DNA of 64,000 bases from Candidatus Woesebacteria bacterium (GTDB taxonomy: Bacteria > Patescibacteriota > Microgenomatia > UBA1400 > UBA12028), in assembly GCA_018060955.1 (NCBI GenBank), contig JAGOVC010000001.1, positions 5,558-69,557 of the forward strand. The letters are read 5' to 3'. Under the pieces are notes generated by a model. It was not told the DNA's origin. It did not search any database and worked only from the letters and a program-made list of their open reading frames with translations. Positions 1-64,000 of the stretch are shown in pieces. Numbering within the stretch: the first letter of the stretch is position 1; the number at the start of each line of letters is the position of its first letter. The position numbers were made by a program, and so were the translations under genes.

Positions 1-1053
1 CTGCTTCTGTTAGCACTGTTTTATGGTGGGGCACTGTACACCAAAACTCCAGCGTTATTTGCAATTCCGAGTTTGGCATTGGCCCCTCTGCTTGCTTGGG
101 CAGTAGAATCAGATTTGGAACAACGGCGATTTGGTTTCAAGAAGATTATCGAGAGTATGGTGTACGTAGGAATCGGCGGATTTTTAGGTGGATGCCTCTT
201 CTTCTTTTTGCGCATTTCTCCCTTGTTTGGAGCGCTGTTCTCGCGTAGTCAGGATTTTACTTTTACATTCTTTGAGTTGTTAAATGGCGAACTTGACTAT
301 GTGATTTTGGAAAGTCTTCCCAGAGTCATCGGTTGGATTGCAACATACCTAACTTTGCCAGTATTTGTTATTCCATTTGTAGGACTTTTCTACGGTAGGC
401 ATCGAAAAACAATTGGAGTACTATTGCTGCAGGCTACCCTATTTGCACTTCCGTTAGTCGGATTCGGCAGGGTGTTGTGGCCTCGATACTTTCTTCCTGT
501 TGTTTTGTTTTGGACTCTCGCTTCGGTATTGTCATTTGAAACAATTTTGACTCAAACTCGGACCCGACTTTTTGGGATCGTAATGATTGGACTAACGCTC
601 ATTAGTAGTGCACTATTTATCTATCCTTCGTTATCTAATCCCGCTCTCATCCCATTTGTTCCTTCCGACAGAACGCAATATCTGACCGAATGGTCCGCAG
701 GATATGGAAATTATGAAATTGCACAATTCATTCGTTGGCGACAATCACTGTTACCCACAAACTCTCCAACCAAAATTGTTGTTTTAACTGAAGGATCCTT
801 CGGAACCCTTCCAGATGGACTAACGATGTATTTTCAAGGTGTAAATGCGCTGCCAAGGATTGAAATTCAGGGCATCGGGGTGTCAGTTCCGGTTATCCCT
901 CAAGAATATCTTTCCAGAGCTAATCAAGATGAAGTGTATTATGCAGTAAACAGTCATCGACTAGGTTTAACTAATCAGGACAATCTAACCAAGCTATTTG
1001 AATACAAACGCCCATCACCAGGTCCAAGTTTACTGTTCTATCAGATTCATTAA
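1..1053 (+). CDS. C-terminal portion of a polytopic membrane protein (5' truncated by the window edge) with a hydrophilic C-terminal domain. Likely another GT-C-like or membrane glycosylation paralog.
   Basis: Frame +1 is open from nt 1 with no stop until 1051-1053. The translation has multiple hydrophobic helices followed by a soluble C-terminal domain. The next gene starts 4 nt downstream. Confidence 0.6.
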   Translation: MLLLALFYGGALYTKTPALFAIPSLALAPLLAWAVESDLEQRRFGFKKIIESMVYVGIGGFLGGCLFFFLRISPLFGALFSRSQDFTFTFFELLNGELDYVILESLPRVIGWIATYLTLPVFVIPFVGLFYGRHRKTIGVLLLQATLFALPLVGFGRVLWPRYFLPVVLFWTLASVLSFETILTQTRTRLFGIVMIGLTLISSALFIYPSLSNPALIPFVPSDRTQYLTEWSAGYGNYEIAQFIRWRQSLLPTNSPTKIVVLTEGSFGTLPDGLTMYFQGVNALPRIEIQGIGVSVPVIPQEYLSRANQDEVYYAVNSHRLGLTNQDNLTKLFEYKRPSPGPSLLFYQIH

Positions 1054-1056
1054 CGT

Positions 1057-2745
1057 ATGCAGAAGTCTAATCTTTTTAAGTTGTTTGATAAATGGCTTGT
1101 TCTGCTGGTCGGAGTGTTGTGCGTATTCTTGACAAGTTTTGCACTTTTCCGGTCGGAGTTCTTTCGACCGCATGATTACACCCATGCAGCGCGGATCGTC
1201 GAGATGCAGCGAAGTATTCAAGCAGGAGAATTTCCAGTCCGCTGGTCAGAAAACTTTGGCTTCGGTTACGGAATGCCACTGTTTAACTTTTATGCGCCTT
1301 TTCCCTATTACTTGGCGCAAATTCCCAATGGAATATTTGGGGTCATCATTGCAATAAAATTCTTGTATCTGTTCAACGCAATCGTTGCCTTTATTGGAAT
1401 GTATCTTCTTGCAAGAGAATATTGGGGGAAATACGGCGCAATCCTAAGCGCGATTATTTTTTCTTTTTCAACTTACAGAGCACTCGATTTGTATGTCCGT
1501 GGTGCAGTGGGAGAAGTTTTTGCGATGGTAGCAATTCCGTTTGCATTGGTAGGAGTTGTGTATCTTGAGAAACAAAAGAAAGGTGGATTCTTTTGGCTTT
1601 CGATGAGTATTGCAATTACATTAACCTCGCATAACTTACTTGGACTATTGTTGGTTCCACTTGTAATCATTTTTGCAGGTACACTCGCAGCCATCTCCAC
1701 TAAAACACGAGAAGAGAAATTGCGGTACTTGAGGTCCGTTGGACTCTCGCTACTGATGGGAATTGGGTTGTGTGCGTTCTATGTTATCCCTGCGTATGCT
1801 GAAAAAGGATTTACTCGCGTTGAACAAACAATTACCACTGGGGATTTTGATTTTCATAATCATTTTGTAGCTCTTCGACAATTACTTTCAGGTACATGGG
1901 GCTATGGTGGCTCCATTCCAGGATTGGAAGATGGATTAAGCTTTGCACTTGGAACAGTTGCCCTGTTACTTGCTGCATCTGCAATCATGATGATTTGGCT
2001 TAAGGGAAGTGCTTTTTCAAAACGATTGTCTATTGTGTTGTTTTTCTTCTTTGCGCTATTTACATGGTTAACGACATCAAAAAGCCTTTGGATCTGGGAA
2101 CACGTATCAACTCTGCGCTTTCTCCAATTCCCTTGGAGACTATTAGCTTTTTCCCACGTGTTTCTGGCTTTATTGGGTGGCGGTTTGGTAGTCGGTGTGC
2201 ACAAACGGGTAGTCAGCGTGGTGATACTGAGTGCCGTGTTGATTTTCGGAGTAACGCAAGCAAAGCTGTTCGTCCCAGAAAAGTATTTACGAGACTACTC
2301 CATGTATTATCGTACGGACGAATCATTTATTCGTGAGACCTTAAGTTTAACGTTAAATGACTATTTGCCTCCTGAAGTTGTGGGGACAAACTATCCAGCC
2401 CCGCTAGAGAATAGGTTAGAGTTGATCTCAGGAGAAGGTACTATCAAGATTATTCAGGAAAAACCCGCTTCGCTCCTTTCGGAGGTTTTCTGCAACACTG
2501 GATGCAAGCTTCAAATAAATGTATTTTCATTTCCTGGATGGAGAGCGTACCTGAATGGAGTATCATTACCATTACTCCCTGATACGGCAACTGCCACCTA
2601 CAACGTAGAGATTCCAAAAGGGGAACATGAACTGTTGGTTCGACTCGAACGAACACCATTACGTGGATTATCAGAATTACTTTCTCTAGTAGCATGGGTT
2701 ATTTTCATCATTGGAGTAGTGCAGTTAAAAAGAATTAAAAAGTAG
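1057..2745 (+). CDS. Polytopic membrane protein of the PTPS-related/COG5617-like family; putative GT-C-type glycosyltransferase.
   Basis: 562 aa with many TM segments. The N-terminal motif HDYTHAARIVEMQRSIQAGEFPVRWSENFGFGYGMPLFNFYAPFPYY looks like the membrane 6-pyruvoyl-tetrahydropterin-synthase-related domain, recalled from memory. Confidence 0.7.
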   Translation: MQKSNLFKLFDKWLVLLVGVLCVFLTSFALFRSEFFRPHDYTHAARIVEMQRSIQAGEFPVRWSENFGFGYGMPLFNFYAPFPYYLAQIPNGIFGVIIAIKFLYLFNAIVAFIGMYLLAREYWGKYGAILSAIIFSFSTYRALDLYVRGAVGEVFAMVAIPFALVGVVYLEKQKKGGFFWLSMSIAITLTSHNLLGLLLVPLVIIFAGTLAAISTKTREEKLRYLRSVGLSLLMGIGLCAFYVIPAYAEKGFTRVEQTITTGDFDFHNHFVALRQLLSGTWGYGGSIPGLEDGLSFALGTVALLLAASAIMMIWLKGSAFSKRLSIVLFFFFALFTWLTTSKSLWIWEHVSTLRFLQFPWRLLAFSHVFLALLGGGLVVGVHKRVVSVVILSAVLIFGVTQAKLFVPEKYLRDYSMYYRTDESFIRETLSLTLNDYLPPEVVGTNYPAPLENRLELISGEGTIKIIQEKPASLLSEVFCNTGCKLQINVFSFPGWRAYLNGVSLPLLPDTATATYNVEIPKGEHELLVRLERTPLRGLSELLSLVAWVIFIIGVVQLKRIKK

Positions 2746-2749
2746 CAGT

Positions 2750-4252
2750 ATGAACTTTGCAAAAATAACACCTACGGATGAAAAGACCCCGTCGCTGACG
2801 ATCGATGAGGACGTGTTACAAGTTGAAGATATTAAAAAAAGATCAATGAATGGGGCGATTTCGTATGTACTACGCTCTCTCTTTCTTCAAGGGATAGGTG
2901 TCCTCTCATATTTTTTATTGTCCGCATTGTTGTCTACAGGAGATTTTGGAATATACGGAATTGTTGTTTCAATCAGTAGCTTCTTTACGATTATCTCTGA
3001 TATTGGATTAGCTGCCTCGTTAATTCAAAAGAAAGAAGCTCCAACGATTCGTGACCTACGAACTGTTTTCACAGTTCAACAAATCCTTGCTTGGGTGGTT
3101 TGTCTGTTAATCATCGCAACTGCCTGGTCACTTCATCTAAGTGGAAGATTGGAACTACCGGCAGTATTTCTTGCTGGAGCATTTGCGTTATCCTTTCCCA
3201 TCGTTTCTCTAAAAACTATTTCCTCAATTCTTCTTGAACGTCAGCTAGAATTTGGAAAGTTGGCGATGCCTGCGGTTGTAGAAGCAATCGTCTTTAATGG
3301 GATTGTGCTGTTTTTTGCCTGGCGAGGAATGGGGATCACCAGTTATTCAATAGCCGTACTCGCACGAGCAATCGTTGGCGTCATCATTATGCTTTCCATC
3401 AAACGCTGGCCAGTCGGTTTTGCGTTTTCAAAACCTGCCTTTTCTGACCTAATGAAAGTAGGGATCAAATTTCAAGCGAATGATGTCATCGCAAAAATTA
3501 AAGATGAGTTATTCACTGTGATCACAGTGTTTTTGCTATCAAAATCTGAATTAGGGTACATTACCTGGGCGAATCAGGCTTCTAGACTACCGTATCGCTT
3601 TGGAGTTGATAGTGTCATGGCGATTACATTCCCAACCTTTGCACGACTTCAACACGATGCCCACTTGCTGAAACGAGCTATTGAGAAGACTCTGTTTTTT
3701 GTAAGTTTAGCTGTTTTCCCACTTCTGGCAGGTTTTGCAGTCATGTTTATTCCATTAACATCCTTGATTCCAAAGTATGCTCAATGGCAACCTGCATTAC
3801 TCACCCTCGGTTTCATGTGTGTGAGTATCGCCTTTTCATCGATCTCCACGCCGCTCATCAATACCCTCAATGCCATTGGTAAAATCAACACCTCTCTGCG
3901 ATTCATGTTGATTTGGACGCTGCTGCAGTGGACACTTACACCCTTAGCAATTTGGCGATTCGGCTTTAATGGTGTCGCCATTGCTAGTGTGATCATTTCT
4001 TTTACGGTAATCTTTGTCGTGCGCGCATTGCAGCGTGAGGTGCAATTTGCATTTGTTGAGCAAATCTGGAGGCAATTAGTGGCCTCTTTGTGTATGGCAG
4101 TGTTTTTATTTCAGTTCATTCCACTCTGGAGTCAGTCGTTCCTGCTATTCTGTGCAGGTGTCTTATCAGGAGGTCTACTTTTCATTGGCTTGCTGGCACT
4201 ATTAGGATTTGAGAAGATACGAGGAGAGTTGCTCTCACTAGTTCGAAGATAA
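2750..4252 (+). CDS. wzx: Wzx-type polysaccharide/oligosaccharide flippase (MOP superfamily, PST family).
   Basis: 500 aa with about 12-14 TM segments. The N-terminus (RSLFLQGIGVLSYFLLSALL...DFGIYGIVVSISSFFTIISDIGLAASLIQKKE) is typical of O-antigen or teichoic-acid flippases. Confidence 0.8.
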   Translation: MNFAKITPTDEKTPSLTIDEDVLQVEDIKKRSMNGAISYVLRSLFLQGIGVLSYFLLSALLSTGDFGIYGIVVSISSFFTIISDIGLAASLIQKKEAPTIRDLRTVFTVQQILAWVVCLLIIATAWSLHLSGRLELPAVFLAGAFALSFPIVSLKTISSILLERQLEFGKLAMPAVVEAIVFNGIVLFFAWRGMGITSYSIAVLARAIVGVIIMLSIKRWPVGFAFSKPAFSDLMKVGIKFQANDVIAKIKDELFTVITVFLLSKSELGYITWANQASRLPYRFGVDSVMAITFPTFARLQHDAHLLKRAIEKTLFFVSLAVFPLLAGFAVMFIPLTSLIPKYAQWQPALLTLGFMCVSIAFSSISTPLINTLNAIGKINTSLRFMLIWTLLQWTLTPLAIWRFGFNGVAIASVIISFTVIFVVRALQREVQFAFVEQIWRQLVASLCMAVFLFQFIPLWSQSFLLFCAGVLSGGLLFIGLLALLGFEKIRGELLSLVRR

Positions 4253-4258
4253 AAATCT

Positions 4259-5182
4259 ATGCCAACCATTACCGCAGTTATCCATACAAAGAATTCACAA
4301 CGCACTCTAGAAGCATGTCTAGCTTCAGTCAACTGGTGTACTGAAGTCTTTGTAATTGATATGGAGAGTACAGATGACACTGTGCAGATTGCAACAAAGC
4401 ATAAGGCAAAAGTGTTTCATGTTAAAGGTAGTCATCGTTTTGCTGATCCTGTTCGCGATGAATTCTTAAAAAAGGTTAAAACCGATTGGACGTTGATTGT
4501 AGATAGCGACGAAGAGGTTCCAGTGACATTAGCCACAAAAATTCAAGAGGTGATGAAATTAGATGAGTTTGATGGCCACAATTTACCTCGGAAAAATCTT
4601 ATTTTTGGACGCTGGATAGAACACACTGGTTTTTGGCCAGATTATATTTTACGTCTGTTTAAGACAGGCAAAGGGAGTTATCCTCCCTACATCCATGCGC
4701 AGCCGAAAGTTGAAGGTGCAATCCATAACCTTGAAGCTAATGAAGACTATGCTCTGGTTCATCACCACTACGAATCCATCGAAGAATTTTTGTTGCGGCT
4801 AAATGTGTACACCTCTTTGGAGGCACAAAAGTATCACTCGTTAGTTCAGGCAAAAGAAGTAGAGCCAGTACAAAAATTTGATTTCATTCAAAGCTTCTTT
4901 GATCAGTTCTTTACACGATTTTTTGCTCAGCAGGGATACAAGGATGGCAAGTTTGGTTTAGTCCTGTCGCTATTGATGGCAGTATATTCAATGGTAGTCC
5001 AAATGAAAATTTGGGAAGGCGTAAAAGAAAAAGATTCTGCTCTGACACTATCTGACGTTGAACTGTCCGTAAACCAAGCATGCACAAACACAACGTATTG
5101 GGTTGCAAATGAAGAGATGACCCAGGAAACAAATCTGTTAAAGAAAATGCAATTAAAGCTTCGAAGAAAGTTATCAAGTTGA
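4259..5182 (+). CDS. Family 2 glycosyltransferase; paralog set A with a C-terminal KGYKDG-type motif.
   Basis: The N-terminus ITAVIHTKNSQRTLEACLASV...VFVIDMESTDDT has GT2 Rossmann and DxD-like features. The C-terminal YKDGKFGLVLSLLMAVY amphipathic/TM segment is shared with the genes at 6185 and 14869. Confidence 0.8.
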   Translation: MPTITAVIHTKNSQRTLEACLASVNWCTEVFVIDMESTDDTVQIATKHKAKVFHVKGSHRFADPVRDEFLKKVKTDWTLIVDSDEEVPVTLATKIQEVMKLDEFDGHNLPRKNLIFGRWIEHTGFWPDYILRLFKTGKGSYPPYIHAQPKVEGAIHNLEANEDYALVHHHYESIEEFLLRLNVYTSLEAQKYHSLVQAKEVEPVQKFDFIQSFFDQFFTRFFAQQGYKDGKFGLVLSLLMAVYSMVVQMKIWEGVKEKDSALTLSDVELSVNQACTNTTYWVANEEMTQETNLLKKMQLKLRRKLSS

Positions 5183-5183
5183 T

Positions 5184-6239
5184 ATGGCAACAGTTGCAAT
5201 CATCCTTATAAACTATAATTCCACACGCCTAACTAAAAAGTGTGTAAAGTCATTATTTTCTACAAAAGAAGATCAAGACACTTATCATGTCGTCATCTGG
5301 GACAATGCATCAAAGCAAGCTCCCACACCGGAAGATTTTCCTGATTGTAAGCTAGTGCTGTCGCCCACAAACGACGGCTTTGCAAAAGGAAATAATCTTG
5401 CAGTGAAAACCGCATTGAAGACGCAAAATCCTGATTACCTATTGATCCTGAATAATGATACTCGAGTTACTAAAGGGATGATTCGACAACTTATCACAAC
5501 CTACCAATCTGCTAGTGACATCGGTATCGTTTTGCCCAAGATTTATTTTGAAAAAGGTTATGAGTTTCATCAAAAGGATTATGACCACAGCAAGTTGGGG
5601 AAAATATTATGGTTTGCTGGTGGAGGTATCGATTGGCGCAACGCAATTTTATTTCACAAAGGTGCTGATGAGGTCGATCGAGGACAATTTGATCTTGATA
5701 CGAGCTCTCATGTCTTGCAACAACACAAAGATAGTTTGGGACAAAAAATTGAGCGGTTACTGTTCGAAGACACAGTGCTTCCTGAACCTATTGGGGGACA
5801 AGCAACCAAAGCTACGTCTTACGATTCCCATTTTGCCACCGGATGTTGCTTTCTTATTACCCCAGCATTATGGAAAAAACTTCAGGGATTTGATGAAAAG
5901 TATTTTATGTATTATGAAGATGCAGATTTTTCACTTCGCCTCAAAAAGTTACGAAAGAGAATTGTTTTCGAGCCTCAATCATCGCTCTATCATCTGAACG
6001 CGGGGTCTTCTGGAGGGAGTGGTTCCACACTGCATCTGTACTATCAGACAAGAAATCGATTGCGCTTTGGTTTAAAGTATGCTTCCCTTAAAACTAAGCT
6101 GTTGCTTCTTCTAGAAGCACGTAGACAGTTCAGTCAGGGGACAGAAGCAGTGAAGCTTGGTATACTCCATGCATTGGAGGGTCGATGGGGCAATCAAACA
6201 AAATACATTCCACAACACAGACACTTTCAGCAATCATAA
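5184..6239 (+). CDS. Family 2 glycosyltransferase, rhamnosyltransferase-like (WbbL-type); paralog set B.
   Basis: VAIILINYNS...VIWDNASKQ, LILNNDTRV and the YFMYYEDADFSLRL motif. The start is 2 nt after the upstream stop. Confidence 0.8.
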   Translation: MATVAIILINYNSTRLTKKCVKSLFSTKEDQDTYHVVIWDNASKQAPTPEDFPDCKLVLSPTNDGFAKGNNLAVKTALKTQNPDYLLILNNDTRVTKGMIRQLITTYQSASDIGIVLPKIYFEKGYEFHQKDYDHSKLGKILWFAGGGIDWRNAILFHKGADEVDRGQFDLDTSSHVLQQHKDSLGQKIERLLFEDTVLPEPIGGQATKATSYDSHFATGCCFLITPALWKKLQGFDEKYFMYYEDADFSLRLKKLRKRIVFEPQSSLYHLNAGSSGGSGSTLHLYYQTRNRLRFGLKYASLKTKLLLLLEARRQFSQGTEAVKLGILHALEGRWGNQTKYIPQHRHFQQS

Positions 6240-7027
6240 TCACCAAAAATGAAGAAACCATGATTGCAAACTGTGTGGCAGCGCTGCGCTTTTGTGACGA
6301 AGTCATCGTTGTTGATTCTGGATCTACCGATAGCACGATGGAACTTGCAAAGCGTGAGGGTGCAAGTATTGTGCAGGTTACAGACGGGACATTTAAGGAT
6401 TGGCGCAATAAAGGATTGGCAGAAGCATCGAGTGACTGGATTTTGTATATCGATGCCGATGAGCGTGTGACGCCCAAACTGGCAGGAGAAATTCAGGAAT
6501 CGATTCAATTTACTTCAATGGCAGCCTTTCAGCTGAAGAGAAACAATATCCATTTTGGTAAATGGATGGAATACGGTGGCTGGGAAACTGACGTGATTGT
6601 CCGTCTGTTTAAAAAAGATCATCTCCAGGGTTGGAGCGGTGATGTTCATGAGTCAGCAACTGTAGATGGAGTAACTGGACAGTTGAAAGAACCACTTGTA
6701 CACCTTAGTCATCGCAGTATCCGGGATGGATTACTAAAATCACACGCCTGGATTGATTTGGAAGCAAAGCTTTTCATTGAAGCCAAGGCAAAGCCAGTCA
6801 CAGCCTGGACCCTCGTTCGTAAGTTTGGGATGGAATTTATTCGTCGGCTAATTCTTAAAAAGGGGTACAAAGATGGCATGGAAGGCTGGATTGAAAGTTT
6901 TCAGCAAGCCGTGAACCGCTTCTTTGTGTATGCCCGTGTCTGGGAGCTTCAACAGAAGCCATCTCTGGATGAGAAATATTCACGGATCGAAAAAGAGATT
7001 TTCAAACTCTGGGAAAAGCAGTCATAG
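6185..7027 (+). CDS. Family 2 glycosyltransferase; paralog set A.
   Basis: LSAIIITKNEE...VIVVDSGSTDST...KKGYKDGMEGWIESF. The ORF-track start overlaps the upstream gene by 55 nt, so the true start may be an alternative codon further in. Confidence 0.75.
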   Translation: MGQSNKIHSTTQTLSAIIITKNEETMIANCVAALRFCDEVIVVDSGSTDSTMELAKREGASIVQVTDGTFKDWRNKGLAEASSDWILYIDADERVTPKLAGEIQESIQFTSMAAFQLKRNNIHFGKWMEYGGWETDVIVRLFKKDHLQGWSGDVHESATVDGVTGQLKEPLVHLSHRSIRDGLLKSHAWIDLEAKLFIEAKAKPVTAWTLVRKFGMEFIRRLILKKGYKDGMEGWIESFQQAVNRFFVYARVWELQQKPSLDEKYSRIEKEIFKLWEKQS

Positions 7028-7041
7028 CTTGGTGTTATCCT

Positions 7042-8136
7042 ATGAAAACTGTAGGTCTTTATTCACCCTATATTCCAAAGCACGCTGGTGGTGGAGAGCG
7101 CTATTTGTTGAGTATTGCCGAAGTATGCAGTCAGTATCACTCAACATATCTTCTTGTACCGGCAGATCTTGTAGTGGAAACACAACGAGCCCTACCTCGA
7201 TACTCAAAAATGTTTGGGTTGGATTTATCTGCAGTCAAAGTGAAGGCAAGCCTCATTGGAATTTCTAAATCTCCCATCACCACAGTAAAAGAAACGCAGG
7301 CCTTCCATTACCTTTTTGCCATGACAGACGGTAGTATCTTCCCCACACTTTGTCGTAATTCCTATCTAATCATGCAAGTTCCATGGAAGCGTCCATTAAA
7401 GGTCACGGAACGCGCAAAATTAATCTCGTGGAAAAAAATACTCGTGTATTCGGACTTCGTTGCAAAAGTGCTATCTCAAAGTTGGCATGTACGGAAGCTG
7501 GAAGTTCTTGCCCCCTACGTGGATCATAAAGATTTTGTTGCTGGGAAGAAAGAAAAGCTTATTGTGACAACCGGTCGCTTTTTTGCCCATTCTCAAAGTA
7601 ACAGTAAGCATCAAGATGTGCTGATCCAAGCATTTATAAAATGGATCGATCAAGATCATCCGAAGGGCTGGCATTTTGCAGTCGTGGGTAATGTTGATCC
7701 AAACCCTGATAGTCATGACTACGTCTCGAAATTAAAAGAGCTTTCAAGAGGGTATCCAATTAGTTTGCATCTCAATGTTTCTTTTGATGAACTACGCGCC
7801 TTTTATGCTCGAGCGCAGTTTTATTGGCATGCTGCAGGATTTAACGTTGACGAAAAGAAGCATCCTGAGAACACGGAGCACTTTGGGATCACTACTGTTG
7901 AAGCAATGGCCAGCGGGGCAATACCGATCGTAGTTCCCAAAGGAGGTCAAGTCGAAGTCGTTGGAGATCCGCAGCTGTACTGGAACTCTCCTCAAGAATT
8001 AGTGGATGCAATGCGAAAGCTAGTAAAGCAGTCGTCTGCACAACGCGACGATTTGCTAGAGAAGTTGCTACTACAATCTAAACGGTATTCAAAAGAGAAC
8101 TTTGAGCGATCCCTAAAAAAGTTACTGAATCTATGA
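7042..8136 (+). CDS. GT4-family (GT-B fold) glycosyltransferase.
   Basis: C-terminal EHFGITTVEAMASGAIPIV nucleotide-sugar-binding motif. It is a paralog of the gene at 61074. Confidence 0.8.
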   Translation: MKTVGLYSPYIPKHAGGGERYLLSIAEVCSQYHSTYLLVPADLVVETQRALPRYSKMFGLDLSAVKVKASLIGISKSPITTVKETQAFHYLFAMTDGSIFPTLCRNSYLIMQVPWKRPLKVTERAKLISWKKILVYSDFVAKVLSQSWHVRKLEVLAPYVDHKDFVAGKKEKLIVTTGRFFAHSQSNSKHQDVLIQAFIKWIDQDHPKGWHFAVVGNVDPNPDSHDYVSKLKELSRGYPISLHLNVSFDELRAFYARAQFYWHAAGFNVDEKKHPENTEHFGITTVEAMASGAIPIVVPKGGQVEVVGDPQLYWNSPQELVDAMRKLVKQSSAQRDDLLEKLLLQSKRYSKENFERSLKKLLNL

Positions 8137-9059
8137 CACACGTTTCCGTTATTATCCCTAGTTACAACGGTAGGCAACTTCTGGAAAAAAATCTGCCTGC
8201 GGTGATAGATGCTATTCAAGAGAATGATGAAATTGTCATTGTTGATGATGCAAGTTCAGACGACACGCTCGCATGGATGCAACAACAGTTTTCAGTGGTC
8301 TCTCAAGAAAGTAGTGTTAAGGAAACCTTGCTGTACACTAGCAAATTTAAAAACAGGTTGATAAAAGTGTTGATCAATCAATCTAATCAGCGTTTTGCCA
8401 TTTCTTGCAATCGAGGGGTGTCTATTGCTAACTATCCCATTCTTCTTTTGCTAAATAATGACGTCGTCCCAGAATCAGACTTTCTACGCCCTCTTCTGGA
8501 GCATTTTAAATCTCCAGAAGTCTTTGCTGTGGGTTGTAAAGAGATAGCGACTGCGGAAGGAAATAAAGCCTATGGACGGGCAGGGGGCAGCTTCCAGAGA
8601 GGCTTCCTAGTTCATTTTAGAGAACCAAACCAAGATGAACGCACCACACTTTGGGCAGCAGGTGGGAGTGCCGTATTTCGAAAATCAATGTGGGATGAGT
8701 TACACGGCTTTGATCCTGACTACCGACCAGCATACTGGGAAGATATTGATTTATCTTGGAGAGCAATCCAGCAAGGTTGGAAGATACTCTTTGAACCACT
8801 CTCAGTGGTGCATCACAATCATGAGTCCACAAATGCTTCAGTCTTTGGAAAACAACAGATGGAGGTAATGGCATATAAAAATTCCATTTTGTTTATGTGG
8901 AAAAATGCACGTGGACTTGATTTGGTCTCCCATCTGCTGTGGTTACCGTATCACATCATTTTTACTTCACTGCGATCGCACGGTCGCTTTCTACAAGGAT
9001 TGTGGATGGCCTGTAAAACCGTGTTTGGTCATCGCTTAACCAACACGAGTAGGGTATAA
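8133..9059 (+). CDS. Family 2 glycosyltransferase, rhamnosyltransferase-like; paralog set B.
   Basis: VSVIIPSYNG...IVIVDDASSDDT, LLLNNDVVP and AYWEDIDLSWR. The start has an ATGA overlap with the upstream stop. Confidence 0.8.
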   Translation: MTHVSVIIPSYNGRQLLEKNLPAVIDAIQENDEIVIVDDASSDDTLAWMQQQFSVVSQESSVKETLLYTSKFKNRLIKVLINQSNQRFAISCNRGVSIANYPILLLLNNDVVPESDFLRPLLEHFKSPEVFAVGCKEIATAEGNKAYGRAGGSFQRGFLVHFREPNQDERTTLWAAGGSAVFRKSMWDELHGFDPDYRPAYWEDIDLSWRAIQQGWKILFEPLSVVHHNHESTNASVFGKQQMEVMAYKNSILFMWKNARGLDLVSHLLWLPYHIIFTSLRSHGRFLQGLWMACKTVFGHRLTNTSRV

Positions 9060-9076
9060 GAAGGATCAAGGTTACT

Positions 9077-9544
9077 ATGCTCAAGCAAGATCCTACTATT
9101 CCCTTTACAAAGGAAGCCCATGAACAACTTGTCAAAGAGTTACATCGGTTAACGATCGAGCTCGAGGCGGTAAAAGAGCGTGTTCGAGTCGCTCGTGAAA
9201 TGGGAGACCTGTCGGAGAATGGGGCCTATCACTATGGGAAGTTCGAGTTGGGATCCATTTCTCGACAACTGCGTCAGATTCAGTATCAGTTAAAACATGG
9301 ATACATCTTATCTACGACCATGAGTGACAAGGTCAGAGTGGGAAATGTCGTCACGATCTCACAAGCTGGGGTGACCGTTGACTATCGAATCGTGAGTGCC
9401 TACGAAGCTGATCCTCGAAAAGGAAAAATTTCTCAGGAGAGTCCGATTGGCCAGGCGCTGTTGGGCAAGAAAGTAGGCGACACGATTACGATCATGCTTC
9501 CTGCTGGAGAAAAAACCTACAGTGTTGAAAAAATCACCGTGTAG
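9077..9544 (+). CDS. greA: Transcription elongation factor GreA.
   Basis: 155 aa. The N-terminal coiled-coil region (PFTKEAHEQLVKELHRLT...REMGDLSENGAYHYGK) and the C-terminal FKBP-like domain (PIGQALLGKKVGDTITI) are typical of GreA. Confidence 0.85.
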   Translation: MLKQDPTIPFTKEAHEQLVKELHRLTIELEAVKERVRVAREMGDLSENGAYHYGKFELGSISRQLRQIQYQLKHGYILSTTMSDKVRVGNVVTISQAGVTVDYRIVSAYEADPRKGKISQESPIGQALLGKKVGDTITIMLPAGEKTYSVEKITV

Positions 9545-9593
9545 TTTTCCTCAAGTCAGTTCATTGCGTTTCTCAAAATAACCCATGAGGGTC

Positions 9594-10196
9594 TTACAGA
9601 GCTAACCGTTTTTCAACTTCTGCCCAATTAATGACGTTAAAGAATGCCTTGATATACTCTGGTCGGCGATTTTGATACTTTAGATAATACGCGTGTTCCC
9701 AGACATCAATTCCCAATATAGGTGTACTTCCTTCCATATACGGCGAATCCTGATTTGCATAGGACTTAATAGCGAGTGTTCCGGAGGATGTTTTCACAAC
9801 CCATGCCCAGCCCGAGCCAAAATGGTTCGTCGCCGCAGTGGTGAACGTTTCAATGAAGTTTTCCCAACTGGTAAATGCTTCTGCAAATGCAGACTGTACT
9901 GCTTCACTAGGTTGACTACTTTCTGGTGATAACAGTTGCCAGAAGATGGAGTGGTTACTATGTCCACCTCCATGGTTTTTCACTGCGGTAGCAATGGACT
10001 CGGGTACTTGAGAAATGTTTTTTAATAACTCTTCTACAGTGTCAAATTGTACCGTTGGCTCCGATGCGAGGGCAGCGTTTAGCTTATCTACATAGGTTTG
10101 GTGATGCTTTGAATGGTGAATCTGCATCGTTTGCGCATCAATATGCGGTTCGAGTGACTCGATTGCATAGGGAAGTGGGGGTAGAGTAACAGTCAT
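9594..10196 (-). CDS. sodA: Fe/Mn-family superoxide dismutase with Mn-type signatures.
   Basis: PPLPYAIESLEPHIDAQTMQIHHSKHH, HGGGHSNHSIFW, FGSGWAWVV, ANQDSP and DVWEHAYYL. The GGGHxNH and NQD motifs favour the Mn type. A strong GGAGG sits 5 nt upstream of the ATG at 10196, so the ORF-track start at 10208 is probably an over-extension. Confidence 0.85.
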   Translation of the reverse strand: MTVTLPPLPYAIESLEPHIDAQTMQIHHSKHHQTYVDKLNAALASEPTVQFDTVEELLKNISQVPESIATAVKNHGGGHSNHSIFWQLLSPESSQPSEAVQSAFAEAFTSWENFIETFTTAATNHFGSGWAWVVKTSSGTLAIKSYANQDSPYMEGSTPILGIDVWEHAYYLKYQNRRPEYIKAFFNVINWAEVEKRLAL

Positions 10197-10201
10197 AGTG
10201 G

Positions 10202-10206
10202 CCTCC
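10202..10206 (-). promoter_or_regulatory. Shine-Dalgarno GGAGG for sodA.
   Basis: The minus strand reads AGTTGGAGGCCACTATG. Confidence 0.55.
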
Positions 10207-10284
10207 AACTAGTTCAGGTGAACCAATAGTCACGTTTTTAGCTGGAAATGTCAAGTGCAGGGAACGCAAGAAAGGTGTAAATGT

Positions 10285-10299
10285 CCCGCCAGTAGCGGG
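10285..10299. promoter_or_regulatory. Short GC stem-loop (CCCGC-N5-GCGGG) in the divergent sodA / GT39 intergenic region.
   Basis: Inverted repeat cccgccagtagcggg, flanked by duplicated ATGTCAA motifs at about 10246 and 10303. A TATACT -10-like hexamer lies at 10312-10317, just upstream of the GTG start at 10329. Confidence 0.3.
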
Positions 10300-10328
10300 A
10301 AGATGTCAACATATACTACAATAGCCTT

Positions 10329-11867
10329 GTGAAAACTACTGTAGCTTTTATCCTCATTTTGCTGATCGCGGGAGTGTTGCGACTATATCAGTTAGGCGTG
10401 TTCCCAAATGGACTAACATGGGATGAAGCGGCGATTGGCTATAACGCGTTTGGAATTGCAACCGTGCATAGAGATGAATGGTTACATCGAATGCCCATAG
10501 TCTTTCGTTCCTTTGGAGATTACAAATCACCTCTACTTATTTATGCAACATCGGTCATATTTCTATTGTTCAGTCCCACGGCATTTCTGATTCGATTACC
10601 AGTCGCACTCAGTGGGATAGGATTAGTTGTCGTTTCGTTCTTTCTCACACGAACTCTGTTGCGACGTTTTGGTGGGATTACAGAGTACAAGAAGTTACAG
10701 TTTTTAAGCTTGACGTCGATGCTCTTCGTGGCTGTTTCTCCGTGGGCAATTCATTTTTCCCGTATCGGTTTTGAATCGATGCTGGCAGCTTTTCTAGTGG
10801 CGTTGGGATGTCTAGCCTGGCTGTATGCAAAAACGAAACCGTATTATTGGATCGTCGGGTCTCTATCCTTTGCCTTATCGTTATATGCATACCATAGTGC
10901 GAAAGTTGTGGTTCCGTTATTTGTGGTTGTGTTGATTGCGGTGCTATTCAAAGATATCTTGAACTCTATTCGCTGGTTCTTGATGTCTGGTGTTATCGCT
11001 GGATGCATCTTACTTCCACTCGGTTATGCCTCATTTTTTGGAAAGGCAAATGATCGAGCCCTCAGTACAACCATCGTAGGAAAACCAGATGCAATGACGG
11101 GGTTCCTATCGCATTTGAAGGTGCAATATTCGCCATCCTATCTGGTTTTTGGTAATGACATCACCTACCGACATAGTACAAAAGAAGTCGGGGTACTGTA
11201 CCCAATCGAACTCGGGTTAATGCTGATCGGGGTTGGTAGTATTTTATTGCTTAAAGAATATAAAAAATTATGGTGGGTTCCAACTCTATTTGCTATCTCG
11301 GTCCTACCCGCTGCAATAGGTTTGGATGTTCCTCATGCAAATAGGGCAATTCTTGGTTTACCTTGGGCCCAAATATTAGCCGTGATTGGCTGTTCCAGTT
11401 TACTTTCTCAATTTAAACACCCAGTAACATCTCTGCGAAAAATTTCAGTTCCCATATTGATCGGAACTGCAATCATTACTATTTCTCTTCTATCGTGCGC
11501 TCGGTATTTGCAAATCTATGCCCGCACCTACTCATCCTCTATTGCTCTAAGTGAGTTTGGGTATGGATATAAAGAATTAATGGAATTTGTCCGGGCTAAA
11601 GAGTCAACAGTGGACAAAGTGTATTTCACCAACGCGTATGGGCAAGCATATATCTATCTCTTACTTTTTAAACAACTCGATCCAATTTCATATCGACAGG
11701 GAGCATTGGCAAACTACTCGATTTCCTCTACACCATTTGTAGACGCGCAAGGACAGAAAAAGGTGCTAGTCGTTGGTACTCCAAAAGATTTTCCACCAGG
11801 TGCAAACATCATCAAAGAGATTACCTATCCAGATGGCACAGCTGCGTTTCAAGTTGTGCAGCAATAA
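10329..11867 (+). CDS. GT39/GT83-type (ArnT/PMT-like) GT-C membrane glycosyltransferase; paralog 1 of a trio.
   Basis: GTG start. LRLYQLGVFPNGLTWDEAAIGYNAFGI has the aspartate-glutamate motif after TM1. There are about 11 TM segments and a C-terminal periplasmic domain (YGYKELMEFV...). Confidence 0.8.
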   Translation: MKTTVAFILILLIAGVLRLYQLGVFPNGLTWDEAAIGYNAFGIATVHRDEWLHRMPIVFRSFGDYKSPLLIYATSVIFLLFSPTAFLIRLPVALSGIGLVVVSFFLTRTLLRRFGGITEYKKLQFLSLTSMLFVAVSPWAIHFSRIGFESMLAAFLVALGCLAWLYAKTKPYYWIVGSLSFALSLYAYHSAKVVVPLFVVVLIAVLFKDILNSIRWFLMSGVIAGCILLPLGYASFFGKANDRALSTTIVGKPDAMTGFLSHLKVQYSPSYLVFGNDITYRHSTKEVGVLYPIELGLMLIGVGSILLLKEYKKLWWVPTLFAISVLPAAIGLDVPHANRAILGLPWAQILAVIGCSSLLSQFKHPVTSLRKISVPILIGTAIITISLLSCARYLQIYARTYSSSIALSEFGYGYKELMEFVRAKESTVDKVYFTNAYGQAYIYLLLFKQLDPISYRQGALANYSISSTPFVDAQGQKKVLVVGTPKDFPPGANIIKEITYPDGTAAFQVVQQ

Positions 11868-11871
11868 CTCT

Positions 11872-12099
11872 ATGTCAGCAGTACAAGTTGGAGGGATCTA
11901 TCGACATTACAAAGGCAAGCTGTATTATGTGTTAGCGCTTGCGACTCATACCGAGACGATGGAACGACTCGTGGTTTATGTGCCACTCAATGAGCCAAAA
12001 ACTGCAAGAGCTTGGGTGCGTCCGGAAACGATGTTTGTTGAAAATCTTCACATAGATGGAAAAGTAGTTCCACGTTTTTCTTATGAAAACAGCAGATGA
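11872..12099 (+). CDS. DUF1653-family small protein.
   Basis: GGIYRHYKGKLYYVLALATHTETMERLVVYVPL matches the DUF1653 core from memory. The ORF-track start at 11773 overlaps the upstream gene. The ATG at 11872 follows the upstream TAA directly. Confidence 0.6.
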   Translation: MSAVQVGGIYRHYKGKLYYVLALATHTETMERLVVYVPLNEPKTARAWVRPETMFVENLHIDGKVVPRFSYENSR

Positions 12100-12739
12100 T
12101 CCTTCCATTTTTCAACAATTTGCTAATCAAAGCGGCAAACAACTGGATGACTTTATCGCAAAAGATGTCAAGGTGTATGATTTTGCAGTTGAGCCTCCCT
12201 TTATTACTGTGGTTGGGAGACTCGATGCGTCTAGTGTTGGGAAAATTAAAGCGGTTCAGGAGCAGCTTGAATCTGCTGACCCAAATCAATTCTATTACCC
12301 GGTCTCCCTCTATCATTTGACCATATTGGGGCGGATTCCTTCAACTCTTGACCAAGCAACCTTATTTTCGACGCTCGATGAAGTGTTACGAGAGAAAATG
12401 ACTTTTCATCTAGAAGGAGTGGCAACCAATCAACTTACTTCTTCGGTTTCAGCCTACCCTCAAGATTTTTCGCTCTATCAACTTCGACAGTCAATTCGAC
12501 GGCAATTATCCATTGAGGGAGATGATTACGCAAAACATCTTGCCCCATACGAATATATGGGTTGGGTAAATTTGCTACGGTATCTCCAAGTACCAACCCA
12601 GTCCTTTATTGATACACTGAAAGCATATCGAACAACTGACTTTGGCACCCTGAAGATCTCCACCATTGAGGTGTATCTTCTCCAAAAAAGGATACTCGAT
12701 CCAGCATTCTCGACGTGTATACACACGATTCAATTATGA
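12083..12739 (+). CDS. Hypothetical protein with a possible degenerate 2H-phosphoesterase-like H-x-T-x motif.
   Basis: 218 aa soluble protein with a single HLTI motif and no second clear H-x-[ST] motif. Coding periodicity and tight packing support a real gene. Confidence 0.55.
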   Translation: MKTADDPSIFQQFANQSGKQLDDFIAKDVKVYDFAVEPPFITVVGRLDASSVGKIKAVQEQLESADPNQFYYPVSLYHLTILGRIPSTLDQATLFSTLDEVLREKMTFHLEGVATNQLTSSVSAYPQDFSLYQLRQSIRRQLSIEGDDYAKHLAPYEYMGWVNLLRYLQVPTQSFIDTLKAYRTTDFGTLKISTIEVYLLQKRILDPAFSTCIHTIQL

Positions 12740-14409
12740 AACGACTATCCATCACAACCCTACTACTTTTTATCATTCTCGGTATGTCGTCATTCCTACG
12801 GTTGTATAAATTGGATTCCATTCCGCCATCGTTGTATTGGGAAGAAGCGGCACTGGGTTACGATGCGTATTCGATTGCAAAAACTGGAAAAGATCATCAT
12901 GGGAATCCATTTCCTATTGTTGCATTCCCATCCTTTGGAGATTACAAACCGAGCGGATACTTTTATGCAATTGTTCCGTTCGTTTTTACCTTGGGGCTTA
13001 ATGTTTGGAGTGTGAGACTTCCTTCAGCTCTTGCAGGAATTGCAAGTGTATTGCTTGTGTACTTAATTTGCAAAGAACTTTTCAATTCAAAGTCAGCCTT
13101 GCTTGCGGCATTCTTGTTTGGAATTCAACCGTGGGCGATTCAATTCTCGCGAGGAGGATGGGAGGTAAACCTAGCACTCACTGTTATCTTGGCTGGTGCT
13201 TATTTCTTACTGAAATCCAGAAGAAAAGTAGAGTATATGATTCTCGCAGCGATTTGTTTGGGACTTTCAATGTATATCTACCATGCTGCTCGACTATTTG
13301 CTCCCATCATCGGAATGCTTGGAGGCTTATGGATCCTTCATGGATTCTGGGTGAAGAAGACGCTGAAGCAAAACTTACTTCCAGTGATTATTTCCTTAGT
13401 TGCTGCAATTCTTTTAGTAAGTCCATTTGTCTTACACCTGAATGATTCAGCAGTGTCCTCTAGGTTTTCGCAGACATCAATCTTTTCCGATATTCTCCCA
13501 ATTCAGAAGAGTAATGCCGCTATTCAAGCCGCTGGAAACACCGTCGTTTCCAGATTAACCTTTCATCGCTACCGCTTTTTTGCAGAAGTGATTATTCAAC
13601 AACTCTTCTCACATTTTTCGTTACCCTTTTTATTTTTCCGTGGGGATGGAAATTTACGTCACGGTACAGGGAATGGGGGATTACTTTATCCTATCGAAAG
13701 TGTTGGAATCGGAATTGCGTTATTGATTGGGATTGTCTATGAAGCAAAAAAGCTTCGCGTGCAATTACCACAACTTGTACTCAAAGTACTTGATAGTCGC
13801 GACTACGGTGCAGCCATTTGGGTTGTGGTGCTCTGGATTATTATTGCTGCCGTTGCCCCAGCGTTGGTAACACCGGCGCCGCATGCGTTACGTTTTTTGT
13901 TTGCTGCACCTGCATTTGCAGTCCTTTCAAGCATTGGTATTCTTCATCTTGTGGGTAAGCTTTCGAAAAACATGCAGAAGCTGGTTCTGCTTTTGTTAGT
14001 GGGAGGATACTTTTTCTTTGCTGCACGTTTTCTGAGTTGGTCGATCCTCGCCTACCCAGTGACGAGTGCAAATGACTGGCAATTTGGATACAAAGAACTG
14101 TTTTCCACTTTAGATAAACAGAAGAACGAAGGGGAGAAGGTTTTTGTCAGTAGGTATCAGGGAAGACCATCCATGTACTATCTGTTCTTTTCAAAATTTG
14201 ATCCTTCTTCACTTCAACAAATAGAACCCACCCTTTCCAAAGATCAATTAGAGTTACTTAATGTCGGTGACTATTATTTTATCGATGGAGTGGGAAACAG
14301 CCCTGGGCTTTACGCTACAAGTCCAGATGCAGTTCCACCCCAAGCACAGGTCAAAGCTTTCATTCGGCGTCCCGATACAACGACTGTATGGGTTATTTGG
14401 AGGCAGTAG
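12736..14409 (+). CDS. GT39/GT83-type GT-C membrane glycosyltransferase; paralog 2.
   Basis: LRLYKLDSIPPSLYWEEAALGYDAYSI, and a C-terminal domain (FGYKELFSTL...) like that of 10329. The ATG at 12736 forms an ATGA overlap with the upstream stop. Confidence 0.8.
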   Translation: MKRLSITTLLLFIILGMSSFLRLYKLDSIPPSLYWEEAALGYDAYSIAKTGKDHHGNPFPIVAFPSFGDYKPSGYFYAIVPFVFTLGLNVWSVRLPSALAGIASVLLVYLICKELFNSKSALLAAFLFGIQPWAIQFSRGGWEVNLALTVILAGAYFLLKSRRKVEYMILAAICLGLSMYIYHAARLFAPIIGMLGGLWILHGFWVKKTLKQNLLPVIISLVAAILLVSPFVLHLNDSAVSSRFSQTSIFSDILPIQKSNAAIQAAGNTVVSRLTFHRYRFFAEVIIQQLFSHFSLPFLFFRGDGNLRHGTGNGGLLYPIESVGIGIALLIGIVYEAKKLRVQLPQLVLKVLDSRDYGAAIWVVVLWIIIAAVAPALVTPAPHALRFLFAAPAFAVLSSIGILHLVGKLSKNMQKLVLLLLVGGYFFFAARFLSWSILAYPVTSANDWQFGYKELFSTLDKQKNEGEKVFVSRYQGRPSMYYLFFSKFDPSSLQQIEPTLSKDQLELLNVGDYYFIDGVGNSPGLYATSPDAVPPQAQVKAFIRRPDTTTVWVIWRQ

Positions 14410-14413
14410 TGAT

Positions 14414-14872
14414 ATGAAAAAGATCTCCCGCAAGATTGTTGCGGCATTGATACTGAGTACAGACCACAAACTATTAATGGTCAAAAAGAATCCGGCACAT
14501 GGGGGAGTGTATTTGAATACTTGGCATATCCCTGGTGGGGGAGTTGAACCGAATGAATCATTACCAGAAGCAATTGTTCGAGAAATTTTTGAAGAGACGG
14601 GACTGGTGTATCCAGTAACGGACGTTGTACTTGTGGATGATAAAGGAAGTAATGCTGCAACTAAAACCTTACCCTCTGGAGAGACCGTCTGGTGTGAAAT
14701 GCAGTTTTGGGTGTATGCAGTACAATTAACTCAAAGTGCGAGTGACATTGTTGTCCGGTTAAGCGAAGAGCATACAGAATATGTTTGGGCGGATGTAACA
14801 AAAATATATGACTATGAGCTGACCCCACCAAGCGTGGAATTATTTAAACGAGTGAACATCTCTAAACTATGA
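14414..14872 (+). CDS. NUDIX hydrolase.
   Basis: Nudix box GGGVEPNESLPEAIVREIFEETGL. Starting at the ATG at 14414, just after the upstream stop, gives about 152 aa, a typical Nudix size. The ORF-track extension to 14261 overlaps the upstream gene. Confidence 0.8.
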   Translation: MKKISRKIVAALILSTDHKLLMVKKNPAHGGVYLNTWHIPGGGVEPNESLPEAIVREIFEETGLVYPVTDVVLVDDKGSNAATKTLPSGETVWCEMQFWVYAVQLTQSASDIVVRLSEEHTEYVWADVTKIYDYELTPPSVELFKRVNISKL

Positions 14873-15768
14873 AGAAACGAGTACGCCTATCGGTAGTCAT
14901 TGCAACTCATAACGAGGAAGAAAACTTACCGCTATCATTACCGCCCTTAGTGGGTTTTGCCGATGAGATTTTAATTGCTGATGGGGAGAGCACCGACAAC
15001 ACCGTCAAGATTGCAAAAAGTTTTGGGGCTACCGTTATCCCAATGACCAACAAACGGATGTTTCATCATAACAAGCAGGCTGCAGGAGATCAGGCTAGCG
15101 GAGAATGGATACTGTATCTAGACGCAGATGAGATCGTTACCGATGCATTAAAAGAAGAAATCCTACAGATTCTAGATGGGAACCATCCTTCCTTACAAGG
15201 AGTTGCGACTGCTGACTATTTACCCACGACGGTTCGAAAAGCGTACCTTGCTCATCTTCATAATCTAGAAGTACGTGATCAGAAAAAGTTTCAAACCTCA
15301 CAACGGATCACTGCATACTTCATTGCCCGCAAGAATTGGTTTTTGGGCGCATATTTGATGCATGCTGGTGTATTTCCTGACGGAGTAATCCGATTAGTAA
15401 AAAAGGGAACAGCAGTGTGGCCATGCAAAGATGTGCATGAGACGATGGATGTGCAGGGAGGAGTTGGCTGGCTCATTGAACCCATGTTGCATCAAGCTGA
15501 TCCAACTTTTTCTCGGTATTTGATGCGTGCAAATCGTTACACGAATCTGACTGCAGATCAACTGACCTCTATGCATGTTCCGATTAGTTTTTCTTCGTGG
15601 ATCTACTACCTAATTTGGAAGCCTCTCAAAATATTTGTCCTACTTTTCTTTCGGCACAAAGGTTTCAAGGATGGTTTTAGTGGGTTCGTGTGGGCACTGA
15701 TGAGCGGACTTCACTGGCCGATCGCCTTTTTAAAATATGTAGAGTCTTCATATACACGAGGGCATTAA
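14869..15768 (+). CDS. Family 2 glycosyltransferase; paralog set A.
   Basis: LSVVIATHNEEENL...ILIADGESTDNT...HKGFKDGFSGFVWALMSG. ATGA overlap with the Nudix gene stop. Confidence 0.8.
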   Translation: MKKRVRLSVVIATHNEEENLPLSLPPLVGFADEILIADGESTDNTVKIAKSFGATVIPMTNKRMFHHNKQAAGDQASGEWILYLDADEIVTDALKEEILQILDGNHPSLQGVATADYLPTTVRKAYLAHLHNLEVRDQKKFQTSQRITAYFIARKNWFLGAYLMHAGVFPDGVIRLVKKGTAVWPCKDVHETMDVQGGVGWLIEPMLHQADPTFSRYLMRANRYTNLTADQLTSMHVPISFSSWIYYLIWKPLKIFVLLFFRHKGFKDGFSGFVWALMSGLHWPIAFLKYVESSYTRGH

Positions 15769-17489
15769 CGTACCGGAACTGGCGATGGAACAGGACTTGC
15801 TAGTGTATAGACTCTAAAAGAATCTGTAGAATTTACCCTCTTAATTGTTGCGACACTTTCTAGTGGACCGGTCGTTGAACATTCACCACGATCCACAAGT
15901 AGTGAGTGTGGTGTCATCTGACTGAGGATTTCTTCGGAGGGACAATTGTTTTTTGTAAAGTGAACATTTCCATACTCCGTCAAGCGAATATTCTTTTGGA
16001 ACTGACCTGCAAGGGATGCATCAAAGGTGTTGGAGTAGAACAAATAATAGAGAGGTTTAGCATCCTGTGGTAAATAGATTTGATCAAAACGATCCTTATT
16101 CTCTATTACATAACGGGCTAGTGCAGTCCGATCATCCCCTCGATGTGCAGTTTGTGAGGAGGGGGAGTGAACGATCCATTGATGCCAGAAATACACACTT
16201 TCTATTCCTACCAGAACCAACAGCAACGTGCGAAACGGAATGCCTTTCCAACCAATAGTTGAGATTTTTGCATAGGCATACGTTGTGAGAAGAACGAAGA
16301 ATACTGACATTGTGACAGTCCGATGAACATTGGGAACATCATCAAGTGTCAGAGAGCTAGGGATTGGAGAAATTGCAAAAAGCAGCAATAAGAAAAGAAA
16401 GGTTTTGGACTCTGTTGACCAATTCAGTTTCGATTTTTGCAGATTTGGAAGGAACGTTACGGAGAGGAAGGCTATCACGATAATGATTAAGTAGGAGTAG
16501 TAGAGTAACCCACTGTCATCTAAGCGATATCTTCCTGGTAATCCCCCTTCAGAGAAGAGCATTGGAAACGAAAAATATGACACGTATTGGTGTAAAAATT
16601 CACGACTGTAACCAACAATCTTATTATGAAAGATTCGAGCGCTGAGTACGTTCATTTGTCCTTCTCCAACTGCTAGTCCATCCAATCGCCCTTGAACAGT
16701 GTGGTTGAAATAGAAGATAGAGGTTTGTTGGAATCTCCCTTGTCCCCAATAGGTTCTTGAAATCGCAAAAGTGGTTATGAAGAAACACAAGGCAATCAGT
16801 GATAGTGTCAGTCGTTGCCTTTTATCTGCACCAAAGAAAATACTTAAAAAGACGGTAAGTGGAGTAACGATTCGATAGCCTGGGTAGAGCACGTATGTTA
16901 GCGCCAGGAAAAGTACCGCAAGAAGGATCGCGTAGGTCGAAGGTTTTTTCTCGTGTATCCACTTTAATAAAAAGTAGACTCCAGTAAAGTACACAGTGGT
17001 TGCCAAAATGTTTTCCGCTGTAGATCGAGATAAGATGATATGCCAGGGTGTAATTGCGATCAGAGTTGCGGCTAAAAGCGAGATTTTTGAATCTTTAAAA
17101 ATGTACTGAGCTATTCGATAGACAGGAAATACGATAACCGCACCGATGAGTGCAATTGGGAATCGAACAGCGAAGGCAGAAACTCCAAAAATGAACGTAA
17201 AAAAACCAGAGATATACATTGGAATTACATTTGGGTAGTCTCCAAAGTTATCAAAAAAGAGCAGAGGCCATTTGTTTGCGTAGAGGTCTTTACCATTAAG
17301 TAAGATAAATCTGCCGACATACCCATTCATCATTTCATCTTCATGGAGGCCAAATGGGACCTGTTCTAAATGAAAGAGCCGAAGGAAAAGTGCAAGTGCA
17401 AAAATCAGAAACAGATGGAGAGCTGGGGATCGCCATAACGGCAGATGTAAAAATTTCATATGTAAGAATACTTTTATTGTACACGGCAT
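15765..17489 (-). CDS. GT39/GT83-type GT-C membrane glycosyltransferase; paralog 3.
   Basis: HLEQVPFGLHEDEMMNGYVGRF and FDNFGDYPN. There are many TM segments and a C-terminal soluble domain. The stop overlaps the convergent GT2 stop by 4 nt. An alternative start lies at 17459. Confidence 0.8.
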   Translation of the reverse strand: MPCTIKVFLHMKFLHLPLWRSPALHLFLIFALALFLRLFHLEQVPFGLHEDEMMNGYVGRFILLNGKDLYANKWPLLFFDNFGDYPNVIPMYISGFFTFIFGVSAFAVRFPIALIGAVIVFPVYRIAQYIFKDSKISLLAATLIAITPWHIILSRSTAENILATTVYFTGVYFLLKWIHEKKPSTYAILLAVLFLALTYVLYPGYRIVTPLTVFLSIFFGADKRQRLTLSLIALCFFITTFAISRTYWGQGRFQQTSIFYFNHTVQGRLDGLAVGEGQMNVLSARIFHNKIVGYSREFLHQYVSYFSFPMLFSEGGLPGRYRLDDSGLLYYSYLIIIVIAFLSVTFLPNLQKSKLNWSTESKTFLFLLLLFAISPIPSSLTLDDVPNVHRTVTMSVFFVLLTTYAYAKISTIGWKGIPFRTLLLVLVGIESVYFWHQWIVHSPSSQTAHRGDDRTALARYVIENKDRFDQIYLPQDAKPLYYLFYSNTFDASLAGQFQKNIRLTEYGNVHFTKNNCPSEEILSQMTPHSLLVDRGECSTTGPLESVATIKRVNSTDSFRVYTLASPVPSPVPVR

Positions 17490-17521
17490 TTTGTGAGAAT
17501 AAGGGATTGAATGTTTTTAGA

Positions 17522-18589
17522 ATGGTGAGTAGAGTACAGTCAATGAACATTCTCATCGATACCACTCCACTCTCAAACGGTAGCGCCATTCGAGGAATCG
17601 GTCGATATACCGCCGAACTCCTACGAGCTCTCATTAACAATCCTGCATCACATCGAATTTACACCCCGGACACAGTGGAGAATCAGGGGGTAGACATTGT
17701 TCACTATCCTTTCTTTGATCTGTTTTTCCCAACTCTGCCGATCGGCAAACGAGCCAGAACGATTGTAACTATTCATGATGTAATCCCATTGTTATTTCCC
17801 AAGCACTATCCAAGAGGAATTAAAGGAACGCTTAATTTCTGGAAACAAAAGTTTGCCCTTCGATCCGTTTCTCATATCATCACCGATTCGGAAAGCTCAA
17901 AGCGGGATATTGTGGATCATCTCCATGTGCGATCCGATAAGATCTCTGTGGTGTATCTGGCAGCATCTCCAGATATCAAAAAACCTTCTCAAGGCATTTT
18001 GGACTCTGTGCGAAAGAAATACAGTCTTCCTCGGAATTTTGCCCTGTTTGTAGGTGATATCAATTACAATAAAAATTTGCCGTTTTTACTCAATGTCATT
18101 TCAAAAATTCCCAAACTCACCCTCGTTCTCGTCGGGAGAGCCATGAATAATCAAGCAATACCTGAAGGAAAAGCAATTCACCATACGATAGCAAAACTTG
18201 GATTAGAGAAACGGGTACTGATAATAGATACCCTTGGAGGGGATTCCGTTGAAGAGTTATCGAGTATCTATTCATTGGCAAGTTTTTACATTCAACCATC
18301 CCTCTATGAAGGATTTGGGTTACCAATCTTAGAGGCGATGCAGTGTAAGACACCCATAGTTTGTTCTCGTGCTGGTAGTTTACCTGAAGTTGCAGGTGAA
18401 GCGGCCGTCTATTTCCATCCAATGGAAGTAGATGATTGTCGACAAGCGATAGAGAAGGTACTGCGGTATTCAGACAAACAGTTACAGTCGATGGTAAAAA
18501 AAGGAGTTGAACAAGCAGCACGGTTCTCTTGGGAGAAGACAGCCAAAGAAACGATAAAGGTATATGAAAAGGTTGGTAGTTCTGTTTGA
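17522..18589 (+). CDS. GT4-family glycosyltransferase.
   Basis: EGFGLPILEAMQCKTPIVCSRAGSLPEVAG. The ORF-track start at 17354 overlaps the convergent minus-strand gene. The ATG at 17522 (or 17543) resolves this. Confidence 0.8.
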   Translation: MVSRVQSMNILIDTTPLSNGSAIRGIGRYTAELLRALINNPASHRIYTPDTVENQGVDIVHYPFFDLFFPTLPIGKRARTIVTIHDVIPLLFPKHYPRGIKGTLNFWKQKFALRSVSHIITDSESSKRDIVDHLHVRSDKISVVYLAASPDIKKPSQGILDSVRKKYSLPRNFALFVGDINYNKNLPFLLNVISKIPKLTLVLVGRAMNNQAIPEGKAIHHTIAKLGLEKRVLIIDTLGGDSVEELSSIYSLASFYIQPSLYEGFGLPILEAMQCKTPIVCSRAGSLPEVAGEAAVYFHPMEVDDCRQAIEKVLRYSDKQLQSMVKKGVEQAARFSWEKTAKETIKVYEKVGSSV

Positions 18590-20646
18590 TGTTTCAATGG
18601 TTGTACAATAGTTCTATGTTTGGACTTTCTGATCCCAGTCTCTGGCTCTGGGGACTCTTGTACTTTATCTCCGTACTCATTGTGTTTATCGTCCCTGGAT
18701 GGTTACTTTTAGAGAGACTTGATCTGAGGCTCTCTGCTTGGCAGAACATTGTGGTAATCCCTGTCACCGGAATGATCCTGTGGGGTATTCAAGGCTACAT
18801 CTTTGGATATGCGCACTTGCGATTCTTAACATATGCCTATGTTGCAGTAACTCTGTTGGCAGTACTTATTCGTCACAGAGACATAAAGAAAGGATTTAGT
18901 TTTTTGTTGCGAGGCATTCGACGCATGGATTGGAAGCTAGGTATTCTCCTATTAAGTGGAACACTTATCCAAGTAATGCAAATGATAGGAAGCGGAGTTA
19001 CAGATAAAGCAGGAATGCACTTTTATCGAGTGCATGGCCAAGATGGCATTTTCCATTTAGGACTCATTTCGAGTATTGTCCGACAATTCCCACCGATTGA
19101 ACCTGGTTCAGCTCACACCTCAGTAGTTAATTACCATTACTGGTCAGATTTAATCCTTGCGGAACAGGCGCGGATTTTTAACATTCCGATTCATCATTTG
19201 TTTTTTCAATTTACGCCAATTCTAATTTCATTGTTAACTGGTCTGACTTTAATCGTCTTGTTAGCGACAGTATCGCAAGATCAGCCGCGAAGTTTTCGGA
19301 AAAACCTGGTTAACTTCGGATTGTTTTTCCTCTACTTTGGTTCCGACCTAGCGTATCTTTTTATGCAGTGGCTTCATCAAACTTGGGGTTTTTATACCTC
19401 GGCTATAGATAATGGTGCGACCCAGTTTCTAAACATGCCGCATGCAATGGCTAAATTAGTCTTCTTGATACTCTTTCTCTTACTAGTTGTGTGGAGAAGA
19501 ACGAAAGGTTGGAAACTTGGACTGCTGATAGCAGTCCTTGGTGGCGTGCTGTTCGGAATTAAAGTGTATTTCGGACTATTATTTGCAGTGGGGTTCTTGC
19601 TTGTTTGGCTTACTGATCTCGTGGATCTAATCGTGAAGATATATTTGAAGATCAATGTTCAATCTCTTGTGTCGAAAAAATCATTCTTGCTGCAGGCATT
19701 CTTGATTGGCTGTGTGATGTTGGTTATTTCATTATTCGTATACTTACCTCCCAATCGAGGATCTGGAGGGCTAGGATATTACCCATTGGAATGGCCGAAA
19801 CTATTCATGGCTGAAGAAAATTTAGATTGGAGAGACTGGCGATACAAACGAGCCATCGTTGAATACTTTAAAAATACGCCAAAGATTATGATGTACGATG
19901 GAATTGCGATCGTCGTGACACTACTTTGTATCCATGGAACTCGATTATTGGGTTTCAATTTGGGAAAGAAAACACGTAGTCTGTTAGGAAGGAAACTGTT
20001 AGTTGGATTTATTCTTATTCCTTGTGGACTCTTTACCTTCTTGGGTCTTTATACCTTGCAGAAAAGTGGATCCTTTAACGTGTTTAATTTCTTTGCATCG
20101 AGTTTGACACTACTCTCTATTACTGCCGCGATTTTACTTGCAGAGTGGTGGTCATCAAAATCCTACATCCTCAAAGGAGTTACTATCGTTATTATCCTTG
20201 CCACCATCCCTAGAATTGCGTATGAGTCATTTAAAATTGTAACCTCCTATCAAAATCAAACGGATGATACGGTCATTTCCAGAGAGGAGATAGATGCATT
20301 GTCCTTTATTAATAGGACAGCAAACAAGGATGCGATCATTCAGTCGCATTATGCGAATACCTTGGATATGAACACCCCGTATACTTCCTATTTTGCGAAC
20401 CGATTTAATTACATGGCTGGCCAAAAGGTGCTAGAGACACACGCTCAGGAGACTCAATCAAGATATCTTGAAGTTCAACGACTGTTCGGATCTCATAACC
20501 CCGCTGACTACAGGGAAGCTTTCGCGCGCTGGAATATTTCCTATTTGTATTTACGGAATCAGGATGCGCTCCCATTTGATCCGTCTCTTGCTAACCTCAC
20601 ACTGGTATATCAGAATACGGAAGCTAAAGTGTATCAAATCAGGTGA
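18589..20646 (+). CDS. Large polytopic membrane protein with a C-terminal extracytoplasmic domain; function unknown. A GT-C-like transferase, polymerase or ligase are all possible.
   Basis: About 685 aa with at least 12 hydrophobic segments. The start ATG overlaps the upstream TGA (TGATG). Confidence 0.75.
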   Translation: MFQWLYNSSMFGLSDPSLWLWGLLYFISVLIVFIVPGWLLLERLDLRLSAWQNIVVIPVTGMILWGIQGYIFGYAHLRFLTYAYVAVTLLAVLIRHRDIKKGFSFLLRGIRRMDWKLGILLLSGTLIQVMQMIGSGVTDKAGMHFYRVHGQDGIFHLGLISSIVRQFPPIEPGSAHTSVVNYHYWSDLILAEQARIFNIPIHHLFFQFTPILISLLTGLTLIVLLATVSQDQPRSFRKNLVNFGLFFLYFGSDLAYLFMQWLHQTWGFYTSAIDNGATQFLNMPHAMAKLVFLILFLLLVVWRRTKGWKLGLLIAVLGGVLFGIKVYFGLLFAVGFLLVWLTDLVDLIVKIYLKINVQSLVSKKSFLLQAFLIGCVMLVISLFVYLPPNRGSGGLGYYPLEWPKLFMAEENLDWRDWRYKRAIVEYFKNTPKIMMYDGIAIVVTLLCIHGTRLLGFNLGKKTRSLLGRKLLVGFILIPCGLFTFLGLYTLQKSGSFNVFNFFASSLTLLSITAAILLAEWWSSKSYILKGVTIVIILATIPRIAYESFKIVTSYQNQTDDTVISREEIDALSFINRTANKDAIIQSHYANTLDMNTPYTSYFANRFNYMAGQKVLETHAQETQSRYLEVQRLFGSHNPADYREAFARWNISYLYLRNQDALPFDPSLANLTLVYQNTEAKVYQIR

Positions 20647-20666
20647 AGTAAATTGAAAGGATTCCT

Positions 20667-21566
20667 ATGAATATTCTTGTCACTGGGGGTAGTGGGTTTT
20701 TAGGTTCGCATTTATGCCGTTCGCTTCAAGAACATGGTCACACGGTCAGAGTACTAGATCGTCACATTAATCCAGAGTTTGAAACCATCCAGGGTGATGT
20801 CGGTGATCAAGCAACCGTTTCCAAGGCGCTACAAGGGATTGAAGCTGTGTTTCATTTAGCATCCTCCATTGAAGCAGGTGAGTCCGTGTTAAAACCCTAT
20901 GAATACACGCAAAACAATGTACTCGGAACAGTAGTGCTCCTGGAAGAGATGCGAAAAACTGGAGTCAAACAATTTATCTTTTCCTCAAGTGCAGCCATCT
21001 ACGGTGAACCTCTTCGTGTGCCTATTTTTGAAGACGATCGAACGATGCCCATTAATCCCTATGGAATGACAAAACTCGCCATGGAAGGATTAGCGTCATC
21101 GTATTCATATTCACACGGATTTACCTGTGTGGCACTGCGTTACTTTAATCTCTATGGTCCAGGTGAAAACCATCAGCCTGAAACACATGCGATTCCAAGG
21201 TTTATCTCTCAAATTAGAAAAGGTGAAGAAGTTACTGTATGGGGTACCGGTGAACATCAGCGGGATTTCGTGTACATTAGTGATATTGTCTCTGCCCATT
21301 TGAAAGCGCTGTCGTTAGAGCAAGGGAAATATCATTACTTTAACTTGTCCGGAAAGAACGCGACGAAAGTAAGTGATGTCATCAAATTATTAGAGAAGCA
21401 TTTGAATACTCCCGCACGTATTAAAAATTTCCCTCCAAGACCTGGAGATCCATTACTACTTTTTGCAGATAGTTCAAAAGCAAAAGAACTGCTGCAATGG
21501 GAATCAGAAGTTTCTCTGGAGGATGGGATAAAAATTACTGTCGACTGGTTTTTACAACAGGCTTAG
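20667..21566 (+). CDS. NAD-dependent epimerase/dehydratase (extended SDR; UDP-glucose-4-epimerase-like).
   Basis: MNILVTGGSGFLGSHL Rossmann motif and a YGMTKLAMEG YxxxK catalytic motif. Confidence 0.8.
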   Translation: MNILVTGGSGFLGSHLCRSLQEHGHTVRVLDRHINPEFETIQGDVGDQATVSKALQGIEAVFHLASSIEAGESVLKPYEYTQNNVLGTVVLLEEMRKTGVKQFIFSSSAAIYGEPLRVPIFEDDRTMPINPYGMTKLAMEGLASSYSYSHGFTCVALRYFNLYGPGENHQPETHAIPRFISQIRKGEEVTVWGTGEHQRDFVYISDIVSAHLKALSLEQGKYHYFNLSGKNATKVSDVIKLLEKHLNTPARIKNFPPRPGDPLLLFADSSKAKELLQWESEVSLEDGIKITVDWFLQQA

Positions 21567-21624
21567 AGTTAGCTAACAAGAATAACTACTTGACAGCACT
21601 TGTTGTGACAGATTCAATGAAAGA

Positions 21625-21780
21625 ATGAAATCAGTAAATAATGCTTCCCAACGACGGTTTATTATGGGAATTGTTGCGTTATCGTTGTTTGTAGTAGTTG
21701 GGCTATGCGCATTGTTGGTACAGTCTGCCTTTACTCCCAGAAGCCTGGATAATCGAACCTACGCGACCTCAAACCGATAA
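21625..21780 (+). CDS. Unannotated small ORF (51 aa) predicted to encode a single-pass membrane peptide.
   Basis: ATG...TAA in the largest non-coding gap. The translation is MKSVNNASQRRFIMGIVALSLFVVVGLCALLVQSAFTPRSLDNRTYATSNR, with a positive N-terminus and a hydrophobic core. A TTGACA lies at 21589-21594 upstream. Confidence 0.3.
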   Translation: MKSVNNASQRRFIMGIVALSLFVVVGLCALLVQSAFTPRSLDNRTYATSNR

Positions 21781-21854
21781 GATTCATTGAAAGTTCCATT
21801 TCCCACACATGATAGGGTAGTGTCTCTTACATTGATGACGTATCATACTTCTTC

Positions 21855-23642
21855 ATGCAAATTTCCACATTACTAGCATTGGGACGAAAAATTGTACGAT
21901 CCTCCGTCCTACTTACTTTTATTGTGTTTTTGTGTGGGTTAGCATTTCGGATCTATCGCTACGATTTGTATCCATTACAGTTTGACCAAATACAAATCCT
22001 TACTCATGCAGCACAAATCAGAATGGGGGATTTGAATTTTGTCGGCCCGCGTACAGGACCGGTCGAAATGTTTACTGGTCCGTTTGTGTATTACCTCACA
22101 GCATTCTTATCTTTTTTTATTTCGACCCCTTGGACTGTGGTTGGTATGGCGGTCGTTCTCTATATTTTGACCTTCTGGGTGATTAGATCGTTGTTTGTGT
22201 TCTACCGAATTGATAAACGAATTTCATTTTTCTTCTTACTTTTTTATGCAGTCTCGCTGTATCAAGTAACGTTGGATCGAATCCCCTGGAATCCTAACTT
22301 AATGATGCTTGCATCCACACTTGTATTTGTACCCATGCGTCAAATTATCTCGCATAAAAACGTTCGAATCCTGGATGCAATCTTCCTAGCCTTAGGGGTT
22401 TTCATAGGATATCAAGCCCACTTTTCAGGCCTCTTTCTAATCCTTTTTGTTCTTTGCATTGGATTTCTTCCTGTCCGAAACAAGAAGTATGCGATTCTTG
22501 CTGGTGTCCTCGGAAGTGTAACGACGTTGTTTCCCACCTTTATTTTCGATCTAAAACATCAGTGGCTTAATTTACATGGAGTCATGGATGTCTTGAAGAA
22601 CAATCACGGTACAGTTCCGACAAAGGAATTTTTTCTACTGCCATTTATTCGAGATATATTTGTAAGTTTGGAAAACATCGGAAAATTCCTAATTCCTCAG
22701 ACTGAGCAGTATTTAGCGATCGCTGCTGGAATTATCGTTGTCCTTTGGACAATCCAGTATGCCAGGCATCATAAAAACAGAGAGACTGCGTGGTTTCCAT
22801 TATTGTGGTTTTGTAGTATTAATCTACTCTTTTTTCCCTATAAAGGACCCAAACCGGAATATTACTTTTTGATTCAGTTTCCAGCAATTTTGTGGATGGT
22901 TGCAACGATGCTTTCACACATTAGAATTCCCGTCTCAAAACTGCTCTTTGCTATCGTGCTTTCATTTAGCACGATTCATTTTATTGGACTAGTATCCACA
23001 CTCAATTCGCAAAAAGAATTAATGATAGGAAGCCAAGTTGAAGCATCGAAAGTCGTTCGAGAAAAACTGCGTGAAAATCCAGATCTGCACGTGGCAATTG
23101 ACATTCAAACATTAAATCGAGCAGGACTAAATTATTTACTAAAAGATGTCCCAGAAGTTCGTACGCAAGATGAAACGCTAAACGTCGTCCATTTAATCTA
23201 TCCTGCAAATGATCGGACACCAACGACAAAACGTTTTGGCAGCTTGGTCTATTGGGAAGACCCAAGGAGAAACTCTCAGGAGAAATACCTTCTAGTAGAC
23301 AATGTCGTCATTGGTTCACCTCCTTCCTTGGAATTGTTTCGTGACGAGTATCCATCCAAAGAGTTCGACATGGCATCATCCCAATACGTCATTTTTAGAG
23401 AAGGAGAAAAAGTAGGCAGACTACTGCTGTTAGTTGACGATATTGATAATATACGTCGAAAAGATTTCTTAAAGCAGTTTGAAGAGGAATGGGGAGAAAC
23501 GGTCAGTGATTGGCAGCCTGTAGACTACAAGGGAGGAAAAGTGTATCTTCAAGCAAAGAAAAAAACTGTGTTCTTGCTTCAATTATTAACCGATGATGAA
23601 GCTAGCAAAAAAGACTCTTTTCAACTAAAGCTGTATCCCTGA
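21855..23642 (+). CDS. Polytopic membrane protein, GT-C-like; member of the 'GDLxxxGPxxS' paralog family.
   Basis: 595 aa. The N-terminal loop AAQIRMGDLNFVGPRTGPVEMFTGPFVYY is shared with the genes at 26410 (minus strand) and 52783 (minus strand). Confidence 0.75.
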   Translation: MQISTLLALGRKIVRSSVLLTFIVFLCGLAFRIYRYDLYPLQFDQIQILTHAAQIRMGDLNFVGPRTGPVEMFTGPFVYYLTAFLSFFISTPWTVVGMAVVLYILTFWVIRSLFVFYRIDKRISFFFLLFYAVSLYQVTLDRIPWNPNLMMLASTLVFVPMRQIISHKNVRILDAIFLALGVFIGYQAHFSGLFLILFVLCIGFLPVRNKKYAILAGVLGSVTTLFPTFIFDLKHQWLNLHGVMDVLKNNHGTVPTKEFFLLPFIRDIFVSLENIGKFLIPQTEQYLAIAAGIIVVLWTIQYARHHKNRETAWFPLLWFCSINLLFFPYKGPKPEYYFLIQFPAILWMVATMLSHIRIPVSKLLFAIVLSFSTIHFIGLVSTLNSQKELMIGSQVEASKVVREKLRENPDLHVAIDIQTLNRAGLNYLLKDVPEVRTQDETLNVVHLIYPANDRTPTTKRFGSLVYWEDPRRNSQEKYLLVDNVVIGSPPSLELFRDEYPSKEFDMASSQYVIFREGEKVGRLLLLVDDIDNIRRKDFLKQFEEEWGETVSDWQPVDYKGGKVYLQAKKKTVFLLQLLTDDEASKKDSFQLKLYP

Positions 23643-23737
23643 TAAGAAATTGCAAATGAGTGCAGTCAATACTTTTGGTTTGCCCTTGTGTGCACTGGGA
23701 ATGCAAGGTATAACAAGAATCAGCAAACTGGTGTTTT

Positions 23738-24394
23738 ATGAACGTCTTTATCATCATTCCCGGCCATAACGAGCAAGAGTATGTGTCGACAGTGCTTTCT
23801 AAAGTGAAAGCCATTCATTCTCAGGTTATTTTTGTCGATGACGGTTCAACGGACAACACTGCAGAACTAGCAAAAGCCCACACAAAACACGTACTTAGTC
23901 ATGAAACAAACCTCGGTAAAGGTGCCGCTTTAAAAACTGGGTGTGAGTACGCATTTTCTACCCTCAATGCAGATGCCGTTATTTTCATGGATGCAGACGA
24001 TCAACACGATCCTAAAGAAATTCCAAAATTTATCGCTCAGCTTGAAAACTTCGATGTGGTTTTTGGTGTTCGAAAAATGGGTGCAAATATGCCGTTATCG
24101 CGGTTTTTAGGGAATAAATTCGCTTCAGTGTTACTCAACGTGCTATATGGTGGGTATATACCAGATATTCCCTCAGGGTATAAAGCACTGACAAGTAAAG
24201 GGTACCGAAAAGTAAAATGGAAGTCATCTGGCTATGAAGTCGAAACAGAAATTGCGATGCGAGTGACAAAGGAGCATGTTCCTTACGCCGTAATTGAAAT
24301 TGAAGCGATTTATCACGATACCGATAAGGGGATGACGCTCATCGATGGAATACATATCTGTCGCTGTTTGCTAGAATGGAAAGTAGGATTATGA
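23738..24394 (+). CDS. Short GT2 polyprenyl-phosphate sugar synthase-like enzyme (DPM1/GtrB-like catalytic domain with no long C-terminal TM region).
   Basis: VFIIIPGHNEQEYV...VIFVDDGSTDNT...LGKGAALKTGCEYAF...MDADDQHDP. Confidence 0.75.
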   Translation: MNVFIIIPGHNEQEYVSTVLSKVKAIHSQVIFVDDGSTDNTAELAKAHTKHVLSHETNLGKGAALKTGCEYAFSTLNADAVIFMDADDQHDPKEIPKFIAQLENFDVVFGVRKMGANMPLSRFLGNKFASVLLNVLYGGYIPDIPSGYKALTSKGYRKVKWKSSGYEVETEIAMRVTKEHVPYAVIEIEAIYHDTDKGMTLIDGIHICRCLLEWKVGL

Positions 24395-24729
24395 GATTAC
24401 TTCAGATTGTTTCAGTATTGTTTGGTCTATTCATGATGTATACCGTGCGTATTCATCATCGAAAACAGCATATTGATAGCATGGAATATGGGATTTGGAT
24501 GGGACTTTGGGGAGTTTTTATTTTCTTGGCAATCTTCCCACAAACGGTGAATGGTGTCGTTCAAACTCTCAACATTGCGAGGGTATTTGATCTCCTTGTT
24601 ATTATTTCCTTGATGATCGTAGTATTTCTTACGTTTCTCAATCGAATTGAGCAAAAGCGAATGGATAAAAAAATAGAGCAGCTGGTTCGAAAGAAAGCTA
24701 TCGATGACACTAAAAAAGCCGCTGTTTAG
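24391..24729 (+). CDS. DUF2304-like small membrane protein, often partnered with DPM1-like GT2 enzymes.
   Basis: About 112 aa with three hydrophobic segments and a basic C-terminal tail (KRMDKKIEQLVRKKAIDDTKKAAV). Starting at the ATG at 24391 gives an ATGA overlap. The ORF-track start is 24376. Confidence 0.6.
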   Translation: MRLLQIVSVLFGLFMMYTVRIHHRKQHIDSMEYGIWMGLWGVFIFLAIFPQTVNGVVQTLNIARVFDLLVIISLMIVVFLTFLNRIEQKRMDKKIEQLVRKKAIDDTKKAAV

Positions 24730-25480
24730 CATTATTACTCCCAGCTACAATCAAGGCGTTTTCATCTCAACAACTGTAGAGAGTGTTTTGCATCAGGACG
24801 TTAAAGATGTTGAGCACATCATCATGGATGGTGGTTCTAATGACAGTACTCTAGATGTCTTGAAATCATTTGGTAAACGAATTGTTGTAGAGAGTAAACC
24901 TGACAACGGGCAAGCCCACGCCATAAATAAAGGCATGAAGATAGCCAACGGTCAGATTCTGGCATATTTGAATTCCGATGATTACTATTTGCCAGGTGCA
25001 TTACAAACGGTAGAAGCGATCTTTGAGGAGAATCCAAACGTCCAATGGGTAGTAGGGGATGCACAAATCGTCGATGCAAATGGCAATGAGATCCAATCAT
25101 TTGTGCGTGCCTATAAATCACTGTTACGAAAAATCTATTTTCCAAATTTGCTTGGTATCTTGAATCCAATCCCGCAGCCATCGGTGTTTTTTAGAGCCAG
25201 TGCGGTGAAGAAAATCGGCCTATTTAACGAATCACTTTCCTACACGATGGACTATGAATATTGGTGGAGACTGCAAAATCAGTTTGGTTCCCCCTATTTC
25301 GTAAATACAGCACTCTCTGCATTTAGAATTCATCAGAACTCAAAAGGAGGTAGCAGCTACAGAAAGCAGTTTGATGAAGAACAGCTTGTCGCATCTCGAT
25401 TTACGTCCTCAAGCTTGCTGCTTCACTTGCATGCCCTTCATAACCGTTGTATTCTTGCTGCGTACTCTATCCTAAAATAA
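24704..25480 (+). CDS. Family 2 glycosyltransferase; paralog set C.
   Basis: FSIITPSYNQGVFISTTVESVLHQ...IIMDGGSNDST...YLNSDDYY. It is a paralog of the gene at 38576. Confidence 0.8.
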   Translation: MTLKKPLFSIITPSYNQGVFISTTVESVLHQDVKDVEHIIMDGGSNDSTLDVLKSFGKRIVVESKPDNGQAHAINKGMKIANGQILAYLNSDDYYLPGALQTVEAIFEENPNVQWVVGDAQIVDANGNEIQSFVRAYKSLLRKIYFPNLLGILNPIPQPSVFFRASAVKKIGLFNESLSYTMDYEYWWRLQNQFGSPYFVNTALSAFRIHQNSKGGSSYRKQFDEEQLVASRFTSSSLLLHLHALHNRCILAAYSILK

Positions 25481-25483
25481 TGT

Positions 25484-26431
25484 ATGAAATTGAATAAAAA
25501 GAATATTGTTGTTACTGGAGGCGCGGGGTTTTTAGGAACCAATGTGGTGGCAGAACTGATCAAGCATGGAGCTGATCCTAAGAAAATTGTTGTTCCTCGC
25601 TCAAAAGATTTTGATCTACGTGAAAAAGAGGTTTGTGCCAGGGTAGTGACAGGGATGGATATTGTTATCCATTTGGCAGCTAACGTCGGTGGAATTGGAT
25701 ATAACCAACAGAATCCAGGTACTCTCTTTTACGATAATCTGCTGATGGGTGTCCATTTAATGGAAGAGGCGCGAAAAGCAGGAGTATCAAAGTTTGTTGG
25801 GGTTGGGACGATCTGTGCCTATCCAAAACACACTCCAGTTCCATTTAAAGAAGAGGAACTTTGGAATGGATATCCGGAAGAAACAAATGCACCCTATGGT
25901 TTAGCCAAGAAGATGATGCTTGTTCAAGCTCAAGCCTATAGAGCACAGTATGGCTTTAATTCCATCTATTTACTTCCAGTGAATTTATACGGTCCACAAG
26001 ATAACTTTAATCCGAATTCAAGTCATGTAATACCAGCGCTCATTAAGAAATTTGTGGATGCTGTTGAGAAAAAAAGTCCGGAAGTGATTGTCTGGGGTAC
26101 CGGCAAACCAACCCGAGAGTTTTTATTTGTGCAGGATGCCGCTCGCGCAATCGTCTTGGCAACTGAGAAGTATGACAAAGCGGATCCCGTTAATATCGGT
26201 AGTTCTTTTGAAATTAGTATCTACGATTTGGCGCACCTCGTCGGAAAGTTAACACAGTTTCATGGTGAGATACGGTTCGATTCTTCAAAGCCTGATGGAC
26301 AACCGCGACGCAAACTGGATGTGACACGGGCAAAAAAAGAATTCGATTTTGAGTCAGAAATCAACTTCGAGGAGGGTTTGAAATCCACAATCGAATGGTA
26401 TCTTGAACATTACTCACGCTTGAGCAAATAG
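25484..26431 (+). CDS. fcl: GDP-L-fucose synthase-like (GDP-4-keto-6-deoxy-D-mannose 3,5-epimerase/4-reductase family). It could instead be a ColC-type GDP-L-colitose synthase.
   Basis: [92 protein letters not shown] and [16 protein letters not shown] are highly characteristic Fcl-family motifs. Confidence 0.8.
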
Positions 26432-27660
26432 AGATAATAGTCGGTGTTAATCTTCCAAGTCTTTACCACAGTATGTGGTGTAAATGTATGTATTTCATAG
26501 GCAGAATTTGTGTTGAAATCAGCAGTGGTGTTCACAACGAAGAGAAAATCGTTTGTGCGATAATCTCTCGTAAATCCAGATATATTGTTTACAGTTAATA
26601 AGTAATACTGCACACTTGCGGTCGTATCGTAAGTCGGAGAAGCTACTGCAAAATTATCAAGTTTTTCATTTCTAATGATCTCAAAAACAGCGTTTTCATG
26701 TGTGTAGTTCCAGTTTTTTATCATGCCAAAGGCATGCGATGGGGCAGGCAGATAGATTCTTAGCGATACTAGAAATAGTACAACCATAGATATGGTGAGT
26801 AGTCTCTTTGAGATCTTTGGCGCAAGCATCACCGACAGAGCCATGAGTAGCAGAAAGACTGATCCCATGAAGTAATATTGTGCAAATCCGCCTCCGCTTG
26901 TAGAAGTGAGTTCTGGTAAATGATGGGCAAAAGTCCAGATTGTCTGTAACATATAGAAATTCGTTCGAAATTCATTCAGAATCATTGGAGAAAATCCAAA
27001 AATGGCTCCAAGTACAACAAGGCCATATGCTTTTAATGGAGGCCGTTGTACTGCAATCAAGTAGATAAGAACCAGCAAGAAGAAGAGCACTGCTTGGTAG
27101 TGAAATAGGAGTAAGAATCCCAATACCACCCCAACCCCTAAATACGCAACTTTCCGACCGGTTTTGTGCATAATCCCCAACATTAAAATGAACAACGGTA
27201 GGAAGGCAAGTTGAAAATTCGGATTCCACAAAAACGAGGTAAAGTTAACAAAGAAGGGTAAGAATGCATACAAACTACACCCAATCATCGCTGCTTTTTC
27301 GTTTTTGAGAAAATATAGCCCAATACCTAGTGGTATCAACATTCCGACAGAAAAGAGTGTGAATGCATACGAGGACGCGATTGGCTCAAAACCACCGAGA
27401 AGCAAGAAAAAAAGATAAACGTAGAAAATGACGGAACTTTGAAAAATTACTTTTCCTTGGTACTCAAAAGATGTTCGAGGTCCCACAAGGGTAATCTTTT
27501 TTTGGGTCCATAGTTCATGAGCTCGAAGACCAAACACACCCTGATCCGTTGAGAAGTTCACTCTATTTGGATAGTGTAGTGATCGGATGAGTATTGCACC
27601 CAGACCGATGCATACAAAGATTAGAACTGTGAAGTTTAGTTTCAAAAACACTTTTCTCAT
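26410..27660 (-). CDS. Polytopic membrane protein, GT-C-like; 'GDLxxxGPxxS' paralog family.
   Basis: [38 protein letters not shown]. The 3' end overlaps the fcl stop by 22 nt, convergent. Confidence 0.75.
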
Positions 27661-27665
27661 ACGTA

Positions 27666-29327
27666 TTAGGGATGGAATACACCATTTAGTCTTTTAGATT
27701 CATCCAACGAATAGGAATAGTTTGATAGTACTGAAGGATCAACAACACAAGGAAATAATGCTACTCCACATCGATCATCCCCGTACACTGGAGTGGTATA
27801 GGGTAATGGCGCGTCTGGACGCTGCTGATATGTCGCTGCCTTGTTGTAAATCGTTTCTACTGGATAAATAAGCTGACTTTTTCGTAATGGAGGGGAAAAC
27901 TCTTTTACAGAGGCAAGAAGAGCAAGCGAAAACAAAATAATTTGTAAAAAATACATTCCAATTTTTGGAATTCTAACTATTCGTTGAAATTGTGACAGAA
28001 TTGCTGCAACAAATAGCGCCAAAAAAGATAGAACCAGCGGCCAAAGGAGTCGAAAATCCGGAGCTGTCTTGTAGGCTGCAATAGTAATTGCAACTTGAGT
28101 CACTAGAGCGATGGTTTCTCTGGACATGATCGTCGACTGTGCTTTTTTTCTCTTTACTACCACTACCAAAATGCAAAGAAGTAGTATTGCCACAATAAGA
28201 ATAATCCAAATTTCAGTTGGAATGGTACGGATAAACATGGAGCTAAACCATACAGTTTCCGAATGAATTGATGGTTGATTAGGATTGTGCCGAGCCCAGG
28301 TATATACAGTGTCTGTATACTCAGCTACTTGGACTGGAGAGAGTGCATTTTGAACTGGCATGCAGGTCTGTTTAATCGGAAACAAAAAACATCCTGATAC
28401 AACAAATGAATAGGCAGACCAGATAATCATTGGGAGTAGAGTAGCGATCCGCGTACGTGGACGAGAGAAAAATGACGGAAGTTGATTTGAAAATAGATGC
28501 GTTCGATACAGTGACTCCAGGATACAAATAAGAGCGAAGGGAAAAAAGAGAACCATGGATATTTTGGTTGTAATACCGAGAAAAAATGCGAGCATGATCA
28601 AAAGACGCCGCTGCTCTAAAAATCCATAGAGGAGCAAGCTGGTCCATATAAAGAGAACAAGTTCTGGGGCTAGGGTAGAGAGGAGAGAAGTCTTCAAAAC
28701 GATGAATAGGAAAGTCAAGCTGAAGAACAGAAACAGCTGACTAGTGGATACAAATTCTTCTTGGTTCTTTTGGGAGTATTTTTCAAAAAAAACAACTAAT
28801 CCAAACATTATAACAAAAAAGACTGAAGGCAAATTAAAACTAGATAGTGTAGGAAGAGATGCTTGCAGAGTTGAAAATACAAATGGAAGACTGGTGGAGG
28901 CCAATCGAATATGCAGTAACGCAAGTCCAGAAACGATAGGGGATTGTGTGATGTTGATAACCGCAGGGATATGGTAGAGAAGAGAGTCATACCAGGTTGT
29001 GGGGAAACTACCAACATAGGCGATAGCGGCTGCAAAACATGATAGCAGTAGCAGTTTTAGGCCATTTTTCTCAACTAGAATTCTCAGTGACGTTGGATTG
29101 AGTAAATGTCGTTGAGAATAAAATAAAATAGTTGCTGGTAGAAGTATGATAAGTCCACTGCTCAAACCTGTAATTGGAATGAAAAAGTTTACAAACAGGA
29201 CCACAGAAAAAAGGAGTCCAATCCCAAGTAGTAATCGCTCAGTTTTGGGTAGTGTAGAATCAACCCAGGTTCCCATCGAAATGGCCGATGCAACCAAGAG
29301 CATTGATAGTATCCAAAGTACTAGCAT
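27666..29327 (-). CDS. Polytopic membrane protein, function unknown; a candidate Wzy-like polymerase, ligase or GT-C.
   Basis: 553 aa, extremely hydrophobic with at least 12 helices. It sits in an operon with the gene at 26410. Confidence 0.7.
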   Translation of the reverse strand: MLVLWILSMLLVASAISMGTWVDSTLPKTERLLLGIGLLFSVVLFVNFFIPITGLSSGLIILLPATILFYSQRHLLNPTSLRILVEKNGLKLLLLSCFAAAIAYVGSFPTTWYDSLLYHIPAVINITQSPIVSGLALLHIRLASTSLPFVFSTLQASLPTLSSFNLPSVFFVIMFGLVVFFEKYSQKNQEEFVSTSQLFLFFSLTFLFIVLKTSLLSTLAPELVLFIWTSLLLYGFLEQRRLLIMLAFFLGITTKISMVLFFPFALICILESLYRTHLFSNQLPSFFSRPRTRIATLLPMIIWSAYSFVVSGCFLFPIKQTCMPVQNALSPVQVAEYTDTVYTWARHNPNQPSIHSETVWFSSMFIRTIPTEIWIILIVAILLLCILVVVVKRKKAQSTIMSRETIALVTQVAITIAAYKTAPDFRLLWPLVLSFLALFVAAILSQFQRIVRIPKIGMYFLQIILFSLALLASVKEFSPPLRKSQLIYPVETIYNKAATYQQRPDAPLPYTTPVYGDDRCGVALFPCVVDPSVLSNYSYSLDESKRLNGVFHP

Positions 29328-29344
29328 GGGAGTTAGTATATCGT

Positions 29345-30280
29345 ATGAGTTTGCAATGGTTATGGAGAATTATTGCAGGAGCACTACTTGTCGTAGTCTG
29401 TCTCTGTGCCTTCTTTATTCCTCAAGTAAACTTTTTGTTGCTCTCTCTACTCTTTCTTATAATCGTTGTTGCGTTGGCAAATTCGAAGTTCTCTTCGACA
29501 ACACTATATTTTTTTGGTCTCGGTACGATTGGATTGATTCTAGCTCTATGCCTTCATTCTTTATTCCCTCAAATTCAATTGAGTAGATATTATCTAGTTT
29601 TCAAATTATATCGGTTTTACACTTTACCGTCCTGGTTCTGGACCTTTCAAGTTTTGATCTTCGTATTTCCAGGTGTCGACCGATGGAGAGAGTTAGCTTC
29701 AAAGGTCCACGCGACAATCTTTTTTAAACAACGAACACCGCTTACTCTCTTACTAGTCGGAATAGTAATTGCTCAACTATTGACGGTTGGATCTCAGTTA
29801 TTTTCGCAGGGCTTGTACACACTAGAACACCGAAGCTTGCTGCCTACACAACGGTATGCGATGCGAAGGTTCGGAGTTGGTGAGTCTGGTTGGTTTTACA
29901 ATGTTGGGCTGTTTTGGCAGAAGGTTATTCCTAAAACTGATAAAGTTACGATTGGAATACCCCCACAAGGGGATCCATGGATTAAGTCGGGAAATATTTA
30001 CTATGTTCAATATTTTGTATTTCCAAGAAAAGTGGAAATGCTTCAAAGAGATATTAAAGAGGTACCCTCAAATGTAACGCATATTGTCATCGCTCGTGGC
30101 GAAACGGATCAAGGCGATTTTGGATGGCCAACTATGGTCATTCCAAAGGAACAAATAGATTGGATAGATGTCTATAATCCCTTTACCAATGAGCAATGGA
30201 AAGTTGAAAATGATGATTACAATCCAGAAGTATTCAAGAGCTATTATGGAGTAATTCATCTGAAGAGGGGTGAACAATGA
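29345..30280 (+). CDS. Membrane-anchored protein with a C-terminal soluble domain; function unknown.
   Basis: Starts at the internal ATG at 29345 (MSLQWLWRII), which avoids overlapping the divergent minus-strand gene. About 5 TM segments are followed by a hydrophilic domain. Confidence 0.6.
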   Translation: MSLQWLWRIIAGALLVVVCLCAFFIPQVNFLLLSLLFLIIVVALANSKFSSTTLYFFGLGTIGLILALCLHSLFPQIQLSRYYLVFKLYRFYTLPSWFWTFQVLIFVFPGVDRWRELASKVHATIFFKQRTPLTLLLVGIVIAQLLTVGSQLFSQGLYTLEHRSLLPTQRYAMRRFGVGESGWFYNVGLFWQKVIPKTDKVTIGIPPQGDPWIKSGNIYYVQYFVFPRKVEMLQRDIKEVPSNVTHIVIARGETDQGDFGWPTMVIPKEQIDWIDVYNPFTNEQWKVENDDYNPEVFKSYYGVIHLKRGEQ

Positions 30281-31620
30281 CATTTCTGTCGTTTGTATTT
30301 CTAGCTTCATTGCATGGATTTGGATCAACAGTCTTAGGATTATTTCGAGTTCCTCAATCATTGCTTCGGTGTGCGGCTGCCTACTTAGTTGGATCTGCAT
30401 TTGCATCGCTGTTGTTTTTCGTAGCCCTAGTTTATGGCCTAGATATTTATCGATCATTTGGGTTGGTTCTAATCTTTGTCGGAGTAGGTGCAGTGTATTC
30501 CTGGGGATCAATAGTCTATTGGAGGGAGATTAAACAGTTGCTTGTAACCGTGCTACCTCGAAATCGAGCTGAGCAAACAGTGTTTTTCCTTATTGCAGCT
30601 CTACTGAGTTTTGTGATCGTAATGAATTATTTTTGGTCCCACACGGACTGGGATGCCATTACGTTGTATGACTATCGAGCACATGTCCTCTTAGAAGTTG
30701 GCTTTTTACGGCCGTTGTTTAAAACGATTCAAGACATTTACTTATTAAGTTACCCATGGCATACCTCTATTCTATTTCTACAGCAATACATGTTAGGAGC
30801 GTGGAATGGAATGGCAATGTTTTCATTATTACTAGTAAGCATGTTGTTTACATTCTTTAGTCTGATTGAGTCGACCATGGGAAGATTCCATGCCTATATT
30901 GCTAGTTTGGCCTTGTTGAGCGTGCCACTAATTTTTGCGCACACGATGATTGCCTACACAAATTTCCCATATATGGTGTACTGGGGTTTGGGAGTTTGTT
31001 GCTTACTTTCTTGGATTTCGAGTAGAAGATTTGAGAATGTGGCTGTGGGGTCGTTATTAATTGCTGGATCGATGTGGATTCGCCAAAGCGAGCCATTTTG
31101 GTTGATTGCAGTACTACTATTACTGTATGGCTGTGTCACATTGCTGCAATGGAAAGCAAGTCTGTGGCTTCTGCCAATTGTGGGGGTATGGAGGGGTTGG
31201 AATCTTTATGTTCATGGAATTCTTAAACAGGTCTTACCACCTACTTCTGCTGAGCTTGCAACCTATGAAAAAGGCGGAAGTATGATGAGCTCTTTATCTA
31301 CACTCCTAGATCTACATCGTTGGGGAAGTGTTTTGGAGCATCTTGTCCGCTATGCTGTTCCGATTTGGGGTCCTTGGGTGTTATTTTTCATCCTCTTGCT
31401 TCTCAGTCAACGGCGAAGCAAAGATCAACTTCCATTGATATTCTCTGTGTTAGCATCTGTAGGCGCGATTGTGTTGGGTACATATTTATTTGCCAATAAC
31501 ACTTATTGGAGCGAAATCGTTGATTCATTTCAGCGTCTTTTGTTATTTGCATTTCCTGTATTCATTTATTCAACGTTTAATGTAATTAAAAGTCCGAAGA
31601 ACACTTATGTTAAAAAATAA
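30277..31620 (+). CDS. Polytopic membrane protein, function unknown.
   Basis: 447 aa with many helices. ATGA overlap with the upstream stop. Confidence 0.7.
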   Translation: MTFLSFVFLASLHGFGSTVLGLFRVPQSLLRCAAAYLVGSAFASLLFFVALVYGLDIYRSFGLVLIFVGVGAVYSWGSIVYWREIKQLLVTVLPRNRAEQTVFFLIAALLSFVIVMNYFWSHTDWDAITLYDYRAHVLLEVGFLRPLFKTIQDIYLLSYPWHTSILFLQQYMLGAWNGMAMFSLLLVSMLFTFFSLIESTMGRFHAYIASLALLSVPLIFAHTMIAYTNFPYMVYWGLGVCCLLSWISSRRFENVAVGSLLIAGSMWIRQSEPFWLIAVLLLLYGCVTLLQWKASLWLLPIVGVWRGWNLYVHGILKQVLPPTSAELATYEKGGSMMSSLSTLLDLHRWGSVLEHLVRYAVPIWGPWVLFFILLLLSQRRSKDQLPLIFSVLASVGAIVLGTYLFANNTYWSEIVDSFQRLLLFAFPVFIYSTFNVIKSPKNTYVKK

Positions 31621-32449
31621 ATGTATTGTCTGCTTGAAGGTAAATGCACCTCTTCTGTTTGTCGCTAAAACTATTCCGTATTATTCCTGTTCACATTGTG
31701 GGCATATATTTTCTACCAGAGTTTTGGAGAAACCGTATGAAGATTATCAACATGTCGAAAAATATGAGAAGTGGAGAGAATACTTGGGAAACGTCTTTTC
31801 TCGACGGGTAACGGACATTCAGAAGTACGTAGAGAATGGGAAAGCGCTTGATGTAGGTTGTTCACTCGGATTCTTTCTAAATGTATTAAAAGCCCACGGG
31901 TTTCAAGCTGAAGGCTTGGAGCCCTCAGCGGATGCTGTGAAGCTTTGCAAGAAGCAGGGTTTGCGAGTCTATAAAGGCTATTTGGGAGATCCGTTGCCCA
32001 AGTCTGGGAACTATGATGTTGTGATTCTTAATCACGTAATGGAGCATTTAAAAGACCCTCGAAAAGGGTGTAGGGATATTTACAAGTATTTAAAACCAGG
32101 AGGTGTAGTGTTCATTGAGAGTCCCAATATAGCTTCGATAGAAGGCATTCTTGGAGGTAAAAATTGGAGATACTTATACCCAGAGGAACATTTTTCTCAG
32201 TTTTCGCCTTCATCACTATCGTACCTACTAACCGATACTGGTTTCCAGTTACTCTCGTGCAAAACATATGCAGCGCTATTTGACTTCTCGGATTTAAAGA
32301 AAGAATTGTTGCGATGTCTTCAAAAAGACCCCAAACGTTTACTTTTTTATGCATGGGAATTTCCGTTATCAGCATTGGAAATGTTGCTGCATCGAGGATC
32401 TGCAGTTTCTTGTATCGCTAGAAAGCCAGAGAAAAAGCTTAAACGTTAA
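31607..32449 (+). CDS. Class I SAM-dependent methyltransferase with an N-terminal CxxC...CxxC zinc ribbon.
   Basis: CIVCLK...CSHCGH, motif I LDVGCSLGFFL, and an acidic post-I residue context. Confidence 0.8.
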   Translation: MLKNKCIVCLKVNAPLLFVAKTIPYYSCSHCGHIFSTRVLEKPYEDYQHVEKYEKWREYLGNVFSRRVTDIQKYVENGKALDVGCSLGFFLNVLKAHGFQAEGLEPSADAVKLCKKQGLRVYKGYLGDPLPKSGNYDVVILNHVMEHLKDPRKGCRDIYKYLKPGGVVFIESPNIASIEGILGGKNWRYLYPEEHFSQFSPSSLSYLLTDTGFQLLSCKTYAALFDFSDLKKELLRCLQKDPKRLLFYAWEFPLSALEMLLHRGSAVSCIARKPEKKLKR

Positions 32450-33008
32450 GTTTCTTCACAATTTTGGCAGGGGATCCCACCGCAACACAAAAATCAGGAA
32501 CTGAGGTTCGAACCACGCTGTTTGCACCGACCACTGCATGTTTTCCAATGGTTACTCCAGGCAAGATAACGGAATTTGCGCCAACCCAGCACCCTTTCTT
32601 CAGACGCACAGGGTTACTTTTCGTAATCCCAGATCGCAGGATGGATTGGTCTAATTGAGTGGTTACATGTGAGTGATCTGAAATAATCACATTTGGAGAG
32701 AGTAAAACGTCCTCTTCTAAAACGACACTACTTGCCGCAGAGATGAAACAAAATCTACCAATATCACACCCATTCTGGATTTCAATGACTGGCTGGGTCT
32801 GGCTGCGTAGTGCATTTAACCAAACTCCAGTTTGGAGATGAATAGAATCGCCGAGGAGTATCGAAGATGCGTTTCGAACACGCACGTTGTCATCAATCGC
32901 CACTCGACTTCCAAATCCCGCATACCTATTCAAATAGCGATGAAGGACATACCGTAGAGCGTGCGAGAGAAGTTCAACTATTCTTTCCATATTTTCCCCA
33001 AGCCACAT
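32439..33008 (-). CDS. Left-handed beta-helix (hexapeptide-repeat) acyl/acetyltransferase.
   Basis: Repeated [LIV]GxxxxI hexapeptides, for example VGANSVILPGVTIGKHAVVGANSVV. Confidence 0.75.
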   Translation of the reverse strand: MWLGENMERIVELLSHALRYVLHRYLNRYAGFGSRVAIDDNVRVRNASSILLGDSIHLQTGVWLNALRSQTQPVIEIQNGCDIGRFCFISAASSVVLEEDVLLSPNVIISDHSHVTTQLDQSILRSGITKSNPVRLKKGCWVGANSVILPGVTIGKHAVVGANSVVRTSVPDFCVAVGSPAKIVKKLNV

Positions 33009-33792
33009 AGAGTGAGACTACACAGTAGTATAACCCCATGAAGAAGCAACTTTTCACTCCAATGAATCCTTGTGTTATTCCCCCGGAAAGTAGGCAAGCA
33101 AGAGTGTGATAGACCCCTAACGGGACTGCGCTAATTGGTGCGTATACCATCCACCGGTAATAATGGGGATAGAGACGTTTTCCAGACTTTGGGAACTGTT
33201 TGATGTCGTCGTGGCTTTTAAGATAATAACTAGCGTGTATCTTTGCCCACTTTTGCCACTTACTCCTAAAAGTATGAAGACTTAAATTATCATAGCCCGG
33301 TCGATGTTCTAGCTGATGAGGAAGATGCATTATGGAGCCGTTGACACGAACGGCTTCGTGCGGCGCACCCAAAAAGTCGATATCTTCAATCCGATAGAGA
33401 AAGAGCTTTCGTGGCCAGTGCCGCGTTGTATATCTAGTACCATCCCAGTAAGGCCAAATTGCAGTGTATGCGCTCACATGATCTTGAATCAGCGCAGGAA
33501 GGGCGCGCAGGAGATCGGTAGATAAAAACTCATCGGCATCAATCTGAAGACAGTATTCTGTTTTCACTTTTTCAAATAGCCATACACGATGTGGTTCGGC
33601 TTCTCCAATGAAATCTCGAGTAAACACGGTGCACCCATATTTTGCACAAATTTGTAGCGACGCATCAGAGCAGGGACCATCGTGAACAACGAGAATATTG
33701 TTTGTAACCTTCACCACACTATCCAAACAGCGCGCCAGAACTTGTTCTTCATCGTGAATCACTAAACACGCAGTAATTTTTGAGGTGAGCAT
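32974..33792 (-). CDS. Family 2 glycosyltransferase; paralog set D.
   Basis: MLTSKITACLVIHDEEQVLARCLDSV...VHDGPCSDASLQICAKYGC...IDADEFLS aligns with the paralog at 51956 (MRDQQSITACIVTHNDGHQIEKCLKSI...THDGPCSDNTLIIAKKYGC). The alignment supports the internal Met start. The ORF track extends to 33864. Confidence 0.75.
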   Translation of the reverse strand: MLTSKITACLVIHDEEQVLARCLDSVVKVTNNILVVHDGPCSDASLQICAKYGCTVFTRDFIGEAEPHRVWLFEKVKTEYCLQIDADEFLSTDLLRALPALIQDHVSAYTAIWPYWDGTRYTTRHWPRKLFLYRIEDIDFLGAPHEAVRVNGSIMHLPHQLEHRPGYDNLSLHTFRSKWQKWAKIHASYYLKSHDDIKQFPKSGKRLYPHYYRWMVYAPISAVPLGVYHTLACLLSGGITQGFIGVKSCFFMGLYYCVVSLYVAWGKYGKNS

Positions 33793-33883
33793 ATCTGATT
33801 CTTTTGAATATAACATGTTGACCAGGAGTATTGTGAGTTTGGTCAGCTCACGATACACTGTCAATGATTCAGCACGTTATCGT

Positions 33884-34951
33884 ATGGCAAGAATAGGATT
33901 AAACCTTTTATTTTTAGTTCCAAATCAGGTTGGGGGCACGGAGTACCTCACGAGAAACTTCATCAACCTGTTGAGAAACGACTCCGCAAATACGTACATT
34001 TTATTCTGTAACCAAGAAAACGCTCCTACATTTACCTTTTCTGCAAAGAATATCTCCAAAGTTGTGTGTTCGGTTCGGGCAAGTAATCGGATCATTCGCT
34101 TACTGTATGAGCAATTCATTCTTCCATTTCAAGTTGCAAACGCTAACTGTACATTGTTGCATTCATTCGGATATACAGCACCATTATTTTTGACATCTTC
34201 ATCGATTGTGACCGTGCACGACGCGAACTGGATAGATCATCCTGAAGATTTCACATTTTTCTCCAGAATGATGACGCACTTCTTAGTGTCGCTAGCATGT
34301 CTGAAAAGTAAAACTATTATCACTGATAGCGATTTTTCAAAACTGCGCCTGAGTACGCATCTGCCATGGGCAAAAAAGAAAATTAAAGTTGTGTCACCTT
34401 TCGTTCCATCAGAAGTCTGCAGTCCGCCGTTTGAACAGTTACCAAAGAAACTAGACGGAACAATATTTGCTTTATGTGTGAGTGCTCATTATCCACACAA
34501 ACAGATTCCATATCTTTTAAAGATGTGGAATCAAGTCCATGCCCTTCAGCCTACTGCGAAGTTAGTACTCGTAGGCCAGCATGGGAAAGATCATCCCAGT
34601 GTACTTAAGCTGATCGCTGACCAAGAATCAGTGATCTATTATCCAAAAGTGAGTTTCCCACTATTAAAGTCCTTGTACCATTTTGCTCATGTCTTTATTC
34701 ACCCGAGCATCTATGAAGGTTTTGGGTATCCTGTTTACGAAGCGGGTGCAAACAACTGTCCAGTGATTGTCGGAAAAAAATCCTTGTATCCCAGTAGAGT
34801 CGCATCGAGATTTCTGGAACTGACTTTTGATGAAAACCAGGATGCAAAGCAAATCATCCCTTATTTACAGTTACCTAGGAAATCTATCAATATTCCTCTA
34901 CCGGCAGCAAATGACTCGCTTAAAACTTTGCTTCAAGTCTATGAAAAATAG
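33884..34951 (+). CDS. GT4-family glycosyltransferase.
   Basis: HPSIYEGFGYPVYEAGANNCPVIV. The internal ATG at 33884 avoids overlap with the divergent GT2. Confidence 0.8.
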   Translation: MARIGLNLLFLVPNQVGGTEYLTRNFINLLRNDSANTYILFCNQENAPTFTFSAKNISKVVCSVRASNRIIRLLYEQFILPFQVANANCTLLHSFGYTAPLFLTSSSIVTVHDANWIDHPEDFTFFSRMMTHFLVSLACLKSKTIITDSDFSKLRLSTHLPWAKKKIKVVSPFVPSEVCSPPFEQLPKKLDGTIFALCVSAHYPHKQIPYLLKMWNQVHALQPTAKLVLVGQHGKDHPSVLKLIADQESVIYYPKVSFPLLKSLYHFAHVFIHPSIYEGFGYPVYEAGANNCPVIVGKKSLYPSRVASRFLELTFDENQDAKQIIPYLQLPRKSINIPLPAANDSLKTLLQVYEK

Positions 34952-36743
34952 AACGCATCCTTTTTCGATAGAGAATACTATTATCGCTGTGGGTTTGGTC
35001 CTGGTAGTACTTGCCTATGTACTTTCTGCTTTCTCCTTATTTCAAGTTGAAGTTCTTCGAGGGATCGGCCTCGCTATTGGAGTTTACTTTTTCATCCAAC
35101 TCGTCTTGCATCATCACAAAATATTGCATACCACTGCATTAAGAATATTTGCTGTGTTTGCACTTATCGCTTTTATTCAAGGTTCTTTTTCAGTTCCTAC
35201 AACGACCGATGCCCATAACTATCACATTCCTCGAGCAATCTATTGGTTACAGAACCATTCGGTATTTCAATCCGTCATCCACACTTCTCATGATTTCATG
35301 GGCCCGTTACCAAGTATTCTGTTATCCCTGATGTATAGTCTCACCAACTCGGATTTGTTGTTGTTTGTTCCGCAGTGGTTAGCCTATGTTGCGATCTTCT
35401 TCTTAATCGGTAGACTTGCAAAACTATTGGAGTACTCTTCAAGACAAATCCAGTCTGCCCAGTTGATATCGTTGAGTATTCCAATAGCGACACTACAGGC
35501 AAGTAGTGTTCAAAGTGATCTACTTGTTGCGGTGTGGGTACTTGTTTCGGTTATTTTTGCTGTTCGGTATCTGAAAGAACAGTCAAAGATTCATTTACTA
35601 TTATGTACACTTTCAGTCTTCCTTGGATTTTTGACGAAAGCCACCATGGTGATTTATGCCGTTATTCCGATCGGTTTGCTTAGTTGGCAGTTCCTCAGCC
35701 ATCGAGAGGACAGGGTCAATATGCTAAAGGTAGGAATGATCGGTTGTTTCATAGGTACTCTACTATGTCTACCGCATTTGCTTCAGAACAATGTACTGTT
35801 TCATTCGTACTTAGGTACCAGTTACACCGTGGATGGGAAGAGCATTCCATTTACCGTAAACAGTTTAAGTATTGCTGGGAGCATAGAAAATGTATATCGA
35901 AATATTTTCATGCACATTCCATTTTTGAGCTTTTCACCAATACTTGATTCGTTGGTAGATGGACTAAAGCCTGTCGGTATTTCAATCGACTTATCTGAGA
36001 CTTCATGGTTCAATTCTGAGTTTTTCCATGCAAGTTTGCCTATTCCACAAGAAGATATTGCGCCTGCTCCATTGCACATGTTGATAATCGGGGTAGCACT
36101 AGTAACCGTAATTCGAAGAAATAAAAAAATTCTCAACAATCAAACACTACTATTTGCGAGTAGTATTTGCGCATTTATCGTTTTTTGTATCGTGTTGCGT
36201 TGGCAGCCTTATCATATACGCCAACAGATGAGTATCATCTTTCTTCTGATAGTGTCAGGTATAGGAGTAATAAATCTCTCAAACAGAGCGTTAAACGTAT
36301 TGTGTACACTCTCTGTAGCAATTGGTCTCGTGGTGATCGTAAGCAACGTGTCACGTCCAATTATTTCGTATCAACCACTTCTTTCAAAGGTTGCAGTTGT
36401 GATACCAGAAGGTTTTTCTCCGCCAGAATCAGTTCTTCGAGGTCGAAATGTAGCCAATTACTTTTTGTCACGTCCGTATTGGCAACCTGCGTACATTGAA
36501 ATGACATCCTATCTGCATGAGAAGAACATCAACAAAGTGGGTTTTACGGGAAGAGAAGGTTACGTGTATCCCTTTATCAAAGTTGCATCTAAACAGAACA
36601 TCGTAGTTGTTCCAGCAGCCGATCCAACATCAAAAGTAAAGGTGGTAGCAGGATTAATTGAGGATCAACAGTTAGAAAAGGCACAATACTGTAGTCAAAC
36701 TGCCGATGCAAATAAAGTCATTTGCGTGTATTTTAATCCCTAG
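34941..36743 (+). CDS. Polytopic membrane protein, function unknown; a candidate polymerase, ligase or GT-C.
   Basis: About 600 aa with at least 12 helices. The internal ATG at 34941 overlaps the upstream stop by 11 nt. Confidence 0.7.
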   Translation: MKNRTHPFSIENTIIAVGLVLVVLAYVLSAFSLFQVEVLRGIGLAIGVYFFIQLVLHHHKILHTTALRIFAVFALIAFIQGSFSVPTTTDAHNYHIPRAIYWLQNHSVFQSVIHTSHDFMGPLPSILLSLMYSLTNSDLLLFVPQWLAYVAIFFLIGRLAKLLEYSSRQIQSAQLISLSIPIATLQASSVQSDLLVAVWVLVSVIFAVRYLKEQSKIHLLLCTLSVFLGFLTKATMVIYAVIPIGLLSWQFLSHREDRVNMLKVGMIGCFIGTLLCLPHLLQNNVLFHSYLGTSYTVDGKSIPFTVNSLSIAGSIENVYRNIFMHIPFLSFSPILDSLVDGLKPVGISIDLSETSWFNSEFFHASLPIPQEDIAPAPLHMLIIGVALVTVIRRNKKILNNQTLLFASSICAFIVFCIVLRWQPYHIRQQMSIIFLLIVSGIGVINLSNRALNVLCTLSVAIGLVVIVSNVSRPIISYQPLLSKVAVVIPEGFSPPESVLRGRNVANYFLSRPYWQPAYIEMTSYLHEKNINKVGFTGREGYVYPFIKVASKQNIVVVPAADPTSKVKVVAGLIEDQQLEKAQYCSQTADANKVICVYFNP

Positions 36744-36747
36744 AAGT

Positions 36748-37716
36748 ATGAAGCTCCAAAAAAAGCAAGCTAGTTGTATTTTTTATGTGATCGCCTTTGG
36801 GAAATCCGATCTAGTATCTCGATGCTTGGATTCATTATCCCGAGTTGTATCAAAAAGCAATATTGTTTTGATTGATAATGCATCAGTGGAATCCTTATCT
36901 GTTGTTGCAAAAAAGTATCAAATCCGTTTAATACGATTGAAGCAAAATAAAGGGTATGCGGGTGGATGTAATGCAGCTGTCGAGGATTTCTTGCACTCTT
37001 CTGCAGACTACATTTGTGTGATGAACAGTGATGTATTTGTCACCAAAGGATTTGTATCGGAATTACAAACCTGCTTTGACTCGGTTGACAATGATGCCTC
37101 AATAGCAATATTTCAACCAGAACTTTATTTCGATGCAGAGTATCAACGCGTCGAAAACACAGGGATTTTGTACTATAAAAGTGGTTTAGCATTTCAAGCA
37201 AATCATCAATCAGCGTACCAGTGCGTAAACGGGGCATGCATGTTCTTACGTCGTTCTGCAATCGAGTATCTTAAGCGAATTGACGGTTTTGTGTTTGAAG
37301 AACTGTATTGGAGTTACGCAGAAGATGTGGAATTATCATTGCGATTGCAGTCAAGAGGGTGGAAAACAGTGGTGTTTAGTTCGTTACAGGCAGTGCATTT
37401 ACAGTCAGCCTCATTTGGAAAACGATCGGCTCGCTCATTGTGGTATTACGCTCGTAATTTGCTTTGGACTCTTTTACTAACGCGTACTACCTCAGAGTTA
37501 ATCATCAGCTTGCCACTCATTCTTTTGGGTCAGATCCGGATTATTTTCGAATTTATTTTGCATGGTAGGCCAGACTACTACTTCTCACTCCTTTATGAGA
37601 CATATCGCAACCGAGACACCTTGCGATTAAAACGTAGACATTGGAAAACTAATCAGATGATTGAATTAGCACATACATATCAATTTGGAGCATTTCCACT
37701 ATGGAGGTTGCAATGA
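36748..37716 (+). CDS. Family 2 glycosyltransferase, rhamnosyltransferase-like; paralog set B.
   Basis: VLIDNASVES, CVMNSDVFV and WSYAEDVELSLRL. The start ATG follows the upstream TAG. Confidence 0.8.
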   Translation: MKLQKKQASCIFYVIAFGKSDLVSRCLDSLSRVVSKSNIVLIDNASVESLSVVAKKYQIRLIRLKQNKGYAGGCNAAVEDFLHSSADYICVMNSDVFVTKGFVSELQTCFDSVDNDASIAIFQPELYFDAEYQRVENTGILYYKSGLAFQANHQSAYQCVNGACMFLRRSAIEYLKRIDGFVFEELYWSYAEDVELSLRLQSRGWKTVVFSSLQAVHLQSASFGKRSARSLWYYARNLLWTLLLTRTTSELIISLPLILLGQIRIIFEFILHGRPDYYFSLLYETYRNRDTLRLKRRHWKTNQMIELAHTYQFGAFPLWRLQ

Positions 37717-38579
37717 ACGTTCACGAACGAGAAATGGAAAAGAAAAGAATGGTGTCCCAAGTATGGAATAAGAAACAGGACTACTATGACAAGACGCAAG
37801 GAGGGAATGAAGCGTTATTAAAGGGACCCCATTATCAACGCGTGTTACCGTATCTTCAGCAATCTGGAACTATTCTAGAAGTTGGATGTGGCGATGGAGG
37901 AGCACTCAAGACATTAGCTACCGTACTCCCAAAGAAGACACGTTTATTCGGGGTAGATATCAGTAGTCTTGCAATTCGCCTAGCCAAAAAGAATTTTCCA
38001 AGTGGTGAGTTCAAAGTTGCAGACGGTGATACTCTTCCCTATAAAGATAACTCCTTTGACTGTACCTGTAGTTTCTTTACCTTTGAGCATGTGATTGATC
38101 CGCAGGAAATTTTGATGGAAATGACTAGAGTTACAAAACCAGGTGGATTCATCATCATTATTTGTCCCAACTATGGATCTCCAATTTATCGATCCCCATG
38201 TGCCACAGATTCCGTCTTCTCAAGATTATGGCAGTCCATATACTCGAGGAGTAAACGTATTCATACATCACAATTCGGTTGGAAGCATGTGAAGCCAATC
38301 GCAGACCGATCTGATTTTCATGTGCCAGATCACGACACATTAATCGAGCCAGACCTATCACTATTTGTTGATGTCATTGAATCTCGAGCATTTCCAAAAT
38401 TAAGCCTTGTTGATGCTACTAGTTTGTGGGAGACGATTACACCACAATCTTCTATAAAGTACTATTTGGCAAGCCTTCCATTTCGAATTGCAGCACACGT
38501 ATTTGGGAGACCTTTTCTGTATTGGGGACAACTCTTTGTGGCGACCCTAAAGAAGTCGCCGGCTCGTAAAAAAGTATGA
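37713..38579 (+). CDS. Class I SAM-dependent methyltransferase.
   Basis: Motif I LEVGCGDGGAL, and motifs II/III ...GGFIIIICPN. A GGAGG lies 5 nt upstream of the ATG at 37713, which forms an ATGA overlap with the upstream stop. Confidence 0.8.
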   Translation: MNVHEREMEKKRMVSQVWNKKQDYYDKTQGGNEALLKGPHYQRVLPYLQQSGTILEVGCGDGGALKTLATVLPKKTRLFGVDISSLAIRLAKKNFPSGEFKVADGDTLPYKDNSFDCTCSFFTFEHVIDPQEILMEMTRVTKPGGFIIIICPNYGSPIYRSPCATDSVFSRLWQSIYSRSKRIHTSQFGWKHVKPIADRSDFHVPDHDTLIEPDLSLFVDVIESRAFPKLSLVDATSLWETITPQSSIKYYLASLPFRIAAHVFGRPFLYWGQLFVATLKKSPARKKV

Positions 38580-39388
38580 AGAAAACTAAAGTCTCAATAG
38601 TCACACCTAGCTACAACCAAGGTGAATTTATTCAAGACACTTTACAGAGTGTTCTTGCTCAGGTGGATGGTTCGTTTGAACTCGAATACATCATTCTAGA
38701 TTCTGTTTCAATGGATGATACAAAGCTGATAATTGAAAAATATCTTCCAAAACTGAGGCGGGCTGGGGTTGGCGTGACCTTTATATCAAAGAAGGATAAA
38801 GGGCAGACCAATGCCATCAATAATGGGCTGTCACTGGCGACTGGACAACTGTATACGTACTTAAACTCGGACGATTTTTATGAACCAGATGTGCTGCGAA
38901 AAGTTGTGAAGTACTTCGAGCAAAATTCTCAGATTCAGTGGGCATTTGGAGGCTGGAATTACGTTAACCGGGTGGGGAAAATCTATTCCGTCATTCAACC
39001 CTCGCTATTCTCATATAACAAGTTATTAGACTATTGTACGATAGGTCAACCGAGTTGCTTTTTTCGTAGCACAGTTTATCAAGAAGTAGGTCCGTTTGAT
39101 GAATCGCTGCAGTTAGGGATGGATTATGAGTATTGGTTACGATTGTCCCAGCACTACCCAGCAGGTGTTATCCCAGAGGTCATTTCAAACATGCGTTATT
39201 ACGGGGGAACGAAGAGTGCATCGAAGGCAAGTCAGCACTTAGTGGAAGCCTATAAGTTAGCTACACGATACACAGCACCGCTATCCTTCAAACGATTGGT
39301 GCAATTTTTCTTCTTCCTTCGTGGTTATGCAGTTATCCTTTTAGGAATTGATATCACACGACGGATTGAACGTAAAGAAATTACCTAG
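38576..39388 (+). CDS. Family 2 glycosyltransferase; paralog set C.
   Basis: VSIVTPSYNQGEFIQDTLQSVLAQ...YLNSDDFY. ATGA overlap. Confidence 0.8.
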   Translation: MKKTKVSIVTPSYNQGEFIQDTLQSVLAQVDGSFELEYIILDSVSMDDTKLIIEKYLPKLRRAGVGVTFISKKDKGQTNAINNGLSLATGQLYTYLNSDDFYEPDVLRKVVKYFEQNSQIQWAFGGWNYVNRVGKIYSVIQPSLFSYNKLLDYCTIGQPSCFFRSTVYQEVGPFDESLQLGMDYEYWLRLSQHYPAGVIPEVISNMRYYGGTKSASKASQHLVEAYKLATRYTAPLSFKRLVQFFFFLRGYAVILLGIDITRRIERKEIT

Positions 39389-41246
39389 CTTCAAAAAAGT
39401 TTTCATACCACTTTGAAAGCATGAAGAATTTCCACAGTTGCGCGGAATAATCGGCAACGCCCTGCTGATGATAAGCGTACATTTTCTTCGTGGTATCAAA
39501 GTTTAAAACTTCATACATGGGGTGATTGGAATTCTGAAAGGTTGCATCAAACTGCGGACGTAATGTCGATTTCATCCACTCATTCACTGGCAGTACAAAT
39601 CCCCGCTTGGGTAGATTTCGAATTGAGGGCGGAATTAAGTCGCTACATGCCTCTTTTAGAATCCACTTCGTTTCGTTATTGTGAAGTTTAAAATGTAGCG
39701 GCAGTGTGGCAGCAAACTCTACAACTCTATAATCTAGAAGAGGTGATCTGCCTTCCAACGCCCACTGCATACTTGCAATGTCCATTTTAGTCATTAGACC
39801 ATCGGGCAAAATGGTTGATAAATCCATGGTAAGAACTCGACTAATAGTATCTTCAGAGTTAGTGGGCAAATGTGAGCGGATTTCTGTATCCAAATGATTT
39901 GTCGCATCATTCCAAAGATCATTCATGTCAATTCCATTGGTATATCCACGTGCATATAGGCTATATCCATCTAGTGGCTGTTGTCCAAGCAAATGGGAAA
40001 CTCGAAGTATTCGTTGCAGAAGCGGATGGTGTAATGCCTGATCTGAAAACGGTCGTAAAATAGTATGTAGCAAACTTGCTGGAAGTCGAAGTGCTTGCAT
40101 GCGATTAATGAAGGCTAGAGTGGTATGGTTGCTGTACGCAAAAAAACTTTCATCACCCCCATCCCCGTTAAGTGCAACGGTTACATGCTTGCGTGCGAGT
40201 TGGCTAACAAAATAGGAGGGGATCGCGGAGGAATCTCCAAATGGTTCATCGTACGCATTTACTAGTGTTTTAATTAGATCGCTTGTTACTTTGGGCTTAA
40301 TTTCAAGTTCCGTGTGTTCTGTGTGGTGAAATTCGCTGGATAATTTTGCATCTGCACGCTCGTCCATCCCCCAGCGACTAGCACCGACTGTAAAGGTGCG
40401 AACCGGCTGAGTGCTTTGTTTGCTCATGATTCCAGTTACCACGCATGAATCAATTCCACCGGACAAGAAAGAGCCTAACGGGACATCTGCGATCATACGT
40501 AACGAGACCGACGATTCAAGTAAGCTACGCAGTGTCTCTTTGGATTCATCAATGGAAAGTGTTGAATTCGGATTTACGGTGACAGACCAGTATTGTTTAA
40601 TGGTGAGTTTTTTATTTTTCAGAGTTAAATAATGACCAGGTGGGAGCTTGAATATATCCTTAAATCCCGTCTTGGGAGAGGGGACAAAACCCCAATACAT
40701 ATAAGATGAAATTGCATCTTTATCTACCACTTTGGGAACTTCAGGCTGAGTGAAGAGTGCTTTAATTTCGGAAGCAAAAATGAACACATCAGCAGAGAGA
40801 AAGTACTTAAATGGTTTTTTACCTAATCTGTCCCGAGCTGCGAAAAGAGTTTGTTCTTTTCTATCAAAGATGGCAAACGCAAACATTCCATTAAAATATT
40901 GAACGCATTTTTCCTTGTAGTGTGCATACATTGCTAAAATGACTTCGGTGTCTGACTGTGAGTGGAAGCGATACCCTTTTGACACCAATCGGCTGCGAAG
41001 CTCTGAATAGTTGTAGATTTCCCCGTTAAAGGTAATCCAATAGCGTTTGGAGTCATAGCTCATTGGCTGGTGACCTTTCGGCGAAAGGTCAATAATTGCG
41101 AGCCGTCGCTGACCGAATCCAAAGCTACCAAATGATTCAATACCGTCGTCATCAGGTCCCCGATGCGATAGACTATCCGTCATTCGTTGGATGTCTGCTG
41201 ACAACACCGTACCGTTAAAAACAACTTTCCCCGAAATTCCGCACAT
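39381..41246 (-). CDS. asnB: Asparagine synthetase B-type glutamine amidotransferase; a likely sugar amidotransferase in this context.
   Basis: N-terminal MCGISG, where Cys2 is the class II glutamine amidotransferase nucleophile, so the start is the Met directly before Cys at 41246, not 41252. The PP-loop SGGIDSCVV is present. Confidence 0.85.
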   Translation of the reverse strand: MCGISGKVVFNGTVLSADIQRMTDSLSHRGPDDDGIESFGSFGFGQRRLAIIDLSPKGHQPMSYDSKRYWITFNGEIYNYSELRSRLVSKGYRFHSQSDTEVILAMYAHYKEKCVQYFNGMFAFAIFDRKEQTLFAARDRLGKKPFKYFLSADVFIFASEIKALFTQPEVPKVVDKDAISSYMYWGFVPSPKTGFKDIFKLPPGHYLTLKNKKLTIKQYWSVTVNPNSTLSIDESKETLRSLLESSVSLRMIADVPLGSFLSGGIDSCVVTGIMSKQSTQPVRTFTVGASRWGMDERADAKLSSEFHHTEHTELEIKPKVTSDLIKTLVNAYDEPFGDSSAIPSYFVSQLARKHVTVALNGDGGDESFFAYSNHTTLAFINRMQALRLPASLLHTILRPFSDQALHHPLLQRILRVSHLLGQQPLDGYSLYARGYTNGIDMNDLWNDATNHLDTEIRSHLPTNSEDTISRVLTMDLSTILPDGLMTKMDIASMQWALEGRSPLLDYRVVEFAATLPLHFKLHNNETKWILKEACSDLIPPSIRNLPKRGFVLPVNEWMKSTLRPQFDATFQNSNHPMYEVLNFDTTKKMYAYHQQGVADYSAQLWKFFMLSKWYENFFEAR

Positions 41247-41309
41247 GTTCAAAGAGTATCATATTTTTTCGCGTAGCGAGCAGGAAAGAATGGTATATGC
41301 TACAAGCCT

Positions 41310-42845
41310 ATGGAATCGAGTGGCGTGATCAGACAAAAAACCTGGATCGGTGGAATTATTTGTCTTCTAGCTAGCATTGGTTTTGCTTTTTATCTCTTTT
41401 CAGCCAGCTTATCGAACGCATTTTCACCCATTGATGATCACGAACTAGTGTTGCACCTTAGGGGACAAGAGAGACTATCCATTTCACAAGTAACTGCATT
41501 GTGGCAACGAGATCTTCAAGCGACTGGAAGATTTCGTCCTCTGTATAACATTCTTCGTCCGCTTGAGCTACTTCTATGGGGAAACCATCTAAATCTCTGG
41601 TACTTGGCTCGCGTCATTCTCTTTAGTCTATCGATGTTCTTGTGCTGGTTACTTTTGAAACACGCGGTCGGGATGCTCTTTGCATCTCTAATCAGCTCAT
41701 GGTTTTTTACATTTGCGTTTTGGGCAGACATTATTGGCAGGCTGGGGCCATCAGAGAGTTACAGTCTATTTGGCTTGCTTTGTTGGGCTTGCGGTCTTTA
41801 TGGGCTCTATGCGCGGTCACAACAAACTTCTGCATGGAGTTGGTTATTACTTTCTATCGGAAGTATCATTGCGATTCTTACCAAAGAGAACATGCTGATC
41901 ATCGTGCTTCCAACCATCGGAATCACTTTGCTTAATCGGTCGAAAGTATATTCAAAAGGTCTGTTGTTTCTTCCAGTAATTTCTAGTTTCTTGGCATCAT
42001 TTTTCGTTATCCGATATTTAGTAAGATTATCCTCTGTAGTAGGAGTTGATGTGTACGGCAATAGTCTAGGTGTGTCTAGAGTAAGCCTGCTACTGGATGT
42101 ATTTTTAGATAAAACAGTTCTAGGATTGCTACTTGGAAGTGCGATTTTACTTTGGTTTTCGATTTCTGTTCCCTCACCAAGCTGGCGAAGAGATTTTTCA
42201 CATCTTTGTTGGGCATGGATAACCGCCGTCTCTTTACTCATATCCCAGAGTTTCTTTTACAACGGCCAATGGCCAACAAATATTCGCTATGATTTCCCAG
42301 GAATGTTCTACAAGCTGATCATTGTCGTTAGTGTGATATTTCTTCTAAAGCGGGTTGTGATTGATCGTTTGGATAACCAGTCGGCACGAATAGTAACGCT
42401 GGTGCTGACATGCTTCCTTTTTCTAGGAGTCATACGTCGTTCGCAGATTTGGGTTTTGCGTTCTCGAGTCCAAGCCTATCATCAACTGACACGATCTTTT
42501 GCTTCAGGATTACAAGCTATCAAAGCGACGAGCCCTTCAATGGATATCATTTTAGAATCAACCTCGATAAATGATCTTGAAATTATTCACGCCATCCAAG
42601 TATCTCTTCGACAAAAATATCTAGCCAATGCCATCTATCTTCGTTTACACCATCAAAATACTAATGAAGAAGGGGCATTGGGAGGGCAACTGTATACAAG
42701 CCTGTTACAAACTCAAAACGATGGTACGGATGTTTTTATGCCACTAGCTAAAAGAGAAGCTGTGAAACCTTGCATCTCGATTTTCCTTGGGCAAGAAACT
42801 CAAACGGAGTGCACACCATCCAGCATTATTGCAGTGACATGGTAG
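41310..42845 (+). CDS. Polytopic membrane protein, function unknown.
   Basis: 511 aa, with many helices in the N-terminal two-thirds and a soluble C-terminal domain. Confidence 0.7.
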   Translation: MESSGVIRQKTWIGGIICLLASIGFAFYLFSASLSNAFSPIDDHELVLHLRGQERLSISQVTALWQRDLQATGRFRPLYNILRPLELLLWGNHLNLWYLARVILFSLSMFLCWLLLKHAVGMLFASLISSWFFTFAFWADIIGRLGPSESYSLFGLLCWACGLYGLYARSQQTSAWSWLLLSIGSIIAILTKENMLIIVLPTIGITLLNRSKVYSKGLLFLPVISSFLASFFVIRYLVRLSSVVGVDVYGNSLGVSRVSLLLDVFLDKTVLGLLLGSAILLWFSISVPSPSWRRDFSHLCWAWITAVSLLISQSFFYNGQWPTNIRYDFPGMFYKLIIVVSVIFLLKRVVIDRLDNQSARIVTLVLTCFLFLGVIRRSQIWVLRSRVQAYHQLTRSFASGLQAIKATSPSMDIILESTSINDLEIIHAIQVSLRQKYLANAIYLRLHHQNTNEEGALGGQLYTSLLQTQNDGTDVFMPLAKREAVKPCISIFLGQETQTECTPSSIIAVTW

Positions 42846-42866
42846 AGTAGAAATGACAAACCCTCT

Positions 42867-43979
42867 ATGTTAAATCTTTCAAGAATTATAGATTTTCTCG
42901 ACACAAAAGTAGTAGAGAATGTGACACATACACATGCACAAAAATCATGTCTCCTTTCGTACATCACGTATCCATTTCTTTTCCCGTTTAAACCGCAACC
43001 TCATCAAAGTCACTGGCAAGTTAAAGCAATCGCACAAACAGTTCATGAACAGGGCTATCGCGTCGATGTTGTTAATTACGCAGCCAACTATCAGCTGAAA
43101 AGACACTATGACATGGTTATAGATATTCATCCCACAAAGAATAAGCCGTATTGGAATCACTTAAAGGAAAACGCCAAAAGAATCATGTTCTACACCGGAA
43201 GTTATCCAGACTTTCAAAATTCAGCCGAACGCAAACGACTTGAAGAGTTACATCATCGACGAGGTGTGCAGCTGCAGCCTAGAAGACAGGTAGAGGTACT
43301 AGAACGAAGCATTATTGAAAAGTTTCATACAATACTTCTTATCGGTAATGAGCAGACACAACGGACTTTCCCATCGACAAAAACACCATTGTATCTGTTA
43401 CCAAATACTGTGGATGAATCACTTGGTGCTCTCTCAACGCTTACAAAGAATCCAGCAAGCTTTCTTTTCTTAGGTAGTGGAGGACAAGTACATAAAGGCC
43501 TCGATTTAGTTCTAGAAGTTTTTAGTCGTCATCCTGAGCTAACACTGATGGTATGTAGCCCTTTTGCACGGGAAGAAGACTTTGTGAATGCATATCGGTT
43601 AGAGTTATATGACACAACGAACATTAGACCTCTAGGATTCATTGATCCTCATAGCGCAACTTTTAAAGAGAACGCAGCGAGCTGTGCCTGGATGATTTAT
43701 CCCTCAGCGTCAGAAGGGATGGCAGGAAGTGTGTTAACAGCAATGTCTGCTGGAATCATTCCCATTGTGAGTAAAGAATCTGGTGTTAGTCACGAAGTAG
43801 AGATACTTGATTCAAACAGTCTGGATTCAATCGAGAAAAAAGTGATGAAACTGAGTAAGTCTACGCAAAAAGAACTGCAAAAAAAGAGAGAAGAAATGAT
43901 GAATTCGTTAGATAAGTATTATTCTCAGCAAGCATTTATTACATCCCTACACAATGCATTGAGACAGCAGCTTACTTAA
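42867..43979 (+). CDS. GT-B fold (GT4-like) glycosyltransferase.
   Basis: FLFLGSGGQVHKGLDLVLEVF and IYPSASEGMAGSVLTAMSAGIIPIVSKESG. Confidence 0.7.
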   Translation: MLNLSRIIDFLDTKVVENVTHTHAQKSCLLSYITYPFLFPFKPQPHQSHWQVKAIAQTVHEQGYRVDVVNYAANYQLKRHYDMVIDIHPTKNKPYWNHLKENAKRIMFYTGSYPDFQNSAERKRLEELHHRRGVQLQPRRQVEVLERSIIEKFHTILLIGNEQTQRTFPSTKTPLYLLPNTVDESLGALSTLTKNPASFLFLGSGGQVHKGLDLVLEVFSRHPELTLMVCSPFAREEDFVNAYRLELYDTTNIRPLGFIDPHSATFKENAASCAWMIYPSASEGMAGSVLTAMSAGIIPIVSKESGVSHEVEILDSNSLDSIEKKVMKLSKSTQKELQKKREEMMNSLDKYYSQQAFITSLHNALRQQLT

Positions 43980-45193
43980 GCATTCTTAAAGATAGTATCC
44001 ATATCCTTTGCGTAGTGGGACCAAGAAATATTCTTTAGAACAAATGTATGACCAGCCTTGGCGATAGAATTTCGAAGTTTTGCGTCTGTAATAATTCTTT
44101 CAAGTTGCTTGGCTAAATGAGAGGGATTTTTGGGCTCAATAAAGAGAGCATTCTTTCCATCCGTAAGTACATCATGTGCACCAGCTGTTTTGCTTACAAG
44201 GACTGCACATCCACGTAAGCATGCCTCGAATACGGAAAGTCCCCAGGTTTGATTGTGATTTGGAAACACAAAGACATCTGCCTCCCGGTATTCACGTTCA
44301 AGCTCAGCCTCACTCACTTTTCCTAAGAACTTTACGTATGATCCTAGTCCATATTCTTTTACCAACTGCTCGATTAGCTGGAAATAACCCATATCTGGTG
44401 CAGGATCTCCAACGATATGAAAGTCTACGTTTTTCACTTTGTATTGATGAATGAGTATGTTTGCAGCTTCGATTAAGTCTTCGTATCGCCGGTGGCGAAA
44501 GAAAATATTGGTTGTGAGTAATTGGATTTTCTTGTGTTTCTTTTTGACTAGAAATTGTTTTAAATCATTTGGTATCGAGAGCCCGCTTTTAACAATCATG
44601 GCTGACTTTTTGAAATGGCGTTGGACAATATCTTTATTCCGCTCATCGAGAACTACGATGGTATCCATGTGTACGAGAGCCCGATTTGTACGAATCCTTT
44701 CGATCCATGCTAGAACCCTCATGAGAGTGGTTTGTGCATATTCTGATGCACCTTTCTCTTTCGCATCAATAAATGAAGGAGGATCGTTCATCATCCAGAC
44801 ATTTTTTACAGTAGGGAAACGTGACGTTAATCGGTACACGCCATGATCATGATAGTTGATCACATCGTACTGTTTCTTTTTGTGATGGATCTCAATTTGA
44901 TCGCCTATAGCTCGTACTTGCTGTAGCTGCACCCATTCATTTCGGATGAAGGCTCGGATTCGCTTCAAGATAGGATCTGACTGGTTATAGAATTCCTGCG
45001 AAATTTTGATTGGACGGGCTGCAATGACATTAACTTCATTGATAAATTCAGGAAAACATTTTGCTTTGTCGACACGATACGCAAAGATATCTACATGATG
45101 ACCTTGTTTTTGAAGGTAGCGTGCTTCTTCTAGGATTTGTCGAATTGAACCACCGTAGGTGTCAAGTTGCCAGATCACAAGCGCAATAGTCAT
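43976..45193 (-). CDS. GT4-family glycosyltransferase.
   Basis: N-terminal YGGSIRQILEEARYL, and C-terminal VFVFPNHNQTWGLSVFEACLRGCAVLVSK. Its stop overlaps the convergent GT stop. Confidence 0.8.
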   Translation of the reverse strand: MTIALVIWQLDTYGGSIRQILEEARYLQKQGHHVDIFAYRVDKAKCFPEFINEVNVIAARPIKISQEFYNQSDPILKRIRAFIRNEWVQLQQVRAIGDQIEIHHKKKQYDVINYHDHGVYRLTSRFPTVKNVWMMNDPPSFIDAKEKGASEYAQTTLMRVLAWIERIRTNRALVHMDTIVVLDERNKDIVQRHFKKSAMIVKSGLSIPNDLKQFLVKKKHKKIQLLTTNIFFRHRRYEDLIEAANILIHQYKVKNVDFHIVGDPAPDMGYFQLIEQLVKEYGLGSYVKFLGKVSEAELEREYREADVFVFPNHNQTWGLSVFEACLRGCAVLVSKTAGAHDVLTDGKNALFIEPKNPSHLAKQLERIITDAKLRNSIAKAGHTFVLKNISWSHYAKDMDTIFKNA

Positions 45194-45201
45194 ACTCTAG
45201 A

Positions 45202-46380
45202 TTATTCCGTTCTAAAGGCGCTAATTAGATACTCAATCTCGCTTGCGGTGAGCTCTGGATTATTTGCAAAGTAAAAACCTTGTGTAAAGACTAACCTTGA
45301 GACTGGGATGTCGTACGCTATGTCGATATGTTTCTTAAAAAATGGTTGATCTGCCATTACCCCTCCGACAATCGGCCGAACTTCGATTCCAAGTTTTTCA
45401 CATCGTGAACAGTACTCATCCTTTACTTGTTCAGATTTAAAGACTAATGGCATTGCAAAATTACTGACAAAATCCATCTTGATATCAAGCGGATACACGT
45501 CTGAACAAACCTCGTAGATTTTTAGAAAGGTTTGGAAATTTTCTTGTCGTTTTTGAATTGTTTCATTAATGAACTGCAGTTGGTACTTTCCTAGAAACCC
45601 TGTGATCTCATTTGGGCGCAGATTGTAGGCTAAATCGTAAAAGGTATATTTTGCAAAGAAGTCGGAGATTGCATGCTCTTTTCGAAGAGATTGTTGTTGT
45701 TTTTCACTTAAGTGCCGGTCCCACCCATGAGAACGAGCCATTCGTAACTGTTTATCCAGTTCTTTGTCATCGGTACACACCATTCCACCTTCGATTGCTG
45801 ACATGTGATGACCAACGAAGAATGAGAACGTTGAGGCAAAGCCAAAATTTCCCAGCTTTTTTCCTGAAGTTACACTTCCCATCGACTCACAGTTATCTTC
45901 TAGCAGCAAAATGCCCTCGCGAGTACAGTACTGTTTAATTTTTTTAAGATCATCTGAAAATCCCAACAGATTTGTAATAAATAAACAGTCTAAGGGATAC
46001 TTGGTATGGGCCTGCTCCAGCGTATGGCTTGAGACATTTAAGGTATCCAGCTCGATATCTACAGGGATGGGGTCTAATCCAAGCTGCATTAGGGGCATGA
46101 CATTTGTTGCCCAAGTGATTCCAGAGAAACCGACTTTCATACCTGGCTTAAGTTTCCCCATGTTTAATAATGCCTGAATTAAGGCTAAGTTCGCAGAACT
46201 GCCACTGTTAAAGAGAATGGAGTATTTTCTACCTTGCCAAGCGGAGAACTCTGACTCAAAGGAAGCACATTGGGCTCCTATCGAGAGTTGCTTTGCATTC
46301 TGAATGAAATCGCACAGTGCGTTTTTTGTCTCCGTTTCATTATAGAAAGAAGATTTGATCAATTTAATTTTATAATCCAT
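45202..46380 (-). CDS. colD: PMP-dependent NDP-4-keto-6-deoxyhexose 3-dehydratase of the ColD/E1 (DdhC) type within the DegT/DnrJ/EryC1 fold. The catalytic Lys is replaced by His.
   Basis: 392 aa. NSGSSANLALIQALL and LLEDNCESMG are present. The segment STFSFFVGHHMSAIEGG places His191-His192 where aminotransferases carry the PLP lysine. The genuine aminotransferase at 50817 has [16 protein letters not shown] in the same place. RSHGWDR follows. The size and motifs match ColD as I recall it. Confidence 0.8.
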   Translation of the reverse strand: MDYKIKLIKSSFYNETETKNALCDFIQNAKQLSIGAQCASFESEFSAWQGRKYSILFNSGSSANLALIQALLNMGKLKPGMKVGFSGITWATNVMPLMQLGLDPIPVDIELDTLNVSSHTLEQAHTKYPLDCLFITNLLGFSDDLKKIKQYCTREGILLLEDNCESMGSVTSGKKLGNFGFASTFSFFVGHHMSAIEGGMVCTDDKELDKQLRMARSHGWDRHLSEKQQQSLRKEHAISDFFAKYTFYDLAYNLRPNEITGFLGKYQLQFINETIQKRQENFQTFLKIYEVCSDVYPLDIKMDFVSNFAMPLVFKSEQVKDEYCSRCEKLGIEVRPIVGGVMADQPFFKKHIDIAYDIPVSRLVFTQGFYFANNPELTASEIEYLISAFRTE

Positions 46381-46388
46381 GAAAGCCC

Positions 46389-47771
46389 TTACTTTGTTCG
46401 AAAAGATAACTCTTTAAAAGAAATAGTCCGAGTGACGAATAAAAGCAAGAGGTAAATTAGTCCCATAAAGAATGCAGCAAAGATCCAGTTGGGTTTAAGT
46501 AGTAGCGCTACCAGAGCAGAAACGGTAATACACAGTGCTGGAGCAACAATTGCACGTAGTGGAAGTGAGTGCCCAACAAAATGCCGAAGGAAGAAAAATC
46601 CAATGAGTTCACACAGAAGTGTGGCTAGTGCCGCTCCTTCAACTCCGAATACAGGAATTAACAAGAGATTTAATCCAATATTGAGAATTGTGAGAAAAGC
46701 AAGCACTTTGGTATGGATTTTTTCTTTTCTTCCGGTGTACATAAAATACGACAGCGGTGCATTCAAATACAACACTATAATTGTCAATCCAAAAAGCTGG
46801 AGAACAGGTGCTGCGCTGGCATAGTCAGAGCCAAATGCTGTTAACATCACTTCTTTTGCAAAAAGAAGACAACAGGCAGCAATGTAAAACGCCACGACGG
46901 ATAAGTATCGAGTGGCCAAGAATAGTGAACGGGTGAGCTTTTCATCTTCCTTATCCGCGTAGAGTTTGGTCAATGTCGGAACGGAGACTGCAAGAATAAT
47001 TCCAGGAAGAATTACAGCCGCATCCATCAATCGATACGCTGTACTGTACGGAGCAACCGCAGCGACTCCCAGTAAATGACGAATGATTAACATGTCGACA
47101 CGAAAATATAAGATTCCAAAGACACTTAACATGAAAAGTGGGAGTGATTTTGAAATGACCTGGACTGACTTTTTTAGGTCAAATTTCGGAGGTTTGAAAC
47201 CTCCTGTCCAGATATTTGACAAGGCTATCGCAACGATTTTTCCGATAATGAACAGGACAAATACCATCAGGAGTTTACCTCCCAGTAGAAGCACTGCAAT
47301 TCCACCCACATAGGCTACTGCTTTTTCACTGCCATCAATGATTGCGGTCAAATGGAACCGATCTCTAGCAGAGAGAAACATTTTATTAAGTTGCAGATAT
47401 CCGTCCAGGAGAAAGTACACATAGGCCAAAAGAAACTCTAAACTGACAAAACGATCGATAAAGAAAACGTAGATGAACAATAAAATACTCACTGGGATTG
47501 TTAATAGGATCCGTGTGCCCAGCAAAAGCTGTCGTTCTTTCTCGAAATCTTCAGGATTGGTGCTCCAGTGCCGTAAAAAATAGGTCGGAATGCCTAATTC
47601 AATAAAAAGATTGACAATGACTAAAGTGGAGAAGATGTAACTGTATACTCCAAACTCAAATTGGCTTGTGGCCTTAATGAGTACGACCGTAAAGACAAAC
47701 CCTAAAATGTTTGAGACAATCTGATAGACCGTTTGGACACCTGCGTTGCGTACAATAAGCTGTTTGTTCAT
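46389..47771 (-). CDS. wzx: Wzx-type flippase (MOP/PST family).
   Basis: 460 aa with about 12 TM segments. The N-terminus VRNAGVQTVYQIVSNILGFVFTVVLIKA...FGVYSYIFS is typical. Confidence 0.8.
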   Translation of the reverse strand: MNKQLIVRNAGVQTVYQIVSNILGFVFTVVLIKATSQFEFGVYSYIFSTLVIVNLFIELGIPTYFLRHWSTNPEDFEKERQLLLGTRILLTIPVSILLFIYVFFIDRFVSLEFLLAYVYFLLDGYLQLNKMFLSARDRFHLTAIIDGSEKAVAYVGGIAVLLLGGKLLMVFVLFIIGKIVAIALSNIWTGGFKPPKFDLKKSVQVISKSLPLFMLSVFGILYFRVDMLIIRHLLGVAAVAPYSTAYRLMDAAVILPGIILAVSVPTLTKLYADKEDEKLTRSLFLATRYLSVVAFYIAACCLLFAKEVMLTAFGSDYASAAPVLQLFGLTIIVLYLNAPLSYFMYTGRKEKIHTKVLAFLTILNIGLNLLLIPVFGVEGAALATLLCELIGFFFLRHFVGHSLPLRAIVAPALCITVSALVALLLKPNWIFAAFFMGLIYLLLLFVTRTISFKELSFRTK

Positions 47772-47812
47772 CTGGAGTCATTATAGCGAAGATCAATACC
47801 ATTCTAAAGACC

Positions 47813-49117
47813 ATGAATACGAAGTCTGTTATACCAATTGGTGTTTTGTTAATTGTCGATAAATTGGATTTAGGGGGTGGCGCCCGAAGAATCAAAGTTT
47901 ATGCGGACATGCTTGACCGATCACACTATACCCCAGTGGTGGTGTTTCGGACATCGGTCATTCATCGAGATGTTGACTCCGTGATTGGGAAAGACACTCC
48001 ACGACTGCACTCATCGGACCCAAAGCAAATTGCTCAATTTGCTGCGAAGCATGCAGTGAAGGTTGCGTACTGTTGGTATGACGGAAAGTTTCATCAGGAT
48101 TTATTTGACCTGCTGATGCAACTCAAAAGAAACAAGATTGCTGTGGTAGCAAACAATGTGTTCTCCTACGTAGACACCCGCATGGATAGTTTGTGTGATG
48201 TGGTCGTCTTTCAAACAAAATTCATGATGTATAAATTTGTACGTCAACTAGATAAGAAACCACGTCAACTCAAGAAATATGTGGTGCTACCAAATCCTGT
48301 TCATGATGTGTACAGCGGACAATTTGCCTTAAATTCTCAACAACTGCAAACAAAACGATCGAGCTTAGGATTTAGTGAGAAGGATGTGGTATTTGGAAGA
48401 TTCGGTCGTAATGATATCGTCAAATGGGGTGATAGCTTGACAGGGGCTATGCTGTCTCATTTGCATCATCCTTCGGTTAAATTTTTGATAGTTGGAATGC
48501 CACGCTCCCGACGATGGCTATTCGCATTTCTTCGTTTCTTGGATCCTACCATTAGTCAGTCGATCAAAATTCTGCCTCCTACTTCCAGTGACAGAGAGCT
48601 CTTTGAGCTTATGCAGTGTACCGATGTCATTGCCCATAGCGTCAAAATCGGAGAAGGTTGCTCCAACGCAATTAACGAAGGAATGTACTGGGGTAAAGCA
48701 GTAATCACTAATCCGACACCGCACTGTGATAACGGACAGGTTGAACAAGTAGCCCATGAGCAGTTTGGATTAATTGTTAGAGGGATGTCTGAATGGAATT
48801 CTGCTATTGAAAAGTTAGCAGCGGATGAACGGCTTCGAAAGCAATTCGGACGACATGCAAATGAAAATGTACTCTCGCAGATCACCGCAGAAAAGATTGT
48901 AAAGAAATTTGAAATGATTCTCGACCTTGCTCTTGGAGGGCATATTTCAAAGACGCTGATCTCACCTGACTCTGTAGAGTACAAAAAATTCGTGGAAAAT
49001 TATACTGAAAATGCCAGACTTTCTGGTTCTGTGCTTCCAGTTTCTTTACTAGGAAAACTAGGATCATTTCTACTTCGTGGATTTGCATACCTTGAGTTTA
49101 AATTCTTTAATGGATAG
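47813..49117 (+). CDS. Divergent GT-B fold glycosyltransferase-like protein.
   Basis: N-terminal LDLGGGARRIKVYADML resembles a GT4 G-rich loop. C-terminal IAHSVKIGEGCSNAINEGMYWGKAVI. Weak assignment. Confidence 0.6.
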   Translation: MNTKSVIPIGVLLIVDKLDLGGGARRIKVYADMLDRSHYTPVVVFRTSVIHRDVDSVIGKDTPRLHSSDPKQIAQFAAKHAVKVAYCWYDGKFHQDLFDLLMQLKRNKIAVVANNVFSYVDTRMDSLCDVVVFQTKFMMYKFVRQLDKKPRQLKKYVVLPNPVHDVYSGQFALNSQQLQTKRSSLGFSEKDVVFGRFGRNDIVKWGDSLTGAMLSHLHHPSVKFLIVGMPRSRRWLFAFLRFLDPTISQSIKILPPTSSDRELFELMQCTDVIAHSVKIGEGCSNAINEGMYWGKAVITNPTPHCDNGQVEQVAHEQFGLIVRGMSEWNSAIEKLAADERLRKQFGRHANENVLSQITAEKIVKKFEMILDLALGGHISKTLISPDSVEYKKFVENYTENARLSGSVLPVSLLGKLGSFLLRGFAYLEFKFFNG

Positions 49118-49167
49118 TTGATTGCCTCTTTGCAAATACACTGTCGAGTACTACACTTCAAGAACTT

Positions 49168-50166
49168 ATGAAGTCTATCGGCATCGTAGGAGTAGGATAT
49201 TGGGGGCCAAATTATGCTCGAATTCTTTCTGCGATGGACAACATACATTTCTCCTGGTGCGCTGACCTAAATGCGAATGCTCTTTCCAAAATGCAAAAAA
49301 ATTATCCTGATGTGAAGGTAACAACCTCAGTATCAGATCTTTTGAATGATGAAAGCCTAGATGCAGTGATCATCGTTACTCCGGCTCAGACTCATTTTGA
49401 ACTTGTCAAGCAATTTTTAATTGCTGGAAAAGATGTCTTAGTTGAAAAGCCCCTTACCACAACATCCAAAGATGGAGCAGAACTAGTAGCTTTAGCAAAG
49501 AAACATAAGCGGATTCTCATGGTGGATCATACGTTTGTCTTCAATCGCTCTGTGCAAGCTCTTAAAGCTGCAATCGATGCAGGGAGCCTAGGGAAACTAC
49601 TTTATGCGCATGGTCAATACAATGCGCTTGGCCCAATCCGTTACGATGTATCCGCAATGTGGGATTTGCCACACTTGATCTATGTGGCTCAATACTTGTT
49701 CGGTGCACAAGCAAAACGAGTGTCTGCGGTTGGGAAATCCTACTATCAGAAGGATAAAGAAGACGTTGTTTTCCTGACGATGGAATTTCCAAATAAAATT
49801 CTCTTTAATCTCTCGTGCTCCTGGATTGATCCAGTTAAAGTTCGAAAGCTGACATTAGTTGGTGATAAGAAAATGGCATCTTTCGACGACATGCTGTCGG
49901 AGAAACTTACTTTTTTTGACAAGGGTGTGCAAACGCAAACGGATCCAAATTTTGCAAAGTTACAGTTAGTCGTACGCAATGGCGATATCACCACTCCATA
50001 CATTCCTCCCAATGAGCCGTTAAAGGATGCAGTTCTCTGCTTTCTCTCTGCATTAGAATCCAGAAAACTTGAACAGTCTACTGCTTTGGATGGTGTCAAA
50101 TTAGTTAGAGTCCTAGAAGCTGCACAAGAATCGTTATCACATTCTGGGGCTAGTATCGAAATATAA
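49168..50166 (+). CDS. Gfo/Idh/MocA-family NAD(P)-dependent oxidoreductase (WbpB-like sugar 3-dehydrogenase candidate).
   Basis: IGIVGVGYWGPNYARIL and the EKP signature (VLVEKPLTTT). Confidence 0.8.
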   Translation: MKSIGIVGVGYWGPNYARILSAMDNIHFSWCADLNANALSKMQKNYPDVKVTTSVSDLLNDESLDAVIIVTPAQTHFELVKQFLIAGKDVLVEKPLTTTSKDGAELVALAKKHKRILMVDHTFVFNRSVQALKAAIDAGSLGKLLYAHGQYNALGPIRYDVSAMWDLPHLIYVAQYLFGAQAKRVSAVGKSYYQKDKEDVVFLTMEFPNKILFNLSCSWIDPVKVRKLTLVGDKKMASFDDMLSEKLTFFDKGVQTQTDPNFAKLQLVVRNGDITTPYIPPNEPLKDAVLCFLSALESRKLEQSTALDGVKLVRVLEAAQESLSHSGASIEI

Positions 50167-50170
50167 CCAT

Positions 50171-50839
50171 ATGGACTCAGTAATTTATCAAAACGTTGTG
50201 ATCGGAAAGGGAGCCGTTCTTGAAGAGGGAGTAGTGATCGGGCGGCCACCGCATGGCAAAAAAGATGGGGAACTACCAACCATCATTGGAGAAAATGCAG
50301 TCATTCGAGCCTACACCATTATTTGTGCAGGTGTAACAATTGGCAACAATTTCCAAACCGGACCGCATGTGTTTATTCGTGAACAAAACACAATTGGAGA
50401 CAATGTCTGTATTTGGGCGAATGCTGTAATCAACTATGACAACCATATAGGTAATGATGTTCGACTCCATGTTGGATCATTTATTGAGAAGACCAAAATT
50501 GGCAATCATGTCTTTTTCGGTCCACATGCCGTGTGTACGGATGATCCACACCCGGTAATGCCTCCTGATTATTCTCAATGTTGGAAGGGTGCAACGATTG
50601 GTGACGGAGCGATCATTGGCGCAAACAGCACAATCTTGCCACATGTCACTATTGGGAATGGCGCTGTTATTGGAGCTGGTAGCGTGGTTACTAAACCTAT
50701 CCCTGAATTTACTGTGGCAGTGGGTAACCCTGCAAAAGTGATGAAGTTTGTAGAAGAAATTGTCTGCTCACGTTGTGGAAAGAAACATAAACCATATGAA
50801 CACTACAGGAGTACCTATGCAAATGATTCCATTCGTTGA
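50171..50839 (+). CDS. Hexapeptide-repeat N-acetyltransferase (WbpD/PglD-like candidate).
   Basis: Tandem [LIV]G hexapeptides ([15 protein letters not shown]...[31 protein letters not shown]). There is a C-terminal [14 protein letters not shown] tail. Confidence 0.8.
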
Positions 50840-51929
50840 TTTAAAGGCACAGTACCAAACCATAAAGAAAGACATGGATCAGGCTATTCTTGATCTAGTA
50901 GGATCAACTCAATTTATACTTGGCAGTGATGTGGCAGCTTTCGAACAAGAATTCTCAGCTTATTGCTCAGTGAAGCATACCGTTGCCGTCTCATCTGGAA
51001 CTGAAGCGCTTATATTAGCGTTGCGGGCACTGGAAATTGGACCAGGTGACGAAGTGATTGTCCCTGCAAACACCTTCATTGCAACTGCTCTGGCTGTATC
51101 GTATGTAGGAGCAAAACCAGTTTTAGTAGATGCGGATGATCAAAACTACAACATGGATCCAGAACATGTAGTCCGTGCCATTACATCTCAGACAAAAGCA
51201 ATCATGCCAGTCCATTTATATGGTCAGCCAGCAGATATGACACCTCTGCTTAAAATTGCAAAAGAACACAAGCTGTACGTCATTGAGGATGCATGTCAAG
51301 CTCATGGGGCTGAGTACAAAGGTAAACGAGTTGGAGGAATCGGAGATATTGCTGCATTTAGCTTTTATCCCGGAAAGAACTTGGGAGCCTATGGGGACGG
51401 TGGTGCGGTCACGACCAACAACAAGAAACTGTTTGACCGGGTTACACTTTTGCACAATTATGGCCAGAAGGTAAAGTACCATCACGAAGTCAAAGGAACG
51501 AACAGCAGACTCGATACAATCCAGGCAGCAGTCTTACGTGTAAAGTTACCACATCTTGATGCTTGGAACTCCAAACGACAAGAAATTGCACAGCAGTATG
51601 CTCAAGGGTTGGCAAACCTTCCGATCACTCTTCCGGCCATCGATAAAAATCGCACCCATGTGTTTCATATTTATGCGATTATGACGACCAAACGCGACAA
51701 GCTGCAACAACACCTCCATGAAAAAGGGATTAGCGCTCAGATCCATTATCCAGTCCCAATTCATTTACAAAAGGCGTACGCAGAGCTACAGCACGGCAAA
51801 GGGGACTTTCCGGTGAGTGAATATCTGGCCAGCCATGAATTAAGTTTACCAATGTATGCAGAAATGACAGAAAAGCAGGTTCACACTGTGATTGAAGGGA
51901 TTCGTTCATTCTTTTCAGCAAATGCGTAA
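50817..51929 (+). CDS. DegT/DnrJ/EryC1/StrS-family PLP-dependent sugar aminotransferase (WbpE-like candidate).
   Basis: AGGAG 6 nt upstream of the ATG at 50817. [14 protein letters not shown], and [18 protein letters not shown] with the Schiff-base Lys intact. Confidence 0.8.
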
Positions 51930-51955
51930 CGCTGTCACCCAACTATCAACTCGTT

Positions 51956-52771
51956 ATGCGTGATCAACAGAGTATTACTGCCTGTATCGTGACTCATAAT
52001 GATGGCCATCAAATCGAGAAGTGCCTGAAAAGTATCGTTAAAGTCTGTGATGAAATTCTCCTCACGCACGACGGTCCATGTTCGGATAATACCCTTATAA
52101 TCGCTAAAAAATATGGCTGTGTGATCACACAGGCCAAGGCTTTAGGATTTGCAGAGCCACATCGTGCGACGCAATTTAAAAAGGCCAAAGGGGCTTGGAT
52201 CCTTGTGATTGACCCCGATGAGTATCTTTCCGATGAACTACAAAAGAATTTGAAAAGACTGGTGAAGTCTGATGCAGCGGATGCATATTTCTTCTTATGG
52301 AGATTTTGGGATGGCAAACGCAATATCACCAAGAAGTGGCCACATCGAATTGGCGTGGTGAAGAAGACTTGCATGCGATATCTAGGCATTCAGCATACGG
52401 ATTGGACTCCCAGAGGACGATTGAAGCTGGTTGACTATGAGTTGTGCCACCGGCCGACGTACGATAACAATACTTGGAAAACATTCACAACTAAACATAC
52501 GAAGTGGCTCTCAATTCATGCAAAGCAAATCTTAACTCCAGTAGATCAGATTCCACAGTTTCAGTGGAATAGTACGCTGCTTCCAAAGCATCTCGAGTGG
52601 ATTAAGCGCTATGACCTGTGGATTGCGCCGTTTATCTTTATTTACTTTATAGCTGGCGCTTTGATACTATCCTTTAGAACTGAAGGATTTAGACTTTGGA
52701 AATGGGCGTTTTTTCAAGCATTCTATTACTTTCTATTGTGTTTTGAAGTGAGTCGTTTAAAGCGGTCTTAG
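51956..52771 (+). CDS. Family 2 glycosyltransferase; paralog set D, with a C-terminal TM segment.
   Basis: See the alignment with 32974. VIDPDEYLSD. Confidence 0.8.
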   Translation: MRDQQSITACIVTHNDGHQIEKCLKSIVKVCDEILLTHDGPCSDNTLIIAKKYGCVITQAKALGFAEPHRATQFKKAKGAWILVIDPDEYLSDELQKNLKRLVKSDAADAYFFLWRFWDGKRNITKKWPHRIGVVKKTCMRYLGIQHTDWTPRGRLKLVDYELCHRPTYDNNTWKTFTTKHTKWLSIHAKQILTPVDQIPQFQWNSTLLPKHLEWIKRYDLWIAPFIFIYFIAGALILSFRTEGFRLWKWAFFQAFYYFLLCFEVSRLKRS

Positions 52772-52782
52772 CAAAAAGTTTC

Positions 52783-54258
52783 TTATCGTGTGAGTCGATA
52801 AACAGCCACAACACCATGATTGGTCTGTACCTTTTCGAGCAGCTCCTTTTTAGTTGCTCCAAACTGTGTTGTTTCCCAATTTGTAGAAACTAACGGGTCT
52901 TTGGTACCCTCCTCTTGAATGTAGTAGAGGACTTGAGCTTTTTCATAGGACTGTTCAAATACTGGTTGGTATCCTGCCTTTTCTAGCAAAAAACGATATT
53001 CATATCCGATACCAGTTAGCCTGTCTGAACTATCTTTAAAAATCGTAAAGGAAGTTGGCTGAGTTGAATCAATATCTGCCCTGATTCGATCTACAACAAA
53101 CTGAATATTTTCCTGCGTTCGAAAGATTTCAGGAAAACGAAGATTCCTCCATTGCGATAACGTAAGGAGGAGGATCACCACTACAATTAGAAAACGCGGT
53201 CGAACTTGTGACGCAACGGCAGCAGTCCACAATAAAAACAGTGTCATCGGTATCAACAGGTAGTAATCATATAAATATCCACTATATAAAAGAAGCATGA
53301 TGATACTTCCAAGCGCTGAAAGCGACAGAGTAAAGATAGTTACGTTAGCAAAAAGTGAACTTCTCTTAATTCGCATTCCAATTCCGAGAAGGCCTAATAA
53401 AACGATCGAAAGCAATTTGTTTTGAAGAGTGAAACTTACGATACGATCAAGTTTTTCAATGAAGGATAAATGCGGATGATTGGCTGCAATACCTTTTCCT
53501 GCAGCTGAATCCAACAAATACTGGAGGAAGGCCTTGGATGTAATAAAGTGATGACTGATGTCAAACACAATCAACGGACTGATCATCACGATGATTCCTG
53601 TTGCAAACAGCACAGCCGCGATAATCTTGCGCTGAAAAGTACCTCGTGTCTGATATAGCAACAACAGCCCAACGGCAGGTAGAAGCAGTAGTGCACTGAA
53701 GTGAACATGAAAGAATAATCCAAAGACTAAACCAGCAATAAAAAACCATCGATACTGCTGTCGTTTGATTGCTTCCAAATACACTCCAAAAAAAAGAACA
53801 GTGACAAGCGGCATCATGGGTTGATTTGTCGCTGTTCGACTTGCAACTACAAGTGCAGGGTGAGTACTAGCAAGTAGAGCAAAAAGAATTCCTGCAAATG
53901 CAGAAAGGTGTCGGCGAAGCACAAGATATCCAACTACAACCGTGAAAACGCCCATCAAGATAAACGTGAGAACCATCATCGGCGGGTGCAACCCAAACAG
54001 TAGGTACACGACAGCGATACCGTAAAAGTAGAGGGGGGCTAAATAGAAGCCTCCAACACTAGCTTGAGGACCAAGCAGGGTTAGATCACCGCGCATGATT
54101 CGGAGTGCAAAGAGTGAGTCTCTGCCAAAATCGCTATCAAATGCAATCGAATTTGCAAAGTTCTGAGATCTAAAATATAGGGCAGCGATAGTAAACAGCA
54201 GTACAAGGAAAATATCTCTGCGTTGCACCTTCGAAAGTATGTCTCTAAATATTCTCAT
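52783..54258 (-). CDS. Polytopic membrane protein, GT-C-like; 'GDLxxxGPxxS' paralog family.
   Basis: FDSDFGRDSLFALRIMRGDLTLLGPQASVGGFYLAPLYFY is shared with the genes at 21855 and 26410. Confidence 0.75.
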   Translation of the reverse strand: MRIFRDILSKVQRRDIFLVLLFTIAALYFRSQNFANSIAFDSDFGRDSLFALRIMRGDLTLLGPQASVGGFYLAPLYFYGIAVVYLLFGLHPPMMVLTFILMGVFTVVVGYLVLRRHLSAFAGILFALLASTHPALVVASRTATNQPMMPLVTVLFFGVYLEAIKRQQYRWFFIAGLVFGLFFHVHFSALLLLPAVGLLLLYQTRGTFQRKIIAAVLFATGIIVMISPLIVFDISHHFITSKAFLQYLLDSAAGKGIAANHPHLSFIEKLDRIVSFTLQNKLLSIVLLGLLGIGMRIKRSSLFANVTIFTLSLSALGSIIMLLLYSGYLYDYYLLIPMTLFLLWTAAVASQVRPRFLIVVVILLLTLSQWRNLRFPEIFRTQENIQFVVDRIRADIDSTQPTSFTIFKDSSDRLTGIGYEYRFLLEKAGYQPVFEQSYEKAQVLYYIQEEGTKDPLVSTNWETTQFGATKKELLEKVQTNHGVVAVYRLTR

Positions 54259-55210
54259 ACAAATCTTTGTGATCTAGATACCATTCCACAAACTGATTCA
54301 GCCCTCTTTCAAGAGAAAAATTAGGCTGATATCCTAAACGACGTTGTGATTTTGTTAAATCCGCCCATGTTCGATCCACATCCCCGACGCGTTTTGGAGT
54401 GATGTTAAGAATAGCCTCTTTTCCTAAAAGTCTTGACAGAGTATTGATAAAAGTTTGAAGCGAGCTCGGCTGATTATTTCCTAAGTTGTATATTTCAAAT
54501 GAATCTTGAACATCGATTGCTGCGATGAGTCCAGCAATAACATCATCCACATAGGTGTAATCGCGTTGTGTATCCGTAGATCCAAAAACTGAAATCGGTT
54601 TGCCTTGATCGATTGCACGGGTAAAAAGAACGGGTGCCATATCCGGCCTTCCTGAAGGACCGTACACTGTAAAGAAACGAAACAACTGCAGTGGTAAACC
54701 ATAAACTCGATGATAGGTTTTACAGACGACTTCCATTGCACGTTTACTACCTGCGTAGGGTGACACTTGATTTTCAACTCGGTCAGATTCTTTAAAGGGA
54801 ACTTTAGTATTACTTCCATACACGGAGGAACTGGAAGCTATTAGAACTTTGCTCACATTAAATTTACTTGCTGCATGTAACACATGTTGGGTTCCGAGAA
54901 TATTTGTTTGGAGGTACTCTAATGGATGTTCGACACTGTTACGGACACCAGCTTTAGCCGCTAAATGAAAAATAATGTCAGGATGCAATTTCGAAACCGC
55001 TTGAAGCACTGCGGCCGTATCGCAGATATCTGCTCGTATGCACTCGTGCAATCCCTTGTGTTGTAACAAGGAAAGGTTATACTCCTTTAGCATTACAGGG
55101 TAATAGGGATCAAAGTTATCCAGAATTGAGACGGAGTGACCCAACTCAATCAACGCTGATGATAGATGAGAGCCGATAAAACCAGCTCCTCCTGTAACCA
55201 TGATACGCAT
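54245..55210 (-). CDS. NAD-dependent nucleotide-sugar epimerase (UDP-glucuronate 4-epimerase-like).
   Basis: MRIMVTGGAGFIGSHL, NFDPYYPVMLKEYNL, YAGSKRAMEV and the hallmark RFFTVYGPSGRPDMA. The start is at the internal Met (plus-strand CAT 55208-55210). The ORF-track N-terminal extension to 55303 would overlap the divergent gene. Confidence 0.8.
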   Translation of the reverse strand: MRIMVTGGAGFIGSHLSSALIELGHSVSILDNFDPYYPVMLKEYNLSLLQHKGLHECIRADICDTAAVLQAVSKLHPDIIFHLAAKAGVRNSVEHPLEYLQTNILGTQHVLHAASKFNVSKVLIASSSSVYGSNTKVPFKESDRVENQVSPYAGSKRAMEVVCKTYHRVYGLPLQLFRFFTVYGPSGRPDMAPVLFTRAIDQGKPISVFGSTDTQRDYTYVDDVIAGLIAAIDVQDSFEIYNLGNNQPSSLQTFINTLSRLLGKEAILNITPKRVGDVDRTWADLTKSQRRLGYQPNFSLERGLNQFVEWYLDHKDLYENI

Positions 55211-55256
55211 GATGTGAGTGATCATATCATTAATTAGATTGACGATGCACAGTGTT

Positions 55257-56216
55257 ATGAAGCAGAAGTCTATTACTGTCTCAGTGATCATTCCGGCATA
55301 CAACGAAGCTGGAAATCTCCCGGTTTTGATCCCGCTGGTTGTGAGTGAATTAAAGAAGTCATTACGAAAAAACGAAACCTACGAGCTATTAGTGATCGAT
55401 GATGGGAGTATTGATGAAACGCCCAAACAGTTGAAAACGTTGCAACAAAAGTATAAAGAATTGTATTCGATCAGATTTTCACGAAACTTTGGCCATCAGT
55501 CTGCATTAATGGCTGGACTTGAACTCGCAGTTGGAGAATGTGTGATAAGTATGGATGCAGATTTACAACATCCTCCTAAGTTGCTTAGTACTCTGCTATT
55601 GCACTGGCGAAAAGGGAAAAAAGTAGTCTATACGGTGCGGCGAGATCCGGATTCAGCATCGATCCTCAAACGGTTTTCCTCAAGGTTCTTTTATATAGTC
55701 TTTCGATTCTTATCAGGAGTGAGTTTAGATCCTGGTGTTGCAGATTTTAGGCTCCTTGATCGAAAAGTTGTAGATGTGGTAAAGACAATGAGTGAGTCAA
55801 CAATGTTTTTACGAGGAATCATTGCGTGGGCAGGATTTGATTCTGTTGCAGTGCCCTACATAGCTTCCAAAAGATTTAGAGGAACATCACAATATACCAT
55901 CATAAAGATGTTAAAACTTGCCGTAGGTGGAATCACATCCTTTAGTGTGCGTCCACTGTATATGATGGTAGTTTGTGGAATTTTGTTATCTGTAGTTTCA
56001 GGAATGTATGGAGTCTACGCAGTAATCATGTTTTTGCTGTATGGAAAGTTTGTTTTGCCCGGCTGGGCTTCAATCATTTCTAGTGTCTTATTTATTGGTG
56101 GCGTACAACTGATCTTGCTGGGAGTTGTGGGCATCTACATTGGTAATATCTATATCGAAACTAAGAGGCGTCCGCGATATATCATTGATAGCATCAATGC
56201 AAAGAAGGTAAAGTGA
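55257..56216 (+). CDS. Polyprenyl-phosphate glycosyltransferase (ArnC/GtrB/DPM1-like GT2 with C-terminal TM helices).
   Basis: VSVIIPAYNEAGNL, LLVIDDGSIDET, FSRNFGHQSALMAGL, MDADLQHPP, and two C-terminal TM helices. The start is at the ATG at 55257 (the ORF track shows a GTG at 55218). Confidence 0.8.
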   Translation: MKQKSITVSVIIPAYNEAGNLPVLIPLVVSELKKSLRKNETYELLVIDDGSIDETPKQLKTLQQKYKELYSIRFSRNFGHQSALMAGLELAVGECVISMDADLQHPPKLLSTLLLHWRKGKKVVYTVRRDPDSASILKRFSSRFFYIVFRFLSGVSLDPGVADFRLLDRKVVDVVKTMSESTMFLRGIIAWAGFDSVAVPYIASKRFRGTSQYTIIKMLKLAVGGITSFSVRPLYMMVVCGILLSVVSGMYGVYAVIMFLLYGKFVLPGWASIISSVLFIGGVQLILLGVVGIYIGNIYIETKRRPRYIIDSINAKKVK

Positions 56217-56220
56217 ATGT

Positions 56221-56562
56221 ATGTCTATTTTATTTGTGGGAATCTACGCTGTATTAAGTTCCATTGGCCTAGCGTTACTGCGACGTGAGTTTAGTGCTGT
56301 TGCCGGACAATCAATCTTAACTGTGCTTTTTCATCCATGGTTTTGGATGGGAGGATTTTTGTATGGGATAGGGTTTCTTATGTGGCTCTTTTTACTGTCC
56401 AAAAACGACCTCTCCTTTATCTTCCCCATCGCAGCAGGAAGTCTAGTAGTATCGACTATGCTCCTTGGGTCATTTTTTCTAAAAGAAACTATCCCACCAG
56501 TGCGTCTAGTTGCCGCTGGGTTTATCTTAATTGGAATCGTTTTGGCAAACCTGAAGAAATAA
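56221..56562 (+). CDS. Small four-TM DMT/SMR-like protein (EamA-type; ArnE/ArnF-like lipid-linked sugar flippase candidate).
   Basis: 113 aa with four hydrophobic helices, 4 nt downstream of the ArnC-like gene. Confidence 0.65.
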   Translation: MSILFVGIYAVLSSIGLALLRREFSAVAGQSILTVLFHPWFWMGGFLYGIGFLMWLFLLSKNDLSFIFPIAAGSLVVSTMLLGSFFLKETIPPVRLVAAGFILIGIVLANLKK

Positions 56563-56572
56563 TTACGACCAA

Positions 56573-58384
56573 CTATCGATAGAGTCGATAGTGCATATTC
56601 TCAAAAACTTTTGTTCTAGTTTCTGTAACTTCCATCGGCATTTCTTTGTTTTCAAGAATATAGCTAACCTTTGAATCTCTCCCACACGCTGTGTAACAAA
56701 CTTCAACCTGAGCATGAAGGACATTAGCAATGCGATGTTGCAACTCCTGAGTATTCGTTTGGATCCCAACAACCGATGTGTGTGAAGGGATGTGTTCAAC
56801 GACGTCTCGAAGCGCTGGATCACTCACGATCCAATCTTGCTGAACTCCTACAAATTGGGATGTGAGAAAAAAGTAAAAAGGAGACAGAAATCCTAGTACG
56901 AGCATCGCTCCTATAATGGCACGTGGCAAGGCTTTCCATTCTTTTGAAAAAGTGAACAGACAAAGCGGAACTATTAAAAACAATGGACGCAATAATTTTG
57001 TGAATGCGAGATCATCGGCATCTGCACCGGGAGTTCGCGCAAAGTAGATCCAGAGTGGGAACAGCAAGAGGATTGTGAATAACCAAGGATTGGATAGTTT
57101 CTTTTTGAAAAAAGCGAGTGTAATAGTACCGATTCCCAAGAAACCCAGGTATTTCCAAAATTCCAATTTATTAACAGATGCATAGGCAAAACGCGAAGCC
57201 GCTGATTCGCTAATCGAAAGATCTAAATAGACGACCCCCCAAGAATGGAGTGGTCGAAGGATAGGAAGGTTTTTCCCTACTGCCCCTGCCAGAATCAGCA
57301 AAGTAAAAAATAATCCAATCAGCATATAGAGAACAGTTCGTTGTCTGGATGATAGCAATCGGAACAGATAAAAAACTCCAGTTATAACTCCAAAAACAAG
57401 AAACGCTAGACAAAAAGCTCGGTTTATTAACCATAAACTTAGTGTACTAAATATCGCCAGCAGCAAAACGTTTCGAAAAGTTGACAGGCTTGTAGGCGTT
57501 TTTTTCAAGAGATTTCGTAATAAGTCCTTTTCGTTTACCAACGACAGTTGAACCAGTAGAGAAAGCACTACAAAGAAGGTAAGACCATGCCAGGTAAGAC
57601 CAGCGTATTCAAACAGAATTGGAGTATGTAACTGTGGAAATGAGAAACCGCGAAGGACATTGTCACTAAATGAATCGAATAACAAGAGACTGGGCCCCAG
57701 GATAAAACCTACTCCGATGAAAACACTACTAGAAAAGTCTGAGACTGAAAAATATTTGGCTAGCAACTTAGAAAGAACGAACGGTGCAGGAATAAACAAA
57801 CTTAACTTGATAATATCTAGCGATTTTTCAACACTCAAATTCGTTACTGCTTTAAGAGCAATGACTGGAAAGTATAGTCCGACATGATATCCGTCAATCT
57901 TGCTACCAATTCGATAGGGCTCCAATAACGGGTAGGTTGGGGCTTCAAAGAATAGTTTGATATTCGCGTGATGATAGTATTCGTCATGTAACCCGTTCTG
58001 GTACGTGAGGTTGTAGAGGAAGAAAGACCCCACCAGAGTGACAAAGAGTACCACCATCAAAAACAAGTTTGGTTTTTTGAGTGCAGATACGAGTCTCTTT
58101 CCAATCAGAAGATATCCTCCTATACTCAAGGTTATAAACACACAAGTGATTGCTTGAATAACAAATAGTGGTTTTGGAAGTATCCGTAGCAAAACTTCAA
58201 CGATTATTACGAATGCCGAAACAGAGAGGTAGGGGAAGGCAAAGCGAAAGAGTGAGTTACGGACCCAAGGGAGAAGTAACGATACTCCACCTAGGGCTAA
58301 GATTGTAAGGACTGCATAAAATCCGTCTACAACGAAATGGGGGAAGATAACTGAATAATGCGACAGCAGTGCATCCATAGCCAA
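56573..58384 (-). CDS. Large polytopic membrane protein, function unknown (GT-C-like candidate).
   Basis: 603 aa with at least 12 helices and a soluble C-terminal domain. Confidence 0.7.
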   Translation of the reverse strand: MAMDALLSHYSVIFPHFVVDGFYAVLTILALGGVSLLLPWVRNSLFRFAFPYLSVSAFVIIVEVLLRILPKPLFVIQAITCVFITLSIGGYLLIGKRLVSALKKPNLFLMVVLFVTLVGSFFLYNLTYQNGLHDEYYHHANIKLFFEAPTYPLLEPYRIGSKIDGYHVGLYFPVIALKAVTNLSVEKSLDIIKLSLFIPAPFVLSKLLAKYFSVSDFSSSVFIGVGFILGPSLLLFDSFSDNVLRGFSFPQLHTPILFEYAGLTWHGLTFFVVLSLLVQLSLVNEKDLLRNLLKKTPTSLSTFRNVLLLAIFSTLSLWLINRAFCLAFLVFGVITGVFYLFRLLSSRQRTVLYMLIGLFFTLLILAGAVGKNLPILRPLHSWGVVYLDLSISESAASRFAYASVNKLEFWKYLGFLGIGTITLAFFKKKLSNPWLFTILLLFPLWIYFARTPGADADDLAFTKLLRPLFLIVPLCLFTFSKEWKALPRAIIGAMLVLGFLSPFYFFLTSQFVGVQQDWIVSDPALRDVVEHIPSHTSVVGIQTNTQELQHRIANVLHAQVEVCYTACGRDSKVSYILENKEMPMEVTETRTKVFENMHYRLYR

Positions 58385-58406
58385 AGTCTACGACCTAAAG
58401 CCGATT

Positions 58407-60092
58407 ATGACAACTAAAGTACAACTACAATCAATCATCTTTCCGATACTGTTTACTTTTGGAGTCATCCTTTTTCTGTTTCGTTCACTTCTTTTTCAAT
58501 TTGACAGAGCTCTCTTGGATGGCATTGATTATCCATTGTATGCATGGATTCTTCAGACTGGAATTGCCAATGTAGGCAAGTTGTTTTCGCAAGGGCTATT
58601 TTTTGGGAATGCGTTTTATCCCTCCATGCAAGCACTACTCTTTTCTGACACTTTTTATCCCCTAAGTTTTCTATTGCTTCCTCTTTCGTTGCTCACGCAG
58701 TCTCCATTCATCATCCTCAATACAGGAGTCTTGGTTACATTATTTCTGAATGTAGTTAGTGCCGCTGTACTTACCCGCAATTTCACCTCCAAACGTGGAG
58801 CGCATACCCTATTAACACTCATCTTCTCTGTCTCACCCTATTTTTTCACGCAGATCCCTCATTTACAGATGTTGTCATTCTGGCCTAGCTATTTAATGAT
58901 CCATGTACTGTTCATCGCGAAACGTCCCAGATCATTTCTGGCGGTTGCAATGCTTCTATCGATGCAATGGTATCTATCGGTGTACTTAGGGACGATGGCA
59001 CTAGTAATAGCAAGTGTCTGGTGGCTTGTTTCCTTTTTCGGCAATAACACTAGACGAGACTTGGTTCGTAACGTACTCTTGTCCGGTTTCGTTTTTCTAT
59101 TGCTAACTGGACCATTACTCATTGCCTACCGCAATATTCGAAATGTATATCAAGCAACTCCAGATGCAGGAATGTTTGTTGATTATGCTGCGCAACCAAC
59201 AGATTATTTCTTTAGCAGAGGAGAGCCTACAGTACTTGCGCTGATGTCTCCGTTTAAGCTCTGGAACACACTCAATCATCGCGGAGCTGGAGAACCGGCA
59301 CGATGGATCGGTTTTGCTGTGCTCTTTCTTGGCACTTGTGGAATTATCATGTGGCGAAAGAGTGAAGATGTAATGACAAAAAAAGCAGGATGGTTTGCGA
59401 TCATCTTAGCTGTAGTGGGTCTGGTTTTCTCGTTTGGGACGCGTTTGACACTGAATGGAACCTATACGGGATTCCCATTACCATATCTGCTCGTACTAAA
59501 AAGTTTCCCAATCCTTAGCTTTTTCCGATCACCCTCACGTTGGTACTTCTTGTTTGTACTGGGATGGTGCGTATTTTCAGCGTTGGGTGTCCAGAGACTA
59601 TTGAAGACAGCAAAGAGTCGACAGTGGATTATTGCATTGGGAATTGTGTACGCAGCAGAAATGTTTCCTATGCAAATTCCTGTTACGACAATCTCGAAGC
59701 CAGATTATGTAGAGTGGCTATCAAACACCTGTAGACCAGGGGACGTAGTACTTAGTCTGCCCATCTTTTCACATTATGGTGCAGGTACAGTTGCCTTGAA
59801 TCCGTCCCCGACCTCTCAACTAATGATGTGGACGGTTAACAGTCAATGTCGGTTACTAAACGGCTATAGTGGAATACTGCCATCTTCCCTCAAGGAGCTT
59901 GATCAGCGAGCTAAACTAAAACTAGATTCCGACTTCGTGAGGATAGCAAGAGAGCGAGGGGTCACGCTTCTTTTGATGCATCAAGTTCCATTAGAGACGG
60001 TAGCTAGTTTCTCGACAGTTCCTGACGTACAATTAATAGATCAGGATCACACTTCCAGCCTATGGCGCCTACTCCCAAATCAAAAAAACTAG
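58407..60092 (+). CDS. Large polytopic membrane protein with a C-terminal extracytoplasmic domain, function unknown.
   Basis: 561 aa. The N-terminal half has many helices. The C-terminal roughly 150 aa are hydrophilic. Confidence 0.7.
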   Translation: MTTKVQLQSIIFPILFTFGVILFLFRSLLFQFDRALLDGIDYPLYAWILQTGIANVGKLFSQGLFFGNAFYPSMQALLFSDTFYPLSFLLLPLSLLTQSPFIILNTGVLVTLFLNVVSAAVLTRNFTSKRGAHTLLTLIFSVSPYFFTQIPHLQMLSFWPSYLMIHVLFIAKRPRSFLAVAMLLSMQWYLSVYLGTMALVIASVWWLVSFFGNNTRRDLVRNVLLSGFVFLLLTGPLLIAYRNIRNVYQATPDAGMFVDYAAQPTDYFFSRGEPTVLALMSPFKLWNTLNHRGAGEPARWIGFAVLFLGTCGIIMWRKSEDVMTKKAGWFAIILAVVGLVFSFGTRLTLNGTYTGFPLPYLLVLKSFPILSFFRSPSRWYFLFVLGWCVFSALGVQRLLKTAKSRQWIIALGIVYAAEMFPMQIPVTTISKPDYVEWLSNTCRPGDVVLSLPIFSHYGAGTVALNPSPTSQLMMWTVNSQCRLLNGYSGILPSSLKELDQRAKLKLDSDFVRIARERGVTLLLMHQVPLETVASFSTVPDVQLIDQDHTSSLWRLLPNQKN

Positions 60093-61090
60093 ATGCATCC
60101 ATTATTATTGTTAACTTTAATGGAAAATCTCTGCTAGGTGCCTGTTTAAAGTCACTTCAAACGCAATCGACTTCCCACACGTTTGAAATCATTGTTGTCG
60201 ATAATGCGTCAACCGACGGATCCGTAGACTATCTCTTTGCACAGTTTCCCGATGTGATCGTTGTTCAAGAGAATCAAAATTCTGGATTTGGTCGGGCGAA
60301 TAATTTGGGAGCATCCCGTGCAACTGGAGAGTATCTGATCTTCCTGAATGCTGACACAGAAGTAGAGCCGACATGGTTATTCGAAATGTTAACTGTCGCA
60401 CAGTCAAACCCGAAAATTGCTGCTGTATCACCCCGAGTGTATTTGTACGCAACAAAAGGAAATCAAAAGAAAGTTCAAAATGCGGGGATCCTGGTGTTTA
60501 AGCAGGGATTTGCAACCGATCGGGGTGTCTTTTATCGCAATGGTGTTTCAGACTATGAACTCGATAGTAAATTCTATGATCAACCAACTACACTTCCTGC
60601 CTGTTGTGGGGTGAGTTTGCTCGTTAAAACAGACGCTTTTACTAGCATTGGTGGTTTTGATCATGATTATTTTATGTATTACGAAGACGTGGATCTCTCG
60701 TTACGGTTACGTCAACGAGGATATCTATGCGAATATGCTCCTAAAGCGATAGTCTGGCATCATCACGGAGCATCCAGCCAGATTGCTTCTCCTTTTTTCA
60801 TCTTTCATACCGAGCGAAGTAGAATACTATTTGTCGCAAAACACTTTCCTTTAAGCACTCTACTAACAACAGTGTTTTTCTATCTCGGATTCATTTCCGT
60901 TGCTTTTGCTCGTGCAGTTTCAATGTTGCTGCAATCAGATTTTTCACAGATGAATCGATGGTTAGAAATAACTAGACTTCGTTGTAGCGTCCTGTTACAA
61001 GTAGTCGTGAAGATCCCTCAAATTATCGTGCGTACCCGTACCAAGCCCACATGGATAGCTGCAATGAACTTGTATGAAACATTCCTCTAA
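60062..61090 (+). CDS. Family 2 glycosyltransferase, rhamnosyltransferase-like; paralog set B.
   Basis: IIIVNFNGKS, IIVVDNASTDGS, IFLNADTEV and YFMYYEDVDLSLRL. Confidence 0.8.
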   Translation: MAPTPKSKKLDASIIIVNFNGKSLLGACLKSLQTQSTSHTFEIIVVDNASTDGSVDYLFAQFPDVIVVQENQNSGFGRANNLGASRATGEYLIFLNADTEVEPTWLFEMLTVAQSNPKIAAVSPRVYLYATKGNQKKVQNAGILVFKQGFATDRGVFYRNGVSDYELDSKFYDQPTTLPACCGVSLLVKTDAFTSIGGFDHDYFMYYEDVDLSLRLRQRGYLCEYAPKAIVWHHHGASSQIASPFFIFHTERSRILFVAKHFPLSTLLTTVFFYLGFISVAFARAVSMLLQSDFSQMNRWLEITRLRCSVLLQVVVKIPQIIVRTRTKPTWIAAMNLYETFL

Positions 61091-62603
61091 TATCCATACC
61101 ATTGCTGTGTATGATCGCTGGTTCTTTAGAATGGGCGGAGGCGAGCGCATGGTGTGTGAGTTACTTCGCAGTTTAAACTCGCAGGGATATGAAGTTACTC
61201 TAATCTCACAAATAGAGATTGATATTGAAAAGGCGTCAAGGGAATTTGGAATTGAGCTTCAATTTGTAAAAACGCTCCTAGTCTCAGATATCAATGAAGA
61301 ACAATTGGGATCGATTTCGAAAGGATATGATCTTTTTATCAACGCCTCTCATCTGGATATCGTTCCTAATCAAGCACAACGAGGTGTAATACTTCCGTTT
61401 TTCCCAGCAAAGCAGGCAAACTCGATGAAGGATAAAATTAAGCTGGGTGTAGTTATTCCATTACTGCGAGCCTTGCTTGTTTATCCAAAGAGAATGATTG
61501 GATTCACGGGTGATTTCCTACTTTCATCACGATCCATCATCACATTTTCACAGCAGAAACTTTCCCAAGTTGGATTGGTGCTTTCCGTTCCACAGTTTTC
61601 GGCTTCTTTTATAGAATCTGTCCAGTTTTTTTGTGGGGATACACAACTATTCCCTACAACCAGAGCAAACGTTGTTCAAAAGAAAATCAGTTATCAGTTT
61701 GAAGACCTTGATCTATTACGAGACAACGGAATTCGTATTCAAATCCCAAACGGAGTTTTACATGAGAACGTACGATTGGAGTCAATAGAGATTCCATCAC
61801 TTCGCTTTAGTCTCTGGAAAATATTTTCAGGACTTTTCCCTGAAGCCTCCGTTCGACTAACTGGTGGAGCAAGTTTGAATTTTTTGGATCGTGTCTCTAC
61901 CTATCAGCAAATCTGGGCAATCTCCTTGTATACGCAACAATGGATTCAAACGTACTGGGGAAAAGAATCAGAGATACTTTTCCCACCGGTTAACGTTCAT
62001 TCCTTTTCTTCTGCAGCTCACAAGTCAAACAGAATTATTCATATCGGACGATTCTTTTCCGGGGGACACAGTAAAAAACAACTCGAACTAGTGACTGCAT
62101 TTCGACAGATGGTTGATGAAGGTTTAGCGGATTGGGAACTTCATTTGGTAGGCAAACCTGCAGGAGAATCGATCCATCAAAAATACTTCCAACACATTCA
62201 AACATTGGCGCAAGGTTATCCTATTATTTTCCACTCCGATGCTGATACAAAAACACTTCAAAAACTTCTTTCAGAATCAAAGATTTATTGGCATGCGACG
62301 GGATATCAAGAGGATCTGACTACACACCCAGAAGCGGCCGAGCATTTCGGAATATCTACCGTAGAAGCAATGGCTTCGGGATGTGTGCCAGTTGTCTATG
62401 CAGCGGGAGGTCAGAAAGAAATTGTAGGCAACAACGAGGGACACACATGGACAACAATCGAGGAGCTTAAGAGCATCACAAAAAACCTCATTGAAGATCC
62501 AAAGCAACTTGCTACACTATCCTCACAAGCGATGGTCAAGGCTAGGGACTACGACACGGCGCAATTTGAAGTAAGATTAAATGATCTAGTGAATAAATTA
62601 TGA
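61074..62603 (+). CDS. GT4-family glycosyltransferase with a long N-terminal extension.
   Basis: EHFGISTVEAMASGCVPVVYAAGGQKEIV. It is a paralog of the gene at 7042. Confidence 0.8.
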   Translation: MKHSSNIHTIAVYDRWFFRMGGGERMVCELLRSLNSQGYEVTLISQIEIDIEKASREFGIELQFVKTLLVSDINEEQLGSISKGYDLFINASHLDIVPNQAQRGVILPFFPAKQANSMKDKIKLGVVIPLLRALLVYPKRMIGFTGDFLLSSRSIITFSQQKLSQVGLVLSVPQFSASFIESVQFFCGDTQLFPTTRANVVQKKISYQFEDLDLLRDNGIRIQIPNGVLHENVRLESIEIPSLRFSLWKIFSGLFPEASVRLTGGASLNFLDRVSTYQQIWAISLYTQQWIQTYWGKESEILFPPVNVHSFSSAAHKSNRIIHIGRFFSGGHSKKQLELVTAFRQMVDEGLADWELHLVGKPAGESIHQKYFQHIQTLAQGYPIIFHSDADTKTLQKLLSESKIYWHATGYQEDLTTHPEAAEHFGISTVEAMASGCVPVVYAAGGQKEIVGNNEGHTWTTIEELKSITKNLIEDPKQLATLSSQAMVKARDYDTAQFEVRLNDLVNKL

Positions 62604-64000
62604 AAAATCCAGTGCGTAATTTCTTTCTTCGTCACTGGTTATTCTGGATTACACTCCTAGGATTCACATTGCTCCTAGCAAGGAACCCATTCTCCGAGCG
62701 CACTCTGATCGCGAACTTCGAACCGTATCCTGACTCTTTTCACTATATTTTGCCTGCACGAAATCTGCTGATGGGGAAGGGGTTTTCCATGGATCGTCTG
62801 GGAAAAATTGTTCCTGGTGTTCCACCTTTTTACTCCCTCGTATTCGTTCCATTCTTTGCGATACTCAATGATCCGAGAATGGTATACGTAGCCAACGTGC
62901 TCCTTTCATTGTTGTCCTTGGTTATCTTCTATGCGCTAGTCCGAAAATTCTTTTCGGCAGGAATACTCCAACTATTCTTGTGTCTGCTGTTTGTTACCCA
63001 TCCAATTTTGGTTTGGTATCCAACCTTAGCGATGGCTGAAAATTTACAGTTACTACTTACTTTGCTTGGACTGTATATGCTCTGTACGCGACCTACCAGT
63101 AAAAAGTATTTTCTAGGTGGGGCGCTAACAATTTCATATTACGCAACCAAATTCGCCAGTATTCCAGTCAGTGCAGTATATGGGCTGGTATTTTTTGCAA
63201 AGAGCATCGTGCACTCTATTCAAGAAAAGAGTTGGAAACCTGTTGTCCTATTTATTGCAGGCGCCCTTGTGTGTCTGACCCTCTATCTGTCTATGGAGTA
63301 TTCAATTCGACAGACGACAGAGTTGCATATGATCGCTAATGTATTATTTCCTAAACCTGCACAGATCTCCGGAACTGCCGGTGATGCTCCCGCGGTTCCT
63401 GATCAAACATTCTTTTCAGTTGTGTATGTCAAAGACCATGCCCCGCAGTACTTGCGTTGGCTTACTGGTGAATCTCTTCCACTCTTGTGGAAGCAGGAGG
63501 TATTACTTCCACGGTATCTAGCTGTCTTAAGTCTGGTGGGAATTGGAATCGGATTTTTTGATAAAAAATATCGACTCTTTTCCCTCACCGCCGTGGGAAT
63601 GTATGTTGCAACCATTGGCTTCATGAGTATGTTTTATGTTGTTGATGCTCGGTATTTCTACCACGCGATCCCTGTTGCGTTGCTCGGGGTAGGTATTGCA
63701 GGAACAAAACTCTATGAACTCGCCAAATCACGCTCGCTGTGGGTGGGAATTGGGATAGCGGGTCTGCTGCTGTTCTATTTGATGACAAACTTTTCCCGGT
63801 TAAAATTTCAACTATCCTTAAATCTAAAGTATGCGGAAAGTCCTTGGTACTATGTTTCCGTTCGCAAAGTTGATGCGTATTTGTCAACCCAACAATTTGA
63901 AAAAGAGCCAGTGGTAATCTCACCGGTACCTCCATTTTTATTTGATTTTTATGCAAAGTCTCCAATGATCATGCTTCCATTACACAAAGAACAGGAGTTT
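62600..64000 (+). CDS. Polytopic membrane protein, 3' truncated by the window edge; GT-C-like candidate.
   Basis: The ATG at 62600 forms an ATGA overlap with the upstream TGA. The frame stays open for 467 codons to the window end. Hydrophobic helices alternate with short loops. Confidence 0.7.
   Translation, partial: MKNPVRNFFLRHWLFWITLLGFTLLLARNPFSERTLIANFEPYPDSFHYILPARNLLMGKGFSMDRLGKIVPGVPPFYSLVFVPFFAILNDPRMVYVANVLLSLLSLVIFYALVRKFFSAGILQLFLCLLFVTHPILVWYPTLAMAENLQLLLTLLGLYMLCTRPTSKKYFLGGALTISYYATKFASIPVSAVYGLVFFAKSIVHSIQEKSWKPVVLFIAGALVCLTLYLSMEYSIRQTTELHMIANVLFPKPAQISGTAGDAPAVPDQTFFSVVYVKDHAPQYLRWLTGESLPLLWKQEVLLPRYLAVLSLVGIGIGFFDKKYRLFSLTAVGMYVATIGFMSMFYVVDARYFYHAIPVALLGVGIAGTKLYELAKSRSLWVGIGIAGLLLFYLMTNFSRLKFQLSLNLKYAESPWYYVSVRKVDAYLSTQQFEKEPVVISPVPPFLFDFYAKSPMIMLPLHKEQEF

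Follow-up and report, generated by a model that had tools for sequence, protein, structure and literature searches.

A native chromosomal locus with an unusual concentration of predicted membrane glycosyltransferases in a Candidatus Woesebacteria bacterium

Introduction

Do the many polytopic membrane proteins encoded in a glycan gene block of a Candidatus Woesebacteria bacterium belong to one glycosylation machinery, and is that machinery new? The question is raised by a 64 kb stretch of DNA (the window), whose proteins (MBP9699651-705) are carried by a 71,374 bp contig of a MAG. The source bacterium, a member of the CPR/Patescibacteria, is uncultured and ultra-small. A preliminary description, made without database searches, had taken the window for an intrinsic chromosomal cluster rich in GT-C-like proteins.

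Results

Gene content

Pfam was run on every window ORF of at least 150 aa (n=54; Table 1). The scan reproduced exactly the earlier counts of 13 GT2 genes, seven GT4-type (GT-B) genes, two Wzx genes, greA and sodA. Among the sugar-modifying enzymes it identified three SDR epimerase/dehydratases, two DegT aminotransferases, two hexapeptide acetyltransferases, two methyltransferases, and one each of an AsnB-type amidotransferase, a GFO/IDH/MocA oxidoreductase and a NUDIX protein.

Table 1. Features of the window; in the text, genes are named by first coordinate, with a minus sign for the reverse strand.
Position	Strand	Feature	Evidence or remark
1..1053	+	PMT_2/PMT-type GT-C, C-terminal 350 aa; gene starts upstream of window	L082 ortholog
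1057..2745	+	PTPS_related-type GT-C, polytopic, 562 aa	ortholog match, iterative HMM
2750..4252	+	Wzx-type flippase no. 1	Polysacc_synt_3 6e-40; MBP9699651, NCBI: oligosaccharide flippase family protein
4259..5182	+	GT2, first of five-GT run	Pfam Glycos_transf_2/Glycos_transf_1 for whole run
5184..6239	+	GT2	as above
6185..7027	+	GT2	as above
7042..8136	+	GT4	as above
8133..9059	+	GT2	as above
9077..9544	+	greA, transcription elongation factor	GreA_GreB 4.5e-23, GreA_GreB_N 1.1e-15
9594..10208	-	sodA, Fe/Mn superoxide dismutase	Sod_Fe_C 3.8e-39, Sod_Fe_N 1.9e-28
10329..11867	+	GT-C, 512 aa, paralog of 12715	BLASTP, hhalign
11773..12099	+	DUF1653 protein, small, soluble	7.8e-23
12083..12739	+	218 aa soluble protein	no family match
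12715..14409	+	PMT_2/PMT-type GT-C, 564 aa	Pfam PMT_2 2.2e-11 (44.7 bits), PMT 4.5e-07
14261..14872	+	NUDIX hydrolase	NUDIX 2.5e-16
14869..15768	+	GT2	Glycos_transf_2 4.6e-18
15765..17489	-	PMT_2-type GT-C, 574 aa	Pfam PMT_2 2.2e-10, 41.4 bits
17354..18589	+	GT4 glycosyltransferase	Glycos_transf_1 1.5e-24, Glyco_transf_4 1.5e-12
18586..20646	+	GT-C-fold transferase, unnamed family, 686 aa	
20667..21566	+	SDR sugar-nucleotide epimerase (NCBI: UDP-glucose 4-epimerase)	Epimerase 1.3e-64
21855..23642	+	GT-C, distant PMT_2 relative, 595 aa, C-terminal soluble domain ~210 aa	hhalign, BLASTP
23738..24394	+	GT2, 218 aa, predicted polyprenyl-phosphate sugar synthase	PpgS, AglJ matches
24376..24729	+	DUF2304 small membrane protein, partner of 23738	DUF2304 1.2e-17
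24704..25480	+	GT2	Glycos_transf_2 1.1e-24
25484..26431	+	SDR epimerase	Epimerase 1.8e-54
26410..27660	-	PMT_2-type GT-C, 416 aa	Pfam PMT_2 7.9e-06, 26.6 bits (cut-off 26.1)
27666..29327	-	LIC_10190/DUF8201 family membrane protein, polytopic, 553 aa	NCBIfam
29288..30280	+	311-330 aa protein, ~3 N-terminal TM, soluble C-terminal domain	hydropathy
30277..31620	+	polytopic orphan membrane protein, 447 aa	
31607..32449	+	SAM methyltransferase	Pfam
32439..33008	-	hexapeptide acetyltransferase	Pfam
32974..33864	-	GT2	Pfam
33785..34951	+	GT4	Pfam
34827..36743	+	polytopic protein, borderline PMT_2, 600-638 aa	Pfam PMT_2 6.4e-06, 26.9 bits (cut-off 26.1)
36706..37716	+	GT2	Pfam
37701..38579	+	SAM methyltransferase	Pfam
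38576..39388	+	GT2	Pfam
39381..41252	-	AsnB-type glutamine amidotransferase, candidate sugar-acid amidation enzyme	Asn_synthase 2.3e-87, GATase_7 1e-45
41310..42845	+	GT-C-fold transferase, rare unnamed family, 511 aa	invariant I-D-D-H motif after TM1
42867..43979	+	GT4	Pfam
43976..45193	-	GT4	Pfam
45202..46380	-	DegT aminotransferase	Pfam
46389..47771	-	Wzx-type flippase no. 2	Polysacc_synt 7.3e-23, MurJ 3.8e-10
47813..49117	+	GT4	Pfam
49168..50166	+	GFO/IDH/MocA oxidoreductase (3-amino-sugar cassette)	Pfam; PDB sequence matches generic only
50171..50839	+	QdtC-like N-acetyltransferase (same cassette)	Pfam; PDB QdtC 2.3e-33
50760..51929	+	QdtB/WbpE-like aminotransferase (same cassette)	Pfam; PDB QdtB 4.9e-115, WbpE 2.6e-81
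51956..52771	+	GT2	Pfam
52783..54258	-	PMT_2-type GT-C, 491 aa; NCBI: glycosyltransferase family 39 protein	Pfam PMT_2 1.6e-12 (48.3 bits)
54245..55303	-	SDR sugar-nucleotide dehydratase/epimerase	Epimerase 1.5e-57, GDP_Man_Dehyd 8.1e-56; top PDB match deposited as dTDP-glucose 4,6-dehydratase, 8.5e-71
55218..56216	+	GT2 with C-terminal TM helices, predicted polyprenyl-phosphate sugar synthase	NCBIfam
56221..56562	+	113 aa 4-TM protein, candidate ArnE/F-like flippase	EamA 6e-4, TMEM234 1.9e-4, both below cut-offs
56573..58384	-	polytopic near-orphan, 601-603 aa	hhalign to 18586 family
58407..60092	+	polytopic membrane protein with soluble C-terminal domain, 552-561 aa	
60062..61090	+	GT2	Pfam
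61074..62603	+	GT4, 509 aa	Pfam
62600..64000	+	polytopic protein, first 467 of 550 aa; final gene of block	NCBIfam, BLASTP, HMM

Conservation and borders of the block

The main comparison was an independent Logan assembly (179.5 kb) from another sample (SRR25168019), which is collinear with the window end to end at 71-96% amino-acid identity. In this relative the block runs uninterrupted for ~76.5 kb between housekeeping genes: FtsE/FtsX, LTD, VanZ and TrmD precede a UDP-sugar dehydrogenase, the first glycan gene, and Peptidase_S51, glyoxalase and DUF1801 follow the ortholog of 62600 (L083). The window thus holds 64 kb of a native chromosomal block of ~76 kb. Gene order is also retained, with greA and sodA embedded, in three GTDB MAGs (L002, L003 and L004; 35-88% amino-acid identity), and it is kept in one more contig, L087, where the membrane-protein orthologs are ~31-41% identical.

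These comparisons bear on whether the segment could be chimeric through mis-assembly, or could be a mobile island acquired recently; nothing was found in favor of either, and both are scarcely credible. The tRNA search of the window and the Pfam scan of the 54 ORFs found no tRNA and no integrase or transposase domain, as the preliminary description had claimed, and GC is flat (0.40-0.44) along the entire window. Since an independent assembly is collinear and distant relatives keep the order around greA and sodA, mis-assembly and mobile island are refuted, and the block is native, chromosomal and vertically inherited, in agreement with the earlier view.

The polytopic membrane proteins

All 17 membrane proteins listed earlier correspond to genuine ORFs. 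Four of the proposed starts (12736, 18589, 29345 and 34941) are internal to ORFs 12715, 18586, 29288 and 34827, and for two of these four the genes called in a relative begin at the matching place. Large, polytopic character is confirmed for 16 of the proteins, each showing about 7-14 hydropathy peaks; summed from the coordinates, these 16 genes cover 40% of the window (about 25.5 kb). The seventeenth, 29288, was rejected as a GT-C candidate since its hydropathy profile is that of a small protein with ~3 TM helices; it has no family match in Pfam or NCBIfam, and it neighbors 27666- and 30277 in L086 and L087 too.

GT-C identity is well supported in ten of the 16. The 1..1053 fragment alone has no Pfam match and is 88% identical to a 526 aa protein (L082, 6724-8304) with precomputed matches to PF13231 PMT_2 and, weakly, PF02366 PMT. 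Similarly, 1057 has no Pfam match itself; a decoy-controlled iterative HMM search recruited it to the PMT_2 group, and its L004 ortholog (47% identical) matches PF10131 PTPS_related (1.1e-10, 41 bits, cut-off 26.4), a family of the Pfam clan GT-C CL0111 (PMC7801869). Two proteins are related to 12715: 10329, which has no Pfam match and conserves a WDEA motif just after TM1 (BLASTP E 5e-43, 576 columns; hhalign probability 100%), and 15765- (BLASTP 1e-33). Two others align with 52783-, namely 21855, again with no Pfam match (hhalign 98.6% probability across 433 columns; BLASTP 9e-5), and 26410- (hhalign 97.7%). Several membrane transferases come from families that databases leave unnamed, among them 18586, which has three additional N-terminal TM helices and an AglB-like C-terminal globular domain.

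In three more proteins, where the statistics are weak, GT-C identity is moderately supported. The borderline 34827 was a late entry in the iterative search (hhalign 60.7% to the PMT_2 core group), and its orthologs have no precomputed Pfam match. For 62600, evidence comes from the NCBIfam LA_3751/LA_3752 putative glycosyltransferase (9.7e-06, residues 75-236), from 52783- (BLASTP 2e-3) and from the iterative search, in which it enters the PMT_2 group at 1.7e-3 with zero decoys recruited (hhalign 65.7%). Finally, 56573-, with no match in Pfam or NCBIfam and 6 homologs in 5.8 billion proteins, aligns with the 18586 family over residues 73-168, including a conserved LHDEYYHH loop (hhalign 93.7%); with moderate confidence, it may be a distantly related GT-C protein.

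Pfam, NCBIfam and HMM comparisons gave no fold assignment for the other three. A basic cytoplasmic loop followed by a conserved WYDSLLYH loop marks 27666-, which matches NCBIfam LIC_10190_fam (1e-29, 103.6 bits, cut-off 100), has an ortholog with a precomputed PF26626 DUF8201 match, and has no PDB sequence match. The orphan 30277 (no Pfam or NCBIfam match) has only 6 homologs in 5.8 billion proteins and a conserved loop, HTDWDA...YDYRA. DGIDYP is conserved after TM1 in 58407, which has no match itself in Pfam, NCBIfam or further family scans; its ortholog (77% identical) reaches DUF6311 at E 0.012 and 15.8 bits only.

The label GT-C-like therefore holds for 13 of the 17 listed proteins, fails for 29288 and leaves three unclassified. 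GT-C density is far higher than in classical O-antigen or capsule loci, as had been proposed. It could be argued that the polytopic proteins belong to MFS, ABC permease or other transporter families and that their GT-C look is an artefact of hydrophobicity, a caveat already raised in the preliminary description; ten of them have no Pfam match of their own. However, no listed membrane protein matched MFS, ABC or any other transporter family in Pfam or the other family scans, and the reading, refuted for the 13 with GT-C evidence, is in our view very improbable overall.

Predicted donor synthases and their partners

The block encodes at least three distinct predicted donor synthases. The first, 23738, matches PpgS (5.1e-28) over its full length, and AglJ (1.2e-28), and with its DUF2304 partner forms a GacI/PpgS-like pair; GacI/GacJ and PpgS/Rv3632 are the characterised counterparts (bioRxiv 10.1101/180810). 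The second, 55218, gives full-length NCBIfam matches under the equivalog cut-offs to PgfS (4.7e-74) and ArnC (3.1e-45), the latter named as undecaprenyl-phosphate Ara4FN transferase. The third, a GT2-GtrA fusion (GT2+GtrA_DPMS_TM), lies just upstream of the window, where three further GT-C-fold transferases are also found; the upstream genes include one for an MptA_B_family protein. Pfam finds no initiating phosphoglycosyltransferase, Wzy/WaaL-type (Wzy_C) enzyme or Wzz within the ~76 kb block, so the Wzx-dependent branch is incomplete as seen.

Discussion

We think it probable, with some reserve, that the ~76 kb block is a cell-envelope glycan locus combining Wzx-dependent assembly with multi-component extracytoplasmic glycosylation on an unusual scale. 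The 13 GT2 and seven GT4 enzymes would assemble lipid-linked oligosaccharides in the cytoplasm from sugar nucleotides tailored by the epimerases/dehydratases, methyltransferases, acetyltransferases, AsnB-type amidotransferase and the cassette for 3-oxidation, 3-amination and 3-N-acetylation, and the two Wzx flippases would export them. In parallel, the GT-A enzymes (23738 with its DUF2304 partner, 55218 and the GT2-GtrA fusion) would load single sugars onto polyprenyl phosphate, and the loaded lipids would be moved across the membrane by small or Wzx-type flippases. The GT-C-fold transferases, at least 13 and possibly 16 in the window and three more upstream, would then each add one sugar on the outer face of the membrane, to a growing glycan or a surface protein, and they may together contribute to a single product or to a small number of shared ones. 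The multi-component part is likened to GtrB/GtrA/GtrC, GacI-J-K-L, Arn and mycobacterial Ppm/Mpt (mechanism template: PMC8035078; bioRxiv 10.1101/180810). Each recognisable component is thus of a known kind, and the preliminary term "undescribed glycosylation machinery" was an overstatement: the parts are familiar, and it is the concentration of membrane glycosyltransferases in one locus that is unusual.

The locus could instead serve chiefly protein O-glycosylation. Its PMT/PMT_2-type GT-C enzymes would then add sugars to surface proteins, among them S-layer proteins or pilins, in the manner of actinobacterial Pmt or streptococcal Pgf enzymes, and would not build polysaccharide. The PMT and PMT_2 matches fit this, as does a weak TMEM260-like match on 52783-. 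Moreover, 55218 has its closest match in PgfS, from the Pgf protein-glycosylation system of S. mutans, and adjoins SDR epimerase/dehydratase and GT-C genes, as in the pgf operon. However, the PgfS match scores 249 bits against an equivalog cut-off of 500, and the PMT_2 family also takes in enzymes that modify lipid A or polymers, ArnT among them. The block contains no gene for an acceptor protein. Its 20 cytoplasmic glycosyltransferases and its pair of Wzx flippases suggest the assembly of oligo- or polysaccharides, and the upstream MptA_B_family protein suggests polymer elongation. We consider this reading unlikely. N-glycosylation, suggested earlier, finds no support: a motif search of all window ORFs detected no WWDYG-type oligosaccharyltransferase motif.

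It is likewise doubtful that the block is a set of functionally independent envelope loci that merely adjoin in a small, gene-dense genome, for example two pathways that use Wzx and a number of distinct decoration systems with three components each. By the ORF listing and Pfam it is divided into about 15 transcription units that switch between strands, greA and sodA lie within it, its donor synthases are of at least three different kinds, and the Logan relative has an insertion of two ORFs. In addition, GT-C genes come and go among relatives (21855 and 26410- are missing from L087), which argues for a modular, not obligatorily joint, function. Nevertheless, the genes lie close together and often overlap, order is conserved down to 35-50% identity, and in the Logan relative the block is unbroken between its housekeeping flanks, all of which speaks against independent loci.

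The embedded genes share this stability of position. Lying 17 bp downstream of the preceding GT2 gene on the same strand, greA has an identical position in L002 and L082; sodA occurs at the matching position in L002, L003, L004 and L082, and the small genes 11773 (DUF1653) and 12083 are kept in L002, L004 and L082.

Gene content and chromosomal setting

By its coordinates in a collinear Logan assembly the glycan gene block is about 76.5 kb long, and the window holds all but its first ~10 kb. The window contains 54 ORFs of 150 aa or more (two other listed ORFs are nested in larger genes), so tightly packed that only six gaps exceed 60 bp. Pfam searches of all 54 reproduced exactly the 13 GT2 genes, seven GT4-type (Glycos_transf_1) genes and two Wzx flippases that the preliminary description had counted by eye, and likewise placed greA and sodA inside the block (see table). 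By PDB sequence matches, an aminotransferase encoded within 49168-51929 resembles QdtB (4.9e-115) and WbpE (2.6e-81), and an acetyltransferase encoded there resembles QdtC (2.3e-33). These matches suggest a putative cassette for a 3-amino, 3-N-acetyl sugar, the exact product being a prediction. The start of greA lies 17 bp past the last gene of a 9 kb run of same-strand glycan genes, a placement shared by relatives, and greA may be co-transcribed with the genes that precede it. Also kept in relatives, between two GT-C genes, are a DUF1653 gene and a gene for a 218 aa soluble protein without family.

Features of the glycan gene block in the window
Feature	Position or handle	Strand	Basis or remark
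Wzx flippase	2750-4252	+	Pfam
Wzx flippase	46389-47771	-	Pfam
GreA	9077-9544		Pfam
Fe/Mn superoxide dismutase	9594-10208	-	Pfam
SDR epimerase/dehydratases (n=3)			Pfam
DegT aminotransferases (n=2)			Pfam
Hexapeptide acetyltransferases (n=2)			Pfam
SAM methyltransferases (n=2)			Pfam
AsnB-type amidotransferase (n=1)			Pfam
GFO/IDH/MocA oxidoreductase (n=1)			Pfam
NUDIX protein (n=1)			Pfam
DUF1653 gene and 218 aa protein gene	11773-12739
Four-TM ORF (113 aa)	56221-56562
Membrane protein, conserved loop motif HDY	1057
Membrane protein, conserved loop motif WDEA	10329
Membrane protein, conserved loop motif YWEEA	12715
Membrane protein, conserved loop motif HEDE	15765-	-
Membrane protein family, conserved loop residue D153	18586
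Membrane protein, conserved loop motif IDDHE	41310		invariant in 40 sequences

The block had been taken for an intrinsic chromosomal one, and comparison with five related assemblies, in all of which it is collinear, bears this out. A Logan assembly from another run (SRR25168019, 179,503 bp) is collinear with the whole window, whose proteins are MBP9699651-705 of a Candidatus Woesebacteria MAG, at 71-96% amino-acid identity, and differs by one two-ORF insertion. The two extra ORFs (90 and 287 aa, with no Pfam match) lie at 12687-13856 of segment L084, between the orthologs of 42867-43979 and 43976-45193. In the SRR25168019 relative, the block starts after FtsE/FtsX, LTD, VanZ and TrmD genes and opens with genes for a UDP-sugar dehydrogenase, two SDR enzymes, a GT2-GtrA fusion, a PMT_2 protein, a PMT_2-like protein, a GT2 and an MptA_B_family protein. 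The ortholog of 62600 is the last gene of the block, and Peptidase_S51, glyoxalase and DUF1801 genes come next. Three GTDB MAGs are collinear with the window from position 1 to 20.6 kb at 35-88% identity; sodA is embedded in all three, and greA was detected in one (L002). In a more distant Logan contig (L087, SRR28413663_21310) gene order is kept over ~15-38 kb, with 21855-23642 and 26410-27660 absent. Exact look-ups of three window proteins returned no contig for two of them and a JGI contig of just 3.7 kb for the third.

The collinear assemblies, the housekeeping borders and the related MAGs together argue that the block is ancestral and chromosomal and not a product of mis-assembly. A chimera of several loci was rejected because the window is collinear with an independent assembly from end to end. 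We also rejected a mobile island, given the collinearity in related assemblies, the flat GC content (0.40-0.44) and the finding of no tRNA and no integrase or transposase domain in the window. The records of the three GTDB MAG contigs (L002, L003 and L004; CAZWPK010000002.1, CAZNKS010000034.1 and CAZDWN010000003.1) are filed as "uncultured Pseudomonadales bacterium"; since they are collinear with a Woesebacteria locus at up to 88% identity, these names look like placeholders or errors.

GT-C assignment of the membrane proteins

The preliminary description had counted 17 large polytopic, GT-C-like membrane proteins. All 17 correspond to real ORFs and hydropathy confirmed 16 as large and polytopic. 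The remaining one, 29288/29345, combines a soluble domain with about three TM segments near the N terminus, and is therefore not a GT-C candidate. We grade ten of the 16 as firm GT-C proteins and three as moderate, and leave three without a fold assignment. None of the polytopic proteins matched a transporter family, and a transporter reading, refuted for the 13 graded proteins, was rejected.

Five proteins (12715, 15765-, 26410-, 34827 and 52783-) score above the gathering threshold of a family in the Pfam GT-C clan, which includes PTPS_related, PMT and PMT_2 (PMC7801869). The PMT_2 matches are clear for 12715, 15765- and 52783-, whereas 26410- passes narrowly and is linked to 52783- by hhalign (97.7%). 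Orthologs place two more in the clan: a relative's 526 aa PMT_2 protein shares 88% identity with the partial ORF 1-1053, and the L004 ortholog of 1057 matches PTPS_related (1.1e-10). By similarity within the window, 10329 is a paralog of 12715 (E 5e-43) and 21855 aligns with 52783- over 433 columns (hhalign, 98.6%). Three-dimensional similarity to solved GT-C enzymes was also found, as was a conserved acidic residue in the first large extracytoplasmic loop of the polytopic proteins, the membrane side being assigned by the positive-inside rule only. Conserved loops similar to those listed in the table occur in 27666-, 30277, 56573-, 58407 and 62600.

Three proteins are GT-C candidates of moderate standing, judged from their sequences. 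The first, 34827, exceeds the PMT_2 cut-off by little (26.9 against 26.1 bits), and its orthologs give no match. The second, 56573-, aligns through its N-terminal TM region and LHDEYYHH loop with the 18586 family (hhalign, 93.7%). The third, 62600, has a weak NCBIfam match to "putative glycosyltransferase" (9.7e-6) and a BLASTP match to 52783- (2e-3), and was recruited in a decoy-controlled iterative HMM search. That search repeated, with reversed-sequence decoys and stricter statistics, a first uncontrolled run (--max) that drew in many proteins and was set aside. Neither reversed decoys nor Wzx proteins were recruited in the iterative searches, and single-seed searches gave no paralogs of 18586, 27666-, 29288, 30277, 41310, 56573- or 58407. 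When thin alignments were compared all-versus-all by hhalign, only 21855, 26410- and 56573- joined other groups; a link between 15765- and 41310 (73.6%) is too weak alone.

Searches of Pfam and NCBIfam did not place 18586, 27666-, 30277, 41310, 56573-, 58407 or 62600 in the GT-C clan. At E<=10, the only matches among ten unassigned membrane proteins were one to LIC_10190_fam for 27666- and a weak one to LA_3751 for 62600, and phmmer and hmmsearch comparisons of PDB sequences with 21855, 27666-, 58407, the 62600 ortholog and the 18586 family profile returned nothing. The protein 27666- belongs to the LIC_10190/DUF8201 family and yielded one marginal locus when scanned against metagenome contigs. 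An ortholog of 58407 resembles DUF6311 only at E 0.012 in a local Pfam scan. The two Pfam sources conflict on these proteins: precomputed annotations assign orthologs of 27666- and 58407 (segments L086 and L083) to DUF8201 and DUF6311 with no mark of weakness, and the local scan gave no match for either window protein. With six homologs each among 5.8 billion proteins, nearly all of them close relatives, 30277 and 56573- are effectively lineage-specific orphans, large and conserved. A common layout of about three TM segments, a basic loop, another TM segment and a conserved acidic/aromatic loop is found in 18586, 56573-, 30277 and 27666-. In 18586 this layout is that of a GT-C protein whose N terminus is extended, an architecture that 56573-, 30277 and 27666- would share by analogy only.

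Two GT-C families without database models

Neither the 511 aa protein 41310 nor the 686 aa protein 18586 has a Pfam or NCBIfam match even at E<=10. Their AlphaFold models are confident, and on these models we place both in the firm predicted GT-C set. The 41310 family carries an invariant I-D-D-H motif directly after TM1, the usual place of the GT-C catalytic acid. Among 5.8 billion clustered proteins just 40 belong to it; the few with a name come from Geobacter, Leptospira, Bradyrhizobium and Oligoflexia besides CPR relatives, a scatter which suggests that this rare GT-C type has moved by horizontal transfer.

For ten members of the 18586 family that were looked up, the cluster names all read "hypothetical protein". 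The family has an STT3/AglB-like build without WWDYG, and its likeness to STT3, AglB and PglB is limited to the overall fold. The pattern W[WYF]D[YWF]G was found in none of 68 family members and in no window ORF, and no window ORF matched STT3 in Pfam. The family's conserved residues D153, P169, Y183, H184, K326 and Q492 have no sequence correspondence to OST motifs. An oligosaccharyltransferase reading was rejected for want of the WWDYG motif.

Putative donor synthases and proposed oligosaccharide assembly

GT2 genes that resemble donor synthases share the block with the GT-C genes. The product of 55218 has C-terminal TM helices and aligns over its full length with PgfS (4.7e-74) and with ArnC (3.1e-45), an undecaprenyl-phosphate Ara4FN transferase, in each case below equivalog cut-offs. 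The 113 aa four-TM ORF that follows has EamA and TMEM234 matches below cut-off and would fit a candidate ArnE/F-like flippase. Similarly, 23738 aligns over its full length with PpgS and AglJ, below equivalog cut-offs, and is followed by a DUF2304 partner (24376; 1.2e-17, above the Pfam cut-off), a pairing known from GacI/GacJ of S. pyogenes and PpgS/Rv3632 of M. tuberculosis (bioRxiv 10.1101/180810). The region immediately upstream of the window encodes a GT2 fused to a GtrA_DPMS_TM domain. The block would thus encode about three putative polyprenyl-phosphate-sugar synthases: 23738, 55218 and the upstream fusion. GT-C-type genes flank two of them, 52783- and 56573- on either side of 55218, and 21855 and 26410- on either side of 23738.

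Multi-component systems of transmembrane glycosylation combine a GT-A synthase with a flippase of GtrA or Wzx type and a GT-C transferase (PMC8035078). The block would match this scheme, and we infer from family membership and gene neighbourhood that GT-A synthases would load sugars onto polyprenyl phosphate, flippases would then turn the donors outward, and the GT-Cs would transfer the sugars. In this way the 13-16 GT-Cs of the window, and three more upstream of it, would draw on a handful of donors. Alongside this, lipid-linked oligosaccharides could be assembled conventionally by the 20 cytoplasmic glycosyltransferases, together with the tailoring enzymes and both Wzx proteins (2750, 46389-). 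Pfam on the window ORFs and precomputed annotations of the upstream 10 kb (L088 1-10000) showed no initiating phosphoglycosyltransferase (Bac_transf or MraY/WecA family), Wzy_C polymerase/WaaL-type ligase or Wzz in the ~76 kb block. Either genes outside the block supply these functions, or some of the unassigned membrane proteins carry them unrecognised; divergent Wzy proteins could be among 27666-, 30277 and 58407. In a reading that we consider improbable (a single assembly line; see Discussion), the 18586 family, with its STT3/AglB-like build, could be a new kind of en-bloc transferase, standing in for the absent Wzy/WaaL-type enzyme and acting on oligosaccharides exported by Wzx.

Discussion

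The closest known systems are Gram-positive multi-component glycosylation, the mycobacterial GT-C pathways for arabinogalactan and lipomannan, and Wzx-dependent loci. The block is made of the same kinds of parts as these; the number and density of its GT-Cs differ, as do their gathering in one conserved CPR locus and the presence of GT-C families without current database models. The suggestion of an undescribed glycosylation machinery goes too far, as every component that can be recognised is of a known kind; the GT-C families are new to databases, and no new principle is demonstrated. A full-text search of one paper library returned nothing tying Patescibacteria or Woesebacteria to GT-C enzymes, which is only weak evidence that the expansion is undescribed.

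As in GtrB/GtrA/GtrC, CsbB/GtcA/YfhO, GacI-GacJ/GacK/GacL and CsdAB/CD/EF with CflA, a GT-A would make the polyprenyl-phosphate sugar (PMC8035078). The candidate GT-A is anchored in the membrane in one case (55218) and soluble, next to a DUF2304 protein, in the other (23738 and 24376, as in GacI/GacJ); the flippase would be small or of Wzx type, and a polytopic GT-C would transfer the sugar outside the membrane. Organisms with GtrABC-type systems have one to a few GT-A/GT-C pairs, often scattered, whereas here about three putative donor synthases stand beside GT-C-type genes that number 13-16 in the window and 16-19 across the block, which means that donors must be shared by many GT-Cs. Several of these GT-Cs also belong to families without a Pfam model, unlike those of GtrABC-type systems.

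The mycobacterial pathways for arabinogalactan, lipomannan and LAM (Ppm1, PpgS-Rv3632-Rv3779, MptA/B, Emb, Aft) differ in that no Emb- or Aft-family matches and no decaprenyl-phospho-arabinose pathway genes were seen here, and the host is a CPR bacterium without a mycolate envelope. Mycobacterial GT-C genes, moreover, are dispersed over a ~4 Mb genome and not packed in one locus. With Wzx/Wzy O-antigen, capsule and secondary cell-wall loci the block shares Wzx, runs of GT2 and GT4 genes and tailoring genes (DegT, hexapeptide acetyltransferases, SDR, a WbpB/E/D- or QdtB/C-like cassette and an AsnB-type amidotransferase). It differs from them in lacking a recognisable Wzy_C polymerase/ligase, Wzz and initiating phosphoglycosyltransferase, and in being three to four times the typical length. 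Such loci usually hold none to two GT-C genes, whereas the block has more than ten. An Arn pathway was also considered, as the ArnC-like GT2, the adjacent ArnE/F-like ORF, an SDR enzyme, DegT aminotransferases and nearby PMT_2 (ArnT-family) GT-Cs all resemble it. The ArnC match, however, reaches 154 bits against an equivalog cut-off of 529, and this reading was rejected because neither the ArnA formyltransferase nor the ArnD deformylase was found. Lipid A synthesis is not known from CPR bacteria.

CPR bacteria (Patescibacteria) are abundant, nearly all uncultured and strongly reduced in genome, and probably live attached to other cells, a lifestyle that makes their surface chemistry central to their biology. 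This locus spends ~76 kb, about 40% of it on GT-C transferases, on glycan assembly and is kept between housekeeping genes. A typical CPR genome is ~1 Mb, and if this genome is typical the locus takes up several percent of it, an investment that speaks for a surface glycan or glycoproteome both elaborate and important. We consider it improbable, if worth stating, that the whole block is one extracytoplasmic assembly line in a very small CPR genome, like ALG in the ER lumen or arabinogalactan/LAM synthesis in mycobacteria. At least 16 GT-Cs could then build one elaborate surface glycan for cell-to-cell attachment, with at least two and up to five of the enzymes from unmodelled families (41310, 56573-, 30277, 18586). 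The two structurally supported GT-C families outside Pfam and NCBIfam, with three more candidates, enlarge the catalogue of glycosyltransferases that use lipid-linked donors.

The block is evolving partly through gain and loss of GT-C genes. GT-C content varies between lineages, the distant contig L087 being without 21855 and 26410- in an otherwise preserved order. Compared with the SRR25168019 relative, polytopic GT-C-type proteins are ~71-89% identical, sugar-nucleotide enzymes 84-94% and Wzx flippases 93-96%, and the outward-facing transferases seem to be evolving faster.

Follow-up and report, generated by a model that had tools for sequence, protein, structure and literature searches.

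The genome of a Candidatus Woesebacteria bacterium (CPR/Patescibacteria) carries a glycoconjugate island of more than 70 kb, most of which lies within the window analysed here (the whole 64-kb stretch of DNA). [quoted passage not shown] Sixteen large polytopic proteins take up 40% of the window, which also encodes about 20 soluble glycosyltransferases and two Wzx flippases (Table 1; genes are named below by their first coordinate).

Table 1. Features of the window discussed in the text, with the evidence for each assignment
Coordinates	Strand	Assignment	Evidence
1..1053	+	PMT_2-type GT-C, C-terminal part; gene starts left of window	ortholog and synteny
1057..2745	+	GT-C, '1057 family', motif FFRPHDYTH after TM1	hhalign
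2750..4252	+	Wzx1, MOP-family flippase	Polysacc_synt_3 6e-40, Polysacc_synt 1.5e-20
4259..9059	+	five soluble GTs (GT2, GT2, GT2, GT4, GT2), 3' of Wzx1	Pfam
10329..11867	+	GT-C (WDEA motif)	blastp 6e-43 to PMT_2 protein 12715; weak Agl23 TIGR03663 1.9e-9
12715..14409	+	GT-C (PMT_2)	PMT_2 2.2e-11, PMT 4.5e-7
15765..17489	-	GT-C (PMT_2)	PMT_2 2.2e-10
18586..20646	+	Pfam-less family, 3-TM N-terminal extension, probable GT-C	hhalign
21855..23642	+	probable GT-C	blastp 9e-5 to 52783, 4e-3 to 26410 (both PMT_2 proteins)
23738..24394	+	GacI/WpsA/PpgS-type soluble GT2	NCBIfam AglJ 1.2e-28, PpgS 5.1e-28
24376..24729	+	DUF2304 small membrane protein, GacJ/WpsB/Rv3632-type partner of 23738 GT2	DUF2304 1.2e-17
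26410..27660	-	GT-C (PMT_2, marginal)	PMT_2 7.9e-6, 26.6 bits vs cut-off 26.1
27666..29327	-	LIC_10190-family / DUF8201 polytopic protein	NCBIfam LIC_10190_fam 1e-29, 103.6 bits vs cut-off 100
30277..31620	+	divergent GT-C	family-level PMT_2 matches
34827..36743	+	GT-C	PMT_2 6.4e-6; LIC_10190_fam 1.4e-4
41310..42845	+	GT-C-fold glycosyltransferase, Pfam-less family, invariant I-D-D-H after TM1	fold
43976..52771	.	genes around Wzx2: GT4, DegT aminotransferase, GT4, GFO/IDH/MocA oxidoreductase, hexapeptide acyltransferase, DegT, GT2	Pfam
46389..47771	-	Wzx2, MOP-family flippase	Polysacc_synt 7.3e-23, Polysacc_synt_3 8e-13, MurJ 3.8e-10
52783..54258	-	GT-C (PMT_2)	PMT_2 1.6e-12
55218..56216	+	PgfS/ArnC/GtrB-type GT2, C-terminal TM helices	NCBIfam PgfS 4.7e-74, ArnC 3.1e-45
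56221..56562	+	4-TM EamA/TMEM234-like small membrane protein	weak: TMEM234 1.9e-4, EamA 6e-4
56573..58384	-	polytopic protein, HDEYYH motif	without Pfam, NCBIfam or PDB match
58407..60092	+	polytopic protein	precomputed DUF6311 annotation
62600..64000	+	GT-C-like protein, N-terminal 467 of 550 aa, runs off window	hhalign

No recognisable priming, polymerase or chain-length genes in the searched DNA

When every substantial ORF in the window was scanned against Pfam (E<=0.01), none matched Bac_transf, Glycos_transf_4 (MraY/WecA), Wzy_C/O-antigen ligase (WaaL), Wzz, STT3, LCP or ABC-transporter families, in agreement with the first-pass annotation, which had recognised no primase, Wzy or Wzz. Since 98.6% of the window is covered by the scanned ORFs, with no unscanned gap longer than 288 bp, there is no room in it for a hidden primase gene. 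It had also been suggested that the missing enzymes might lie outside; the flanks, however, which comprise 1.8 kb on the right from the window's own 71-kb contig, and about 7 kb on the left and 10 kb on the right in an 88%-identical syntenic relative from which the left flank is known, yielded neither a WbaP/WecA and Wzy pair nor any primase, Wzy, Wzz, STT3, LCP or ABC-exporter gene. Nor did EpsG, the O-antigen polymerase family or Wzz/PCP turn up in the window or in these flanks, and a crude six-frame regular-expression search for Bac_transf and MraY/WecA motifs found none across the window and loci L001-L024.

A conventional Wzx pathway would accommodate these results if the primase (WecA/TagO or WbaP/PglC) lay elsewhere in the genome, if 18586, 27666, 56573 or 58407 were an unrecognisable Wzy, and if the GT-C proteins added only side-chain sugars. 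Primases often lie outside glycan clusters, wecA likewise being absent from E. coli O-antigen clusters, Wzy proteins are often missed by HMMs, and what we inspected was the 71-kb contig together with portions of relatives. We nevertheless find this arrangement doubtful: no primase was found in the approximately 85 kb of window and flanks, or by motif scan in about ten related Wzx1 loci, and the conserved neighbour of Wzx1 is a DPMS-like GT2 instead.

Most of the large membrane proteins are GT-C glycosyltransferases

Five hydrophobic proteins had been put forward as possible hiding places for the missing enzymes. All five ORFs lie where the first-pass annotation placed them, save that the longest ORFs of two start at 34827 and 18586 (against 34941 and 18589), and all are polytopic. 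Their reading as a hidden Wzy or primase was not supported: 30277, 34827 and 41310 are GT-C proteins by sequence or fold, 18586 is probably one, and 27666 leans the same way. The 30277 family (1619 relatives in an exhaustive profile search) matches PMT_2 in 37 of 80 aligned members, the best at 3.2e-7, and has invariant D126, Y131 and D132. The ortholog of 27666 carries PF26626 DUF8201, and motifs D-x3-YHIP and G..TK are common to the 27666 and 34827 proteins; these sequences tilt the predicted fold of 27666, whose single-sequence AF2 model has a pLDDT of 45, towards GT-C.

No Pfam, NCBIfam or PDB match was found for 18586, including with a 7-member profile, and its assignment as a probable GT-C comes from hhalign, which aligns it with the 1057 family at 74% probability (E 2.7e-5), collinearly over about 170 columns that take in the acidic loop-1 motif. 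Its homolog adjoins a Wzx1 homolog in L006, L008, L009, L017, L022 and L023, which marks it as a probable companion of Wzx1 in CPR genomes besides this one. Sequence and profile searches, with AF2 for 27666, gave no firm fold assignment for 18586, 27666, 56573 or 58407, and one of these four could be a Wzy-like polymerase. That the 18586 family travels with Wzx1, as a polymerase would, fits the conventional pathway; its collinearity with a GT-C family, acidic motif included, and the demonstrable GT-C identity of three of the five Wzy candidates speak against it.

Across the window, 11 large membrane proteins can be assigned to GT-C from their own Pfam matches, the Pfam matches of their family, profile comparison or fold, and two more are probably GT-C from their sequences. 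The ortholog of the truncated gene at the left edge (L002:6504-8303, 599 aa) matches PMT_2 at 1.1e-8 and PMT at 6.8e-7. The 1057 protein has no Pfam match, and its family aligns by hhalign with the window's PMT_2 paralogs at 97.7% probability and with the 41310 family at 84%; a member lies directly upstream of Wzx1 in L002-L005, L009, L017, L022 and L023 and about 7 kb upstream in L006, and there is none in L007 and L008. The protein at the right edge, 100% identical to NCBI KBD71_00310, reaches 93-96% hhalign probability against the same PMT_2 paralogs. Neither 21855 nor 58407 matched in our Pfam scans; PF19830 DUF6311 is listed for the 58407 gene in L012 and L013.

The first-pass idea that the extracytoplasmic steps fall to GT-C enzymes was right. 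Their proposed role as oligosaccharyltransferases that put flipped oligosaccharides en bloc on pilins, S-layer or other surface proteins, which would make the island a protein-glycosylation system, is unlikely, as the window's GT-C proteins are PMT_2/ArnT-like and not STT3/PglB or PglL.

Predicted polyprenyl-phosphate sugar synthases

Polyprenyl-phosphate sugar synthases, predicted in the window and its left flank, had been overlooked in the earlier annotation. The 23738 protein, which has no TM segment, has AglJ and PpgS as its best NCBIfam matches, over its full length though short of the equivalog cut-offs, and in the PDB matches ArnC (6e-12), DPMS (5mlz, 9e-12, residues 1-215) and GtrB; it is followed by a DUF2304 protein in the GacI/GacJ arrangement, GacJ itself being a DUF2304 member (10.1101/180810). 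This pair adjoins neither Wzx in the window. The second predicted synthase, 55218, has TM segments at residues ~239-310 and matches PgfS over its full length with 249 bits against a cut-off of 500, its ArnC match also falling below the equivalog cut-off. The adjacent 56221 protein, a candidate ArnE/F-like flippase for the Und-P-sugar, is 45% identical to a gene in the equivalent position of a Geobacter trio, and there the GT2/4-TM trio adjoins a 41310-family GT-C and a Wzx. A short GT2 immediately beyond the window's left end, seen in the relative and a conserved neighbour of Wzx1, matches DPMS best (4.7e-15), then ArnC and GtrB. Because the PpgS, AglJ, PgfS and ArnC matches are below the equivalog cut-offs, we infer from family membership both which sugar is used and that the acceptor is a lipid phosphate at all. 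Such lipid-phosphate sugar synthases can replace a phosphoglycosyltransferase.

The two flippases and their gene neighbourhoods

Both flippases reported by the first-pass annotation are real. In NCBIfam, Wzx1 matches the MOP flippase family (7e-33) and an O-glycosylation flippase (1.9e-23), both below curated cut-offs, and Wzx2 the MOP flippase family (7.5e-5). The five soluble glycosyltransferases after Wzx1, presumably the cytoplasmic builders of an oligosaccharide, keep their order in L002-L009, L017, L022 and L023. In at least ten CPR loci the neighbours of Wzx1 are a DPMS-like short GT2, GT-C proteins and four to five soluble glycosyltransferases; the module (short DPMS-like GT2, GT-C proteins, Wzx1, usually an 18586-like protein, three GT2 and a GT4, with or without a further GT2) is kept in Microgenomates, Woesebacteria, Amesbacteria and metagenome loci. 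The genes around Wzx2 would synthesise a diamino or acetamido sugar and transfer it. The flippases had been taken to imply Und-PP-linked units, which does not follow, since the Wzx-type GacK and WpsG are proposed or shown to work with Und-P-linked sugars (10.1101/180810; PMC10821137).

Comparison with known systems and proposed mechanism

[quoted passage not shown] There a soluble GT2 and a small membrane protein prime C55-P without a phosphoglycosyltransferase, and the window has the GT2 and DUF2304 pair, two Wzx, about 20 soluble glycosyltransferases and many GT-C proteins. In contrast to Lactococcus, the DNA in view shows neither a rhamnan (rgp) backbone cluster nor TagO, an ABC exporter or an LCP ligase, its GT-C set is far larger (about 16), the GT2 conserved beside Wzx1 has no adjacent DUF2304, and the host is a CPR bacterium and not a Firmicute.

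S. pyogenes GacI/J/K/L takes a comparable route for a single sugar (10.1101/180810; review PMC8035078), sharing a GtrB/DPMS-like GT2 with a DUF2304 partner, a Wzx-family flippase and a GT-C transferase, and the order short GT2, GT-C, GT-C, Wzx1 mirrors gacI-L. Whereas Gac adds a single GlcNAc to polyrhamnose, the four to five extra soluble glycosyltransferases co-transcribed with Wzx1 suggest an oligosaccharide. ArnC/ArnE-F/ArnT and S. mutans PgfS/PgfE/PgfM1/PgfM2 (PMC12041528) resemble the surroundings of 55218, which is homologous to PgfS and ArnC over its full length and has an EamA-like 4-TM protein, an epimerase and polytopic membrane proteins beside it; unlike in those systems, Pfam places the partner membrane proteins in neither the YfhO nor the ArnT family, and 55218 scores below the equivalog cut-offs. 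With classical Wzx/Wzy O-antigen or capsule pathways the island shares MOP flippases amid glycosyltransferase and sugar-nucleotide genes, but not, in the window or inspected flanks, a Bac_transf/WecA primase, Wzy_C, EpsG, O-antigen polymerase or Wzz/PCP.

In the primase-independent system that we favour, initiation would fall to the GT2 polyprenyl-phosphate sugar synthases (the 23738-24729 pair, 55218-56216 and the short DPMS-like GT2 left of the window), whose products would be monophosphate-linked Und-P-sugars. Some of these would be direct donors, and at least one would probably be lengthened by the four to five soluble GT2/GT4 enzymes beside Wzx1 into an Und-P-linked oligosaccharide. The Wzx proteins and small 4-TM proteins would flip these lipids, and the GT-C-type enzymes would move single sugars or whole units to a cell-surface polymer or protein, and might also polymerise units; the lipid linkage, the cargo of each flippase, the polymerising or ligating GT-C and the acceptor are parts of this scheme that we infer. 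What the sequences show directly is which genes are there, that 41310 has a GT-C fold, that primase, Wzy and Wzz families are lacking from the DNA searched, and that synteny is conserved. The 64-kb stretch is a large surface-sugar factory of an uncultured CPR bacterium, in which, as in the cell-wall systems of Lactococcus and Streptococcus, lipid-phosphate sugar synthases and about 16 membrane glycosyltransferases of GT-C type most likely stand in for the missing starter and polymerase.

Two flippases without a recognisable primase or polymerase

The two Wzx flippases proposed in the first-pass annotation are genuine, since both match Pfam flippase families (see table) and both are MOP-family flippases in NCBIfam, under equivalog level. 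A Pfam scan that took in every substantial ORF, together 98.6% of the window (largest gap, 288 bp), found no match to Bac_transf (WbaP/PglC) or Glycos_transf_4 (MraY/WecA/TagO) in any window ORF or in the inspected flanks. Among the window ORFs, it likewise found no Wzy_C/O-antigen ligase (WaaL, PglL) or other Wzy-type domain, no Wzz/PCP regulator, no STT3 (PglB/AglB-type OST) and no LCP or ABC-exporter family. Loosening the threshold to E<=10 for 10 ORFs that lack a Pfam match, of which nine encode large polytopic proteins and one is the 73-1053 fragment of a polytopic membrane glycosyltransferase (GT-C), returned only noise. A crude six-frame scan for Bac_transf and MraY/WecA signatures found none in the window or in the compared loci L001-L024. 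The earlier statement that no priming phosphoglycosyltransferase (primase), Wzy or Wzz is recognisable therefore holds as worded. Lack of a primase or Wzy is frequently seen and, taken alone, no surprise. Two proteins considered as small PglC-like primases were rejected: ORF 12083 (ORFs are named by start coordinate), which has no Pfam or motif match and no TM segment, and ORF 29288, which has no Pfam, motif or NCBIfam match.

The truncated ORF at 62600-64000 is 100% identical to KBD71_00310 of a Candidatus Woesebacteria bacterium, encoded on contig JAHZTO010000492.1 (71,371 bp; GCA_020049755.1), of which the window spans roughly positions 5558-69557. To the right of the window, this contig carries the rest of the truncated GT-C gene, then Peptidase_S51 and glyoxalase-family genes, and then ends. 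In a relative, the next 10 kb rightward hold unrelated genes followed by a further GT2, epimerase, PMT_2 and GT4 group, with no primase or Wzy family listed in that stretch. The left flank was viewed over 7 kb upstream in L002 (CAZWPK010000002.1), a syntenic relative collinear with window 13-14252, in which Wzx1 is 88% identical. The first-pass annotation had held that a WbaP/WecA and Wzy pair immediately beside the window would restore a conventional pathway; no such pair was present in the same-contig right flank or in the L002 left flank. L002 gene 5, considered as a Wzy or WecA, was set aside, having no Pfam match but aligning to the window's PMT_2 paralogs with 92% probability.

Features of the window and of the left flank seen in the syntenic relative L002
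Feature	Coordinates (strand)	Assignment	Observations
Wzx1	2750-4252 (+)	MOP flippase	Polysacc_synt_3, 6e-40 (Pfam); several TM segments
Wzx2	46389-47771 (-)	MOP flippase	Polysacc_synt, 7e-23, and MurJ, 4e-10 (Pfam); several TM segments
Housekeeping-type genes	9077-12739 and 14261-14872	GreA, Fe/Mn superoxide dismutase (minus strand), DUF1653, NUDIX hydrolase	Lie among GT-C genes
ORF 12083	12083-12739		Conserved 218-aa soluble protein
ORF 18586	18589-20646 (longest ORF from 18586)	Probable GT-C	3-TM N-terminal extension
Non-coding gap	21567-21854	Possible promoter or operon boundary	Only sizeable non-coding gap (288 bp), between epimerase 20667 and GT-C-like gene 21855; each of the three forward frames is interrupted by stop codons
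ORF 23738	23738-24394	GT2	218 aa, no TM segment
ORF 24376	24376-24729	DUF2304 protein	1.2e-17
ORF 27666	27666-29327 (-)	LIC_10190_fam (uncharacterised)	NCBIfam, 1e-29
ORF 29288	29288-30280		330 aa; N-terminal TM helices, soluble C-terminal half
ORF 30277	30277-31620	Divergent GT-C	PMT_2 homology at family level
ORF 34827	34941-36743 (longest ORF from 34827)	GT-C	PMT_2, 6e-6 (Pfam)
ORF 39381	39381-41252 (-)	AsnB-type glutamine amidotransferase
ORF 41310	41310-42845	GT-C	GT-C transmembrane fold
Gene trio	49168-51929 (+)	GFO oxidoreductase, hexapeptide acyltransferase, DegT aminotransferase	In a row
ORF 55218	55218-56216	PgfS/ArnC-like GT2	C-terminal TM segments
ORF 58407	58407-60092		Polytopic
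L002 gene 1		GT2 fused to GtrA/DPMS transmembrane domain
L002 genes 2-3		Two PMT_2 proteins
L002 gene 4	L002:4734-5480	Short GT2	248 aa
L002 gene 5	L002:5482-6735	Polytopic protein	417 aa, 9-11 TM
L002 gene 6		PMT_2 protein	C-terminus corresponds to window 1-1053

Predicted lipid-phosphate sugar synthases

NCBIfam, PDB and Pfam matches point to a class of enzyme that the first-pass annotation overlooked, lipid-phosphate sugar synthases, in the pair formed by ORFs 23738 and 24376 and in ORF 55218. The best NCBIfam matches of ORF 23738 are AglJ (1e-28) and PpgS (5e-28), both full length and under equivalog cut-offs, and in the PDB it comes closest to ArnC, dolichol-phosphate mannose synthase (DPMS) and GtrB; the start of ORF 24376 overlaps its stop codon. 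This is the GacI/GacJ arrangement of a GT2 of the GtrB/DPMS/PpgS class with an adjoining small DUF2304 membrane protein, and the two are predicted to be a GacI/GacJ-type polyprenyl-phosphate sugar synthase pair with a putative sugar-P-C55 product. GacJ is the DUF2304 protein that activates GacI to produce GlcNAc-P-undecaprenol, with PpgS/Rv3632 as the M. tuberculosis equivalent (10.1101/180810).

ORF 55218 matches PgfS (NCBIfam, 4.7e-74; residues 20-328 against positions 2-307 of the 308-position model), at 249 bits against a cut-off of 500 and so not as an equivalog, and ArnC (NCBIfam, 3.1e-45). It is directly followed by a 4-TM EamA/TMEM234-like protein (ORF 56221), and the pair has an epimerase and three polytopic proteins as neighbours, a layout that resembles the Arn system and the Pgf system of S. 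mutans (PMC12041528). In Geobacter sp. FeAm09, homologs of ORFs 55218 (44% identity) and 56221 (45% identity) adjoin a homolog of ORF 41310 and a Wzx, a gene order that ties the 41310 family to such a three-component kit. The Geobacter locus (L014; CP042466.1, 2944244-2961863) places this GT-C inside a Gram-negative LPS-type cluster, with an epimerase, an ArnC-like GT2, a methyltransferase, a 4-TM protein, Wzx, GT4s and a GT9 heptosyltransferase-family gene as neighbours. Elsewhere in the window, the GFO/acyltransferase/DegT trio, judged by domain content only, resembles the WbpB/D/E route by which 2,3-diacetamido sugars and uronamides are made.

Most of the large polytopic proteins are GT-C enzymes

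Sixteen large polytopic non-transporter proteins make up 40% of the window. By direct or family-level evidence, 11 of them are GT-C proteins (1-1053 and ORFs 1057, 10329, 12715, 15765, 26410, 30277, 34827, 41310, 52783 and 62600), ORFs 18586 and 21855 are probable members, and ORFs 27666, 56573 and 58407 are without firm GT-C assignment. Five hydrophobic proteins had been put forward as places where a primase or Wzy might hide; three of these (34941-36743, 30277-31620 and 41310-42845) turned out to be GT-C and a fourth (ORF 18586) is probably so, leaving ORF 27666 without an assignment. PDB sequence and profile searches with ORFs 30277, 41310, 18586, 27666, 56573 and 58407 gave nothing meaningful.

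ORF 30277 has only six close homologs, and an exhaustive profile search extended these to 1619 relatives. Across 80 aligned relatives, 37 match PMT_2 (best 3.2e-7; the window protein itself has no match), hhalign of the family gives 84% against the window's PMT_2 proteins and a D-W-D...Y-D motif is invariant, all of which marks ORF 30277 as a divergent GT-C. The stop of ORF 29288, which is conserved in locus L011, overlaps the start of this gene, and its product may assist the GT-C as an accessory subunit or one that binds the acceptor. In ORF 41310, residues I41, D42, D43 and H44, directly after TM1, are invariant in 40 homologs and provide acidic residues in the first extracytoplasmic loop; AglB, STT3B and PglB turn up only among its fold neighbours, where they rank under Pmt4 and Pmt2. 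Since homologs occur in Geobacter, Leptospira, Bradyrhizobium and Oligoflexia, the 41310 family is not confined to CPR bacteria.

ORF 18586 had no Pfam, NCBIfam or PDB match, even with a 7-member profile. Its alignment to the 1057 family (GT-C proteins with an FFRPHDYTH motif, usually encoded directly upstream of Wzx1) is collinear, with hhalign probabilities of 74% (E 2.7e-5) and 50%, and that to the PMT_2 set reaches 61-82% over 40 columns only; the 1057 family itself aligns to the PMT_2 paralogs at 97.7% (profile-profile). The 18586-family loop motif (consensus Ff..N..DG..H; D153, G154 and H157 invariant) falls about three positions from the FFRPHD..H of ORF 1057 in the alignment. The connection of ORF 27666 to GT-C proteins runs only via ORF 34827, which matches both PMT_2 and LIC_10190_fam, and through shared D-x3-YHIP and G..TK motifs; hhalign was weak, and a single-sequence AlphaFold model (pLDDT 45) was discarded. 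Precomputed annotations list PF19830 (DUF6311) for ORF 58407 and PF26626 (DUF8201) for ORF 27666, or for orthologs, whereas our Pfam scans of both returned nothing even at E<=10, so that the Pfam copy or thresholds evidently differ. Literature searches for LIC_10190, DUF8201 and DUF6311 found no papers.

A conserved module around Wzx1

In a scan of species-representative genomes, Wzx1 relatives came only from CPR/Patescibacteria-type MAGs (Microgenomates, Woesebacteria, Amesbacteria and 'Patescibacteria group'). Several 'binchicken' MAGs titled Pseudomonadales also match, with the gene content of this lineage; in three titled 'uncultured Pseudomonadales bacterium' (L002, L003 and L004; CAZWPK01, CAZDWN01 and CAZNKS01), Wzx1 shares 50-88% amino acid identity and the locus is collinear with the Woesebacteria contig; their deposited taxonomy looks wrong. 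The GT4 at 61074 gave no hits in a metagenome scan.

Related loci were annotated by BLAST against the window proteins, and the neighbours of Wzx1 are kept in L002-L009 and in three metagenome contigs (L017, L022 and L023). Upstream lies a short soluble GT2 of 230-250 aa, present in the loci whose upstream region is covered (L002-L005 and L007-L009), with one or two GT-C genes of the 1057 family or homologous to the truncated GT-C at window 1-1053 between it and Wzx1. Downstream follows the series GT2, GT2, GT2, GT4 (and GT2) found at window 4259-9059, and in six loci an 18586-family gene sits immediately beside Wzx1. In L011 and L013, synteny carries on through the middle and right end of the window; the SodA gene and the gene like ORF 12083 are kept at the same place in L003.

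The short GT2 of L002 matches DPMS best (4.7e-15), then ArnC and GtrB. Since all three are polyprenyl-phosphate glycosyltransferases, the steady companion of Wzx1 is, by homology, probably a lipid-monophosphate sugar synthase and not a phosphoglycosyltransferase. A rival reading is a conventional pathway in which another contig would encode the primase and one of the proteins without firm fold assignment would be a cryptic Wzy: the linkage of the 18586 family to Wzx1 is also expected of a polymerase, and the primase search, which yielded no match, covered the window, its flanks and, by motif, L001-L024. We consider such a pathway possible, if rather unlikely.

A proposed multi-component glycosylation scheme

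Gene identities, fold and synteny in the island are direct observations. Among documented schemes, the lactococcal PSP pathway comes closest. In it, the GT2 WpsA and its small membrane partner WpsB produce GlcNAc-P-C55, which WpsC-F lengthen in the cytoplasm and the Wzx-type flippase WpsG exports; polymerisation and attachment to rhamnan are the work of GT-C-fold proteins (PMC10821137). A review treats 'multi-component transmembrane glycosylation systems' as a general class and counts a Wzx-type variant among them (PMC8035078), and GacK and WpsG illustrate that both Und-PP-oligosaccharide and Und-P-sugar cargo occur in the Wzx/MOP family (PMC10821137; 10.1101/180810).

By analogy, we put the probability that the Woesebacteria island works like the lactococcal scheme at roughly 0.55. 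GT2 synthases would load Und-P with sugars; in the Wzx1 module, the five soluble glycosyltransferases would probably lengthen one Und-P-sugar primer; Wzx1, Wzx2 and small 4-TM or GtrA-type proteins would flip the lipids; and GT-C proteins would transfer the sugars, singly or as whole units, to proteins or a wall polymer. The linkage chemistry, flippase cargo, polymerase and ligase roles and acceptor in this scheme are what we infer. More tentatively, the Microgenomates/Woesebacteria module (DPMS-like short GT2, two GT-C proteins, Wzx, an 18586-family protein and 4-5 soluble glycosyltransferases) might assemble a major glycopolymer of the envelope, or the glycan of a glycoprotein, with neither a phosphoglycosyltransferase nor a Wzy, the Pfam-less GT-C families (1057-, 18586- and 41310-like) serving as polymerase and ligase for Und-P-oligosaccharides. 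The earlier suggestion of en-bloc transfer to proteins, that is, protein glycosylation, is improbable: protein acceptors are plausible given the Pgf-like module and the PMT_2 family, but a search of the window ORFs found neither an STT3 nor a PglL family, and Pmt/Pgf enzymes move single sugars.

Systems of this type are already known from Firmicutes. What appears to be new is the CPR setting, the packing of some 16 GT-C-type genes into 64 kb, and a conserved CPR module in which Wzx is paired with a DPMS-like GT2 and GT-C families unrecognised by Pfam; a literature search for CPR with GT-C or mannosyltransferase found nothing. The 41310 and 1057 families, and probably the 18586 family, are flagged as GT-C families missed by current Pfam models, and for annotators, 'Wzx present, primase and Wzy absent' need not denote an incomplete cluster.

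CPR/Patescibacteria, most of them uncultivated, carry genomes near 1 Mb in size. This lineage gives more than 70 kb to surface glycosylation, and the two-fifths of the window taken up by large polytopic proteins are mostly of GT-C type. If the primase-free, Wzy-free reading is true, the multi-component scheme of Lactococcus and Streptococcus would reach a distant and very large bacterial radiation. The island also offers a concrete module for the surface chemistry that is probably behind the attachment of CPR cells to their hosts.

What the first reader, a model, noticed from the sequence alone, without database searches (positions are those of the whole stretch)
10329..17489. A trio of GT39/83 (ArnT/PMT-like) paralogs shares a distinctive C-terminal domain and is interleaved with small non-GT genes.
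The genes at 10329-11867, 12736-14409 and 15765-17489 (minus strand) all carry the early WDE/WEE/HEDE acidic motif after TM1, typical of the ArnT/PMT catalytic loop. All three also share a C-terminal periplasmic domain beginning (F/Y)GYKEL. Between them sit a DUF1653 protein, a 218-aa hypothetical, a Nudix hydrolase and a GT2. The DNA sequences are clearly diverged, so this is an ancient local paralog expansion and not a recent duplication. Different acceptor or donor specificities are likely.
Basis: seen in the sequence. Interest (0 to 1): 0.55.

Follow-up and report, generated by a model that had tools for sequence, protein, structure and literature searches.

The report
Conserved GT-C glycosyltransferase paralog trio
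Three anciently duplicated membrane sugar-transferases in a Candidatus Woesebacteria genome share a small, previously undescribed outer-face tail domain, and they belong to a gene array common in these tiny bacteria that probably decorates the cell surface – real and tidy, but an ordinary kind of system.

Summary
The three ORFs are 10329-11867 (+), 12736-14409 (+) and 15765-17459 (-). All are GT-C-fold glycosyltransferases and are each other's closest relatives in the window. All keep a conserved (D/E)E doublet just after TM1.

Their ~115-aa C-terminal domains are homologous. BLASTP shows this only for G1-G2. Profile comparison shows it for all three pairs (E 1e-21, 2e-11, 5e-7). The "(F/Y)GYKEL" motif occurs only in G1 and G2.

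The duplication is ancient. Each paralog has orthologs at ~50% identity in other Patescibacteria, and 40 of 51 related loci carry three or more such genes.

DUF1653 and Nudix are absent from this position in the Woesebacteria-like relatives examined; the 218-aa gene has an ortholog there in one. The interleaved GT2 is a conserved partner. An upstream GT2 (8133-9059) is repeatedly fused to G1-type genes elsewhere. A GacI/GacJ-like lipid-phosphate-sugar synthase pair lies 6 kb downstream of the third gene.

Best reading: three non-redundant enzymes that use polyprenyl-phosphate sugars on a surface glycan. Donor and acceptor are untested. G2 and G3 are already annotated as GT39 in GenBank. This is a new member of a known kind; interest is modest.

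The parts
10329..11867 (+). G1: GT-C glycosyltransferase paralog, 512 aa. GenBank MBP9699659.1, annotated 'hypothetical protein'.
   Evidence: No Pfam hit at E<=0.01. The G2-family HMM matches it at E 1e-93 and the G3-family HMM at E 8e-36. 120/120 of its homologs classify to their own clade.
10419..10427 (+). G1 acidic motif W31-D32-E33, just after TM1.
   Evidence: At least 95% conserved in the G1 family. Aligns with E36-E37 of G2 and D41-E42 of G3.
11532..11864 (+). G1 C-terminal alpha/beta domain (aa 402-512), containing YGYKEL.
   Evidence: hhalign against the G2 C-domain: probability 99.4%, E 1e-21. Against the G3 C-domain: 92.6%, E 5e-7. No Pfam family even at E<=10.
11872..12099 (+). 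DUF1653 protein (75 aa). A lineage-specific insertion, not part of the conserved array.
   Evidence: Pfam PF07866, E 3e-23. Absent from this position in L001-L003. Present elsewhere in the cluster in L004.
12083..12739 (+). 218-aa soluble protein of unknown family. Found between G1 and G2 in some relatives only.
   Evidence: No Pfam or NCBIfam hit. An ortholog sits at the same position in L001 (32% identity, E 2e-44). It is absent in L002 and L003.
12736..14409 (+). G2: GT-C glycosyltransferase paralog, 557 aa. GenBank MBP9699662.1, annotated 'glycosyltransferase family 39 protein'.
12838..12846 (+). G2 acidic motif W35-E36-E37.
   Evidence: W35 and E37 are invariant and E36 is at least 90% conserved in 55 orthologs. 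Aligned with the G1 and G3 motifs.
14053..14406 (+). G2 C-terminal alpha/beta domain (aa 440-557), containing FGYKEL.
14414..14872 (+). Nudix hydrolase (152 aa). A lineage-specific insertion.
   Evidence: Pfam PF00293, E 1e-16. Absent at this position in L001-L005.
14869..15768 (+). GT2 ('GT2mid', 299 aa) with a hydrophobic C-terminal tail. A conserved neighbour of the GT-C array.
   Evidence: Pfam PF00535, E 5e-18. 49% identical to the GT2 that follows the array in Pacebacteria locus L004. An ortholog is present in 34 of 51 related loci.
15765..17459 (-). G3: GT-C glycosyltransferase paralog, 564 aa from M11. The longest ORF reaches 17489. GenBank MBP9699665.1, annotated 'glycosyltransferase family 39 protein'.
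   Evidence: Pfam PMT_2 at 41.4 bits. The G2-family HMM matches aa 24-560 of the ORF at E 5e-66. Start inferred from orthologs and GenBank.
17334..17345 (-). G3 acidic motif H-E-D41-E42.
   Evidence: D41 and E42 are at least 95% conserved in the G3 family.
15768..16169 (-). G3 C-terminal domain (aa 431-564). Lacks GYKEL and has two family-conserved cysteines (C506, C527).
   Evidence: hhalign against the G2 C-domain: 97.3%, E 2e-11. The cysteines are at least 95% conserved.
8133..9059 (+). GT2 ('GT2up', 308 aa). The most constant partner of the array, fused to G1-type genes in other genomes.
   Evidence: P0305 is this GT2 (39% identity, E 6e-62) followed by a G1-type enzyme (36%, E 3e-85). An ortholog lies within 9 kb in 45 of 51 loci. 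Five loci have fused ORFs of 803-847 aa.
23738..24394 (+). GacI/PpgS/ArnC-like GT2 (218 aa). Candidate polyprenyl-phosphate-sugar synthase, i.e. donor supply.
   Evidence: NCBIfam AglJ 1e-28 and PpgS 5e-28, both below curated cut-offs. PDB sequence matches: ArnC 6e-12, dolichol-P-mannose synthase 9e-12 over the full length, and GtrB (sll0501) 2.5e-5.
24376..24729 (+). DUF2304 small membrane protein (GacJ/Rv3632-like), directly after the GacI-like GT2.
   Evidence: Pfam PF10066, E 1e-17. GacJ stimulates GacI and Rv3632 stimulates PpgS (paper 10.1101/180810).
17573..18589 (+). GT4 glycosyltransferase, divergent from G3. A conserved neighbour; the start codon is approximate.
   Evidence: Pfam Glycos_transf_1, E 9e-25. 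Same position in L001-L003. An ortholog is present in 32 of 51 loci.

Best explanation
G1, G2 and G3 are three non-redundant GT-C-fold membrane glycosyltransferases. They belong to a Patescibacteria-specific subfamily of the Pfam PMT_2 group.

Proposed steps:
1. A cytoplasmic GT2 loads a sugar onto polyprenyl phosphate. The best candidate is the GacI/GacJ-like pair at 23738-24729. The GT2 at 8133-9059, which is fused to G1-type genes elsewhere, is an alternative or additional partner.
2. The lipid-linked sugar is flipped across the membrane. Two Wzx/MOP-type flippases are encoded in the window.
3. Each paralog uses its conserved (D/E)E-containing first outer loop to transfer the sugar to an acceptor on the outer face of the membrane.
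4. The acceptor is most likely a surface glycopolymer built by the surrounding 64-kb glycosylation cluster.
5. The shared ~115-aa C-terminal alpha/beta domain sits on the outer face. Together with the long outer loop, it provides the acceptor-side surface that differs between paralogs.

Shown: homology, fold, conservation, synteny and gene fusions. Inferred: donor, acceptor, topology of the C-domain, and division of labour among the three.
For: Fold:
- The G2 AF2 model (pLDDT 93.6) matches only GT-C enzymes at high Z: ALG12 21.9, ArnT 21.4, STT3B 18.2, Pmt4 18.0, PglB 16.6.
- Pfam PMT_2 is above threshold for G2 and G3.

Shared catalytic features conserved at >=90% in all three families:
- the (D/E)E doublet after TM1
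- a second Asp (D49/D53/D58)
- the FGD motif
- R89/R94/R99
- an SR..E motif, a Y..K/R motif, and a P(H/N)..R motif
None of the three therefore looks like a dead enzyme.

Family-specific conserved residues are concentrated in the long loop after TM8 and in the C-domain.

C-domain:
- Homology is shown by hhalign.
- It is present only in these three genes of the window.
- In every listed hit it lies at the protein's C-terminus; the eight short hits that were read look like N-terminally truncated fragments.
- Four hydrophobic helices separate it from the long conserved loop, which places both on the same side of the membrane.
- The G3 family has a conserved Cys pair in this domain.

Age and retention:
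- Three clades, each with one member per genome.
- The same gene order occurs at about 50% identity in other Woesebacteria-like genomes.
- 40 of 51 species-level loci carry >=3 such genes.

Donor supply:
- The GT2 at 23738-24394 matches ArnC, DPMS, PpgS, AglJ and GtrB, all of which are polyprenyl-phosphate-sugar synthases.
- It is followed by a DUF2304 protein, as in GacI/GacJ and PpgS/Rv3632.

Functional coupling to a GT2: fusions and 45/51 co-occurrence.

Precedent: extracytoplasmic C-terminal domains that bind the acceptor glycan are known in the GT-C enzymes ORF12/GT136, EmbA-C and AftD (PMC11127046).
Against: - There is no biochemical evidence. Neither the sugar, the lipid carrier nor the acceptor is known.
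- The GacI-like pair lies within 9 kb of the array in only 10 of 51 related loci, so it may serve other GT-C genes. The window has at least three more PMT_2 genes.
- The fused GT2 (8133-9059) does not resemble known polyprenyl-phosphate-sugar synthases beyond the generic N-terminal ~50 aa. The meaning of the fusion is therefore open.
- No model coordinates were available, so it could not be checked whether the conserved C-domain residues face the active site.
- TM counting in the N-terminal half was ambiguous.
- The NJ tree has no bootstrap support values.
Confidence: 0.6

Rival explanations
1. The three enzymes are protein O-glycosyltransferases of the PMT type. They would modify secreted or surface proteins such as pilins or S-layer proteins, not a polysaccharide. 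The C-domain would then bind peptide.
Against: PMT_2 scores higher than PMT. G3 is below the PMT threshold and G1 has no hit. No PMT_4TMC or MIR domain is present. The genes sit inside a large cluster of the polysaccharide type, with Wzx flippases, many GT2 and GT4 genes and sugar-modifying enzymes. G1-type genes are fused to a GT2.
Confidence: 0.2
2. The three paralogs are obligate subunits of one hetero-oligomeric enzyme, as in Pmt1-Pmt2 or EmbA-EmbB. They would not be three enzymes with separate specificities. The shared C-domain would then be an assembly interface.
For: They co-occur strictly and keep their order across genomes. Known GT-C enzymes form such dimers: Pmt1-Pmt2 and EmbA-EmbB structures appear among the fold hits.
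Against: Copy number varies from 1 to 5 per locus, which argues against a fixed stoichiometric complex. All three keep a full set of catalytic-loop residues.
Confidence: 0.12
3. They are ArnT-like lipid-modifying enzymes (GT83). They would add a sugar such as an aminoarabinose-type residue to a membrane lipid or lipoglycan anchor.
Confidence: 0.08

Closest known systems
Three-component extracytoplasmic glycosylation systems (GtrA/GtrB/Gtr*; streptococcal GacI/GacJ/GacK/GacL; mycobacterial PpgS/Rv3632/Rv3779)
   Same: A GT-C enzyme is encoded alongside a small GT2 that resembles polyprenyl-phosphate-sugar synthases, plus a DUF2304 helper protein. Wzx-type flippases are nearby, and the whole lies inside a surface-glycan cluster.
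   Different: Here three to five paralogous GT-C genes sit in tandem. They carry a C-terminal domain specific to the family. The synthase pair is 6 kb from the third gene, not adjacent. A different GT2 is the constant, and sometimes fused, neighbour. No function has been demonstrated.
ArnT (GT83), Cupriavidus metallidurans, PDB 5EZM/5F15
   Different: 12% identity. The C-domain shows no detectable similarity to ArnT's periplasmic domain. There is no lipid A pathway context.
Protein O-mannosyltransferases (GT39; Pmt1/2/4)
   Different: No MIR or PMT_4TMC domains. A different C-terminal domain. The genomic context is of the polysaccharide type.
Mycobacterial arabinosyltransferase sets (EmbA/B/C, AftA-D) and GT136 ORF12
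   Same: Several paralogous GT-C enzymes act on one cell-wall glycan. Their C-terminal extracytoplasmic domains bind the acceptor.

Membership tests
GT-C superfamily (fold level) | Polytopic membrane core with the GT-C architecture | tested here: met
GT-C superfamily (fold level) | Conserved acidic residue(s) in the first extracytoplasmic loop, directly after TM1 | tested here: met
   The doublets D32-E33, E36-E37 and D41-E42 align with each other and are >=90% conserved in each family. Their catalytic role was not tested.
GT-C superfamily (fold level) | Uses a polyprenyl-phosphate-linked sugar donor | not testable with these tools
   Context only: a GacI/PpgS/ArnC-like GT2 plus DUF2304 at 23738-24729.
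Pfam PMT_2 (PF13231) | Score above the gathering threshold of 26.1 bits | tested here: met
   G2 scores 44.7 bits and G3 41.4 bits. G1 has no hit at E<=0.01, although many G1 orthologs carry precomputed PF13231 hits.
CAZy GT39 (protein O-mannosyltransferase) | Pfam PMT (PF02366) above threshold, together with the C-terminal PMT_4TMC region (and MIR in eukaryotes) | tested here: not met
   For PF02366, G2 scores 30.5 (above 22.7), G3 scores 19.1 (below), and G1 has none. No PMT_4TMC or MIR hit in any of the three. The C-domains have no Pfam hit even at E<=10.
CAZy GT39 (protein O-mannosyltransferase) | Ser/Thr protein acceptor and Dol/Und-P-mannose donor | not testable with these tools
CAZy GT83 (ArnT) | Significant sequence similarity to ArnT across the enzyme | tested here: inconclusive
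CAZy GT83 (ArnT) | ArnT-type C-terminal periplasmic domain | tested here: not met
Three-component (Gtr/Gac-type) glycosylation system | Polyprenyl-phosphate-sugar synthase GT2 encoded with the GT-C gene | tested here: inconclusive
   A candidate lies 6 kb downstream of G3, but its scores are below NCBIfam equivalog cut-offs. It is within 9 kb of the array in only 10 of 51 related loci.
Three-component (Gtr/Gac-type) glycosylation system | Dedicated flippase (GtrA, Wzx/GacK or SMR type) | tested here: inconclusive
   Two MOP/Wzx-family genes are in the window, at 2750-4252 and 46389-47771. No link to the trio was shown. No GtrA-like gene was looked for among the small ORFs.

The most novel reading that the evidence does not exclude
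The tandem GT-C array, its constant GT2 partner and the new C-terminal domain together form an extracytoplasmic assembly line specific to Patescibacteria. It would build a so-far unknown cell-wall glycopolymer. The recurrent GT2-G1 fusions would then be self-contained bifunctional enzymes: the donor or acceptor is made on the cytoplasmic face and used on the outer face by the same polypeptide. The C-domain would be a new class of acceptor-glycan-binding module.
Probability: 0.12. Interest if true: 0.6.

Novelty: new member of a known kind. Interest (0 to 1): 0.3.

Why it matters
Patescibacteria (CPR) have genomes of roughly 1 Mb and are mostly uncultured, and their cell envelope chemistry is essentially unknown. 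This 64-kb window is almost entirely glycosylation genes.

The GT-C array described here is conserved across Woesebacteria, Pacebacteria, Beckwithbacteria and related groups. That conservation suggests a surface glycan important to their lifestyle on host cells.

The analysis provides three usable things:
- a clean definition of a subfamily: three orthologous clades, a new C-terminal domain of about 1,900 clusters, and a fused GT2 partner
- re-annotation of G1, which is 'hypothetical protein' in GenBank
- concrete candidates for heterologous biochemical tests

It does not reveal a new kind of mechanism.

Tried and rejected
Rejected hypotheses:
- Recent duplication or gene conversion. blastn shows no DNA similarity beyond one 18-nt match, and orthologs separate into old clades.
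- The C-domain as a stand-alone or promiscuous module. Among the 150 listed hits of 1,880, every one places it at the protein's C-terminus. The eight short hits that were read look like N-terminally truncated fragments.
- Other GT-C genes of the window sharing the domain. They do not.

Approaches that fell short:
- BLASTP alone could not decide whether G3 shares the C-domain. Family profiles were needed.
- The afdb50 fold library was not available.
- The mixed C-domain alignment A3 was too diverse for the search for related loci, so the G2 full-length alignment was used instead.
- Profile search of PDB sequences gave only ArnT, so residue-level equivalence of the (D/E)E doublet with the PMT or ArnT catalytic residues could not be shown.
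- Literature searches for Patescibacteria/CPR together with GT-C, GT39 or ArnT found nothing relevant.
- The 218-aa protein gave no family. Its ortholog gave only a sub-threshold 2H-phosphodiesterase hint at E 0.039.
- An E. coli DNA search with the GT2 gene found nothing, as expected.
- TM counting from the model's helices was ambiguous for the first half of the protein.


Full report
**What is at the coordinates.** The region holds three long membrane-protein ORFs:
- G1: 10329-11867 (+), 512 aa
- G2: 12736-14409 (+), 557 aa
- G3: 15765-17489 (-)

Only G3 is on the minus strand. Its start is most likely M11 at nt 17459, giving 564 aa. This matches GenBank and most orthologs.

Between the three lie four smaller genes:
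- DUF1653 (11872-12099)
- a 218-aa protein with no family match (12083-12739)
- a Nudix hydrolase (14414-14872)
- a GT2 (14869-15768)

Exact matches in public data identify the source as a Candidatus Woesebacteria MAG contig of about 71 kb. G1 is MBP9699659.1, annotated 'hypothetical protein KBD71_00075'. G2 and G3 are MBP9699662.1 and MBP9699665.1, both annotated 'glycosyltransferase family 39 protein'.

**Are the three related, and is the motif real?** BLASTP gives:
- G1-G2: 27% identity over the full length, E 1e-42
- G2-G3: 33% over the first 330 aa, E 2e-33
- G1-G3: 32% over 205 aa, E 9e-15

Family HMMs were built from 110-120 homologs of each paralog. They show the three to be each other's closest relatives in the window by a wide margin. 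The next best gene, 52783-54258, reaches only E 1e-10, and only over its N-terminal part.

The acidic motif is present in all three: W31-D32-E33, W35-E36-E37 and H-E-D41-E42. The motifs align with each other. The (D/E)E doublet is at least 90% conserved in every family.

Further positions are conserved in all three families:
- a second Asp (D49/D53/D58)
- the FGD motif
- R89/R94/R99
- an SR..E motif, a Y..(K/R) motif and a P(H/N)..R motif

None of the three therefore looks like a degenerate enzyme.

At the DNA level there is only one in-register 18-nt match, at the SFGDYK codons. The genes are old duplicates.

With BLASTP on the domains alone:
- G1-G2 is significant (E 1e-12)
- G3-G2 is marginal (E 0.043)
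- G3-G1 shows nothing

Profile-profile comparison of the domains alone, cut after the last TM helix, settles the question:

| Pair | Probability | E-value |
|---|---|---|
| G1-G2 | 99.4% | 1e-21 |
| G2-G3 | 97.3% | 2e-11 |
| G1-G3 | 92.6% | 5e-7 |

Each alignment covers about 100 columns in the same order.

C-domain HMMs searched against the six-frame translation of the whole window hit only these three genes. The other PMT_2 genes in the window lack the domain.

The domain has no Pfam family even at E<=10.

A profile of the domain was searched against 1.84 billion representative proteins. It finds 1,880 at E<=1e-3 and 656 at E<=1e-10. Among the 150 listed hits, the full-length ones (about 500-600 aa) carry it at the C-terminus. 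In the shorter ones the domain also ends at the C-terminus, and the eight that were read look like N-terminally truncated fragments.

The domain is thus a genuine, undescribed module confined to this enzyme type.

**What kind of enzyme.** G2 and G3 pass the Pfam PMT_2 threshold. G2 also passes PMT. G1 has no Pfam hit.

The full-length G2 model has pLDDT 93.6. It matches GT-C enzymes only:

Foldseek gives the same set at TM-scores of about 0.5. By sequence, only ArnT is found among solved structures, and only marginally (E 0.014 over 165 aa).

The GT-C assignment is therefore solid. A CAZy GT39 or GT83 assignment is not.

Four hydrophobic helices separate the long conserved loop (aa 234-318 in G2) from the C-domain. 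The domain should therefore lie on the same, outer side of the membrane as that loop. The conserved Cys pair in the G3 family's domain fits an outer location. This topology is inferred, not shown.

**Age and distribution.** Every one of the 360 retrieved homologs has its best match to the paralog that retrieved it. An NJ tree gives three well-separated clades. Each clade contains one gene from the window and one from each of two other Woesebacteria-like genomes. The tree has no bootstrap values.

In those genomes the gene order is the same at about 50% protein identity:

SOD(-) | G1 | G2 | GT2 | G3(-) | GT4 | ~670-aa membrane protein | epimerase | GT2 | DUF2304

DUF1653 and Nudix are absent from this position there. 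The 218-aa gene has an ortholog in one genome (E 2e-44) and none in the other.

In Pacebacteria-type genomes four such genes stand in tandem.

A scan of species-representative genomes found 143 relatives. The loci whose titles name a taxon are almost all Patescibacteria. Titles reading 'uncultured Pseudomonadales' appear to be placeholders. One such contig (291,930 bp) has the same length as the NCBI contig carrying unnamed close homologs of G1, G2 and G3 (P0258, P0021, P0130).

Among the 51 loci with full 9-kb flanks, the number of GT-C genes carrying the C-domain per locus is:

| Genes per locus | Loci |
|---|---|
| 1 | 2 |
| 2 | 9 |
| 3 | 25 |
| 4 | 13 |
| 5 | 2 |

The trio is thus one instance of a widespread tandem array.

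**Partners.**
- *GT2 between G2 and G3.* It is 49% identical to its counterpart in a Pacebacteria locus. That is more conserved than the GT-C genes themselves. An ortholog is present in 34 of 51 loci.
- *GT2 at 8133-9059.* It has an ortholog within 9 kb in 45 of 51 loci. It normally sits directly upstream of the G1-type gene. In five loci, and in eight of the top 120 G1 homologs, it is fused to the G1-type gene as one ORF of 790-847 aa. In this window GreA and SOD have come between the two genes. The fusion argues for functional coupling. This GT2 resembles known polyprenyl-phosphate-sugar synthases only in the generic first ~50 aa, so its role is open.
- *GT2 plus DUF2304, about 6 kb downstream of G3.* The 218-aa GT2 (23738-24394) has as its best matches AglJ, PpgS, ArnC, dolichol-P-mannose synthase and GtrB. 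It is directly followed by a DUF2304 protein (24376-24729). This is the arrangement of GacI/GacJ in Streptococcus pyogenes and PpgS/Rv3632 in M. tuberculosis. In those systems the pair makes a polyprenyl-phosphate sugar that a GT-C enzyme then transfers outside the membrane (10.1101/180810).
- *Flippases.* Two Wzx/MOP flippases are also in the window.

**Most likely mechanism.**
1. A cytoplasmic GT2 charges polyprenyl phosphate with a sugar.
2. The lipid-linked sugar is flipped.
3. G1, G2 and G3 each transfer it to an acceptor on the outer face, using the shared catalytic loop.

Residues conserved across all three families lie in the first outer loop and the membrane core. Family-specific invariant residues lie in the long loop and the C-domain. 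One example is the KDQxELL insert of G2, which is missing in G1 and different in G3. This pattern fits similar chemistry with different acceptors or linkages.

The surrounding cluster favours a surface glycopolymer as acceptor. It contains many GT2 and GT4 genes, epimerases, an aminotransferase, an acetyltransferase and a methyltransferase. Acceptor-binding C-terminal domains are known in other GT-C enzymes (PMC11127046).

Rivals are protein O-glycosylation, a hetero-oligomeric enzyme and lipid modification. They are listed separately with their evidence. Donor, acceptor and division of labour are all untested.

**Verdict.** The system is a previously uncharacterised subfamily of a well-known kind of enzyme, and two of the three genes are already labelled GT39 in GenBank.

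What is new is modest:
- G1 is recognised as a member
- an undescribed C-terminal domain family is defined
- conserved tandem arrays are documented across Patescibacteria
- a recurrent GT2 fusion partner is identified

Noticed in passing
window 1-64000: Almost the whole 64-kb window is glycosylation machinery. It holds at least 14 GT2 and 7 GT4 genes, and 6 genes with Pfam PMT_2 hits. It also holds two Wzx/MOP flippases, four NAD-dependent epimerases/dehydratases, and a DegT aminotransferase. A hexapeptide acetyltransferase, a methyltransferase and an asparagine synthase are present too. For a Patescibacteria genome, typically about 1 Mb from general knowledge, this is a large investment.
   Followed up: partly
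window 26410-27660 (-), 34827-36743 (+), 52783-54258 (-); also 1057-2745, 58407-60092, 21855-23642: There are further GT-C-like genes without the trio's C-domain. Three have Pfam PMT_2 hits. Three more align to the N-terminal ~200 aa of the G2 profile with hhalign probabilities of 31-63%. The ortholog of 1057-2745 in L002 carries a YfhO hit.
   Followed up: partly
window 8133-9059 (+); P0305, P0314, P0320, P0323, P0332, P0343, P0352, P0355; L020, L030, L041, L060, L083: The GT2 at 8133-9059 is fused in frame to a G1-type GT-C in several other genomes, giving ORFs of 790-847 aa. In this window GreA (9077-9544) and a superoxide dismutase (9594-10208, minus strand) have been inserted between the two genes.
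   Followed up: yes
window 15765-17489 (-): A second public gene call for G3 (P0121, 522 aa) starts at M53. That start would remove TM1 and the HEDE motif. The GenBank record MBP9699665.1 uses M11 (564 aa), and the longest ORF is 574 aa.
   Followed up: yes
window 15768-16169 (-): The G3 family's C-domain has two cysteines conserved in at least 95% of orthologs (C506 and C527 in 564-aa numbering). The G1 and G2 families do not have them. A disulfide on the outer face is possible.
   Followed up: no
window 12083-12739 (+): This 218-aa soluble protein has no family. It contains one H-x-T-x motif (YHLTILG), and its L001 ortholog has LHMTIIG. That ortholog gives a sub-threshold 2H-phosphodiesterase hit at E 0.039. 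No second H-x-T motif was seen.
   Followed up: partly
window 18586-20646 (+): This 686-aa polytopic membrane protein has a soluble C-terminal part. It is conserved directly after the GT4 in related loci (652-685 aa). It has no Pfam or NCBIfam hit and no detectable similarity to the GT-C profile.
   Followed up: partly
window 27666-29327 (-): This 553-aa membrane protein matches the NCBIfam LIC_10190 family above its cut-off (103.6 bits against 100). It lies next to a PMT_2 gene.
   Followed up: no
L006, L008, L009 and many others: Many public records carrying close relatives of these genes are titled 'uncultured Pseudomonadales bacterium'. One of these contigs (291,930 bp) has the same length as the NCBI contig carrying close G1, G2 and G3 homologs. 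The titles look like placeholder or wrong taxonomy.
   Followed up: no
window 11872-12099 (+); L004 1557-1769: A DUF1653 gene also occurs inside the corresponding glycosylation cluster of a Pacebacteria genome, but at a different position. The association of DUF1653 with these clusters may be loose but not random.
   Followed up: no
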